A stretch of 64,000 nucleotides of DNA from Macrostomum lignano (taxonomy: Eukaryota): positions 124,001-188,000 of the forward strand of contig NIVC01001390.1 of assembly GCA_002269645.1 (NCBI GenBank), read 5' to 3'. Under the pieces are notes generated by a model. That model searched no databases. It saw only the letters and a program-made list of their open reading frames with translations, and was not told the DNA's origin. Shown one piece after another: positions 1-64,000 of this stretch (position 1 is its first letter; each line of letters starts with the position of its first letter). Made by a program: the position numbers and the translations under genes.

Positions 1-349
1 CGATTGACATAATGAATTACTCAGAAACTTAGTAGTTAAGCATGAATGCCTATGGTAAAATACCAATAATGGAACCATGCTTTGTGGGCGTTAATTAAAA
101 ATCCTCGGGCCGCCCAACGTCTGTCGAGACTATTGAAAATCTTTACTCTGATTCTATGCTAACTAAACCACAAATATGTTTTGTGGGACGAGGCGCATAG
201 GTAATTTTCTCATTTCTGACTATAGATAATTAAGTAGAAAGTTATCGAGGTCAAAGTATCTTAACATCTTAACACATTCAGTTTTACTGCATAAATATAC
301 ATGTAATTCTAGGGCGACTGGATAGCCATCAGGTCATAGCAAATCTTAC

Positions 350-438
350 CTTGGTTGTTGGACGTTCCCATAGTACAGTTCCAACCAGTTGTACTCTGGC
401 GAGGAGGTAACTTTTGGCATTGCTGATATGCGGCAGTG
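350..438 (-). CDS. 5' coding exon (A1) of array gene family A; its partner exons lie before base 1
   Basis: Acceptor tttcag, donor gtaagat, 89 nt; encodes HCRISAMPKVTSSPEYNWLELYYGNVQQP and ends in phase 2. Confidence 0.55.
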
Positions 439-1354
439 CTGAAATTAGTTTTAACTGCTCATATCAGGAGAGGAAGTGAACTCCAAAGCATTTTATAAGC
501 AACAAGTAAAAATAGAACCAACGCGAAAAAAGTCTCTTCTAAAGAAAAAAGAAACGCCTTCATTGACGAAATCCCACAGCCCCTAGGGGCTATTTTGGTG
601 GGGATAAATGAGAAAAGGGGATTTTATGTAAACTTAAGGCTCTTGAATGGAAGCGGTGACCTATAGAGTTGGCGACCATAGGATGCCACTATTTATTTCT
701 TTTCATATCTAATTAGTTTCTCCCCCTGGTTCACCATTAGCGATTGAGAGGCCGGCTAATACTGGTGTGCATGCATAGAACTATACATAGGAAACTTCAT
801 TAAGGACCGAGTTTTTCAATGCGATTTCCGATTTCTATCTTAGGAAATCGCCTACTGAAGAGTAGCAAGAGTGAACCGAATCTCTAATCGTGTGTACGAA
901 AAGTTCTACACCGATAGTCAAATTAGAACTTGTGTGTGGTCACAGGTGAGGTCCTAAACTCAGTGCATATAAGACTATAGTTGACAGCGAGTAAGAGCTG
1001 AGGATTGTGAGCAATTATCACTAAAGAGTTTGGAGAGTCACACGCGTAAGTTAAAGTTTAATAATCAGCTAACACTATCTACGAGCTATATCCGCCGAAA
1101 AGAAGAAGTCAAAGACGTTCAAAAATTCATTCTGCAGTTTATTTGCTTTGTAAAAATCAGTAAAACCTGAATGTAGTTCCAAAATACTGTACACATTGTC
1201 TCCCAGATGAAATAGCGAGGCTTTACTATTCTAACTAAATGCACAGAAGTTTCGAGCATGTCATCGTACTAAGATCTCTCACCCAGCACAGTTCTATTGT
1301 AACTAATTTTTATCTGAAAAGTGGATCGATTCTTACAACTCTTACAGTTTTTCG

Positions 1355-1610
1355 TCAAATGTTTCTACACTGACAGACACTTTCGTGGGTCTCTTTGCGG
1401 CGCGACGGTAGCAGTAGATCTGCTTCTCGACCTTGCTCTCGTTCATGCAGCTTGCATGAGCCATACATAATTCTCGACATCGGATTGGCGGAACGAGTTT
1501 CGGTGATCAGGCAAAATCCCTCGCGCAGGCCTTGCATTAGAAACTCACGGTCATCTTCGTCTTGAAGAAATCTGGACGACGCAGATTCATGCAGTTGGCA
1601 TTGTTCCTGT
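1355..1610 (-). pseudogene. Frameshifted relic of a DIRS/Ngaro-type (tyrosine-recombinase retrotransposon) RT ORF N-terminus; one copy in each of the nine units
   Basis: Pieces across frames: RFLQDEDDREFLMQGLREGFCLI / SDVENY / ESKVEKQI..KRPTKVS. These match the remembered pre-RT pattern D.DREFLL.G...GF.I ... ENY.SA ... KVEKQI ... KPT.VS. Confidence 0.5.
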
Positions 1611-1859
1611 GAAAAGCGTCAGGGATAAAAGCAAAGTTAACATTAATAGGAGTAATACCCAATGGAATTCCTGATATTTGAGCTGAGCTCTTATATAAAT
1701 CGCGATTCTGCTAAGTCTAAGTAAATAATAAAAATTAATTAAAGTTTAAATTCAGCTGATAATTTTGTCTACATGACTTATTGTGCTATTCGCTGAATAA
1801 AGTTAGATTTTCACATTTCGAGTAAGTCAGATTTCGTTGCCGTATCGCATTGACAAGGG

Positions 1860-2225
1860 TGCAAGACGCCATCTGCCTCCCGTCTGATCGCACGCCGAGG
1901 TCCATTACTGTAAGAGTTGGATCTTCAAGCGGCCTTGAAAGCAAAGACTACCTTGCGTTGAGAGCTTCATAGACGGGGCTGTCATAGCTGGAGAAGGTCT
2001 CAATCTGGTTGTCGCAAGTAGGATTGAATGCATCAATGGCATTGACTTACTTGACTCAGCTTCAGGGGGTCCGGGCATCCGGATGCAGCGAGGAGGCGTT
2101 GCCGCCACTTTCCCTAACCTGGTGCTGCGGTGTCGCGCAGGGAGATCCGGAAGTGCCGGTGTCCGCAGGGGTGGTTCCTTGGCCGGAGAGCCCAAGAGGT
2201 GATGGTCGCTCGCCCGGTGACCCAG
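1860..2225 (-). mobile_element. 'L' segment: LINE-linked sequence captured in type I units (also ~6667-7030, ~19260-19620; truncated in type III)
   Basis: Homologous to 35888-36250, which runs directly into a LINE ORF2 C-terminus. The shared junction motif is ggatggtcgctcgcccggt. Confidence 0.55.
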
Positions 2226-2227
2226 AA

Positions 2228-2760
2228 GTCTGTATCCTCTCTACTTCAATGCTGCTTGCATCGCCTGTGATGTCGAGCACGCACAGTGTCGATCGTGACA
2301 GAGTGACGTCGGCTATTCGTGACCACAGTAGGTGACTTGTTTTCTGAAATGGGAAATTTTGCACTTCAAATTTATTGCTCTTGTCTTAATTCCCAATTAG
2401 CTTCTCATGCTGCTTCACCATTAGTGGGAGACCGGCAAATACTGGTGTGCATGCATAGGACTACTTAATAAACCTCATCCGGACCCGGATTTTTCTATGC
2501 GATTTCCAATTTCTATTTTATAAGATTTTTGATTGTGAGGAATTTTTGAGATTTGGATACACTTAGGAGTTCACGTATCTAATAGTACAGTAACTGCTAG
2601 TAACTTTAGTAACTTTCACCACCTGCCTTTTTAATGAAAGTTCCAGTTAAAGGTATGACCGGATGACGGCGCCACCTTGTCGTCAGCTGCGAAGGAGAGT
2701 AAATTATGCAAAGGTTGATTTATCATGCCGCATATCTTATCTTATCAATTGGCTCGCTAT
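2228..2760. promoter_or_regulatory. Conserved non-coding element P, subfamily 2 (also ~7035-7560, ~19625-20155)
   Basis: Blocks shared with other P copies: gtgatgtcg..agagtgacgtc (CRE-like), gtaggtgac, ctgaaatggga (minus-strand acceptor tttcag), caccattag..ccggc.aatactggtg, and a 9-bp stem GATGACGGC/GTCGTCATC (perfect in the unit-2 copy). Its function is inferred, not shown. Confidence 0.35.
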
Positions 2761-3169
2761 GTTGCTACGTGTATCTATCACACACTAACTGTATTATACT
2801 CTAACAGCTTAGGCAATATGCTATCCCTCCTGTAACCACAGACACTCACTAACCATTTTAGTATATTGGATTTCATTCCTATTGTTGGTAATATTTGTAT
2901 ATTTAGTTGGTAATAGTTGGTAACAACTCAAACAACGGATATTCATGACTGGTATATATGCTCTTTATTTTGCTACCGTAGACTAGGGGTAGACAAAGGA
3001 TAAAAAGAGATGAGGGAGAGGGAAGGAAAAATGGGGAAGGCAGGGAAGAAAATGGTAGAAGAAACTTCCACCGCTACTGGCAGTAGTATGTATAGTACAG
3101 GAAAGTGGCTCATTTCGTGCTGAAAATCCATACTCAACGAATGCGATAAAAAATATAAAAAAGAATTCA

Positions 3170-3680
3170 CTTAAAATGCACTACTGCATTGTGTCTCTAG
3201 AACGCAAGGCTTATATATCGCCAAATTAACTTCAATTACAGGTTGCAGACTTGCAGCGTCCGTGATGTCGCAAACGCACTGTGTCAGCGACGGAGTGACG
3301 TCAATCATTCGTGAGTAGGTGACATGACCGCTGAAATGGGAGATTTCGTATTTCAAATTAATTGGTATGCTTGCACTTCCCAAACATGAACGATCCTCTA
3401 ATTTATACTTTATTTTAGCTGCCTACTGAGACTAGCAAGAGAAGAGTGTGAAGCGAATCTCTTATCGTGTGTACAAAAAACAGCTCAGCGGATAATACCA
3501 GTTGACAGCGAGTAAGAACTGAGGACTTCGAGGAATTCAAAATTAAGGTTTGGACACACTAAGTGGTTCATGTTTCTAATAGAAACTGATAGGAAACTTT
3601 AATCACTTTTACCAAAGACCACTAAACTTTTGAGAAGAACTTAAAATATTTAAGTCCTTTTTTATCACTAAAGAGTTTTG
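3170..3680. promoter_or_regulatory. Element P, subfamily 3 (also ~7987, ~11921, ~15896, ~20568); partial subfamily 1 at ~720-1050 in every unit; subfamily 4 at ~24320-24830, ~28263, ~32206
   Basis: Perfect TGACGTCA at 3296-3303, plus shared gcctactga..tagcaaga and cagctcagcgga..agttgacagcgagtaa blocks. Confidence 0.35.
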
Positions 3681-3686
3681 TGAGAG

Positions 3687-3939
3687 AGGAGCGTCGCTCC
3701 TGCAAAAGCTATGGGGCATGCCAATGATTTGTTCCTCCGCCCCACTTTGTGACGCGATATGGAAATCAATAATTTTGCTTCAGAACGCCAAAATGCGTGC
3801 CTGAATGTGGCGCAAAAATGAGTGCCTGTGGCGCTATAATGAGTGTTAACAACACCGATTCCTTAAAACAATGTTGAAATTTAGTCATGTGAAATGCTTG
3901 GCTTTGTGGCCCCCTACCATAATGGATGGGGACGCCCCT
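3687..3939. mobile_element. MITE ~253 bp with AGGGGCGTC/GACGCCCCT terminal inverted repeats (also 8502-8754, ~12437-12689, ~16412-16665, ~21084-21337)
   Basis: The TIR is perfect in the 8502-8754 copy. The element is absent at the homologous position of other P-linked flanks (agagtttggagagtcacacgcg near 1024). Degenerate gagag flanks may be a TSD. Confidence 0.65.
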
Positions 3940-4090
3940 GGAGAGGGAGATACGCGCTTAATTTAGAGCTATAATAATTTAAACTTTCTATTCCCGCCAA
4001 AAATAATTCAAAGAAAAATAGGACTTCCGAAACATTAACCATTCGATCGGTTATTTTTTATTTCCGTCTAAAAGAAACTTGGTTGCATGT

Positions 4091-5247
4091 TTAAATGGCG
4101 CAACCACACGGTAGCTGGGTCAATCTGAAAAGGAATATTTGAATATTTATTAAATCTTAAATACTATTGGCAATGTCTGTGCTACTCCAATAATGAATAT
4201 TAATCACTACTAGTACGTAGATCTGGTAAAACTTACGGATTAGCAAAGCTGACTCCGCCGACCACCCTGGCTACGTGGATTTTGTAACGATCGTTGCATA
4301 TGCTCCGCCGCCGCCGGCTCCTCATCCGCGCTGAGGCGTACTGCCCCGAGCCGGCGCAGGAGACGCTACTGCTCCGCTCCCGTGCTCTGAGGCGCGACCT
4401 GTGACGCCCAACATCGACCCTGGGGCGTAACTTGTTGTTGTTGTTGTTGTTGTTGTTGCATTTCTCAATTTTCAGTTGAAAATTGTTGATTCGAGCACGT
4501 AACGGCATGCCATTATCAATGCCAATTTTTTCGTTGGGCAGACCAATCATGTTTAGAAGTTGCGTGATATCATTTAATTGGCCACAGTAATGGGCTCCAG
4601 GACACTCCTGCTGTTTCAGCTCACCCTCAGTATCAGAAGCCAGGACTTGCTCGAAGCTGCAGAAATATTTTATTGGATCGGCATATCCATGTATTAAGAT
4701 GTAGGATAGTAAAATTTATTGGCAAATTTTAACCAATCTTATATAAACTTCGTAGTTTAATTGAAAAAAAACTTCATTTTTGATTGGTGCAGTGTGACAC
4801 ATCTATGCTGATCGCGATTGACATAATGAATTACTCAGAAACTTAGTAGTTAAGCATGAATGCCTATGGTAAAATACCAATAATGGAACCATGCTTTGTG
4901 GGCGTTAATTAAAAATCCTCGGGCCGCCCAACGTCTGTCGAGACTATTGAAAATCTTTACTCTGATTCTATGCTAACTAAACCACAAATATGTTTTGTGG
5001 GACGAGGCGCATAGGTAATTTTCTCATTTCTGACTATAGATAATTAAGTAGAAAGTTATCGAGGTCAAAGTATCTTAACATCTTAACACCATTCAGTTTT
5101 ACTGCATAAATATACATGTAATTCTAGGGCGACTGGATAGCCATCAGGTCATAGCAAATCTTACCTTGGACGTTGCACGTTGGAGAGTTCCAACCAGTTG
5201 TACTCTGGCGAGGAGGTATCTTTTGGCATTGCTAATATGCGGCAGTG
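4091..5247 (-). CDS. Family A hypothetical spliced gene, copy with in-frame RTE insertion (exons 5247-5165, 4656-4237, 4124-4091)
   Basis: Canonical GT-AG sites with compatible phases and an open frame through all exons. AATAAA lies ~60 nt past the last acceptor. Confidence 0.55.
4300..4461 (+). mobile_element. 5'-truncated RTE-clade LINE 3' end with (TTG)n tail and 7-bp TSD GTTGCAT (second copy at ~21695-21856)
   Basis: Absent from the other A2 copies. GTTGCAT is duplicated at 4293-4299 and 4455-4461. The + strand reads MLRRRRLLIRAEAYCPEPAQETLLL..RRDL*, resembling a deleted RTE ORF C-terminus (RRRRL..GH..R...P), followed by a short UTR and microsatellite tail. Confidence 0.7.
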
Positions 5248-8200
5248 CTGAAATTAGTTTTAACTGCTCATATCAGGAGAGGAAGTGAACTCCAAAGCAT
5301 TTTATAAGCAACAAGTAAAAATAGAACCAACGCGAAAAATTCTCTTCTAAAGAAAAAAGAAACGCCTTCATTGACGAAATCCCACAGCCCCTAGGGGCTA
5401 TTTTGGTGGGGATAAATGAGAAAAGGGGATTTTTGTAAACTTAAGGCTCTTGAATGGAAGCGGTGACCTATAGAGTTGGCGACCATAGGATGCCACTATT
5501 TATTTCTTTTCATATCTAATTAGTTTCTCCCCCTAGTTCACCATTAGCGATTGAGAGGCCGGCTAATACTGGTGTGCATGCATAGAACTATACATAGGAT
5601 ACTTCATTAAGGACCGAGTTTTTCAATGCGATTTCCGATTTCTATCTTAGGAAATCGCCTACTGAAGAGTAGCAAGAGTGAAGCGAATCTCTGATCGTGA
5701 GTACGAAAAGTTCTACACCGATAGTCAAATTAGAACTTGTGTGTGGTCACAGGTGAGGTCCTAAACTCAGTGCATATAAGACTATAGTTGACAGCGAGTA
5801 AGAGCTGAGGATTGTGAGCAATTATCACTAAAGAGTTTGGAGAGTCACACGCGTAAGTTAAAGTTTAATAATCAGCTAACACTATCTACGAGCTATATCC
5901 GCCGAAAAGAAGAAGTCAAAGACGTTCAAAAATTCATTCTGCAGTTTATTTGCTTTGTAAAAATCAGTAAAACCTGAATGTAGTTCCAAAATACTGTACA
6001 CATTGTCTCCCAGATGAAATAGCGAGGCTTTACTATTCTAACTAAATGCACAGAAGTTTCGAGCATGTCATCGTACTAAGATCTCTCACCCAGCACAGTT
6101 CTATTGTAACTAATTTTTATCTGAAAAGTGGATCGATTCTTACAACTCTTACAGTTTTTCGTCAAATGTTTCTACACTGACAGACACTTTCGTGGGTCTC
6201 TTTGCGGCGCAACGGTAGCAGTAGATCTGCTTCTCGACCTTGCTCTCGTTCATGCAGCTTGCATGAGCCATACATAATTCTCGACATCGGATTGGCGGAA
6301 CGAGTTTCGGTGATCAGGCAAAATCCCTCGCGCAGGCCTTGCATTAGAAACTCACGGTCATCTTCGTCTTGAAGAAATCTGGACGACGCAGATTCATGCA
6401 GTTGGCATTGTTCCTGTGAAAAGCGTCAGGGATAAAAGCAGAGTTAACATTAATAGGAGTAATACCCAATGGAGTTCCTGATATTTGAGCTGAGCTCTTA
6501 TATAAATCGCGATTCTGCTAAGTCTAAGTAAATAATAAAAATTAATTAAAGTTTAAATTCAGCTGATAATTTTGTCTACATGACTTATTGTGCTATTCGC
6601 TGAATAAAGTTAGATTTTCACATTTCGAGTAAGTCAGATTGCGTTGCCGTATCGCATTGACAAGGGTGCAAGACGCCATCTGCCTCCCGTCTGATCGCAC
6701 GCCGAGGTCCATTACTGTAAGAGTTGGATCTTCAAGCGGCCTTGAAAGCAAAGACTACCTTGCGTTGAGAGCTTCATAGATGGGGCTGTCATAGCTGGAG
6801 AAGGTCTCAATCTGGTTGTCGCAAGTAGGATTGAATGCATCAATGGCATTGACTTACTTGACTCAGCTTCAGGGGGTCCGGGCATCCGGATGCAGCGAGG
6901 AGGCGTTGCCGCCACTTTCCCTAACCTGGTGCTGCGGTGTCGCGCAGGGAGATCCGGAAGTGCCGGTGTCCGCAGGGGTGGTTCCTTGGCCGGAGAGCCC
7001 AAGAGGTGGATGGTCGCTCGCCCGGTGACCCAGAAGTCTGTATCCTCTCTACTTCAATGCTGCTTGCATCGCCTGTGATGTCGAGCACGCACAGTGTCGA
7101 TCGTGACAGAGTGACGTCGGCTTTTCGGGACCACAGTAGGTGACTTGTTTTCTGAAATGGGAAATTTTGCACTTCAAATTTATTGCTCTTGTCTTAATTC
7201 CCAATTAGCTTCTCATGCTGCTTCACCATTAGTGGGAGACCGGCAAATACTGGTGTGCATGCATAGGACTACTTAATAAACCTCATCCGGACCCGGATTT
7301 TTCTATGCGCTTTCCAATTTCTATTTTATAAGATTTTTGATTGTGAGGAATTTTTGAGATTTGGATACACTTAGGGGCTCACGTATCTAATAGTACAGTA
7401 ACTGCTAGTAACTTTAGTAACTTTGACCACCTGCCTTTTTAATGAAAGTTCCAGTTAAAGGTATGACCGGATGACGGCGCCACCTTGTCGTCATCTGCAA
7501 AGGATAGTAAATTATGCAAAGGTTGATTTATCATGCCGCATATCTTATCTTATCAATTGGCTCGCTATGTTGCTACGTGTATCTATCACACACTAACTGT
7601 ATTATACTCTAACAGCTTAGGCAATATGCTATCCCTCCTGTAACCACAGACACTCATAAACCATTTTAGTATATTGGATTACATTCCCATTGTTGGTAAT
7701 ATTTGTATATTTGTATAATAGTTGGTAATAGTTGGTAACAACTCAAACAACGGATATTCATGACTGGTATGTATGCTCTTTATTTTGCTACCGTAGACTA
7801 GGGGTAGACAAAGGATAAAAAGAGATGGGGGAGAGGGAAGGAAAAAATGGGGAAGGCAGGGAAGAAAATGGTAGAATAAACTTCCATGGCTACTGGCAGT
7901 AGTATGTATAGTACAGGAAAGTGGCTCATTTCGTGCTGAAAATCCATACTCAACGAATGCGATAAAAAATATTAAAAAGAATTCACTTAAAATGCACTAC
8001 TGCATTTTGTCTCTAGAACGCAAGACTTTTATATCGCCAAATTAACTTCAATTACAGGTTGCAGACTTGCAGCGTCCGTGATGTCGCAAACGCACTGTGT
8101 CAGCGACAGAGTGACGTCAATCATTCGTGAGTAGGTGACATGACCGCTGAAATGGGAGATTTCGTATTTCAAATTAATTGGTATGCTTGCACTTCCCAAA

Positions 8201-8906
8201 CACGAACGATCCTCTAATTTATACTTTATTATAGCTGCCTACTGAGAGTACCAAGAGAAGAGTGTGAAGCGAATCTCTTATCGTGTGTACAAAAAACAGC
8301 TCAGCGGATAATACCAGTTGACAGCGAGTAAGAACTGAGGACTTCGAGGAATTCAAAATTAAGGTTTGGACACACTAAGTGGTTCATGTTTCTAATAGAA
8401 ACTGATAGGAAACTTTAATCACTTTTACCAAAGACCACTAAACTTTTGAGTAGAACTTAAAATATTTAAGTCCTTTTTTATCACTAAGGAGTTTGTGAGA
8501 GAGGGGCGTCGCTCCTGCAAAAGCTATGGGGCATGCCAATGATTTGTTCCTCCGCCCCACTTTGTGACCGGATATGGAAATCAATAAATTTGCTTCAGAA
8601 CGCCAAAATGCGTGCCTGAATGTTGCGCTAAAATGAGTGCCTGCGGCGCTATAATGAGTGTTAACAACACCGATTCCTTAAAACAATGTTGAAATTTAGT
8701 CATGTGAAATGCTTGGCTTTGTGGCCCCCTAACATAATGGATGGGGACGCCCCTGGAGAGGAAGATACGCGCTTAATTTAGAGCTATAATAATTTAAAAC
8801 TTTCTATTTCCGCCAAAAAAAATTCAAAGAAAAATTGGACTTCCAAAACATTAACCAATCGATCGGTTATTTTTTATTTCCGTCTAACAAAAACTTGGTT
8901 GCATGT

Positions 8907-9891
8907 TTAAATGGCGCAACCACACGGTAGCTGGGTCAATCTGAAAAGGAATATTTGAATATTTATTAAATCTTAAATACTATTGGCAATGTCTGTGCTA
9001 CTCCAATAATGAATATTCATGACTAGTATGTAGATCTGGTAAAACTTACGGATTAGCAAAGCTGACTCCGCCGACCACCCTGGCAACGTGGATTTTGTAA
9101 CGATCGTTGCATTTCTCAATTTTAAGTTGAAAATTGTTGATTCGAGCACGTAACGGCATGTCATTATCAATGCCATTTTTTATCTCTTCAGACAGTTTGA
9201 TCAGTTTTAGAATTGGCTTGATATCATCGAATTTTCCACAGTAATGGGCTCCAGGAACATCATCCAGCCGTTTCAGCTCACGCTCAGTATCAGAAGCCAG
9301 GACTTCCTCGAAGCTGCAGAAATATTTTATTGTATCGGCACATCCATATATTAAGATGTAAGATAGTAAAATTGATTGCCCAACTTGAAGCAAAATTGAA
9401 AAAAAAACTTCATTTTTGATTGGTGCAGTGTGACACATCTATGCTGATCGCGATTGACATAATGAATTACTCAGAAACTTAGTAGTTAAGCATGACTGCC
9501 TATGGTAAAATACAAATAATATGGAACCATGCTTCGTGGGCGTTAATTAAAAATCCTCGGGCAGCCCAACGTCTGTAGAGACTATTGAAAATCTTTACTC
9601 TGATTCTATGCTAACTAAACCACAAATATGTTTTGTGGGACGAGGCGCATAGGTAATTTTCTCATTTCTGACTATAGATAATTAAGTAGAATGTTATCGA
9701 GGTCAAAGTATCTTAACATCTTATCATCATTCAGTTTTACTGCATAAATATACATGTAATTCTAGGGCGACTGGATAGCCATCAGGTCATAGCAAATCTT
9801 ACCTTGGTTGTTGGACGTTCCCATAGTACAGTTCCAACCAGTTGTACTCTGGCGAGGAGGTAACTTTTGGCATTGCTGATATGCGGCAGTG
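8907..9891 (-). CDS. Family A hypothetical spliced gene, ~122 aa from the first ATG (exons 9891-9803, 9313-9050, 8940-8907)
   Basis: Spliced product MPKVTSSPEYNWLELYYGNVQQPSFEEVLASDTERELKRLDDVPGAHYCGKFDDIKPIL...FQLKIEKCNDRYKIHVARVVGGVSFANPLTQLPCGCAI. Splice sites are conserved in all copies. Confidence 0.6.
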
Positions 9892-11309
9892 CTGAAATTA
9901 GTTTTAACTGCTCATATCAGGAGAGGAAGTGAACTCCAAAGCATTTTATAAGCAACAAGTAAAAATAGAACCAACGCGAAAAAATTCTCTTCTAAAGAAA
10001 AAAGAAACGCCTTCATTGACGAAATCCCACAGCCCCCGAGGGGCTATTTTGATGGGGATAAATGAGAAAAGGGGATTTTATGTAAACTTAAGGCTCTTAA
10101 ATGGAAGCGGTGACCTATAGAGTTGGCGACCATAGGATGCCACTATTTATTTCTTTTCATATCTAATTATTTTCTCCCCCTGGTTCACCATTAGCGATTG
10201 AGAGGCCGGCTAATACTGGTGTGCATGCATAGAACTATACATAGGAAACTTCATTAAGGACCGAGTTTTTCAATGCGATTTCCGATTTCTATCTTAGGAA
10301 AACGCCTACTGAAGAGTAGCAAGAGTAAAGCGAATCTCTAATCGTGTGTACGAAAAGTTCTACACCGATAGTCAAATTAGAACTTGTATGTGGTCACAGG
10401 TGAGGTCCTAAACCCAGTGCATATAAGACTAGTTGACAGCGAGTAAGAGCTGAGGATTGTGAGCAATTATCACTAAAGAGTTTGGAGAGTCACACGCGTA
10501 AGTTAAAGTTTAATAATTAGCTAACACTATCTACGAGCTATATCCGCCGAAAAGAAGAAGTCAAAGACGTTCCAAAATTCATTCTACAGTTTATTTGCTT
10601 TGTAAAAATAAGCAAACCTGAATGTAGTTCCAAATACTGTACACATTGTCTCCCAGATGAAATAGCGAGGCTTTACTATTCTAACTAAATGCACAGAAGT
10701 TTCGAGCATGTCATCGTACTAAGATCTCTCACCCAGCACAGTTCTATTGTAACTAATTTTTATCTGAAAAGTGGATCGATTTTACAACTCTTACAGTTTT
10801 TCGTCAAACTTTTCTACACTGACAGACACTTTCGTGGGTCTCTTTGCGGCGCGACGGTAGCAGTAGATCTGCTTCTCGACCTTGCTCTCGTTCATGCAGC
10901 TTGCATGAGCCATACATAATTCTCAACCTCCGATTGGCGGAACGAGTTTCGGTGATCAGGCAAAATCCCTCGCGCAGGCCTTGCATTAGAAACTCACGGT
11001 CATCTTCGTCTTGAAGAAATCTGGACGACGCAGATTCATGCAGTTGGCATTGTTCCTGTGAAAAGCGTCAGGGATAAAAGCAGAGTTAACATTAATAGGA
11101 GTAATACCCAATGGAGTTCCTGATATTTGAGCTGAGCTCTTATATAAATCGCGATTCTGCTAAGTCTAAGTAAATAATAAAAATTAATTAAAGTTTAAAT
11201 TCAGCTGATAATTTTGTCTGCATGACTTATTGTGCTATTCGATGAATAAAGTTAGATTTTCACATTTCGAGTAAGTCAGATTGCGTTGCCGTATCGCATT
11301 GACAAGGGT

Positions 11310-11544
11310 TGAGTTGAGCGGGAGGCTGACAGTTCCAACCCTCTCTCTCACGCTTAGTCTGACCAGGGACTTCTAGAGATACGGACTGGAAGCTATAATA
11401 GAACACCCCCCATTTTTATCCCTGTGTGGCAAGGCGGCAGTTGTGCTAAACAAGCTAAATGAACTAGCTCTTTCGATTTGAAGTTGAGCAATGGGGTAGG
11501 GGGATTGGGGATCTGTAGAGACAGCCAGTGTGCCGTGTTTTTTT
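11310..11544. other. ~235-bp foreign segment replacing L and P2 in type II units (also 15286-15519)
   Basis: Sharp junctions gacaagggt|tgagttgagc and ttttt|gcttaggcaatatg; not seen elsewhere in the window. Confidence 0.75.
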
Positions 11545-12840
11545 GCTTAGGCAATATGCTATCCCCCCTGTAACCACAGACACTCATAAACCATTTTAGT
11601 ATATTGGATTTCACTCCTATTGTTGGTAATATTTGTATATTTGTATAATAGTTGGTAATAGTTGGTAACAACTCAAACAACGGATATTCATGACTGGTAT
11701 ATATGCTCTTTATTTTGCTACCGTAGACTAGGGGTAGACAAAGGATAAAAAGAGATGGGGAGAGGGAAGGAAAATGGGGAAGGCAGGGAAGAAAATGGTA
11801 GAAGAAACTTCCACCGCTATTGGCAGTAGTATGTATAGTACAGGAAAGTGGCTCATTTCGTGCTGAAAATCCATACAGACCATACTCAACGAATGCGATA
11901 AAAAATATAAAAAAAATTCACTTAAAATGCACTACTGCATTGTGTCTCTAGAACGCAAGGCTTATATATCGCCAAATTAACTTCAATTGCAGGTTGCAGA
12001 CTTGCAGCGTCTGTGATGTCGCAAACGCACTGTGTCAGCGACGGAGTGACGTCAATCATTCGTGAGTAGGTGACATGACCGCTGAAATGGGAGATTTCGT
12101 ATTTCAAATTAATTGGTATGCTTGCACTTCCCAAACATGAACGATCCTCTAATTTATACTTTATTTTAGCTGCCTACTGAGACTAGCAAGAGAAGAGTGT
12201 GAAGCGAATCTCTTATCGTGTGTACAAAAAACAGCTCAGCGGATAATACCAGTTGACAGCGAGTAAGAACTGAGGACTTCGAGGAATTCAAAATTAAGGT
12301 TTGGACACACTAAGTGGTTCATGTTTCTAATAGAAACTGATAGGAAACTTTAATCACTTTTACCAAAGACCACTAAACTTTTGAGAAGAACTTAAAATAT
12401 TTAAGTCCTTTTTTATCACTAAAGAGTTTTGTGAGAGAGGAGCGTCGCTCCTGCAAAAGCTATGGGGATGCCAATGATTTGTTCCTCCGCCCCACTTTGT
12501 GACGCGATATGGTAATCAATAATTTTGCTTCAGAACGCCAAAATGCGTGCCTGAATGTGGCGCAAAAATGAGTGCCTGCGGCGCTATAATGAGTGTTAAC
12601 AACACCGATTCCTTAAAACAATGTTGAAATTTAGTCATGTGAAATGCTTGGCTTTGTGGCCCCCTACCATAATAGATGGGGACGCCCCTGGAGAGGGAGA
12701 TACGCGCTTAATTTAGAGCTATAATAATTTAAACTTTCTATTCCCGCCAAAAATAATTCAAAGAAAAATAGGACTTCCAAAACATTAACCATTCGATCGG
12801 TTATTTTTTATTTCCGTCTAAAAGAAACTTGGTTGCATGT

Positions 12841-13845
12841 TTAAATGGCGCAACCACACGGTAGCTGGGTCAATCTGAAAAGGAATATTTGAATATTTAT
12901 TAAATCTTAAATACTATTGGCAATGTCTGTGCTACTCCAATAATGAATATTCATGACTAGTATGTAGATCTGGTAAAACTTACGGATTAGCAAAGCTGTC
13001 TCCGCCGACCACCCTGGCTACGTGGATTTTGTAACGATCGTTGCATTTCTCAATTTTAAGTTGAAAATTGTTAATTCGAGCACGTAACGGCATGTCATTA
13101 TCAATGCCTTTTTTTATCTCTTCAGACAGTTTGATCAGTTTTAGAATTGGCTTGATATCAACGAATTTTCCACAGTAATGGGCTCCAGGAACATCATCCA
13201 GCCGTTTCAGCTCACGCTCAGTATCAGAAGCCAGGAGTTCCTCGAAGCTGCAGAAATATTTTATTGGATCGGCATATCCATATATTAAGATGTAAGATAG
13301 TAAAATTGAATGCCCAACTTGAAGCAATCTTATGTAAAATTCGTAGTTTAATTGAAAAAAAACTTCATTTTTGATTGGTGCAGTGTGACACATCTATGCT
13401 GATCGCGATTGACATAATGAAATACTCAGAAACTTAGTAGTTAAGCATGAATGCCTATGGTAAAATACCAATAATGGAACCATGCTTTGTGGGCGTTAAT
13501 TAAAAATCCTCGGGCAGCCCAACGTCTGTCGAGACTATTGAAAATCTTTACTCTGATTCTATGCTAACTAAACCACAAATATGTTTTGTGGGGCGAGGTG
13601 CATAGGTAATTTTTCTCATATCTGACTATAGATAATTAAGTAGAAAGTTATCGAGGTCAAAGTATCTTAACATCTTAACATCATTCAGTTTTACTGCATA
13701 CATATACATGTAATTCTAGGGCGACTGGATAGCCATCAGGTCATAGCAAATCTTACCTTGGTTGTTGGACGTTCCCATAGTACAGTTCCAACCAGTTGTA
13801 CTCTGGCGAGGAGGTAACTTTTGGCATTGCTGATATGCGGCAGTG
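12841..13845 (-). CDS. Family A gene copy (exons 13845-13757, 13247-12984, 12874-12841)
   Basis: Same exon structure and open frame as the 8907-9891 copy. Confidence 0.6.
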
Positions 13846-16816
13846 CTGAAATTAGTTTTAACTGCTCATATCAGGAGAGGAAGTGAACTCCAAAGCATTT
13901 TATAAGCAACAAGTAAAAATAGAACCAACGCGAAAAATTCTCTTCTAAAGAAAAAAGAAACGCCTTCATTGACGAAATCCCACAGCCCCTAGGGGCTATT
14001 TTGGTGGGGATAAATGAGAAAAGGGGATTTTATGTAAACTTAAGGCTCTTGAATGGAAGCGGTGACCTATAGAGTTGGCGACCATAGGATGCCACTATTT
14101 ATTTCTTTTCAAATCTAATTAGTTTCTCCCCCTGGTTCACCATTAGCGATTGAGAGGCCGGCTAATACTGGTGTGCATGCATAGAACTATACATAGGAAA
14201 CTTCATTAAGGACCGAGTTTTTCAATGCGATTTCTGATTTCTATCTTAGGAAATCGCCTACTGAAGAGTAGCAAGAGTGAAGCGAATCTCTAATCGTGTG
14301 TACGAAAAGTTCTACACCGATAGTCAAATTAGAACTTGTGTGTGGTCACAGGTGAGGTCCTAAACCCAGTGCATATAAGACTATAGTTGACAGCGAGTAA
14401 GAGCTGAGGATTGTGAGCAATTATCACTAAAGAGTTTGGAGAGTCACACGCGTAAGTTAAAGTTTAATAATTAGCTAATTAGCTAACACTATCTACGAGC
14501 TATATCCGCCGAAAAGAAGAAGTCAAAGACGTTCCAAAAATTCATTCTGCAGTTTATTTGCTTTGAAAAAATCTGCAAAACCTGAATGTAGTTCCAAAAT
14601 ACTGTACACATTGTCTCCCAGATGAAATAGCGAGGCTTTACTATTCACAGAAGGCTTAACTAAATGCACAGAAGTTTCGAGCATGTCAACGTACTAAGCT
14701 CACTCACCCAGCACAGTTCTATTGTAACTAATTTTTATCTGAAAAGTGGATCGATTCTTACAACTCTTACAGTTTTTCGTCAAATGTTTCTACACTGGCA
14801 GACACTTTCGTGGGTCTCTTTGCGACGCGACGGTAGCAGTAGATCTGCTTCTCGACCTTGCTCTCGTTCATGCAGCTTGCATGAGCCATACATAATTCTC
14901 GACAACGGATTGGCGGAACGAGTTTCGGTGATCAGGCAAAATCCCTCGCGCAGGCCTTGCATTAGAAACTCACGGTCATCTTCGTCTTGAAGAAATCTGG
15001 ACGACGCAGATTCATGCAGTTGGCATTGTTCCTGTGAAAAGCGTCAGGGATAAAAGCAGAGTTAACATTAATAGGAGTAATACCCAATGGAGTTCCTGAT
15101 ATTTGAGCTGAGCTCTTATATAAATCGCGATTCTGCTAAGTCTAAGTAAATAATAAAAATTAATTAAAGTTTAAATTCAGCTGATAATTTTGTCTGCATG
15201 ACTTATTGTGCTATTCGATGAATAAAGTTAGATTTTCACATTTCGAGTAAGTCAGATTGCGTTGCCGTATCGCATTGACAAGGGTTGAGTTGAGCGGGAG
15301 GCTGACAGTTCCAACCCTCTCTCTCACGCTTAGTCTGACCAGGGACTTCTAGAGATACGGACTGGAAGCTATAATAGAACACCCCCATTTTTATCCCTGT
15401 GTGGCAAGGCGGCAGTTGTGCTAAACAAGCTAAATGAACTAGCTCTTTCGATTTGAAGTTGAGCAATGGGGTAGGGGGATTGGGGATCTGTAGAGACAGC
15501 CAGTGTGCCGTGTTTTTTTGCTTAGGCAATATGCTATCCCCCCTGTAACCACAGACACTCATAAACCATTTTAGTATATTGGATTTCACTCCTATTGTTG
15601 GTAATATTTGTATATTTGTATAATAGTTGGTAATAGTTGGTAACAACTCAAACAACGGATATTCATGACTGGTATATATGCTCTTTATTTTGCTACCGTA
15701 GACTAGGGGTAGACAAAGGATAAAAAGAGATGGGGAGAGGGAAGGAAAATGGGGAAGGCAGGGAAGAAAATGGTAGAAGAAACTTCCACCGCTATTGGCA
15801 GTAGTATGTATAGTACAGGAAAGTGGCTCATTTCGTGCTGAAAATCCATACAGACCATACTCAACGAATGCGATAAAAAATATAAAAAAAATTCACTTAA
15901 AATGCACTACTGCATTGTGTCTCTAGAACGCAAGGCTTATATATCGCCAAATTAACTTCAATTGCAGGTTGCAGACTTGCAGCGTCTGTGATGTCGCAAA
16001 CGCACTGTGTCAGCGACGGAGTGACGTCAATCATTCGTGAGTAGGTGACATGACCGCTGAAATGGGAGATTTCGTATTTCAAATTAATTGGTATGCTTGC
16101 ACTTCCCAAACATGAACGATCCTCTAATTTATACTTTATTTTAGCTGCCTACTGAGACTAGCAAGAGAAGAGTGTGAAGCGAATCTCTTATCGTGTGTAC
16201 AAAAAACAGCTCAGCGGATAATACCAGTTGACAGCGAGTAAGAACTGAGGACTTCGAGGAATTCAAAATTAAGGTTTGGACACACTAAGTGGTTCATGTT
16301 TCTAATAGAAACTGATAGGAAACTTTAATCACTTTTACCAAAGACCACTAAACTTTTGAGAAGAACTTAAAATATTTAAGTCCTTTTTTATCACTAAAGA
16401 GTTTTGTGAGAGAGGAGCGTCGCTCCTGCAAAAGCTATGGGGGATGCCAATGATTTGTTCCTCCGCCCCACTTTGTGACGCGATATGGTAATCAATAATT
16501 TTGCTTCAGAACGCCAAAATGCGTGCCTGAATGTGGCGCAAAAATGAGTGCCTGCGGCGCTATAATGAGTGTTAACAACACCGATTCCTTAAAACAATGT
16601 TGAAATTTAGTCATGTGAAATGCTTGGCTTTGTGGCCCCCTACCATAATAGATGGGGACGCCCCTGGAGAGGGAGATACGCGCTTAATTTAGAGCTATAA
16701 TAATTTAAACTTTCTATTCCCGCCAAAAATAATTCAAAGAAAAATAGGACTTCCAAAACATTAACCATTCGATCGGTTATTTTTTATTTCCGTCTAAAAG
16801 AAACTTGGTTGCATGT

Positions 16817-17820
16817 TTAAATGGCGCAACCACACGGTAGCTGGGTCAATCTGAAAAGGAATATTTGAATATTTATTAAATCTTAAATACTATTGGCAAT
16901 GTCTGTGCTACTCCAATAATGAATATTCATGACTAGTATGTAGATCTGGTAAAACTTACGGATTAGCAAAGCTGTCTCCGCCGACCACCCTGGCTACGTG
17001 GATTTTGTAACGATCGTTGCATTTCTCAATTTTAAGTTGAAAATTGTTAATTCGAGCACGTAACGGCATGTCATTATCAATGCCTTTTTTTATCTCTTCA
17101 GACAGTTTGATCAGTTTTAGAATTGGCTTGATATCAACGAATTTTCCACAGTAATGGGCTCCAGGAACATCATCCAGCCGTTTCAGCTCACGCTCAGTAT
17201 CAGAAGCCAGGAGTTCCTCGAAGCTGCAGAAATATTTTATTGGATCGGCATATCCATATATTAAGATGTAAGATAGTAAAATTGAATGCCCAACTTGAAG
17301 CAATCTTATGTAAAATTCGTAGTTTAATTGAAAAAAAACTTCATTTTTGATTGGTGCAGTGTGACACATCTATGCTGATCGCGATTGACATAATGAAATA
17401 CTCAGAAACTTAGTAGTTAAGCATGAATGCCTATGGTAAAATACCAATAATGGAACCATGCTTTGTGGGCGTTAATTAAAAATCCTCGGGCAGCCCAACG
17501 TCTGTCGAGACTATTGAAAATCTTTACTCTGATTCTATGCTAACTAAACCACAAATATGTTTTGTGGGCGAGGTGCATAGGTAATTTTTCTCATATCTGA
17601 CTATAGATAATTAAGTAGAAAGTTATCGAGGTCAAAGTATCTTAACATCTTAACATCATTCAGTTTTACTGCATACATATACATGTAATTCTAGGGCGAC
17701 TGGATAGCCATCAGGTCATAGCAAATCTTACCTTGGTTGTTGGACGTTCCCATAGTACAGTTCCAACCAGTTGTACTCTGGCGAGGAGGTAACTTTTGGC
17801 ATTGCTGATATGCGGCAGTG
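16817..17820 (-). CDS. Family A gene copy (exons 17820-17732, 17223-16960, 16850-16817)
   Basis: Near-identical to the 12841-13845 copy. Confidence 0.6.
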
Positions 17821-20800
17821 CTGAAATTAGTTTTAACTGCTCATATCAGGAGAGGAAGTGAACTCCAAAGCATTTTATAAGCAACAAGTAAAAATAGAAC
17901 CAACGCGAAAAATTCTCTTCTAAAGAAAAAAGAAACGCCTTCATTGACGAAATCCCACAGCCCCTAGGGGCTATTTTGGTGGGGATAAATGAGAAAAGGG
18001 GATTTTATGTAAACTTAAGGCTCTTGAATGGAAGCGGTGACCTATAGAGTTGGCGACCATAGGATGCCACTATTTATTTCTTTTCAAATCTAATTAGTTT
18101 CTCCCCCTGGTTCACCATTAGCGATTGAGAGGCCGGCTAATACTGGTGTGCATGCATAGAACTATACATAGGAAACTTCATTAAGGACCGAGTTTTTCAA
18201 TGCGATTTCTGATTTCTATCTTAGGAAATCGCCTACTGAAGAGTAGCAAGAGTGAAGCGAATCTCTAATCGTGTGTACGAAAAGTTCTACACCGATAGTC
18301 AAATTAGAACTTGTGTGTGGTCACAGGTGAGGTCCTAAACCCAGTGCATATAAGACTATAGTTGACAGCGAGTAAGAGCTGAGGATTGTGAGCAATTATC
18401 ACTAAAGAGTTTGGAGAGTCACACGCGTAAGTTAAAGTTTAATAATTAGCTAATTAGCTAACACTATCTACGAGCTATATCCGCCGAAAAGAAGAAGTCA
18501 AAGACGTTCCAAAAATTCATTCTGCAGTTTATTTGCTTTGAAAAAATCTGCAAAACCTGAATGTAGTTCCAAAATACTGTACACATTGTCTCCCAGATGA
18601 AATAGCGAGGCTTTACTATTCACAGAAGGCTTAACTAAATGCACAGAAGTTTCGAGCATGTCAACGTACTAAGCTCACTCACCCAGCACAGTTCTATTGT
18701 AACTAATTTTTATCTGAAAAGTGGATCGATTCTTACAACTCTTACAGTTTTTCGTCAAATGTTTCTACACTGGCAGACACTTTCGTGGGTCTCTTTGCGA
18801 CGCGACGGTAGCAGTAGATCTGCTTCTCGACCTTGCTCTCGTTCATGCAGCTTGCATGAGCCATACATAATTCTCGACAACGGATTGGCGGAACGAGTTT
18901 CGGTGATCAGGCAAAATCCCTCGCGCAGGCCTTGCATTAGAAACTCACGGTCATCTTCGTCTTGAAGAAATCTGGACGACGCAGATTCATGCAGTTGGCA
19001 TTGTTCCTGTGAAAAGCGTCAGGGATAAAAGCAAAGTTAACATTAATAGGAGTACTACCCAATGGAATTCCTGATATTTGAGCTGAGCTCTTATATAAAT
19101 CGCGATTCTGCTAAGTCTAAGTAAATAATAAAAATTAATTAAAGTTTAAATTCAGCTGATAATTTTGTCTGCTTGACTTATTGTGCTATTCGATGAATAA
19201 AGTTAGATTTTCACATTTCGAGTAAGTCAGATTTCGTTGCCGTATCGCATTGACAAGGGTGCAAGACGCCATCTGCCTCCCGTCTGATCGCACGCCGAGG
19301 TCCATTACTGTAAGAGTTGGATCTTCAAGCGGCCTTGAAAGCAAAGACTACCTTGCGTTGAGAGCTTCATAGATGGGGCTGTCATAGCTGGAGGTCTCAA
19401 TCTGGTTGTCGCAAGTAGGATTGAATGCATCAATGGCATTGACTTACTTGACTCAGCTTCAGGGGGTCCGGGCATCCGGATGCAGCGAGGAGGCGTTGCC
19501 GCCACTTTCCCTAACCTGGTGCTGCGGTGTCGCGCAGGGAGATCCGGAAGTGCCGGTGTCCGCAGGGGTGGTTCCTTGGCCGGAGAGCCCAAGAGGTGGA
19601 TGGTCGCTCGCCCGGTGACCCAGAAGTCTGTATCCTCTCTACTTCAATGCTGCTTGCATCGCCTGTGATGTCGAGCACGCACAGTGTCGATCGTGACAGA
19701 GTGACGTCGGCTATTCGTGACCACAGTAGGTGACTTGTTTTCTGAAATGGGAAATTTTGCACTTCAAATTTATTGCTCTTGTCTTAATTCCCAATTAGCT
19801 TCTCATGCTGCTTCACCATTAGTGGGAGACCGGCAAATACTGGTGTGCATGCATAGGACTACTTAATAAACCTCATCCGGACCCGGATTTTTCTATGCGA
19901 TTTCCAATTTCTATTTTATAAGATTTTTGATTGTGAGGAATTTTTGAGATTTGGATACACTTAGGAGTTCACGTATCTAATAGTACAGTAACTGCTAGTA
20001 ACTTTAGTAACTTTCACCACCTGCCTTTTTAATGAAAGTTCCAGTTAAAGGTATGACCGGATGACGGCGCCACCTTGTCGTCAGCTGCGAAGGAGAGTAA
20101 ATTATGCAAAGGTTGATTTATCATGCCGCATATCTTATCTTATCAATTGGCTCGCTATGTTGCTACGTGTATCTATCACACACTAACTGTATTATACTCT
20201 AACAGCTTAGGCAATATGCTATCCCTCCTGTAACCACAGACACTCACTAACCATTTTAGTATATTGGATTTCATTCCTATTGTTGGTAATATTTGTATAT
20301 TTAGTTGGTAATAGTTGGTAACAACTCAAACAACGGATATTCATGACTGGTATATATGCTCTTTATTTTGCTACCGTAGACTAGGGGTAGACAAAGGATA
20401 AAAAGAGATGAGGGAGAGGGAAGGAAAAATGGGGAAGGCAGGGAAGAAAATGGTAGAAGAAACTTCCACCGCTACTGGCAGTAGTATGTATAGTACAGGA
20501 AAGTGGCTCATTTCGTGCTGAAAATCCATACTCAACGAATGCGATAAAAAATATAAAAAAGAATTCACTTAAAATGCACTACTGCATTGTGTCTCTAGAA
20601 CGCAAGGCTTATATATCGCCAAATTAACTTCAATTACAGGTTGCAGACTTGCAGCGTCTGTGATGTCGCAAATGCACTGTGTCAGCGACAGAGTGACGTC
20701 AATCATTCGTGAGTAGGTGACATGACCGCTGAAATGGGAGATTTCGTATTTCGAATTAATTGGTATGCTTGCACTTCCCAAACACGAACGATCCTCTAAT

Positions 20801-21488
20801 TTATACTTTATTATAGCTGCCTACTGAGAGTACCAAGAGAAGAGTGTGAAGCGAATCTCTTATCGTGTGTACAAAAAACAGCTCAGCGGATAATACCAGT
20901 TGACAGCGATTATGAACTGAGGACTTCGAGGAATTCAAAATTAAGGTTTGGACACACTAAGTGGTTCATGTTTCTTATAGAAATTGATAGGAAACTTTAA
21001 TCACTTTTACCAAAGACCACTAAACTTTTGAGTAGAACTTAAAATATTTAAGTCCTTTTTTATCACTAAGGAGTTTTGTGAGAGAGGGGCGTCGCTCCTG
21101 CAAAAGCTATGGGGCATGCCAATGATTTGTTCCTCCGCCCCACTTTGTGACCCGATATGGTAATCAATAATTTTGCTTCAGAACGCCAAAATGCGTGCCT
21201 GAATGTGGCGCAAAAATGAGTGCCTGCGGCGCTATAATGAGTGTTAACAACACCGATTCCTTAAAAAAATGTTGAAATTTACTCATATGAAATGCTTGGC
21301 TTTGTGGCCCCCTACCATAATAGATGGGGACGCCCCTGGAGAGGGAGATACGCGCTTAATTAAGGGCTATAATAATTTAAACTTTCTATTCCCGCCAAAA
21401 ATAATTCAAAGAAAAATAGGACTTCCAAAACATTAACCATTCGATCGGTTATTTTTTATTTCTGTCTAACAAAAACTTGGTTGCATGT

Positions 21489-22649
21489 TTAAATGGCGCA
21501 ACCACACGGTAGCTGGGTCAATCTGAAAAGGAATATTTGAATATTTATTAAATCTTAAATACTATTGGCAATGTCTGTGCTACTCCAATAATGAATATTA
21601 ATGACTAGTATGTAGATCTGGTAAAACTTACGGATTAGCAAAGCTGTCTCCGCCGACCACCCTGGCTACGTGGATTTTGTAACGATCGTTGCATATGCTC
21701 CGCCGCCGCCGGCTCCTCATCCGCGCTGAGGCGTATTGCCCCGAGCCGGCGCAGGAGACGCTACTGCTCCGCTCCCGTGCTCTGAGGCGCGACCTGTGAC
21801 GCCCAACATCGACCCTGGGGCGTAACTTGTTGTTGTTGTTGTTGTTGTTGTTGCATTTCTCAATTTTCAGTTGAAAATTGTTGATTCGAGCACGTAACGG
21901 CATGCCATTATCAATGCCAATTTTTTCGTTGGGCAGACCAATCATGTTTAGAAGTTGCGTGATATCATTTAATTGGCCACAGTAATGGGCTCCAGGACAC
22001 TCCTGCTGTTTCAGCTCACGCTTAGTATCAGAAGCCAGGACTTGCTCGAAGCTGAAGAAATATTTTATTGGATCGGCATATCCATGTATTAAGATGTAGG
22101 ATAGTAAAATTTATTGGCAAATTTTAACCAATCTTATATAAACTTCGTAGTTTAATTGAAAAAAAAACTTCATTTTTGATTGGTGCAGTGTGACACATCT
22201 ATGCTGATCGCGATTGACATAATGAATTACTCAGAAACTTAGTAGTTAAGCATGAATGCCTATGGTAAAATACCAATAATGGAACCATGCTTTGTGGGCG
22301 TTAATTAAAAATCCTCGGGCCGCCCAACGTCTGTCGAGACTATTGAAAATCTTTACTCTGATTCTATGCTAACTAAACCACAAATATGTTTTGTGGGACG
22401 AGGCGCATAGGTAATTTTCTCATTTCTGACTATAGATAATTAAGTAGAAAGTTATCGAGGTCAAAGTATCTTAACATCTTAACACCATTCAGTTTTACTG
22501 CATAAATATACATGTAATTCTAGGGCGACTGGATAGCCATCAGGTCATAGCAAATCTTACCTTGGTTGTTGGACGTTCCCATAGTACAGTTCCAACCAGT
22601 TGTACTCTGGCGAGGAGGTAACTTTTGGCATTGCTGATATGCGGCAGTG
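21489..22649 (-). CDS. Family A gene copy with in-frame RTE insertion (exons 22649-22561, 22051-21632, 21522-21489)
   Basis: Same allele type as 4091-5247, including the 162-bp insert. Confidence 0.55.
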
Positions 22650-25225
22650 CTGAAATTAGTTTTAACTGCTCATATCAGGAGAGGAAGTGAACTCCAGAGC
22701 ATTTTATAAGCAACAAGTAAAAATAGAACCAACGCGAAAAATTCTCTTCTAAAGAAAAAAGAAACGCCTTCATTGACGAAATCCCACAGCCCCTAGGGGC
22801 TATTTTGGTGGGGATAAATGAGAAAAGGGGATTTTATGTAACCTTAAGGCTCTTAAATGGTTGCGGTGACCTATAGAGTTGGCGACCATAGGATGCCACT
22901 ATTTATTTCTTTTCATATCTAATTAGTTTCTCCCCCTGGTTCACCATTAGCGATTGAGAGGCCGGCTAATACTGGTGTGCATGCATAGAACTATACATAG
23001 GAAACTTCATCAAGGACCGAGTTTTTCAATGCGAATTCCGATTTCTATCTTAGGAAAACGCCTACTGAAGAGTAGCAAGAGTGAAGCGAATCTCTAATCG
23101 TGTGTACGAAAAGTTCTACACCGATAGTCAAATTAGAACTTGTGTGTGGTCACAGGTGAGGTCCTAAACCCAGTGCATATAAGACTAGTTGACAGCGAGT
23201 AAGAACTGGGGATTGTGAGCAATTATCACTAAAGAGTTTGGAGAGTCACACGCGTAAGTTAAAGTTTAATAATTAGCTAACACTATCTACGAGCTATATA
23301 TTCGCCGAAAAGAAGAAGTCAAAGACGTTCCAAAAATTCATTCTGCAGTTTATTTGCTTTGTAAAAATCAGTAAAACCTGAATGTAGTTCCAAATACTGT
23401 ACACATTGTCTCCCAGATGAAATAGCGAGGCTTTACTATTCTAACTAAATGCACAGAAGTTTCGAGCATGTCATCGTACTAAGATCTCTCACCCAGCACA
23501 GTTCTATTGTAACTAATTTTTATCTGAAAAGTGGATCGATTCTTACAACTCTTACAGTTTTTCGTCAAATGTTTCTACACTGACAGACACTTTCGTGGGT
23601 CTCTGCGACGCGACGGTAGCAGTAGATCTGCTTCTCGACCTTGCTCTCGTTCATGCAGCTTGCATGAGCCATACATAATTCTCGACATCGATTGGCGGAA
23701 CGAGTTTCGGTGATCAGGCAAAATCCCTCGCGCAGGCCTTGCATTAGAAACTCACGGTCATCTTCGTCTTGAAGAAATCTGGACGACGCAGATTCATGCA
23801 GTTGGCATTGTTCCTGTGAAAAGCGTCAGGGATAAAAGCAAAGTTAACATTAATAGGAGTACTACCCAATGGAGTTCCTGATATTTGAGCTGAGCTCTTA
23901 TATAAGTCGCGATTCTGCTAAGTCTAAGTAAATAATAAAAATTAATTAAAGTTTAAATTCAGCTGATAATTTTGTCTACATGACTTATTGTGCTTTTCGC
24001 TGAATAAAGTTAGATTTTCTCATTTCACATGCAAGTCAGATTGCGTTGCCGTATCGCATTGACAAGGGTGCAAGACGCCATCTGCCTCCCGTCTGATCGC
24101 ACGCCGAGGTCCATTACTGTAAGAGTTGGATCTTCAAGCGGCCTTGAAAGCAAAGACTACCTTGCGTTGAGAGCTTCATAGATGGGGCTGTCATAGCTGG
24201 AGAAGGTCTCAATCTGGTTGTCGCAAGTAGGATTGAATGCATCAATGGCATTGACTTATTATACTTGACTCAGCTTCAGGGGGTCCAGGCATCCGGATGC
24301 AGCGAGAAATGATTAAAAAGAATTAATGCACTGAATAAAATACACTGTTGCATTGTGTGTTTAAAGCGGAAGCTTTATGTCTCCAAAATAGTCATCAAGT
24401 TGGTTACAGCGCGTGTGTTGTCGAAAACGCACTGTTTCGGTGACGGAGTGACGTCGCTCATTCGTGAATCGTGACTGCATGGGTGACGAACGCTGAAAAT
24501 GGGAGATTACGCACTTAAAAACAATATTAATAGCAAACTCGTACTTCCCAAAAACTAATTTCCCTAGTTTCTAATTTATTTTAGCTTGCCTACAAATAGT
24601 AGTGAGAGAAGAGTGTGAAGTTTATTTCTTTTCGTGTGAGCCAAAAATCTGCACCAGTAGTCAGTGGTCGCAGGTGATGTTCTCAGCTCAGGGGATATGA
24701 CCAGCTGATACTAACTTAAGTAGCTTTGACTAAAGACCACAAAACTTTTTAATCAAGCATAAAGTATGTATGTCCTATATTGATAGTCCTATTTTCATAG
24801 TTACCACTTCAGAGATTGGAAAGAGATTAAAGTTATAAATCAAACAATTTTCTATACCCGCCAAAATGAAGAGTCAACGAAAAATAATTCTTCCAAAAAA
24901 TTATTTGTGTTTATTTCTGTAGAATACAGCAAGAGCACGAATGCAATACAATTCCATGGAATGTGCAAAAAGATGGATAAGTAAATTCCATGGAACATTC
25001 CGGTACAGTTCCCGGAGATAAGATCGAAACTATTAGGTGTCGTTATAAGCTCTCAGATCTCAACCGAGTTGGTAATTTGAATTCAAAAACTGCACGATGG
25101 CGATCTGCAATGGAATAAGATTATTTTTTAATATTTAGTAAATCTTAAATACTGTTGGTAATATTTGTGCAACTCAAGTAACGAATATTTATGACTAGTA
25201 TGTAGATCCGGGAAAACTTACTGGC

Positions 25226-25517
25226 TCAAAAAGTTTTGCCACCGACCGTACGGGCGAGATATACTTGAAACAAATTCTCCTCGATTATTTTTATTTTCAA
25301 AACGAAATCGTTATTTTTTCCATTAACTTCAATTGTCCATCCGATGCTTCCAAGTTGTTGAATAATATGATTTTTTTGTATACATTTCATTATTATTTCT
25401 ACCTCATTTTTAATGAGCGTACCACATCTCTGATCGCCGATTGTTTCTTTATTTTCTTTTAAATTTGGAACAATAGACAGAATATTTTCGTAATTATAAT
25501 TGGCAATCTCGACGAAC
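25226..25517 (-). CDS. Diverged family A paralog, main exon (A2')
   Basis: Acceptor ttttgcag in the same phase as A2. Open frame FVEIANYNYENILSIVPNLKENKETIGDQRCGTLIKNEVEIIMKCIQKNHIIQQLGSIGWTIEVNGKNNDFVLKIKIIEENLFQVYLARTVGGKTF*. It shares CG, NxFxLKI and ARxVGG..F with A2, and the downstream intron position is conserved. Confidence 0.6.
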
Positions 25518-28500
25518 CTGCAAAATGATGTTATTGAATCAATATTTACATAAAATTGAGATATAAAATAACAAAACTACTGAAGCAAGCAAGTTTACGC
25601 AATCTTTATATAATTTTCATAGCTAAATTGAAAAGAACGGCCTATTGAAATTTTCGGGAGCGAAATATTTATTATTTCAATTTTTAAATAACTGCTTTTC
25701 GGCGTAATTAAACTACGAGCTAAAAATACTCGGGCCGCAAAACACCTGCGGAGACTCTCTGTTGCAAATCTTTACCTGATGCTATGCTCACTAAACCACA
25801 AATACGCATTGGGGGCACGAGGCGCATAGTTCATTTTTTCATCTCCGATATTTAAAAGCAGAAAGTTGAATCCAGGTCAAATATATTCCATTTCAACACT
25901 GTCAACTTTTACTGCATACATATCAATGAAATTGTAGAGCGATGTGAAAGCTATCAGGTCTTAGCAAATCTTACTTTTTTGAGACTTTCTCGGTTGATTC
26001 AACGTGCTCAGCATTACTGAGACTGCTTGCTCTGTGTCATTCTGTCACTTTTTTCATTCGACCTGTCTGTGCTAAACGGCAAGCTGTTCCGAGACACTCC
26101 AGAATAAAAAAATACGGTGAAACAGAAAATGTTGCAGAGATTCCAAGCTTTCATTTGCACTAATTTTCATTTGAAACGGATGGAAATTATGGATACTAGA
26201 GGCAACAGAAGCAACCGTACAAGAACTTTTGTTAGACAGTATAGTAGTTAAGCACGAATGTCTACCTAGGGTACAATGCCAACGTCTGTCGAGACTATTG
26301 AAAATCTTTACTCTGATTCTATGCTAACTAAACCACAAATATGTTTTGTGGGGCGAGGTGCATAGGTAATTTTTCTCATATCTGACTATAGATAATTAAG
26401 TAGAAAGTTGTCGACGTCAAAGTATCTTAACATCTTAACACCATTCAGTTTTACTGCATACATATACATGTAATTCTAGGGCGACTGGATAGCCATCAGG
26501 TCATAGCAAATCTTACCTTTGTTGTTCGTACAGGTCCGACCGGTTGTACTCTGGCGAGGAGGTATCATTTGGCATTGCTGATATGCGGCAGTGCTGAAAT
26601 TAGTTTTAACTGCTCATATCAGGAGAGGAAGTGAACTCCAGAGCATTTTATAAGCAACAAGTAAAAATAGAACCAACGCGAAAAATTCTCTTCTAAAGAA
26701 AAAAGAAACGCCTTCATTGACGAAATCCCACAGCCCCTAGGGGCTATTTTGGTGGGGATAAATGAGAAAAGGGGATTTTATGTAACCTTAAGGCTCTTAA
26801 ATGGTTGCGGTGACCTATAGAGTTGGCGACCATAGGATGCCACTATTTATTTCTTTTCATATCTAATTAGTTTCTCCCCCTGGTTCACCATTAGCGATTG
26901 AGAGGCCGGCTAATACTGGTGTGCATGCATAGAACTATACATAGGAAACTTCATCAAGGACCGAGTTTTTCAATGCGACTTCCGATTTCTATCTTAGGAA
27001 ATCGCCTACTGAAGAGTAGCAAGAGTGAAGCGAATCTCTAATCGTGTGTACGAAAAGTTCTACACCGATAGTCAAATTAGAACTTGTGTGTGGTCACAGG
27101 TGAGGTCCTAAACCCAGTGCATATAAGACTAGTTAACAGCGAGTAAGAACTGGGGATTGTGAGCAATTATCACTAAAGAGTTTGGAGAGTCACACGCGTA
27201 AGTTAAAGTTTAATAATTAGCTAACACTATCTACGAGCTATATATTCGCCGAAAAGAAGAAGTCAAAGACGTTCCAAAAATTCATTCTGCAGTTTATTTG
27301 CTTTGTAAAAATCAGTAAAACCTGAATGTAGTTCCAAATACTGTACACATTGTCTCCCAGATGAAATAGCGAGGCTTTACTATTCTAACTAAATGCACAG
27401 AAGTTTCGAGCATGTCATCGTACTAAGATCTCTCACCCAGCACAGTTCTATTGTAACTAATTTTTATCTGAAAAGTGGATCGATTCTTACAACTCTTACA
27501 GTTTTTCGTCAAATGTTTCTACACTGACAGACACTTTCGTGGGTCTCTGCGACGCGACGGTAGCAGTAGATCTGCTTCTCGACCTTGCTCTCGTTCATGC
27601 AGCTTGCATGAGCCATACATAATTCTCGACATCGAATTGGCGGAACGAGTTTCGGTGATCAGGCAAAATCCCTCGCGCAGGCCTTGCATTAGAAACTCAC
27701 GGTCATCTTCGTCTTGAAGAAATCTGGACGACGCAGATTCATGCAGTTGGCATTGTTCCTGTGAAAAGCGTCAGGGATAAAAGCAAAGTTAACATTAATA
27801 GGAGTACTACCCAATGGAGTTCCTGATATTTGAGCTGAGCTCTTATATAAGTCGCGATTCTGCTAAGTCTAAGTAAATAATAAAAATTAATTAAAGTTTA
27901 AATTCAGCTGATAATTTTGTCTACATGACTTATTGTGCTTTTCGCTGAATAAAGTTAGATTTTCACATTTCGAGTAAGTCAGATTGCGTTGCCGTATCGC
28001 ATTGACAAGGGTGCAAGACGCCATCTGCCTCCCGTCTGATCGCACGCCGAGGTCCATTACTGTAAGAGTTGGATCTTCAAGCGGCCTTGAAAGCAAAGAC
28101 TACCTTGCGTTGAGAGCTTCATAGATGGGGCTGTCATAGCTGGAGAAGGTCTCAATCTGGTTGTCGCAAGTAGGATTGAATGCATCAATGGCATTGACTT
28201 ATTATACTTGACTCAGCTTCAGGGGGTCCAGGCATCCGGATGCAGCGAGAAATGATTAAAAAGAATTAATGCACTGAATAAAATACACTGTTGCATTGTG
28301 TGTTTAAAGCGGAAGCTTTATGTCTCCAAAATAGTCATCAAGTTGGTTACAGCGCGTGTGTTGTCGAAAACGCACTGTTTCGGTGACGGAGTGACGTCGC
28401 TCATTCGTGAATCGTGACTGCATGGGTGACGAACGCTGAAAATGGGAGATTACGCACTTAAAAACAATATTAATAGCAAACTCGTACTTCCCAAAAACTA

Positions 28501-29168
28501 ATTTCCCTAGTTTCTAATTTATTTTAGCTTGCCTACAAATAGTAGTGAGAGAAGAGTGTGAAGTTTATTTCTTTTCGTGTGAGCCAAAAATCTGCACCAG
28601 TAGTCAGTGGTCGCAGGTGATGTTCTCAGCTCAGGGGATATGACCAGCTGATACTAACTTAAGTAGCTTTGACTAAAGACCACAAAACTTTTTAATCAAG
28701 CATAAAGTATGTATGTCCTATATTGATAGTCCTATTTTCATAGTTACCACTTCAGAGATTGGAAAGAGATTAAAGTTATAAATCAAACAATTTTCTATAC
28801 CCGCCAAAATGAAGAGTCAACGAAAAATAATTCTTCCAAAAAATTATTTGTGTTTATTTCTGTAGAATACAGCAAGAGCACGAATGCAATACAATTCCAT
28901 GGAATGTGCAAAAAGATGGATAAGTAAATTCCATGGAACATTCCGGTACAGTTCCCGGAGATAAGATCGAAACTATTAGGTGTCGTTATAAGCTCTCAGA
29001 TCTCAACCGAGTTGGTAATTTGAATTCAAAAACTGCACGATGGCGATCTGCAATGGAATAAGATTATTTTTTAATATTTAGTAAATCTTAAATACTGTTG
29101 GTAATATTTGTGCAACTCAAGTAACGAATATTTATGACTAGTATGTAGATCCGGGAAAACTTACTGGC

Positions 29169-29460
29169 TCAAAAAGTTTTGCCACCGACCGTACGGGCGA
29201 GATATACTTGAAACAAATTCTCCTCGATTATTTTTATTTTCAAAACGAAATCGTTATTTTTTCCATTAACTTCAATTGTCCATCCGATGCTTCCAAGTTG
29301 TTGAATAATATGATTTTTTTGTATACATTTCATTATTATTTCTACCTCATTTTTAATGAGCGTACCACATCTCTGATCGCCGATTGTTTCTTTATTTTCT
29401 TTTAAATTTGGAACAATAGACAGAATATTTTCGTAATTATAATTGGCAATCTCGACGAAC
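29169..29460 (-). CDS. Diverged family A paralog exon A2', copy 2
   Basis: Copy of 25226-25517 shifted by 3943 bp. Confidence 0.6.
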
Positions 29461-32400
29461 CTGCAAAATGATGTTATTGAATCAATATTTACATAAAATT
29501 GAGATATAAAATAACAAAACTACTGAAGCAAGCAAGTTTACGCAATCTTTATATAATTTTCATAGCTAAATTGAAAAGAACGGCCTATTGAAATTTTCGG
29601 GAGCGAAATATTTATTATTTCAATTTTTAAATAACTGCTTTTCGGCGTAATTAAACTACGAGCTAAAAATACTCGGGCCGCAAAACACCTGCGGAGACTC
29701 TCTGTTGCAAATCTTTACCTGATGCTATGCTCACTAAACCACAAATACGCATTGGGGGCACGAGGCGCATAGTTCATTTTTTCATCTCCGATATTTAAAA
29801 GCAGAAAGTTGAATCCAGGTCAAATATATTCCATTTCAACACTGTCAACTTTTACTGCATACATATCAATGAAATTGTAGAGCGATGTGAAAGCTATCAG
29901 GTCTTAGCAAATCTTACTTTTTTGAGACTTTCTCGGTTGATTCAACGTGCTCAGCATTACTGAGACTGCTTGCTCTGTGTCATTCTGTCACTTTTTTCAT
30001 TCGACCTGTCTGTGCTAAACGGCAAGCTGTTCCGAGACACTCCAGAATAAAAAAATACGGTGAAACAGAAAATGTTGCAGAGATTCCAAGCTTTCATTTG
30101 CACTAATTTTCATTTGAAACGGATGGAAATTATGGATACTAGAGGCAACAGAAGCAACCGTACAAGAACTTTTGTTAGACAGTATAGTAGTTAAGCACGA
30201 ATGTCTACCTAGGGTACAATGCCAACGTCTGTCGAGACTATTGAAAATCTTTACTCTGATTCTATGCTAACTAAACCACAAATATGTTTTGTGGGGCGAG
30301 GTGCATAGGTAATTTTTCTCATATCTGACTATAGATAATTAAGTAGAAAGTTGTCGACGTCAAAGTATCTTAACATCTTAACACCATTCAGTTTTACTGC
30401 ATACATATACATGTAATTCTAGGGCGACTGGATAGCCATCAGGTCATAGCAAATCTTACCTTTGTTGTTCGTACAGGTCCGACCGGTTGTACTCTGGCGA
30501 GGAGGTATCATTTGGCATTGCTGATATGCGGCAGTGCTGAAATTAGTTTTAACTGCTCATATCAGGAGAGGAAGTGAACTCCAGAGCATTTTATAAGCAA
30601 CAAGTAAAAATAGAACCAACGCGAAAAATTCTCTTCTAAAGAAAAAAGAAACGCCTTCATTGACGAAATCCCACAGCCCCTAGGGGCTATTTTGGTGGGG
30701 ATAAATGAGAAAAGGGGATTTTATGTAACCTTAAGGCTCTTAAATGGTTGCGGTGACCTATAGAGTTGGCGACCATAGGATGCCACTATTTATTTCTTTT
30801 CATATCTAATTAGTTTCTCCCCCTGGTTCACCATTAGCGATTGAGAGGCCGGCTAATACTGGTGTGCATGCATAGAACTATACATAGGAAACTTCATCAA
30901 GGACCGAGTTTTTCAATGCGACTTCCGATTTCTATCTTAGGAAATCGCCTACTGAAGAGTAGCAAGAGTGAAGCGAATCTCTAATCGTGTGTACGAAAAG
31001 TTCTACACCGATAGTCAAATTAGAACTTGTGTGTGGTCACAGGTGAGGTCCTAAACCCAGTGCATATAAGACTAGTTAACAGCGAGTAAGAACTGGGGAT
31101 TGTGAGCAATTATCACTAAAGAGTTTGGAGAGTCACACGCGTAAGTTAAAGTTTAATAATTAGCTAACACTATCTACGAGCTATATATTCGCCGAAAAGA
31201 AGAAGTCAAAGACGTTCCAAAAATTCATTCTGCAGTTTATTTGCTTTGTAAAAATCAGTAAAACCTGAATGTAGTTCCAAATACTGTACACATTGTCTCC
31301 CAGATGAAATAGCGAGGCTTTACTATTCTAACTAAATGCACAGAAGTTTCGAGCATGTCATCGTACTAAGATCTCTCACCCAGCACAGTTCTATTGTAAC
31401 TAATTTTTATCTGAAAAGTGGATCGATTCTTACAACTCTTACAGTTTTTCGTCAAATGTTTCTACACTGACAGACACTTTCGTGGGTCTCTGCGACGCGA
31501 CGGTAGCAGTAGATCTGCTTCTCGACCTTGCTCTCGTTCATGCAGCTTGCATGAGCCATACATAATTCTCGACATCGAATTGGCGGAACGAGTTTCGGTG
31601 ATCAGGCAAAATCCCTCGCGCAGGCCTTGCATTAGAAACTCACGGTCATCTTCGTCTTGAAGAAATCTGGACGACGCAGATTCATGCAGTTGGCATTGTT
31701 CCTGTGAAAAGCGTCAGGGATAAAAGCAAAGTTAACATTAATAGGAGTACTACCCAATGGAGTTCCTGATATTTGAGCTGAGCTCTTATATAAGTCGCGA
31801 TTCTGCTAAGTCTAAGTAAATAATAAAAATTAATTAAAGTTTAAATTCAGCTGATAATTTTGTCTACATGACTTATTGTGCTTTTCGCTGAATAAAGTTA
31901 GATTTTCACATTTCGAGTAAGTCAGATTGCGTTGCCGTATCGCATTGACAAGGGTGCAAGACGCCATCTGCCTCCCGTCTGATCGCACGCCGAGGTCCAT
32001 TACTGTAAGAGTTGGATCTTCAAGCGGCCTTGAAAGCAAAGACTACCTTGCGTTGAGAGCTTCATAGATGGGGCTGTCATAGCTGGAGAAGGTCTCAATC
32101 TGGTTGTCGCAAGTAGGATTGAATGCATCAATGGCATTGACTTATTATACTTGACTCAGCTTCAGGGGGTCCAGGCATCCGGATGCAGCGAGAAATGATT
32201 AAAAAGAATTAATGCACTGAATAAAATACACTGTTGCATTGTGTGTTTAAAGCGGAAGCTTTATGTCTCCAAAATAGTCATCAAGTTGGTTACAGCGCGT
32301 GTGTTGTCGAAAACGCACTGTTTCGGTGACGGAGTGACGTCGCTCATTCGTGAATCGTGACTGCATGGGTGACGAACGCTGAAAATGGGAGATTACGCAC

Positions 32401-33111
32401 TTAAAAACAATATTAATAGCAAACTCGTACTTCCCAAAAACTAATTTCCCTAGTTTCTAATTTATTTTAGCTTGCCTACAAATAGTAGTGAGAGAAGAGT
32501 GTGAAGTTTATTTCTTTTCGTGTGAGCCAAAAATCTGCACCAGTAGTCAGTGGTCGCAGGTGATGTTCTCAGCTCAGGGGATATGACCAGCTGATACTAA
32601 CTTAAGTAGCTTTGACTAAAGACCACAAAACTTTTTAATCAAGCATAAAGTATGTATGTCCTATATTGATAGTCCTATTTTCATAGTTACCACTTCAGAG
32701 ATTGGAAAGAGATTAAAGTTATAAATCAAACAATTTTCTATACCCGCCAAAATGAAGAGTCAACGAAAAATAATTCTTCCAAAAAATTATTTGTGTTTAT
32801 TTCTGTAGAATACAGCAAGAGCACGAATGCAATACAATTCCATGGAATGTGCAAAAAGATGGATAAGTAAATTCCATGGAACATTCCGGTACAGTTCCCG
32901 GAGATAAGATCGAAACTATTAGGTGTCGTTATAAGCTCTCAGATCTCAACCGAGTTGGTAATTTGAATTCAAAAACTGCACGATGGCGATCTGCAATGGA
33001 ATAAGATTATTTTTTAATATTTAGTAAATCTTAAATACTGTTGGTAATATTTGTGCAACTCAAGTAACGAATATTTATGACTAGTATGTAGATCCGGGAA
33101 AACTTACTGGC

Positions 33112-33403
33112 TCAAAAAGTTTTGCCACCGACCGTACGGGCGAGATATACTTGAAACAAATTCTCCTCGATTATTTTTATTTTCAAAACGAAATCGTTAT
33201 TTTTTCCATTAACTTCAATTGTCCATCCGATGCTTCCAAGTTGTTGAATAATATGATTTTTTTGTATACATTTCATTATTATTTCTACCTCATTTTTAAT
33301 GAGCGTACCACATCTCTGATCGCCGATTGTTTCTTTATTTTCTTTTAAATTTGGAACAATAGACAGAATATTTTCGTAATTATAATTGGCAATCTCGACG
33401 AAC
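33112..33403 (-). CDS. Diverged family A paralog exon A2', copy 3
   Basis: Copy of 25226-25517 shifted by 7886 bp. Confidence 0.6.
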
Positions 33404-36229
33404 CTGCAAAATGATGTTATTGAATCAATATTTACATAAAATTGAGATATAAAATAACAAAACTACTGAAGCAAGCAAGTTTACGCAATCTTTATATAAT
33501 TTTCATAGCTAAATTGAAAAGAACGGCCTATTGAAATTTTCGGGAGCGAAATATTTATTATTTCAATTTTTAAATAACTGCTTTTCGGCGTAATTAAACT
33601 ACGAGCTAAAAATACTCGGGCCGCAAAACACCTGCGGAGACTCTCTGTTGCAAATCTTTACCTGATGCTATGCTCACTAAACCACAAATACGCATTGGGG
33701 GCACGAGGCGCATAGTTCATTTTTTCATCTCCGATATTTAAAAGCAGAAAGTTGAATCCAGGTCAAATATATTCCATTTCAACACTGTCAACTTTTACTG
33801 CATACATATCAATGAAATTGTAGAGCGATGTGAAAGCTATCAGGTCTTAGCAAATCTTACTTTTTTGAGACTTTCTCGGTTGATTCAACGTGCTCAGCAT
33901 TACTGAGACTGCTTGCTCTGTGTCATTCTGTCACTTTTTTCATTCGACCTGTCTGTGCTAAACGGCAAGCTGTTCCGAGACACTCCAGAATAAAAAAATA
34001 CGGTGAAACAGAAAATGTTGCAGAGATTCCAAGCTTTCATTTGCACTAATTTTCATTTGAAACGGATGGAAATTATGGATACTAGAGGCAACAGAAGCAA
34101 CCGTACAAGAACTTTTGTTAGACAGTATAGTAGTTAAGCACGAATGTCTACCTAGGGTACAATGCCAACGTCTGTCGAGACTATTGAAAATCTTTACTCT
34201 GATTCTATGCTAACTAAACCACAAATATGTTTTGTGGGGCGAGGTGCATAGGTAATTTTTCTCATATCTGACTATAGATAATTAAGTAGAAAGTTGTCGA
34301 CGTCAAAGTATCTTAACATCTTAACACCATTCAGTTTTACTGCATACATATACATGTAATTCTAGGGCGACTGGATAGCCATCAGGTCATAGCAAATCTT
34401 ACCTTTGTTGTTCGTACAGGTCCGACCGGTTGTACTCTGGCGAGGAGGTATCATTTGGCATTGCTGATATGCGGCAGTGCTGAAATTAGTTTTAACTGCT
34501 CATATCAGGAGAGGAAGTGAACTCCAAAGCATTTTATAAGCAACAAGTAAAAATAGAACCAACGCGAAAAATTCTCTTCTAAAGAAAAAAGAAACGCCTT
34601 CATTGACGAAATCCCACAGCCCCTAGGGGCTATTTTGGTGGGGATAAATGAGAAAAGGGGATTTTATGTAACCTTAAGGCTCTTAAATGGTTGCGGTGAC
34701 CTATAGAGTTGGCGACCATAGGATGCCACTATTTATTTCTTTTCATATCTAATTAGTTTCTCCCCCTGGTTCACCATTAGCGATTGAGAGGCCGGCTAAT
34801 ACTGGTGTGCATGCATAGAACTATACATAGGAAACTTCATCAAGGACCGAGTTTTTCAATGCGACTTCCGATTTCTATCTTAGGAAATCGCCTACTGAAG
34901 AGTAGCAAGAGTGAAGCGAATCTCTAATCGTGTGTACGAAAAGTTCTACACCGATAGTCAAATTAGAACTTGTGTGTGGTCACAGGTGAGGTCCTAAACC
35001 CAGTGCATATAAGACTAGTTGACAGCGAGTAAGAACTGGGGATTGTGAGCAATTATCACTAAAGAGTTTGGAGAGTCACACGCGTAAGTTAAAGTTTAAT
35101 AATTAGCTAACACTATCTACGAGCTATATATTCGCCGAAAAGAAGAAGTCAAAGACGTTCCAAAAATTCATTCTGCAGTTTATTTGCTTTGTAAAAATCA
35201 GTAAAACCTGAATGTAGTTCCAAATACTGTACACATTGTCTCCCAGATGAAATAGCGAGGCTTTACTATTCTAACTAAATGCACAGAAGTTTCGAGCATG
35301 TCATCGTACTAAGATCTCTCACCCAGCACAGTTCTATTGTAACTAATTTTTATCTGAAAAGTGGATCGATTCTTACAACTCTTACAGTTTTTCGTCAAAT
35401 GTTTCTACACTGACAGACACTTTCGTGGGTCTCTGCGACGCGACGGTAGCAGTAGATCTGCTTCTCGACCTTGCTCTCGTTCATGCAGCTTGCATGAGCC
35501 ATACATAATTCTCGACATCGAATTGGCGGAACGAGTTTCGGTGATCAGGCAAAATCCCTCGCGCAGGAATTGCATTAGAAACTCACGGTCATCTTCGTCT
35601 TGAAGAAATCTGGACGACGCAGATTCATGCAGTTGGCATTGTTCCTGTGAAAAGCGTCAGGGATAAAAGCAAAGTTAACATTAATAGGAGTACTACCCAA
35701 TGGAGTTCCTGATATTTGAGCTGAGCTCTTATATAAGTCGCGATTCTGCTAAGTCTAAGTAAATAATAAAAAAAATAATATTAAATTCAGCTGATAATTT
35801 TGTCTGCATGACTTATTGTGCTATTAGAATCAATACTCTACTTGATCTAATCCATCAGTGCCTCAGCAGAAACGACTATGCTTGAGCAAGACGCCATCTG
35901 CCTCCAGTCTGATCGCACGCTGAGGTCCATTACTGTAAAAGTTGGATCTTCAAGCGGCCTTGAAAGCAAAGGCTGCCTTGCGTTTAGAGCTTCATAGATG
36001 GAGAAGATCTGATTCTGGTCGTTGCAAGTAGTACTGAATGCAGCAATGGCCTTGCTTACTTGACTCAGCTGCAGGGGGCTCCGTGCGTCCGGAAACATCG
36101 AGGAGGCGTTGCCGCCCATTTCGCTAACCCCTGGCGACCACGGGCAGCTGGTGCTGCGGTGTCGCGCAGGGAGATCCGGTGGTGCCGTCGTCCTCAGGCG
36201 TGGTTCTTTGTCCGGAGAGTCCAGGATGT

Positions 36230-36480
36230 GGATGGTCGCTCGCCCGGTAGCCCTCGGGTTTCGGACAAGCTGGCAGAGATTCTCGGCCCTGAAAACGTCG
36301 GAGAGGTCCGGGTTTGTGCCGAGGTAGGTGAGCCTGTCCTGAGTAAAGGCGGGGCATTCACAGATGAAGTGCTCCGCATTCTTGACACCAGAGACGCAGA
36401 AGGGGCTTTCCTCGATAAGGATTTTCCCTGGAGGTGGCGACGCCTATCCAGCAATGGTCAGCTTATGTGCATTGATAAGG
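36230..36480 (-). mobile_element. Degenerate non-LTR retrotransposon (R1/I/LOA-like) ORF2 C-terminus with zinc-knuckle relic
   Basis: Minus strand: AHKLTIAG*ASPPPGKILIEESPFCVSGVKNAEHFICECPAFTQDRLTYLGTNPDLSDVFRAENLCQLVRNPRATGR. This fits the SP.C..C...ETAEH...ECPA...R...LG ... F.RATGR pattern. Confidence 0.75.
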
Positions 36481-37834
36481 ATGGTTTACAATGTACAGGC
36501 TTCAACGCTCTGTGGCTCAGTTGCTTAGGAGTTCAAGGATATGGTGGCAATGCACGCGGTGTCCGAATTTATGGTCAAGAAGCTCTCCAATTGGTTTCAG
36601 CAGGCCATGGAGGTCCTGATAAAGTGTTCTATCTCCCTCTTTCTCTCTGGCTCTTTAATGATTCTAAAACTGGTTTTTTATAGCCTAGCCCTGGCCCTAA
36701 ATCAGTATTTTCTCTATTATTGCAATATATTTTGTTACTAACACAATATAGCTCCCTGTCTTTTCTCTGTGTCTCCCTGTCTTTTATTTTTGTAGCATTC
36801 TTTTTGTAGTATTTTGCAGTTATTCGTATCACCTTTAGCACTCGAATTCTCCTTTTGCCTAAGTATATATATTTGATCATTCAAATTCTGCCTTTTCTTA
36901 GTACTCGCCTCTGTTTGCCTAAGTAGTAGATATTTTTCGAAGCAAAACCGTGAAAATAAGGCATTTCATATTCATAGTAAAATCCTTAATTCTTTTAGAT
37001 GAAATAGTTGCTTAAATATGCTCAAGAAATTTGTACTCGCTTCATTATTCCTAAATTTAATATTCTTTTGTTTAAAATTGTCCGCCATTTTTGTTTGAAA
37101 GCATATATATACGAGTAGAAATACAAGGTAAGAGACCGAGCTTCTCCCGTCTGCGAACTTGCTTGTGCCAACTATTGGTTCCAGACGAATCTTGGCCGCC
37201 TATGCTAAAAATAGAGCTGAGTCAGAGTTCATCATTTTAAGGCGTCCGTCCTGCCTTTTCTTCCCTAAGAAACACTGTTCATTTAGAGGCGTAGCCTTTC
37301 CCCTTCCCCCACAAGGTTGTACAGTCTTCCACAGACGAACCCCCCTTTCATCTCTCTCCAATTGAACAGGCGTATTGCCTTTCCCTACCCCCAGAAAATT
37401 TCTCTAACCAGGCGTTCTGCCAACTTCCCATCCAGACTTTGCTGTCTGTCGAACCCGGTCATTAATCCCCTTTAATTATTAGGCGTTCTGCCTCCTCATT
37501 TAATTCCCAATTAAGCTCTCTCCATGCCAACATTCCCTATTAGTTATTAAAATTCCCCATTAGTGCGCCCTGTTTCCCAGGCAACTCTAATCCATCGCAT
37601 ATCCCTTCCCCTCTCCCCCCCTCTCCTTCCCCCGGACTGATTAGACAGTATCTTGCCGCTCGGACACTCACGTTACCAGGAGTATCCTCACGCTTACTCT
37701 TTAAAAGTAGGACTATTTTAACATTTATCCCCAAATCCCTTTTTGAATTTATCCCATAGGCCCAATTAGACTTGTACGAAATTAGCATGGATTAAATATA
37801 TTTCCCCAGAGCCAAAAGGTCCGTCACATTCTCT

Positions 37835-39756
37835 GTGTCTTGCTGTGTCTCCCTGTCTTTTCTCCGTGTCTCCCTGTCTTTTCTCCGTGTCTCCCTGTCT
37901 TTTCTCCGTGTCTCTCTGTCTTTTCTCCGTGTCTCCCTGTCTTTTCTCCGTGTCTCCCTGTCTTTTCTCCGTGTCTCCCTGTCTTTTCTCCGTGTCTCCC
38001 TGTCTTTTCTCTGTCTCTCCCTGTCTTTTCTTTGTCTCTCCCTGTCTTTTCTCTGTCTCTCCCTGTCTTTTCTCTGTCTCTCCCTGTCTTTTCTTTGTCT
38101 CTCCCTGTCTTTTCTCTGTCTCTCCCTGTCTTTTCTCTATCTCTCCCTGTCTTTTCTCTGTCTTTCACTGTCTTTTCTCTGTCTCTTCCTGTGTCTCATC
38201 CATGTCTTTTCTCCGTGTCTCCCTGTGTCTCATCCATGTCTTTTCTCCGTGTCTCCCTGTGTCTCATCCATGTCTTTTCTCCGTGTCTCCCTGTCTTTTC
38301 CCTGTGTCTCCCTGCGTCTCCCTGTCTTTTCCCTGCGTCTCCCTGCGTCTCCCTGCGTCTTCCTGCGTCTCCCTGCGTCTCCCTGCGTCTCCCTGCGTCT
38401 CCCTGCGTCTCCCTGCGTCTCCCTGTCTTTTCCCTGCGTCTCCCTGCGTCTCCCTGCGTCTCCCTGTCTTTTCCCTGCGTCTCCCTGCGTCTCCCTGCGT
38501 CTCCCTGTCTTTTCCCTGCGTCTCCCTGTCTTTTCCCTGCGTCTCCCTGTGTCATCCTGCGTCTCCCTGTGTCACCCTGCGTCTCCCTGCGTCACCCTGC
38601 GTCTCCCTGTGTCACACTGCGTCTCCCTGCGTCTCCCTGCGTCTCCCTGCGTCTCCCTGCGTCTCCCTACGTCTCCCTGTGTTACCCTGCGTCTCCCTGC
38701 GTCTCCCTGCGTCTCCCTGCGTCTCCCTGCGTCTCCCTGTCTTTTCCCTGTGTCTCCCTGTCTCTCCCTGTCTTTTCTCTATCTCTCCCTGTCTTTTCTC
38801 TGTGTCTCCCTGTGTCTCATCCATGTCTTTTCTCTGTGTCTCCCTGTGTCTCATCCATGTCTTTTCTCTGTGTCTCCCTGTGTCTCATCCATGTCTTTTC
38901 TCTGTGTCTCCCTGTGTCTCATCCATGTCTTTTCTCCGTGTCTCCCTGTGTCTCATCCATGTCTTTTCTCCGTGTCTCCCTGTATTTTCCCTGTGTCTCC
39001 CTGCGTCTCCCTGTCTTTTCCCTGCGTCTCCCTGTGTCACCCTGCGTCTCCCTGTCTTTTCCCTGCGTCTCCCTGCGTCTCCCTGCGTCTCCCTGCGTCT
39101 CCCTGCGTCTCCCTGCGTCTCCCTGTGTCACCCTGCGTCTCCCTGCGTCTCCCTGCGTCTCCCTGCGTCTCCCTGCGTCTCCCTGTCTTTTCCCTGCGTC
39201 TCCCTGTGTCACCCTGCGTCTCCCTGTGTCACCCTGCGTCTCCCTGTGTCACCCTGCGTCTCCCTGCGTCTCCCTGCGTCTCCCTGCGTCTCCCTGCGTC
39301 TCCCTGTCTTTTCCCTGCGTCTCCCTGTGTCACCCTGCGTCTCCCTGTGTCACCCTGCGTCTCCCTGCGTCTCCCTGCGTCTCCCTGTCTTTTCCCTGCG
39401 TCTCCCTGTGTCACCCTGCGTCTCCCTGTGTCACCCTGCGTCTCCCTGCGTCTCCCTGCGTCTCCCTGCGTCTCCCTGCGTCTCCCTGTCTTTTCCCTGC
39501 GTCTCCCTGTGTCACCCTGCGTCTCCCTGCGTCTCCCTGCGTCTCCCTGCGTCTCCCTGCGTCTCCCTGTCTTTTCCCTGCGTCTCCCTGTGTCACCCTG
39601 CGTCTCCCTGTGTCACCCTGCGTCTCCCTGCGTCTCCCTGCGTCTCCCTGCGTCTCCCTACGTCTCCCTGCGTCTCCCTGTCTTTTCCCTGTGTCTCCCT
39701 GCGTCTCCCTGCGTCTCCCTGCGTCTCCCTGCGTCTCCCTGTCTTTTCCCTGTGTC
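37835..39756. repeat. Pyrimidine-rich compound minisatellite: 21-mer GTGTCTCCCTGTCTTTTCTCC, ~31-mer variant, 10-mer CCTGCGTCTC
   Basis: Directly visible periodicity; explains the 639-669 aa ORFs. Confidence 0.97.
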
Positions 39757-40060
39757 TAAGAAGTCCGTGATGAGGAACACCTGCCTCTGTTTTCTATCTA
39801 TTTGGGGCTTAAAGCTTTGGTCTTGGGTAGCATCAGTGCAGTAAACAGCGTTGAGTAAACTCACCAAGGTCTTCCAGGTTCTCAGACGCCGTTCGGTGGG
39901 TTTCGAGATCCCCCGACGCTTGAGCTTCTCTCCTGAGTTGCCGCTCTTTTGCCTGGAGTTCCAGGAGCCAGATGCGCCTCTCTGCAGCTTGAATCGCCGC
40001 CTGAACGTCCAGGTCTGACTGACCCTGCCTGCGGTCTCGCCAGGCCGCTCAGAACTGGAC
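39755..40060 (-). pseudogene. Coiled-coil coding relic, possibly ORF1/gag of a DIRS-like element or an orphan exon
   Basis: AAWRDRRQGQSDLDVQAAIQAAERRIWLLELQAKERQLRREAQASGDLETHRTASENLEDL is followed by donor-like gtgagt. The nearby motif VFLITDFL resembles the LLIxDF motif remembered from YR-element ORF1. Confidence 0.3.
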
Positions 40061-40444
40061 AGAGACTGTGTTGCTGCAACTCCCGTGTTTTATAGTTATC
40101 CAGGTGATTTTCATGAGCATTGCCTTCTCTGTTGTGCTTTATTATTAGCAAAGTCAGCTGACTTGGGCCACGAGCTCGAGAAGAAGTGAAAGAAATTGGA
40201 AGCACGGCACCCCAAAAGGCTGGGTGGGTGGGTCAAGCGGCCCACTCTCCGCGAGAAAGGGAGAGAAAGAACAGAGCGAAGATAGCCCAAGCCCATACCG
40301 GCCCTACCCGTTCCTGACGTGTGCAGAGAGTCAAGTAACATTGAGGACCATGCTGATTTTGTTCCCGAACTTAGCGCCTACATCACTGTCAGGGAAGCCT
40401 CTGTCTCTGCGCTCGCCGCCCTATTTCACCTTGAATAAAACAGC

Positions 40445-40768
40445 GGTCAAATTGTCTGGTGGTCAAACTGTCTTCCGGTCAAATTGTCTGGTGGTCAAAC
40501 TGTCTTTTGGCCAAATTATCTAGTAGTCAAACTGTCTTCCGGTCAAATTGTCTGGTGGTCAAACTGTCTTTTGGCCAAATTATCTAGTAGTCAAACTGTC
40601 TTCCGGTCAAATTGTCTGGTGGTCAAACTGTCTGGTGGTCAAACTGTCTTCCGGTCAAATTGTCTGCCAATCAAATTGTCTGCCAATCAAATTGTCTGCC
40701 GGTGAAACTGTCTGCCGGTGAAAGTGTCTGCCGGTGAAATTGTCTGCCGGTCAAACTGTCGTAGACCC
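40445..40768 (-). mobile_element. One end of a MULE-like DNA transposon with ~20 subterminal 16-bp repeats
   Basis: 16-mers TCAAA(T/C)TGTCT... end at GTAGACCC, i.e. terminus GGGTCTAC on the minus strand, as in Muta1-type MULE TIRs with tandem subterminal repeats. No partner end was found. Confidence 0.5.
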
Positions 40769-41619
40769 ATAAACTTTTTCTTCAGCAAACAATGCTGAAG
40801 AAGGAAAGCAAAGGCGCGGCAATGACAAAGGAGACGAATTTATTTTGTAGCACCTAATTTGAAGGTAACTAAAATCGGTTGATTAAAAATATGGATAAAT
40901 TAAGGCAAAGTCAGAACCTAGCAATGGGCTGGGATGCCCCTTCCCCTCGGAGACAGGGAAAGAGTAGGCACAACTAAGGGAGCCAGCCAGAACGGCCCCT
41001 TTCGCTAACCCAGAGTAACTACGCAACTCTCCACTACTTAGCTAGCTGTCAAGTGAATAAGTCAGTAATTTCCAGAATCCAGGCCAGGTTATCATATGAA
41101 TATGCTTACCGACAGAACTACACTTTTTGCTGCACCGGAAGCGGAGCAACGCAAGCACACAAGCGAGCAAAGCGAGGTGGGGAGCAGGTAGGTAACAATT
41201 TTCCGCAGACGGGAGCTAACAATTAAAGCTGAGGGTCAACCAAGGTGATTTTCCAGATGGAGTGAACGGCTGGCACTAAAAGGATCATGTGTTTTATTGA
41301 AACTGCTATTAACCTTACATATAAATATAGAAGAGAAGAGGCGTTGCGGGTTGACAAACAACATGGAAAAATTATTGTGAATTTGCATTATAAACAAACA
41401 AAAGGAACAAAAAACAGACTAATTAATGCATTTTAAGATTCGATCTGAAAGCTACTTAATTATTGATTAGTGTAATACAAAGTCAAGTATTGCTGAATTA
41501 TTTAATTATTTATAATGTGTCAGAAAAATGCTTCAACTTAGCACGGCAGGCAGAGGTGAGTCGGTTCAGGAACTTCAAGACTCCACTTCAAGTGATGTTG
41601 TTGCCCTCATTACCATGCA

Positions 41620-42240
41620 GAGGGAGTCTGAATCCTCGACTTCAATGCTGATTGCAGCGCCTGTGATGTCGATCACACACAGTGTCGTTGATAGAATGAC
41701 GTGGGCCATCTGTGACTACAGTAGGTGACAATTGATTTCTGAAATATGAAGTTTTGTACTTTAAATTGCTCTTAATTCCTAAATATAGTTTCTCATCCTG
41801 CTTCACCATTAGTGGGAGGCCGGCAAATACTGGTGAACATGCATTGCACTACTTGGGAAACTTTGTTCGGGCCCAAGTTTTTCAATGTGATCTCCAATTT
41901 CTTTTTATTAAGATTGCCTACTGAAGAGTAGCAAGAAAAGAGTCTTTTACAAGATAGAACTTCTGTGTGCTGTCACAGGTGAGATCCTCAGCTCAGCGGA
42001 TACGACTAGTTGACAGCGAGTAAAAACATAATTATGAGGAATTGAAACCTAGGGACGCACTGAACGTCTCTTCTAATAGTACTACTAGTAGCTTGAGTAA
42101 CTTTGAGCACTTACCGTTTGAATGAAAGTTCTATAGTTAATGAAAGCACTGAATGACGGTGTCACGATGTCGTCAGCTGCAAAGGATAGTATAAATGATG
42201 CGAACGTTGATTCCTATGCCACGGATCCTATCTTATAAAT
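41620..42240. repeat. Solo, most complete copy of element P, outside the array
   Basis: Contains in order all blocks found in P1-P4, plus the TGACG/CGTCA stem near 42150-42175. Confidence 0.8.
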
Positions 42241-42549
42241 TGTCGTTCATAATCTGAGTTATCTAACAGCAAATTAACAGTTTGTGAGTAGCGAAGCCGA
42301 TGAGTGAATTGATGCAGCTTGGCAGCTGGAAGGCTCGAGAAGGAAGTCGAAGGTTGGTCCATCGGAGAATAGCAAACCTCCGGGTCCTTCGAACTTCAGA
42401 ATAGCAATCCCGTCCTCTTCTGCTCTCTTCTCTTCTCTTATCTCTTATCTCTATTTTCTCCTCCCTCATCTTTCCTCTCCCCTCCCTTCTCTCACATTTC
42501 CCTTCTCCACTCTCCTCTCTTCTTTCCTCTCTTCTCTCCTCTCTTCTCT

Positions 42550-42738
42550 TAATACTAAAGTTGGTGCGTTGTTTGTCTGTTTGTGTGATACACATCTCCT
42601 CCTAGACGACTTGCAAGTCAGCGTTGAAACTTATATGGGAAATATTAATACTAAAGTTGGTGCGTTGTTTGTCTGTTTGTGTGATACACATCTCCTCCTA
42701 GACGACTTGCAAGTCAGCGTTGAAACTTATATGGGAAA
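42550..42738 (+). repeat. 96-bp tandem duplication (two copies), possibly a non-autonomous Helitron-like 5' fragment
   Basis: taatactaaagttggtgcgttgtttgtctgtttgtg... begins at 42550 and 42646, after a CT-rich tract. Confidence 0.8.
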
Positions 42739-43542
42739 ACTGCAAATTTTCCGAGGATGGCAGTGGGCTATTTAAATTTTTTATTTTCAAATTTTAAGAT
42801 CCCTAAAAAAGCAGAAATCGTAGAACAATAGGGGAATATGAACATCTTGCGTAATTTGCAATGATTGCGCCACAACAGCCGGCCTATCTGTGCAGTGTAT
42901 TCTTTCAACTGAAGGGGTGTAAGCTGGGCCGGTTGACATCAATTTTTAGCGATTGCGCCACAACTGTGTGCACTGAGAACTTAACCAAACCCCCCTGTGT
43001 TGAGGGTGCTGGGGCGGCAGTGGAATTCAATGAATAAACTTGCAAGCCTTTTTAGCAGGCAGTGCACGTATGCGTACACTCGATAGTTCAATGCTTTAAA
43101 TTGGGATATTTCAAACGCCAACTGTTCCTCGAGTTTTGAACTCTGAGAGAAGAGACTTATATTGCTGGAAAGATCTTTCAATGCTGACTTCGAGGATATA
43201 AGTTGTTTGCTTTAAATATGAAAGCAAAAAGCAAAGCAAAAGCAAAGACGATATTTCAATACTTTTAACTCTCTGCAAAGATTGTACTCATTTTACGGGT
43301 TCAATGGGGGTTCGACCGACACCCCAACAGTTAGGGGGGGGGGGGTTGAATTTCTAACCTTCACTGCGTATTGGAAGGGGTCGGTCGCTGTGTATTGGAG
43401 GGTTGATTTAGATTGCGCAATTTTTTTTCCTAATTTTACCGAGACTGATACTGAATGACTATGAAATTGGTTGCGCATTCAACTGATTCAATTGGTTCAA
43501 TTTTTTTATCGGCGCCTTTCAACACGCTGCTGTGTGTAGCTC

Positions 43543-43880
43543 TAACCATAACCCTAACCCTAACCCTAACCATTGAATCCTGGGAGTTTATTCCCTTTGA
43601 CGGAGAAAATTTCGATTGAATCCAGTTTCACGGAGGGAATTTCAATGGTTTTCAGTTTCTTGGAGAGGATTTCTGTCTTGCGGAGAGGATTTCGATGGTT
43701 TTCAGTTTCCCGGAGACGATTTCTGTTTCGTGGAGAGAATTTTGATGTATTTCTGTTTTACGGAGACAATTTTGATGGATTTTAGTTTCACGCAGAGGAT
43801 TTCCTTGGAGTTCAGTTTCACGGAGAGGATTTCTGTTTCGCGGAGAGGATTTCCATGGTGTTCAGTTTTGCGGTGAGGAG
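43543..43880. repeat. Short interstitial (TAACCC)n tract followed by a degenerate ~20-31 bp minisatellite (cggagaggatttc...)
   Basis: taaccataaccctaaccctaaccctaacc at 43543-43571, then repeated cagtttcacggagagg units. Confidence 0.7.
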
Positions 43881-43942
43881 TTGGATGATGGGATTCAGTT
43901 GGTGGATTTCAGGGAATGGAATTCCGGTGATGGGAGTTCTTC

Positions 43943-44330
43943 CCCTTTCTCCTCCAGCGGAGGAGTTGGCCTCGTCTCCACTAAAAATGGTCTGTCGGTA
44001 TGTGTGTGTGTGTATGTGTGTGTGTGTGATCGATTTTAGCAAAAACGGCTCAACCGATTTTCTTCGAACTTGCACTGTTCGATCAGAAATTTTCCCGTGA
44101 CAGTACATGCATCGTGGCTAAGAAATTGCTTGATGCTAAAGGGATTAAATATTCGAAAAACATGCTTTTTTGCAAAGGTCAAGCAGCTCTTTCGACTTGA
44201 AATGCATCGTAAGAATGCTAGCAGAAAAACTGACTGGTTGAATTCTGATTCTGAAATAGATTGCATCACAATACACTTTATTTATCGTCTGTGTACTGGC
44301 TGAATTTGACACTCAATTGAATTGCGTCAC
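43943..44330 (+). mobile_element. Helentron/HINE (DINE-1-like) non-autonomous element, 5' part
   Basis: TTT followed by hairpin CTCCTCC-AGC-GGAGGAG, then a ctgtcggt(GT)n microsatellite, then AAACGGCTCAACCGATTTT, the core remembered from HINE/Helitron families. Confidence 0.55.
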
Positions 44331-44526
44331 AGCTTTGAGTGTGAAAGCATAGCGCAGTACTGAATTTATATTACGTAACCATATTGTAAACTTTCATAGA
44401 CACTGGTACTGACTTGCCTAAGAAATTAATTATGTCATAACTGCTTCGTGAGACTTTTTACTCTACCTGACTTGGTGTGAGTGTTGAATTATATAAGTGG
44501 TACAACATCACTGATAACTTCGATGA

Positions 44527-44590
44527 GAGCTAGCCTAGAGCTGAACAGACCAGACTGCTAATGCAGCGACCTAGGTTCGAATCTAAGTAG
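44527..44590 (+). mobile_element. tRNA-derived SINE head or tRNA pseudogene (Ser-GCT-like loop)
   Basis: A-box-like TAGCCTAGAGCTG, loop GACTGCTAAT and B-box GGTTCGAATC. No full cloverleaf. Confidence 0.45.
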
Positions 44591-44654
44591 TTTAAAAGTA
44601 GTAGTGTAAATTTTTTTATTAAAAGGTTTTATTAAAGGACTAAATAAAAACACT

Positions 44655-47135
44655 TAGATTACTGCACTCGATAAGCCAAGGATTATTGCTATTAATAAAC
44701 CAAGGACTACTGCACTCGATAAACCAAGGACTATTGCTCTTGGCAAACCAAGGATTACTGCACTCAAGAAGCCAAGGATTATTGCTATTAATAAACCAAG
44801 GATTACTGCACTTGGAAAATCAAGGATTACTGCACTCGATAAACCAAGGACTATTGCTCTTGGCAAACCAAGGATTACTGCACTCAAGAAGCCAAGGATT
44901 ATTGCACTTGGAAAACCAAGGATTACTGCACTCGATAAACCAAGGACTATTGCTCTTGGCAAACCAAGGATTACTGCACTCAAGAAGCCAAGGATTATTG
45001 CTATTAATAAACCAAGGATTACTGCACTTGGAAAACCAAGGATTACTGCACTCGATAAACCAAGGACTATTGCTCTTGGCAAACCAAGGATTACTGCACT
45101 CAAGAAGCCAAGGATTATTGCACTTGGAAAACCAAGGATTACTGCACTCGATAAACCAAGGACTATTGCACTTGATAAACCAAGGAATATTGCACTTGAT
45201 AGGCCAAGGATTACTGCACTTGATAAACCAAGGATTATTGCACTTGATAGGCCAAAGATTACTGCGCTTGATAAACCAAGGATTATTGCACTTGATAAAC
45301 CAAGGATTATTGCACTTGATAAGCCAAGGATTACTGCGCTTGATAAACCAAGGATTATTGCACTTGATAAACAAAGGATTATTGCACTTGATAAACAAAG
45401 GATTATTGCACTTGATAAACAAAGGATTATTGCACTTGATAAACCAAGGATTATTGCACTTGATAAGCCAAGGATTATTGCACTTGATAAGCCATGGATT
45501 ATTGCACTTGATAGTAAAGAATGTTGCACTTGATAAGCCAAGGATTAATGCACTGGATTATTCAAGGATTATTGATATTAATAAACCAAGGACTACTCCA
45601 CTCGATAAACCAAGGATTATTGCTCTTAATAAACCAAGGATTACTGCACTTGGAAAACTAAGGATTACTGCACTCGATAAACCAAAGACTATTGCACTTG
45701 ATAAACCAAGGATTATTGCACTTGATAGGCCAAGGATTACTGCACTTGATAAACCAAGGATTATTGCACTTGATAGGCCAAAAATTACTGCGCTTGATAA
45801 ACCAAGGATTATTGCACTTGATAAACCAAGGATTATTGCACTTGATAAGCCAAGGATTATTGCACTTGATAAACCAATGATTATTGCAGTTGATAAGCCA
45901 AGGATTATTGCATCTGATAAACCAAAGATTATTGCACTTGATAAACCAAGGATTATTGCACTTGATAAACAAAGGATTATTGCACTTGATAGGCCAAAGA
46001 TTACTGCGCTTGATAAACCAAGGATTATTGCACTTGATAAACCAAGGATTATTGCACTTGATAAGCCAAGGATTATTGCACTTGATAAACCAAGGATTAT
46101 TGCAGTTGATAAGCCAAAAATTATTGCATCTGATAAACCAAGGATTATTGCACTTGATAAACCAAGGATTATTGCACTTGATAAACCAAGGATTATTGCA
46201 CTTGATAAACCAAGGATTATTGCTCTTGGCAAACCAAGGATTACTGCACTCGATAAGCCAAGGATTATTGCTCTTAATAAACCAAGGATTACTGCACTTG
46301 GAAAACTAAGGATTACTGCACTCGATAAACTAAGGATTATTGCTCTTGGCAAACCAAGGATTATTGCACTTGATAGGCCAAGGATTACTGCACTTGATAA
46401 ACCAAGGATTATTGCACTTGATAAACCAAGGATTATTGCACTTGATAAGCCAAGGATTATTGCACTTGATAGGCCAAGGATTACTGCGCTTGATAAACCA
46501 AGGATTATTGCACTTGATAAACCAAGGATTATTGCAGTTGATAAGCCAAGGATTATTGCACTTGATAAACCAAGGATTATTACACTTGATAAACCAAGGA
46601 TTATTGCACTTGATAAACCAAGGATTATTGCACTTGATAGGCCAAGGATTACTGCACTTGATAAACCAAGGATTATTGCACTTGATAGGCCAAAAATTAC
46701 TGCGCTTGATAAACCAAGGATTATTGCAGTTGATAAGCCAAGGATTATTGCACTTGATAAACCAAGGATTATTTCACTTGATAAACCAAGGATTATTGCA
46801 CTTGATAAACAAATATTGCACTTGATAAACCAAGGATTATTGCACCTGATAAGCCAAGGATTACTGCGCTAGATAAACCAAGGATTATTGCACTTAATAA
46901 ACCAAGGATTATTGCACTTAATAAACCAAGGATTATTGCACTTGATAAACCAAGGATTATTGCACTTGATAAACAAAGGATTATTGCACTTGATAAACCA
47001 AGGATTATTGCACTTTATAAGCCAAAGATTACTGCACTTGATAAACCAAGGATTATTGCACTTGATAAACCAAGGATTATTGCACTTGATTAATCAAGGA
47101 TTATTGCTATTAATAAACCAAGGATTATTGCACTA
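44655..47135. repeat. 24-bp minisatellite CCAAGGATTATTGCACTTGATAAA, ~100 copies, one irregular break near 45510-45580
   Basis: Visible period; gives the LLHLINQG / IALDKPRI pseudo-ORFs. Confidence 0.97.
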
Positions 47136-47264
47136 GCTGAGAAGCTGATTACTGCGCTGTCTAAAAAAGAGATTATTGCGCTCGCTGAGACGTGGATTGT
47201 TGCACAACCTGAGAAAGCGATTATTGCATTAGCGGAAGTAACATTTGCACTAGCTACTTGCTGT

Positions 47265-47830
47265 CTCGTGGATGCTTGCTCTCGAGGGGGGATACTTGCT
47301 ATTTGGGAGAGGGGGTACTGGCTACATGCATGGGATTCTTTCTATCCAGGGATGCTTGCTATTCAGGGATTCTTGCTATCTGCAGGATGCTTGCTATTTA
47401 GGGATTCTTGCTATCTGCAGGATGCTTGCTATCTGGGTGGATGCTTCTATAATATCTGGGGGGTGCTTGCTATCTGCAGAATGCTTCTATAATATCTGGG
47501 GGTGCTGGCTATCTGCAGAATGCTTCTATAATATCTGGGGGTGCTTGCTATCTGCAGAATGCTTGCTATTTAGGGATTCTTGCTATCTGCAGGATGCTTG
47601 CTATCTGGGTGGATGCTTCTATAATATCTGGGGGGTGCTTGCTATCTGCAGAATGCTTCTATAATATCTGGGGGTGCTTGCTATCTGCAGAATGCTTGCT
47701 ATCTGGGTGGATGCTTCTATAATATCTGGGGGGTGCTTGCTAATCTGCAGATGCTTGCTATCTGTGGTGATTCTTGCTATGAGCATTAGAGGATGCTTGC
47801 TATCTGCGATTGTTCACTTTTGGAGGGGGT
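47265..47830. repeat. Compound minisatellite (atgcttgctatctgcag / atgcttctataatatctgggggtg units)
   Basis: Direct repeats visible. Confidence 0.9.
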
Positions 47831-48084
47831 TGCTTGCTGTCTTGGGAATATTTTCTATTTAGGGAAACGATATTTTGTTGACTGTTTGTTAATTTTAGAG
47901 AAAAAGTGATTTTTTAATTTTGCAAACATCTTAGTCCGTGACAATTTTACACGAATAAGGTGATTTTTTAAATGTGAAGAAGGAATTAGTGTTTAAGAAA
48001 ATGTGTTTTGTTATTGTTTTCCATGAACTATTTTTGCTCCTTTCTTATTGGGCGCCCCGAAGGGGGGCCGCACTAGATTGCTTA

Positions 48085-48365
48085 CTATCCTCTCCTCTCT
48101 CTTCTCTCCTCTCCTCTCGTCTCTTTTCTCCTCTTTTCTTTTCTCTCTTCTCTCCTCTCATCTCTCGTCTTTTCTCGCCTCTTCCTTCTCAGCTCATCTC
48201 CTTTCCCCACTTTCTCCTCTCCTCTCTTATCATATCCTCTCCTCTCCCTTCTCTTTTCCCTTCTCCTCTATTTTCTATTTCAGATCGCCACTCTTCCCCT
48301 TTATTTCTTATTCTCTCCTTTCTCCCATCTCTCTTATCTCTTCTGTACTCTCTCTCCTCTCTTCC
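48085..48365. repeat. CT-rich low-complexity tract
   Basis: Almost pure pyrimidine on the + strand; similar tract at 42415-42550. Confidence 0.85.
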
Positions 48366-49995
48366 ATCATCTGGCTCGCAGTCATGCGCTGGGTTCTCTA
48401 GCTGGTCCTAAAGGTAAAAAAGGTTTTCCCTGTTCTAGGAAACGTTGAGTCCACGGCTTCCACGGCTTCTAAAAATAGCACTCCTTAAAACTGAATGAAA
48501 TTAAGAGGCGTCCATACGCTTGACGAATAACTTCTGCCACACCCTTGCACTTTGGTATTGTACTTTTCATGAATAAAAACCCTAAAAACTGTACTTGTTG
48601 AATTTCTATTTTTGGCACTGTCAGAATGTGTTTCTGTGCATGCACATTTATAGCTGTGAAAACAATAGAAAATTTTATTTAACTGCCAGAAAGCACTAAC
48701 CACACTGTATTTGGAGGAAATTCCACAGTACTACAGTACATGTACCGACCTCTCTACCCGTAACATATTTTATTATATGACCCCGTTCAAGTCTGAGTGC
48801 TGCAGACTGTGTAAAAATGCATACGCACAATTACACACTCATTACCCTCAAATACATGTATCATATAGACCTCTTGACTTTTCCAAGCTATGATTATGAA
48901 TTTAACAGTACAGCCGATAAGATTAAGAGTTCAATAATTACGGTACGTAGTTTTGAATGAAACTTCATGTACAGTGTAGTTAGAAAAAACGAACTGATTA
49001 CCTGTACATGAAATCAACAATGTGCAACTATCTAGAAGTCCATGCAACTTCGGTTGACTTCACAGAGTATTGAAAGAGAATTTGCTTGAACCTTTTGTCA
49101 TATACTGTATAGTACGAACTATTATGTACGGCTAGTTAATACATATTAATCTCGAAGTCAAATTGATCTATCATCAATTATCTTCCATTCAAGGATTATT
49201 AAAGCTGGACGAGGAAACTGTCATTTTTTGGAAAATTCATATAGCTTTTCATATTTTCAGCACAAAAATGTTTTTGCTTTTGATAAGAGGCAGAAGAATC
49301 GAATATGCAATATTTATCTTTTGATTTGATGACATGCCTTTCTTATAGCTCTATTGATATTCTTAAGGATTTTCGTTTAAAAAATTATGCGTCGTATATT
49401 TTAACATTCTTAACTGACTGTGTAACAGAATATGTAACAGGGGGATTGATGAAATAGATTCATAACATCAATTAGTTGAGCTGTGCCATGCAATTTTAAA
49501 ATGATTTTTAGGTGCGATGTGTGATTTGCCTAAGTTTTGAGCTCAGCTTCACGTCCTAACTTGGTTGTGCATTGAAAAGTGTTGAGTAAACGGCAATGCA
49601 CTACTGTGTTCTAATAGGATTTTTTTATTGCTGGATTTCATTTCCCCATCAACACTGCACAAAAATAAAAAGAGTTTACAAAAATATTTTATCATCAATT
49701 AAGTTACTTCTTCAATTCATTGAAGCTTGAGAAACTTTCAAAAAATATCACTAGCAAAAACTGCTAATTTATATATATATATATATATTGTATCATATAT
49801 AAAACATGAATTATAATAAAAATAGAATATAAAATTATATTTTTGTACAGACATTTCAATAAAAATTTACATCCTGCACACAATTAAATTCGCACCAAAA
49901 GACAGATGAAGGCACTGGCGAAAAAAACTTCAGCATGTTAACAAATGTAAAATGCAAACTTGTTAAGTCTTTGTCCTTTACAATCTGAAATCTGA

Positions 49996-50590
49996 AACTG
50001 AGGATCTGGGAGGCTGGTGGCCCAGCAACCGAGGATCTGGGAGGCTGGTGGCCCAGCAACTGAGGATCTGGGAGGCTGGTGGCCCAGCAACTGAGGATCT
50101 GGGAGGCTGGCCCAGCAACTGAGGATCTGGGAGGCTGGCCCAGCAACTGAGGATCTGGGAGGCTGGCCCAGCAATTGAGGATCTGGGAGGCTGGCCCAGC
50201 AATTGAGGATCTGGGAGGCTGGTGGCCCAGCAACTGAGGATCTGGGAGGCTGGTGGCCCAGCAACTGAGGACTTGGGAGGCTGTTGGCCCAGCAACTGAG
50301 GATCTGGGAGGCTGGTGGCCCAGCAACTGAGGATCTGGGAGGCTGGCCCAGCAATTGAGGATCTGGGAGGCTGGTGGCCCAGCAACTGAGGATCTGGGAG
50401 GCTGGTGGCCCAGCAACTGAGGATCTGGGAGGCTGGTGGCCCAGCAACTGAGGACTTGGGAGGCTGCTGGCCCAGCAACTGAGGATCTGGGAGGCTGGTG
50501 GCCCAGCAACTGAGGATCTGGGAGGCTGGTGGCCCAGCAACTGAGGATTTGGGAGGCTGGTGGCCCAGCAACTGGGGATCTGGGAGAGGT
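49996..50590. repeat. 31/28-bp minisatellite ACTGAGGATCTGGGAGGCT(GGT)GGCCCAGCA, ~20 copies, just 3' of the IAP stop codon
   Basis: Visible period with a 3-nt length polymorphism. Confidence 0.95.
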
Positions 50591-50635
50591 CACAGTGACC
50601 CAAAAATAATTAAACCCATGTGGCCGCAGTCCACC

Positions 50636-53406
50636 CTACCAGGCGGTCACCAGCATTCTGGTGCAGACTCCCAGCCGACAGACGGGGCAGATTCTAGCCG
50701 AGTCCCCTTTGGAGCAGAGCCTGCAGCAGGCCACGTGGCCGCAGGGCAGGTAAGCCACGCAGGCCAGCCGGTTTGAGCACAGGCGACACGAGTCTGAGGC
50801 AGCTGGCTGACTCAACTGAGAAGCAGCAGCAGCAGCAGCAAGCCTGGCCATCGCGAGCTGCAGAAGCTGTTCGGGCCTGTCCAGAGACTCCAGCTGCATC
50901 AGATCGCGCTGACGCCAAGCGGCTTCCAGGAGGCTGGCGGTCCCGGCGCCCGCCTCGGGATAGTCGTCACCAACCAGACGCAGACGCATCTCCATGGCAA
51001 CGGTAGACTCGGAGCGACTCGGATTGCCTAGCAACCGGGACAGATTAATAACAGAGGGCAGCTCGGCGCGACTGCGAATCTCTAGAGGTGTCACCGTCCC
51101 GGTCGACTGACGTAGTCGAAGGTGGGACACCGCGGATGGCATCGAAGATGTGGAAGAACTCCGGTTGAAGAGTCCGGTTCGGGGCTGCTGTGCCATCGCC
51201 TGCGGCAGCGGCACCTGCGGGGCATATCGGCATCTTCACCTGTCTCTCTCCTTATCTTCACCTGTCTCTCTCCTTATCTTCACCTGTCTCTCTCCTTATC
51301 TTCACCTGTCTCTCTCCTTATCTTCACCTGTCTCTCTCCTTATCTTCACCTGTCTCTCTCCTTATCTTCACCTGTCTCTCTCCTTATCTTCACCTGTCTC
51401 TCTCCTTATCTTCACCTGTCTCTCTCCTTATCTTCACCTGTCTCTCTCCTTATCTTCACCTGTCTCTCTCCTTATCTTCACCTGTCTCTCTCCTTATCTT
51501 CACCTGTCTCTCTCCTTATCTTCACCTGTCTCTCCCCTTATCTTTCCCTGTCTCTCCCCTTGTATTTACCTGTCTCTTCCTTGTCTTTACCTGTCTCTTC
51601 CCTTGTCTTTACCTGTCTCTTCCAGTGTCTTTACCTGTCTGTCTCTTCCCTTGTCTTTACCTGTCTCTTCCCTTGTCTTTACCTGTCTCTTCCCTTGTCT
51701 TTACCTGTCTCTTCCCTTGTCTTTACCTGTCTCTTCCAGTGTCTTTACCTGTCTGTCTCTTCCCTTGTCTTTACCTGTCTCTTCCCTTGTCTTTACCTGT
51801 CTCTTCCCTTGTCTTTACCTGTCTCTTCCCTTGTCTTTACCTGTCTCTTCCAGTGTCTTTACCTGTCTGTCTCTTCCCTTGTCTTTACCTGTCTCTTCCC
51901 TTGTCTTTACCTGTCTCTTCCAGTGTCTCTATCTGTCTCTCCCTTCATCTCTACACGTCTCTCCTCCTAACTCTTCCAGTCTCCCCCAGTCTCTTTTTTT
52001 TCTTTTTTTTAAAAAAGTCGCTTCATCTGCACTAAGAACTCCGCAACTCACCCCAACAAATGCAGGCATTCTAGCTTGTACAGCGAGCACAAATTCAACG
52101 CCACGCTCGCCCAGCACATGAGCGCACCTCGGTGACCACCTGGCGTGCTGAACCCAGGCCTCACACGGCGGAGCCATCTCAGTCCAGTCAATCCTCAATT
52201 CCAAATTGCAGCAGTAGCACTTCACCCGATCAATTCCATTATTGACAGGAAGAAATCCAGCACTAGCCAGCTCCCAGGCTGTCAGTCTGCGATTCCAGCA
52301 CCAGCAAGAGTCGAATGCATCAATATCTTCGTCGCATCGCAGCTGACTGAGTCGATTCTTAAAGTCCGACACTCGAGGCAGATTTCTAATTGAAGCTGCA
52401 TCTTCAGCTTCCTCGCGGCAAGCTTGTCTGGCTCTACTAGGAGACACTGGAGGGCAAGATTCGAGCGATAGAGATTCGCCACTACTCCAACTACTACTAC
52501 GAGTAGCGGCGTCGGATTTAGCAAAAGCAATGGCCTGTAAACTTCTTCCAGAGGGCGGCGGCAATGCTAAACTATAATCTGGTGTTAGATGAAATTCTCG
52601 CCCATTCTGGTTGCACCACAATGGCTGATGGACAGCGTCTGGTGGGCGGTTTGACTCGGTGCACTGGACTGGTGTTGAGCAGCTGGTGTCCGATGGAGAA
52701 ATTGGCACGTTGCCAACCTGATTTATTGAGTGGGCGGGTTTGGTAGAAACATTGAGAGGCTGTAAGACCTGATATAAATTCATTTAGGATACTCAGCCTC
52801 TCTCATCCTGACACTCTCTTTTCCTGACCCCCTCTCCCTTCCCTGACCCCCCCTCCCTTCCCTGACACCCTCTCCCTTCCCTGACCCCCTCTCCCTTCCC
52901 TGACCCCCTCTCCCTTCCCTGACCCCGTCTCCGCTCTCCCTTCCTTGACACCTTCTCCCTTTCTTGACCCCGAAACATATCGGCAGATATAAGTATCCCC
53001 CCCAAAAAAACCCAGAGCAAACCTGCATTCCAATTACAAATGGACACAGCGAGTACAGAGCCCGATGCAACTGCCAAACAGTATTCCAATTGCTAGTATT
53101 CGAATCAATACGATCGCTAGTGATAATGCCCAGACAGAATGCACATTTAAACATGGCAGTAGTATCATTAATCAAGCCAGTTTGACAGCAATAAAAGCCG
53201 CATGCTGCCAGCTGATCCAGCAGCACTCCATTCTGTTCGGTTTGATAATAGGCAAAGCTGGCCCGTCTGTTTAGTTCCAGACGCATATCGATTTGATTGA
53301 CAGGTGCGGCTGAGTCTGAGTAGTCAGATAAGTGAGTTCGGTAATCTAAATACTCCACTTGCCGGGTTCCGGTCTGACGCTGACGATAGTAACTGAAATA
53401 TGGCAT
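50636..53406 (-). CDS. iap: Inhibitor of apoptosis protein, BIR-BIR-UBA-RING (exons 53406-53023, 52768-52052, 51214-50636; 559 aa from this ATG)
   Basis: BIR1: RRASF..LAACGFY..CAFC..H(x6)C. BIR2: LASAGF..DRVKCYCC..DW..AWVQHARWSPRC. UBA-like: MEMRLRLVGDDY. C3HC4 RING: CRLC..LPCGHVACCRLC..CPVCR. GT-AG sites join all exons in phase 0. Confidence 0.92.
51231..51930. repeat. Two related 22-bp minisatellites in an IAP intron (ATCTTCACCTGTCTCTCTCCTT then GTCTTTACCTGTCTCTTCCCTT)
   Basis: Visible period; explains the 281-323 aa + strand ORFs. Confidence 0.95.
52820..52960. repeat. 19-bp minisatellite CCTGACCCCCTCTCCCTTC in an IAP intron
   Basis: About seven copies. Confidence 0.9.
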
Positions 53407-53416
53407 TGCAGTTTAA

Positions 53417-54020
53417 GAGACAATGAAGCAGTCATGAAGAGACACTGAAGCAGTCATGAAGAGACACTGAAGCAGTCATGAAGAGACACTGAAGCAGTCA
53501 TGAAGAGACACTGAAGCAGTCATGAAGAGACACTGAAGCAGTCATGAAGAGACACTGAAGCAGTCATGAGTAGACACTGAAGCAGTCATGAAGAGACACT
53601 GAAGCAGTCATGAAAAGACACTGAAGCAGTCATGAAGAGACACTGAAGCAGTCATGAACAGACACTGAAGCAGTCATGAAGAGACACTGAAGCAGTCATG
53701 AACAGACACTGAAGCAGTCATGAAGAGACACTGAAGCACTCATGAAGTGACACTGAAGCAGTCATGAAGTGACACTGAAGCAGTCATGAAGTGACACTGA
53801 AGCAGTCATGAAGAGACACTGAAGCACTCATGAACAGACACTGAAGCACTCATGAACAGACACTGAAGCAGTCATGAAGAGACACTGAAGCAGTCATGAA
53901 AAGACACTGAAGCAGTCATGAAGAGACACTGAAGCAGTCATGAACAGACACTGAAGCAGTCATGAAGAGACACTGAAGCAGTCATGAAAAGACACTGAAG
54001 CAGTCATGAAGAGACACTGA
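53417..54020. repeat. 22-bp minisatellite GACACTGAAGCAGTCATGAAGA, ~27 copies
   Basis: Visible period; lies in the putative first IAP intron. Confidence 0.95.
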
Positions 54021-54083
54021 AAGTCTTGAAGTGACGCCGAAGCATCGGTCATCATGAGGATAAAAGTACAAGTATAAACCCAC

Positions 54084-54259
54084 CGTATTCTACCAACCAA
54101 AGCTGACTGGTCAGGCCACGATCGTGCTGACGCAGCCGGGGTGGAAGCCACACTATCCAGATATTCCTGTCGCATGCTGGCAGAGAACTCATCAGCCAAG
54201 TCAGCCAGACCAGCTACAGCGCGGGAGCATGAATCCGCTGTTGACAGCTGCTGAGACAT
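54084..54259 (-). CDS. Probable additional 5' coding exon of the IAP gene (613-aa model)
   Basis: ATG at 54259, MSQQLSTADSCSRAVAGLADLADEFSASMRQEYLD.... Phase-2 donor CG|gtgggt is compatible with acceptor catatttcag|T at 53392. Confidence 0.5.
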
Positions 54260-55019
54260 TCGGACTATTTTTTTACAAAGCTTTTAGTCACAACTGCAGC
54301 ATAAGAAAATGTACAGTATATATTTACATTAGTCATAGCAATAGGCTGGTCTCAATGAACAATATATACAGACGGTTGAAGCCAGACGTGAACAATATTA
54401 AGTTTTTCTATTGTGCTAAAAATAGAACAAGGGTTACCCAAGTCAGTGGGTGTTTTTACCCTGAACAAAACCTATATATAACAAAGCCTGATTCTAGTAT
54501 TAAGAAAGTTACCCCAACTGTGTAGTAAAATATTGGACAAACTTTGCTAGGATTATAGGATTCTTGAGATTAGGATCTTATCCCACCCATAATGAAAAGA
54601 CAAAAAATAGTTTCATAAGAACAAGCTCTCTAAAGGACAAAACATTAATGACAACTTGACATTATAAGTCCTGTAAATACTGTTATAGGTTTATTAGTTC
54701 TCTCTTTAATATCCTATTACTGTCACCAAGTTGTTACAAGTTGCTGCTTTTATCCCACCATTGATACCCTATTTGCAGTTGGCTGATTTAGAATCTACTT
54801 AGTTTCCTAGAAATCTAGCTTCTCTGGTAGCAATGAGAGCCCAAGTGGTAAAACACTGTATTTCCAATTAAGTCCAATAATTTTGGTGTTTCCTAGGATC
54901 AAGGATTTTCAGCAATTTAGGCTCTATATTATTGACACCTTTACAGTTTATCGACTTTAATGCCTAATCCTTAATGCTCTAATCCTAGTTATAAACCTTC
55001 ATGGTTTGTACCTCTGGGT

Positions 55020-55300
55020 CTTGACAACTTCTCAGTTCTCTGTGAGTATTTATGACTTTTCAGTTCTCCCTGAGTCTTTATGATTTCTTAATTCTCTATG
55101 AGTCTTTATGACTTCTCAATTCTCTATGAGTCTTTATGACTTCTCAATTCGATGTGAGTCTTGACAACTTCTCAGTTTTCTGTGAGTATTTATGACTTTC
55201 CAGTTCTCCCTGAGTCTTTATGATTTCTTAATTCTCTATGAGTCTTTATGACTTCTCAATTCGATGTGACTTCTCAGTTCCCCGTGAGTCTTGACAGCTT
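55020..55300. repeat. Degenerate 28-bp minisatellite TTCTCAATTCTCTATGAGTCTTTATGAC
   Basis: Visible period. Confidence 0.85.
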
Positions 55301-55679
55301 CTTTAGGTTTCTGTGCTTTACACTGAAATTCCTCTGGGTTTTTACACTTTTGTTCCTGCTTAAAACTTTGAAATAATTAATATCTCAAAGATTTGAGAAC
55401 TTAAAGGTTAACTAGATGTAAGGAGTGATTGAAAAAGTTTAAAAGTTAAAATGCAACAAGTTAAACAAAAACAAAATTAGGAAGCTGCTGATTAGTAAAT
55501 ATAGCTGTAGGCATCATTTCTTACTACTATAAGTAAGCATTAGCAAACCTATGTTATTATACCTTATTGCAACATTAAAAAGTATAATAATCAATTCCAT
55601 TGCAATACCATTGAATAGAAAATCTAGTCAGCAACTAGCAATCTATATCCCCTAATAGAAGCAATAAAGAAAGGAATCT

Positions 55680-58330
55680 TTTTGAAAGAATACAACTCCT
55701 GACCTTGTGTAGGCACCTTTGTAAGTTTCTTAAAGAAAAATGATTCAAACAAAATATAGTCTTGGCCCTCCCAAAGGTCTTTAACAAATGTGCAAGTCCA
55801 AAAAACTATAAATTCTGCAAGGCTTATCTAGAGCCCTGGAAAAAAGGCAATAGCATTTCATACACAGATTGCTTTTTATTTGGTTGTCAGAAGATTGGCC
55901 CAGAAAAGTTCTTTAGTGGAAAAATTCTTGTTTACAAAATCTACAAACAAGACAGATGCACTGGGGGCCTCTTGTCTGTTTATTTGACACCCACTTGATA
56001 TTGTAGTCTTTTTATCTCTTTATTTATCACCTTCAACCTGCAATACTTCTTGCTTATTGAACCTTTCTTGGAAATAGTTGAAAGGCTTTCAAAGCTTTGC
56101 AGGTCTGCAGTGTCAGATTTAGTAGCAGCTTTAGTCTACTATAACTGCCATGAGTTTTTTTGTCATTTTAGTCCTATTAGTGTTATACTCGTATAGGTTT
56201 GTAACAAAAAGGATATCATGAATAGGTTCTGTTCAAGGTGTCTGGGAGGATTCTAGATTGGGATTGGGATATTAGGATTTAGAAATCAAACTTGTATCTT
56301 CCCTATGTGTTACCTTTAGGTTGCTGTTTTTAGTGGCTGTCTGTATTTGGCTAATCACTTCAATCTCATTCACTGCACTGCATTCATTTTCAATATAGGC
56401 AACTTTCACAAGCAGATCTTAGTTCACCAAGCCCAAAAGTTGACAACTTTTTTGCATTTTCAGGCTATGCCTTGCCTTTTGCTAGTGCAAGATCTTCAGC
56501 AAAAGTTGATTTTGAAAAGCAGTAGGAACCACACACCAAGTGGCCATGGTATGTGCAGCTTATAGATCAGAAAAAGTATCATTTCAAACATAAAAGAAGC
56601 ATCATGTAACACATAAAAAGTGTGCCCATAAATGAGTTGACAAAGGTGAAACTGGTTTCCATTAGTAATAGTAGAAATCAAATTCATGAAGAGACACTGA
56701 GCCATAGCTTAAGTATCAAAGCCTCCAAAGATCATCTGGCTGTGGAAAATAAAGATGTTCGCCCATTTGCTAATTAAGCTACAATTCCTACAGGACACAG
56801 TGGTGTCACTTTTGCTCTGGTTTTCACCTCAAAGAGCCTAGCCACTTTCAATGCCACCTTTTCAGACAAAAAGTAGTTATATAACACATATGGTAGGCTT
56901 ACTTATAATTTGTAGGGCCCATGCTAAATAGCTATAAATAAATAGCAAAGAATTTAAAAAGCAATTTATCAAAATCTAAAAATAGAGTACTGTCACTATA
57001 ATATATAATAGACTGGGTCTCTTGGTAGAGAGCTATCATTTGTATAGCAATAAGTTATAGTCCTATGGTTATAACATTGAATATGGTTTTTGCTAGGCAT
57101 GTTTGCCTTAAAAAAACAAAGTTATTGTCTTTAATAATTAGTTTTTTTTCAATTACTTTTTTATTGCAATAAATTTAATCCAGAGCCAATAGAGGAAGAA
57201 AGCAAGAGGATTTCATATACAGTTTGCTATTTATTTGGTTGTTAGAACATGGGCCTAGAAAAGGTCTTTAGTGGCAAAATTCTAGTTCACAAAGCATATA
57301 AACAAGACAGATAAGACAACAAGGTTGCAATCAATGGTGTCTGTTTATTTGATGCCCATTTAACATTATAGCTTTTTTATTATCATATTTATCACCTTCA
57401 ACCTGCAATACTTCTTGCTTGTCAAACCCTTCTTAGAGGCAGCTAAAAGGCTTTCAAATCTATGATGTGCTTTAAGAATTTGGGGTTGCTTGGGTTTGGG
57501 CTAGATGCTCTTGAAATCCTACTGCTATCACCAATGTTGTACTTCAGTTTTTGGTGAGGTGGTCTGGCAGGTTTTGGAACCCTGTACTTAGCTTTCTGGC
57601 TGCTAGGGTGAGGCAGACTGCTATTGGCTAAGACAACCTTAGCAAGCATGCTTATGGGGGCTGAGACTAGGGAAAAATCTAAGATTAAGAGTAGTGCTGC
57701 CACCAGCATGGGAACCATAGGATCTGCAATGAAGGGGTCTATTTGGGTTCCATGCAAATAAATAATGCTCAAACAACTAGTCTCAGATATTTCAATGTCC
57801 AAATGACAGGACTCAATGGTAGCAAATGGCCTAAGCTGCATAGTCCTGGCACTGACAATGTCCGTGCATGTCTGAGTTTAGCTCTCAGAGGACCCTAACT
57901 CCTACTAACCTAATAGCTACATCTTGCGCAGATGGGCAGCAAGGAATAGGTCTATGCGCCTGGAGCAGCAATAGACTCTAGGCCTATTTAAGACTAACAG
58001 CTATTTCTTAGAATTGCGCACGTGTGCTGTGACTACACAATCACTCTCACTCTTATATTTGTGCCTGTGTCACGAATAGACAACTAGCAGAATCACTTCA
58101 ACCAATTGATTTCCTGACACTAATAGAGTAGGCTGGGAAACCAGAGCTATAGCACTACAATGCTCTACTTATAATGCTAGATTTAATCTAAATCTAAGTT
58201 TTATTCTAATATAATTGTCATGAGTCTTTTGTCATTTTAGTCCTATTAGTATTATATAAGGTTTTTAACAAAAATGATATCATGAATAGGTTCTACATAG
58301 GGTGTTTGGGACTTTCAAATTGAAAGTGAA
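55680..58330 (-). mobile_element. Highly decayed retroelement (probably LINE) fragments, present as two diverged copies
   Basis: ~55860-56110 and ~57220-57475 align (tatttatcaccttcaacctgcaatacttcttgctt in both); ~56150-56260 and ~58215-58315 align. Frames are full of stops, with only a weak APE-like hint (LLILDFS) in ORF 57443-57841. Confidence 0.4.
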
Positions 58331-61300
58331 ATTTCCATGGACACCTTGTCAGTATACATAGTGTGTACTTGTGTTGCTTCACATTTTATAAGTATATATT
58401 TACTTTAGTGAATGACATGTCTATGTAGCTCATGTTAGTTTTTTTCTTTGTTATATTTTCTATATTTTTTTAATCTGCATATCCTTAGCTAGCTATGACA
58501 AAATAGGTTTGTCTATTATACTAATATACTGATTTATAAGTATCAATAAATAAATAAAAGCATTCTAGAGTCAATCTCCTACTTTCTAGTCAAGAAATAT
58601 TTCTATATTAACTTTATAAATCTTCTTGACTATTTCAGTTCAATTGATATTTTATTTGATGATTAAGAATAAAATTATAATAGAACCTATTTGTCTACAT
58701 CAGCATGGAAATTTTATCTGAAAACATTTCAACTGAGTTCCTAATAAAGAAGCTATAACCTACCCCTCATGCAGATAATGGCAACTAGCTATTCAACTAT
58801 TGGACTTTAGAGACATCTTCAGAACAAACATGTTGGTTTGTATGAAATGTTGGCTATGGCTATAATGCTAGTGGCAACAAAGACAAGGATTCATATATAC
58901 AACCTTGTCCTTCTCTATCAAAGCAAGCAAAAATTGACACAATGTTTTAAGACAATAAGCTATGGGATAAAAGTAACCTATTGAACCATGCCATGGATAG
59001 GCTGATTATCCAAATCCAAATTATAGTAGTAGACAGCTAGCCTATCTCTATTATAGAGGATTTAGGTTTCTAATGCTTAATTGTTGGTTTGGAGCCCCAA
59101 TAAAAACTCAAATCAAGAAACCAGGCCTAACATGTTCTTTACTAGATTGACTATGGACATTTAAATCCAATAATATGCGCACTCTTCTAGCAGAAAAATC
59201 TATTGTTCTATGCACCTTTATTGTTTAATTTTTTGTTTTGTGCTTAATGTGTGAAATACCTAGGTGTTTTTTCTTAAAAAATCATTATTATATAGACTTA
59301 AAAAATAATAGCATTAGCATTGATAGATAAAATAGAACAAATAGGCCAGCTAGATGCTAATTAGGCAACAGTCTCAGCAACAGTCTCAGCAACAGTCTCT
59401 GAGCAACAGTCTCAGAAACAGCAGTCGACACAGCCAGAGCCTAATTTTGTCACTGTCCGAGATATTCATGGCACAATAGTAACTTATGATCAACTAGCAA
59501 CTCTTGATGTATCTAGTTGGTTGGATTACTCCGTGAGCGTAATTTTGTATAATCTGAGTAATTTCCCTAAGTACGTTTCACATTCTTGTAACCATACACG
59601 TATGCTGTTACATATTAGGTTGTATATGGCTATTTGGCTGCAGTGGCTAGTGGAATCGAAGACGCTGTTGTCATGAAGCAAAGTGACTTTTATGCAGTCA
59701 TTGACAACCCAAACTATCTTCTGCTTCTGACAAAAGAAGCCTTGCCGAACTACGCGACAGGAAGAAGTGTAAATACAATTGCAAATACAAATTACTTGTA
59801 TCTTAATTATTAAAGAAACGATATAATCCATTTTGTTCTTACCACTATCCAACAATTAGAAAATAACAAAAATTCTGATTCCAATGTTGTCGCCAAGCCA
59901 TTTTTGGCTTGTAGCAATCCTTCTTGATGAGAAAAATATCTACTCACTGGACTCAATGAGGCGCACTGGCGGAAGAAGAAAGAAAGAAGTGGAGGAAATA
60001 GCAAGAAAGTGGAAGTAGGGAATGTACCAAGCCTAAAATTATTTTAATACACCTTATGCCAAACTCTGAATCTATAAAATTCGTTTTACAGTTTCAGCAC
60101 GCTACTCCTATTGTCAGATGTCGACAAAACAGACATTGTTCAGGAATAACACAAAAGCTAGCTGACTCTATCTTAAGGTGTCATTTTGAAACCAAAGAGC
60201 TCAAAAAATATCTTGAGAAATACGCAAACCAATCATGTGTTTGATCGCGTGTCTCGCAGTATGCTTGAGCAAAAGATGCAACGAGAGATATATAGACATA
60301 ACCCATGGAACACACAATTTGGAAGCAGATATCCCAGGAAATACAAAAGTCAGACATGTGTCTAAGGTGTCATTGCAAAGCTCAGACATGCCTCAAGAAG
60401 TGGTAGAAGTTTCAGAGCAAATGATTGAAGCATAGAGACGGAGTGATAAGTCATAGATTTGGTTGGTCTTGGTACGGATGATGAATGACTCACGGAAAGC
60501 ACACTTTGAAAGCAGATATCCCGGGAAATACAAAAGTCAGACATGTGTCTAAGGTGTCATTGCAAAGCTAAGACATGCGTCAGAAACTGACAAAAAATTC
60601 ATTGCTACCGTTGCTTCATAAGTTCTTTGGCGTGAGAATTTTTTGTAAGGAATGTGTGATAAAATTCGATTTGACACACTTTGTATTTGTACTAATATTT
60701 TTTTCTTTAAGACAAAACTTTTGTCTACAAAATTTTAAAGCTGAATACGGCGTCAGAGTAAGTAATGCATCCCAAAACATAAATTCATTTTTTGTTTGAA
60801 TTATCCATTTGAAGGAGAAAATATCTGTCGAGGAACCCTCACATATCAGTATAGCCACTGTCCAGCTACTGCTACCTGCTAGGCCTAGTTACAATCTTGG
60901 GAAAGACTGCTCTGCCCTGTTTATAGTTAGGCTTGGGCCTACCCTTTCTGCCATACCGTATATTCCATGTGGAAAGGTTCTTTCTTTGAATGAAGTTATC
61001 TAATCATGCATTTAAACAAAAGTAGACCTAGACAACAAATAATAAGTTAATTTTTCCTAATTGTCTATTAGTATTCTATCACTTTCTAACCCTAGCCTAA
61101 AGTTATTAATATTAGTCAAAGACTTTAAGAGTCTTAACAGTAATTATTTTCAACAAAAATAATTTCATGTGCAAAACTATAGCCAGTATAGGATTACCAA
61201 TAATGCATAGCATAACATAGGCCTATGCCTACAAAACAGAAATCCTTCTTTACAATTTAAATTCTAATATATATATATATATATATATATCTAATATCTA

Positions 61301-63334
61301 TGTATTTAAGTTGAAAATAAGTTGTTGAAACATAGATTCGATTATAGGGATATGTAACGTGATAGATTTGAGGAAAAAATGGTTCAACTGATTTTTATTA
61401 GGCCTAGCCCCCCTGCCTAGGCGGCTACACCGGCTAGGCCTAAACTTAATACCTAGGGCTACTGGCTAGGCGTAGCCTAGACTAGGCCTAAGCTAGGGCC
61501 TATTAGATCAAAATGACTGATAAATCCATTATAATTGTTTTATTATATGATTTTTACTCTAACCAACTTGATGTGAGTGCTGTAAAAATTTTATTAATTT
61601 TTGTCATTTTTAAACAAAAAATTATTTTATAGGGCCTAGCCTAAAAATTATTATGCATTAGCCATCAGGCCTTAGCCCCTAGGCGGCTAGGCCTAATTAC
61701 AATTTCCTATAAATTACTTTTTCTTAATCTAATTACTAATATAGGCCTAAAAATGCAATAATGCATTAGGCCTATTACACATTTTATTTATGTCAAAATT
61801 TGTTGCTTTTTTAATACTAAAATTTGGCTCTACCTATGCCAAAAAGTTGCTATGGATTGGTAGGGTTGAATTCCAGTTGTTTCGCCCCCAAACTGTTTCG
61901 GCTATGGACATTTCGCCTGGCCTGGTTTATGGGCGAAACGACCAGTTACCGTAGGGCTTAAGGCCTATGATGCCTATAATGCCAAAATGTGTATGCCAAC
62001 TTTAAAGGACTCGTTTGTACACTAGAAATTTCCAGTATTGTAACTTTCTAAATCCCTGCATATTTAATGATAGAATTAGTTTTAAGTAATTAATTTACAA
62101 GATAGAAACCAAATCTCACGCTTTACATAAAGCGTGCAGCCTGCCATTTATCTTCAATGTCTATTTTAAAAGTAGTTATATTTTGTACTTATTTTATTTC
62201 GTGAATTATTTTTATTTGTATTTTATTTTTATTTTATATCTTACTGTATGTATTTATATAATTTTGCATAATTGTTTTATAATGTAGTTTGTTTTACTGC
62301 CCAATAATTAACTAAACTCGGCGCGCTGAGTTAGCACTCGACTAATAATTCAAATGTTGAGTTCGGCCTATTTATTTTATTACACGTATACAGTTTGAAA
62401 TATCGTGAAAATAGTTATTTCTTAAAACAAATTAAATTGTGTCAATTTGTTAAAGCAATAAACTAGTTCAGTAAAAATTAAATATGTCGTAGACTTCGTA
62501 TAAAGCTCTTTGTATCGAGATCGTATGATGACATAACTCGCAAGATCATGCGATAGGCAGTTCTGCTTTATTAAAATTTCTTTTTTTTGAGACATCAGTC
62601 GGTCTGGAGTGCGCAAGGGAGACACACCCTCGCCACTATTCTTGTTTGTCCTAGTGCTAATTTTATGGGTCAAGGACTAGCTACCTAATGTAGCTGGACG
62701 CGCGTAGTAGAGCTCAAAGATCCTGTAATTTTTTAGAGACCAATTTGCCGGAAAAAATTACACGTACACTGCAAAGATCAATAATATTGTCTAGGTCTAG
62801 CTTTTAAATAATAGGTTTTTAAGGATTAGGTCAAAAACAATATAAGAAATTATATTGGTAAACATTCAATTATTTAAACAGGTCTAGAAATTAATGCTAC
62901 TAAAACATGCGTTGAAACATACGGAACTACATATGTATATATGCTGTATGTATACCTTCAATTATGGCTTTTAGATATGCAACAGCTGTATGCAACGTTT
63001 ATTACAAATGTGCTTCATTAAAAAAGAACACAACATGCAAAAGGCACGAGCACCCTCGTGAATAATCCTACATGTAGTAGTAGAGTTTTAGTAACAAGTA
63101 ACAGGTTATTGTGAGGACAGCCCGGAAGCCGCAACAACTTTGAGAGTATATCCCCTGACCGACTTTGGAACTCAATTTTTTAGGGTTTTTTGCTCTGGAA
63201 TACTCAGCTGCATCATGTATGGTGGTTCTTATCGAGAGTCCAGCATGATTTTGTTCTCGAACCCGGTTTTTTCAAGATTTAGAGCGCGCTTGTCGCTGCA
63301 TGGCCCGGACAGTACCCACCATGCCTACACCGTC

Positions 63335-63335
63335 C

Positions 63336-63385
<50 letters not shown>

Positions 63386-63388
63386 TTC
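63335..63388. repeat. (CT)n microsatellite; (TA)n tracts also at ~49769-49788 and ~61267-61290
   Basis: Direct. Confidence 0.9.
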
Positions 63389-64000
63389 TAGCTTTACGCT
63401 TGTCGTGTTCACTCATTTATTTATTCAATACCGAACTTATTTACCGGTATGATTTATTAATTCATAATTCATGATTTATTAGTTCATCTATATCATTCGA
63501 TCCGGCCTATCATTTTTATCATTCAAATTAAGGAGTAAATTCCTGACAGCTTCCCTGGGGAAGCTGTGGAAGGCTGTGAGTACATTTCATTATCAGAGAG
63601 ATCAGAGCAGACGAGAAGCTATCGCAACAGCTGGATACAGCTGGGAAACCAGAGTTCACATATGCTACTCTTGGTATAGTCTTGAAAGAGCTCGGTCTGA
63701 TGATACTATTTAGAGGGCCAGTTTAAAAAAGTGAATTGCAGTTCTCAAATTGAATTGCAGTAAGGTGCATGGGCCGTTAGTGTCGTACCATTGTCGTCAA
63801 ACAGTCACACTACATATTTTCAGAATATTCATCACCTTACATTGCACAGCTCGGTGCTCAAACTTTGTTGCAGTTTTTGTGCGGAGGCTGAACCAAACAA
63901 TTCATTTTGCTTCATCTAAATAGGCGAACTTCTTATGGTGATGCGTGCTGTCGCTGCATCCCAAACTTCATCCAATCTCTGCCTCTTCCAATAAGCCTGT

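Follow-up and report, generated by a model that had tools for sequence, protein, structure and literature searches.

A species-restricted gene array in Macrostomum lignano: a probable gene-bearing macrosatellite with higher-order repeats

The main finding of this study is that positions 1-36,250 of the window, the whole 64,000-nucleotide stretch of Macrostomum lignano DNA that we analysed, are probably one end of a gene array confined to this flatworm, in which older, dead versions of the gene unit make up the spacers between the live genes. We classify the array as a gene-bearing macrosatellite with higher-order repeats, an ordinary type of amplified gene cluster. The original prediction had offered it as the best candidate for an undescribed system. 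We find instead a multigene array specific to one lineage and accompanied by pseudogene relics, whose products are already listed in UniProt as predicted M. lignano proteins. The history proposed there, in which an old tandem family was amplified anew to give young higher-order units of three architectures, is nevertheless supported, since the old pieces lie 18-32% apart and the units only 0-5%.

Self-alignment by self-megablast and blastn reveals nine minus-strand units lying head-to-tail, with successive periods of 4814, 4638, 3953, 3976, 4829, 3955, 3943 and 3943 bp and unit-versus-unit identities of 92-100% (Table 1). The direct repeats run across positions 1-36,248 and confirm that the tandem structure is real; the near identity of whole units also holds, but their size is 3.9-4.8 kb and not 4-4.8 kb as predicted. 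These kilobase-scale, highly similar copies fall into three architectures coexisting within 36 kb. Their junctions are of three distinct types, two of them located inside a GC-rich segment, and the type III junction shows the microhomology CTCGCTGCATCC. The left side of the array is truncated by the end of the window, while its right edge falls inside the GC-rich segment. Copies of module X are 0-5% apart, the edge copy being the most diverged. The A' modules are identical in the three units U7-U9, and U7 and U8 are the same throughout; U4 and U5 are identical except for about one indel and a 0.28% difference in X.

Table 1. Coordinates of the array and its component features in the window
Feature	Position	Strand	Evidence or remark
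Tandem array, nine units	1..36248	-	self-megablast and blastn; divergence 0-5%
g1, exon 1 only (MPKVTSSPEYNWLELYYGNVQQP), remainder left of window	350..420	-	tblastn 100% to P0001 residues 1-23
g2, A-long, 172 aa	4092..5229; exons 5229-5165, 4656-4237, 4124-4092	-	intact ORF, GT-AG introns
g3, A-short, 122 aa	8908..9873; exons 9873-9803, 9313-9050, 8940-8908	-	
g4, A-short, 122 aa	12842..13827; exons 13827-13757, 13247-12984, 12874-12842	-	tblastn 100%, all three exons
g5, A-short, 122 aa	16818..17802	-	product identical to g4 and P0001
g6, A-long, 174 aa	21490..22631	-	162-bp in-frame addition in exon 2
g7, A', 116 aa	25226..26575; exon 1 26575-26517 (59 nt), exon 2 25517-25222, stop 25228-25226	-	
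g8 and g9	29169-30518; 33112-34461	-	identical copies of g7
155-bp GC-rich (65%) insertion, exon 2 of A-long genes	4300..4454; second copy 21695-21849	+	
Dead exon-1' relic of old A' gene, 40 nt	25975..26014	-	out of frame with exon 2'
Intron-1 homologue after exon-1' relic	25974-25742	-	
P core type P1, downstream of A genes	3250..3364; 8066-8180, 12001-12115, 15976-16090, 20648-20762	-	
P core type P2, module C2, 4.8-kb units only	2255..2377; 7063-7185, 19653-19775	-	74% identical to P1
P core type P3, downstream of A'	24404..24525; 28347-28468, 32290-32411	-	73% identical to P1
TATAAAA, 76 nt upstream of ATG	490-496, 5299-5305, 9943-9949, 13897-13903, 17872-17878, 22701-22707, 26645-26651, 30588-30594, 34531-34537	-	9/9 copies
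Gene-end relic in X	1086..1321	-	acceptor-like CTTTTCAG then AT 1321-1312, AATAAA 1143, TTTTCGGCGGATATAG 1101
Intron-2 relic, fourth, heavily deleted old gene copy	2880..2958	-	between P1 and C2 copy of R
Solo R copy, blocks b and c and P core (41625-41767)	41622..42245	-	
R copy in C2, block c and P core, block b deleted	2228..2757	-	79% identical to solo copy
R copy in X, blocks b and c, without P core	681..1040	-	in 9/9 X copies
87-codon open frame, previously called DIRS relic	1358..1618	-	
GC-rich (57%) ORF-bearing segment	1861..2245; longer copy at array edge, 35886 to ~36650	-	
235-bp junction segment, 3.95-kb A-short units only	11310..11544; second copy 15286-15519	-	

Each unit carries one intact three-exon gene, with exon 1 in module X and exons 2 and 3 in module A or A', so the modules are more than the mere P element plus gene end suggested earlier. 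Eight genes are complete, all with open frames and canonical GT-AG splice sites, and one is cut by the window edge. Their products fall into A-short (122 aa), A-long (172-174 aa) and A' (116 aa) forms, and exon 1 measures 71, 65 or 59 nt with phase 2 kept in every case. The predicted M. lignano protein A0A1I8JGH6 (UniProt; P0001 in Table 1) matches the products of g4 and g5 at 100%, and the g2 product differs by one residue from P0002, another UniProt-derived sequence. The 155-bp insertion of the A-long genes is flanked by a 7-bp direct repeat that reads ATGCAAC on the minus strand. On the plus strand the insertion finishes in (GTT)n, and the gene's frame reads through it, adding 54 aa. Fixed differences between A-long and A-short are clustered in about 230 bp (13324-13095) spanning an intron/exon border. 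The genes g7-g9 are chimeras in which X exon 1 is in frame with A' exon 2, while the older exon 1' is not; the A' exon-2 frame was open in none of 20,000 shuffles. That the acceptors and poly(A) signals are used, and that the A' genes are expressed, is predicted from database gene models and the sequence itself. When 1.84 billion representative proteins were searched with a profile, only three further relatives came up, all from M. lignano, and as judged from such searches the gene family is restricted to this species. The family protein has no Pfam match, no signal peptide on inspection and no toxin-like cysteine framework; the C-terminus LPCGCA(I/M) is conserved in most members.

The two-tier history is supported because the spacers, 2.7-3.5 kb in length, hold pieces of the same gene unit diverged by 18-32%, in the same orientation and order. 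These pieces include an exon-3/poly(A)/GGCGG relic, an intron-2 relic and copies of R, a downstream repeat of about 620 bp whose last 120 bp or so are the P element of the original prediction; a GC-rich transposon-like segment lies among them. A and A' are colinear paralogues across intron 1, intron 2, the 3' flank, R/P and the TATA region, with blocks 68-86% identical, in agreement with the claim that the cassettes align only in blocks. Within a unit, the R copies, gene-end relics and intron-2 relic are 68-82% identical to their counterparts in the live gene. The 4.8-kb unit contains four gene-end or R cassettes when the intron-2 relic, overlooked previously, is counted; this relic is recovered by nhmmer and by local alignment to A' intron 2 (z = 12.6, 0/200 shuffles). 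Each unit is therefore built of at least two diverged monomers of common descent, and whole units (0-5% divergence) are more alike than the monomers inside them (18-32%).

The layout proposed as common to all modules stands in part. On the minus strand only, the acceptor string CTTTTCAGAT occurs five times in family A and nine times in module X, and CATTGCAGAT three times in A'. AATAAA follows in every A, A' and X case, and the motif TTTT(C)GGCGG(G/A)(A/T)ATAG (ccgcc on the plus strand) lies 42-59 nt past it in all three modules, with no plus-strand match. However, X lacks the terminal P core, and the P nearest to X lies upstream of it. The AATAAA-to-GGCGG stretch of X (1145-1086) aligns locally with the A' gene end (z = 5.8, 0/200 shuffles), but homology of the X acceptor to the real exon-3 acceptors is not upheld, the alignment of X with the A gene end giving z = 1.4. 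The X copy of R is directly upstream of the TATA box and exon 1 of the live gene. The module said to carry a DIRS relic holds the exon 1 and proximal TATA box of a live gene. Its 87-codon frame, with no Pfam match and no homologue, is at most a putative DIRS relic, containing a D..FL..GL..GF motif as in DIRS-like ORFs. The GC-rich segment may be the 3' end of a retrotransposon; its LINE-like label comes solely from a degenerate C..H..C.C motif, and neither ORF2 homology nor a 3' tail with target-site duplication was found. Neither a Pfam domain nor, at E <= 0.001, any homologue was recovered for its 198-aa ORF (35850-36443).

We propose that an old tandem family of gene-plus-R units diverged and that deletions or insertions would have killed most copies. 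Unequal crossing-over may then have re-amplified blocks comprising two or three of the old monomers into the three higher-order unit types; short microhomologies would have served as junction sites, and two of the junctions fall inside the GC-rich segment. Gene conversion and crossing-over would hold the units 95-100% alike and create mosaics, such as the patch of about 230 bp distinguishing A-long from A-short and the A' gene using a borrowed X exon 1. The 155-bp insertion is exonised in the A-long genes.

P had been called promoter-like, a role that our results do not favour. The last acceptor of the preceding gene is 600-790 nt upstream of P, whereas the next ATG is as far as 2.7-3.5 kb downstream, and P is missing from the R copy directly before the live genes; one copy of P also stands by itself outside the array. 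Its cores, with 68-82% identity, are conserved no better than the introns (82-86%). A good TATA box is found near P only after P1; the A' counterpart is degenerate, C2 and the solo copy have none, and in type III units the junction into the GC-rich segment comes immediately after P. A closer TATAAAA, in sequence unrelated to P, precedes every ATG. Transcription would most likely start at this box, and a spliced leader may be added at the TTTCAG acceptor-like site that ends 18 nt upstream of the ATG in 9/9 copies. We nevertheless considered P as a working regulatory element, that is, a distal or alternative promoter or an enhancer common to neighbouring genes, where the promoter transcript might begin with a short non-coding first exon that is joined by splicing, or an outron that is joined by trans-splicing, to the TTTCAG acceptor. 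In P1 there is a perfect CRE-like TGACGTCA and, about 30 nt past its core (at ~3215-3222 for the first copy), a TATATAAG box, so promoter activity is possible; the ACGTCA core is retained in 4/4 P types, and the block ACACAATGCA..AGTG.ATTTTA, conserved between A and A', sits at the expected start-site position after P. The acceptor-like site before every ATG is compatible with a P-driven spliced or trans-spliced transcript, and SL trans-splicing affects about 30% of the genes of M. lignano (PMC8629364). On balance we regard a regulatory role as unlikely; most likely P is a passenger, left over from old intergenic sequence.

The one unusual feature of the array is that exon 2 is far more diverged than its adjoining introns. 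Between A and A', exon 2 shows about 50% nucleotide and 26% amino-acid identity, while the flanking introns are 82-86% identical and homology ends at the exon borders. On a protein alignment only 26% identical, dN is 0.62 and dS 1.3, compared with non-coding distances of 0.15-0.37. Coding divergence thus exceeds intron divergence, as expected of accelerated exon evolution, with selective homogenisation of the introns by gene conversion as the alternative. One reading is that the array is a diversity-generating locus, in which the central exon diverged by positive selection or paralogue swapping while introns and flanks were homogenised by conversion. Repeated whole-unit amplification would then supply new copies, in an architecture like that of venom, immune and reproductive-conflict genes, here with an intracellular-looking protein. 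M. lignano is a hermaphrodite with strong sexual conflict. We hold this reading to be improbable.

Whether the old tier is partly illusory depends on R. If R, including P, were mobile or had been retroposed, for instance as a solo LTR or a SINE-like sequence that inserted repeatedly near these genes, its copies would not mark old gene units. The most complete copy lies alone, 5.4 kb outside the array, with no recognisable family exon or intron beside it, and this solo copy fits a mobile element as well as a decayed old unit. The R copies are also mosaic, with different blocks deleted in each, and repeats make up over half of the M. lignano genome (PMC5730564). However, every R copy is oriented alike and follows a gene end at the same place, as seen at four gene ends, and the AATAAA-to-GGCGG stretch between gene end and R is itself homologous in A, A' and X. 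The C2 copy is preceded by the intron-2 relic, and the solo copy is bordered by neither terminal inverted repeats nor a target-site duplication nor LTR-like ends. A mobile R is therefore, in our view, quite unlikely.

We give similarly little weight to an assembly artefact, by which units were over-expanded, or haplotypes or duplicated chromosomes stitched in tandem. M. lignano is a hidden polyploid and its published assembly has been described as redundant (PMC5730564). Over about 4 kb there is little or no difference between U4 and U5 or between U7 and U8, and the A' modules of U7-U9 are identical, so duplication of some units during assembly is possible. Against this explanation stand the three distinct junction types, the graded divergence with the most diverged unit at the edge, and the presence of several protein variants in an independent annotation. 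One of these variants, P0002, matches no unit of the window exactly, implying further copies.

Finally, non-coding RNA genes driven by P, such as spliced-leader RNA or snRNA genes, would also form kilobase-scale tandem arrays with a conserved upstream element and TATA box in a species that uses SL trans-splicing, but we rejected this candidate as extremely unlikely because no known SL or snRNA model matched (at E up to 10 Rfam gave only noise, and no family reached the gathering score), the published 35-nt SL does not occur even when 3 mismatches are allowed, no tRNA was found, and the P core, the sequence downstream of P and intron 2 show no stable or covarying structure.

Among known systems, the array resembles gene-bearing macrosatellites or megasatellites, such as human RS447 with USP17, D4Z4 with DUX4, and the TSPY, GAGE and CT47 arrays. 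Like these, it consists of kilobase-scale head-to-tail units with one intact ORF or gene each, more than 95% identity and a more diverged edge. It differs in that the flatworm unit is itself a higher-order repeat of two or three decayed gene-unit copies, that three architectures occur within 36 kb, and that the gene is a species-restricted orphan with introns. Snake-venom PLA2 and conotoxin genes are families with accelerated exons and conserved introns, and the A versus A' comparison resembles them in its diverged exon 2 between introns 82-86% identical; unlike their products, the flatworm protein lacks both a signal peptide and a toxin-like arrangement of cysteines, and secretion is not indicated. 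Interspersed pseudogenes and gene-conversion mosaics also belong to the general birth-and-death model of multigene families. Live genes here likewise alternate with dead relics, with conversion patches and a chimeric X/A' gene, but the dead copies have been re-amplified with the live one as fixed-length units. A further comparator is provided by alpha-satellite DNA and its higher-order repeats (PMC4131833). In contrast to its 171-bp non-coding monomers, the flatworm monomers are gene units of about 1.5-2 kb, with one live gene monomer per unit and no sign of a centromeric role. As in alpha satellites, however, monomers within a unit are 68-86% identical while whole units are 95-100% identical, and unequal crossing-over explains both tiers of identity.

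The main finding of this analysis is that the M. lignano locus represents a gene-bearing macrosatellite organised into higher-order units, and that its product is an orphan protein restricted to this species. Self-alignment reveals direct tandem repeats that run from the left edge of the window, which truncates them at position 1, to 36,248; there are nine units, and their periods are 4814, 4638, 3953, 3976, 4829, 3955, 3943 and 3943 bp. The window itself has 36-46% GC, many minisatellites and no bacterial-style ORFs, and is eukaryotic in character. Read in gene sense, type I units (~4.8 kb) consist of X, the module that holds exon 1, followed by gene module A and by C2, a module present only in these units; type II units (~3.95 kb) consist of a truncated X, A and a private 235-bp segment; and type III units (~3.95 kb) consist of X and A', a paralogue of A. 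The predicted tandem array with three architectures is thus borne out by self-alignment. The X copies diverge by 0-5%, the copy at the array edge being the most diverged, while the three A' modules are all identical across 1972 bp. An expansion during assembly may account for such identical units, and for M. lignano genomics the locus should be flagged as likely mis-assembled or collapsed. About 15% of the M. lignano genome consists of tandem repeats (PMC5730564); no published description of this array was found in the literature.

The sequence signals originally reported in the modules are also present where they had been placed, on the minus strand only. A motif search of the window places the acceptor string CTTTTCAG/AT at five positions in A and nine in X, and CATTGCAG/AT at three in A'; AATAAA follows every acceptor string in A, A' and X, and a common motif, TTTT(C)GGCGG(G/A)(A/T)ATAG, lies 42-59 nt past AATAAA. 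The proposed order of acceptor, AATAAA, ccgcc and the short element P holds for A and A' but not for X, where the series has no P core at its end. What had been described as "P plus gene end" cassettes are parts of complete genes, whose exon 1 is in X. In a search of 5.8 billion proteins, the family A peptide matches three only, each of them a predicted M. lignano protein, and one of these, P0001 (A0A1I8JGH6, 122 aa), is encoded in three exons at two places in the array, which marks the window as M. lignano DNA. Its exon 1, MPKVTSSPEYNWLELYYGNVQQP, lies inside X, the module said to carry the DIRS relic, with a GTAAGA donor right after it. When X exon 1 is joined to exons 2 and 3 of A or A', eight complete genes result, and a ninth that is truncated at the edge of the window; they have open frames and GT-AG introns throughout: A-short (g3, g4 and g5; 122 aa), A-long (g2 and g6; 172-174 aa) and A' (g7, g8 and g9; 116 aa). 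The exon 1 length variants of 71, 65 and 59 nt share one common phase, and the A' exon 2 frame was open in none of 20,000 shuffles. The A and A' acceptors are the true exon 3 acceptors, which for A follows from the P0001 C-terminus, LTQLPCGCAI. In all nine copies, TATAAAA stands 76 nt before the ATG and an acceptor-like TTTCAG 18 nt before it. Trans-splicing affects about 30% of M. lignano genes (PMC8629364), which makes this TTTCAG a plausible spliced-leader site. The published M. lignano spliced leader is not present in the window, nor were known RNA families or tRNAs found there. In the A' genes the stop comes three codons ahead of the exon 2 donor, so their products are without the LPCGCA(I/M) C-terminus common to most other family members and their transcripts would have an intron in the 3' UTR.

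Positions of features in the window
Feature	Position	Strand	Remark
P0001, place 1	13827-13757 / 13247-12984 / 12874-12842	-	three exons, 100% identity
P0001, place 2	17802-17732 / 17223-16960 / 16850-16818	-	three exons, 100% identity
A' stop codons	25226-25228, 29169-29171, 33112-33114
Insertion in A-long exon 2	4300-4454, 21695-21849		155 bp, 65% GC
A-long/A-short patch	13324-13095		~230 bp, g4 coordinates
Exon-1' relic of A'	26014-25975		out of frame
Intron-2 relic	2958-2880		z = 12.6
Type III junction	24306/24307
Long open frames	15239-15892, 11396-11917	-	218 and 174 codons
GC-rich segment, longer copy	35886 to about 36650		array right edge
Open frame in GC-rich segment	35850-36443	-	198 codons
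Solo R	41622-42245		5.4 kb outside array
Pyrimidine-rich 10/20-bp minisatellite	37833-39757		CTGTGTCTCC, about 186 copies
16/32-bp array	40444-40760
24-bp minisatellite	44657-47134		GATTATTGCACTTGATAAACCAAG, about 103 copies, 84% matches
31-bp minisatellite	49996-50586
IAP-like gene	50639-53412	-
22-bp minisatellites	51233-51968, 53415-54044

The encoded protein appears restricted to this species. A family profile built from five variants and searched against 1.84 billion representative proteins recovered only three further proteins, again all from M. lignano, and one family member, P0002, has no exact match among the units of the window, which implies additional copies outside it. No Pfam domain matches the family proteins, and inspection reveals no N-terminal hydrophobic signal. 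The AlphaFold model is of low confidence (mean pLDDT 55), and a fold search against solved structures found nothing at E <= 0.001, the only resemblances being weak and Roadblock/LC7-like (TM about 0.3-0.5, from a low-confidence model). The automatic UniProt names of the six M. lignano entries of this family, P0001-P0006 (glutaredoxin, TGF-beta, peptidase A1, CCG, guanylate cyclase and envelope-like), are mutually contradictory and were therefore treated as spurious; none is backed by a domain match, and we flag the six entries as inconsistently named.

The history proposed for the array, in which an old family was re-amplified recently, is supported by the presence of three old monomers in each 4.8-kb unit. 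A and A' are colinear paralogues that share 82% identity over intron 1 and 86% over intron 2, 71-76% across the 3' flank, and about 69% in the stretch that begins at the R/P region and ends shortly beyond the TATA box. R is a ~620-bp repeat of blocks b and c and the P core, with P at its end, and its copies in the array follow the gene ends of A and A' and are also present in C2 and X, always in one orientation and with a missing block that differs from copy to copy. Upstream of R in X, the stretch from AATAAA to GGCGG significantly resembles its A' counterpart (z = 5.8, 0/200 shuffles; z = 1.4 for X against the A gene end). An unmistakable relic of intron 2, which is absent from the original prediction, separates the P copy downstream of A from the R copy in C2. 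The 4.8-kb unit is therefore three old monomers, one live and two decayed: the live gene, the intron-2 relic with its R, and a monomer in which a GC-rich segment and a putative DIRS-like frame have taken the place of the front, so that a gene-end relic and its R are left. The most complete R copy stands alone outside the array and holds a twelfth P; its flanks contain no family exon or intron relic, and it has neither terminal inverted repeats nor a target-site duplication. This solo R may be either a further decayed old unit or a sign of R mobility.

The unit junctions are not alike among the three architectures. Type III units pass from post-P3 sequence into the GC-rich segment across a microhomology, CTCGCTGCATCC; in type II, the private segment stands in place of C2 and the GC-rich piece; and the right edge of the array enters a longer copy of the GC-rich segment. 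Such junctions would fit non-allelic recombination that gave rise to new unit types, followed by unequal crossing-over; old tandem copies would have died, and blocks of one live copy and dead ones would have been re-amplified as higher-order units. Neither a Pfam match nor a homologue at E <= 0.001 turned up for the open frame of the GC-rich segment, and the reading of this segment as a LINE 3' end is therefore a tentative label, as is DIRS for the frame in X, which likewise has no Pfam match and no homologue. Two long open frames cover the post-P1 sequence, the type II segment and the start of X; the 218-aa product has no Pfam match, and both frames are interrupted in type I units and probably an effect of CT-rich composition.

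Mosaic features are also found within the genes. The insertion in A-long exon 2 keeps the reading frame open, adding 54 Asn- and Arg-rich residues, and is also present in P0002; it looks like a truncated retroposed fragment, because it has a 7-bp direct repeat on its flanks and a (GTT)n end on the plus strand. The A' module keeps a relic of its own exon 1, and the borrowed X exon 1 gives it back a 116-aa ORF. A-long and A-short also differ by a patch of fixed differences that spans the intron 1/exon 2 border and resembles the paralogue P0003. Fixed differences are concentrated in exons (26/356 against 11/1192 in non-coding sequence, Fisher p = 8e-10), with dN/dS of 0.8-1.07 and dS also raised. 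Exon-specific positive selection is ruled out here by the raised dS and by the patch crossing the border. A conversion tract from a P0003-like paralogue is the better reading, given the reach of the patch beyond the exon, the higher dS and the resemblance to P0003.

P, which had been read as promoter-like, receives no support as a working promoter, on four lines of sequence evidence. Its core of about 115 nt occurs in the array as three diverged types with 68-74% mutual identity: P1 (five copies, downstream of A), P2 (three, in C2) and P3 (three, downstream of A'). P lies 600-790 nt past the last acceptor of the preceding gene and 2.7-3.5 kb before the next ATG. The R copy directly before each live gene is without the P core, and the live-gene upstream region (430-700) shows no similarity to it (z about 1). 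P-core identity (68-82%) is not above that of introns, and only P1 has a good TATA box. The sequence after P1 has no homology to exon 1 or intron 1, and no conserved RNA structure was found in the P core, downstream of P or in intron 2 (consensus energies -5.3 and -0.4 kcal/mol, z-scores near 0). Residual or distal promoter activity, for which P1 with its perfect TGACGTCA site and TATA box would speak, seems unlikely.

Outside the array, three long open frames in the window make up an IAP-like gene, which has two BIR domains and, at its C-terminus, a RING finger; minisatellites are interleaved with it or flank it. Several reading frames of the 24-bp minisatellite are open for hundreds of codons, and the pyrimidine-rich one, just past the array edge, has a strong strand skew.

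Taken together, the observations of the original prediction largely stand, as does its two-tier history; neither the cassette reading of P plus gene end nor the suggestion of an undescribed system is supported. The array cleanly illustrates the growth of a gene family that is young and species-restricted: its 36 kb show the unit junctions, a patch of conversion, an insertion that became exonic and a chimeric gene that was rescued. Its one unusual feature is the excess divergence of exon 2. Homology between A and A' reaches both exon 2 borders and then collapses, to about 50% nucleotide and 26% amino-acid identity against 82-86% in the introns, and dN reaches 0.62, compared with distances of 0.15-0.37 in non-coding sequence. 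This may be due to positive selection on the exon, to its exchange with a distant paralogue, or to homogenisation of the non-coding parts that left the exon out. Should selection lie behind the excess, it would make the family a candidate for a rapidly evolving function in a model flatworm. Venom genes are known for "accelerated exons", and, while nothing else here points to a secreted product, exon 2 of A and A' resembles them in being more diverged than the introns around it.
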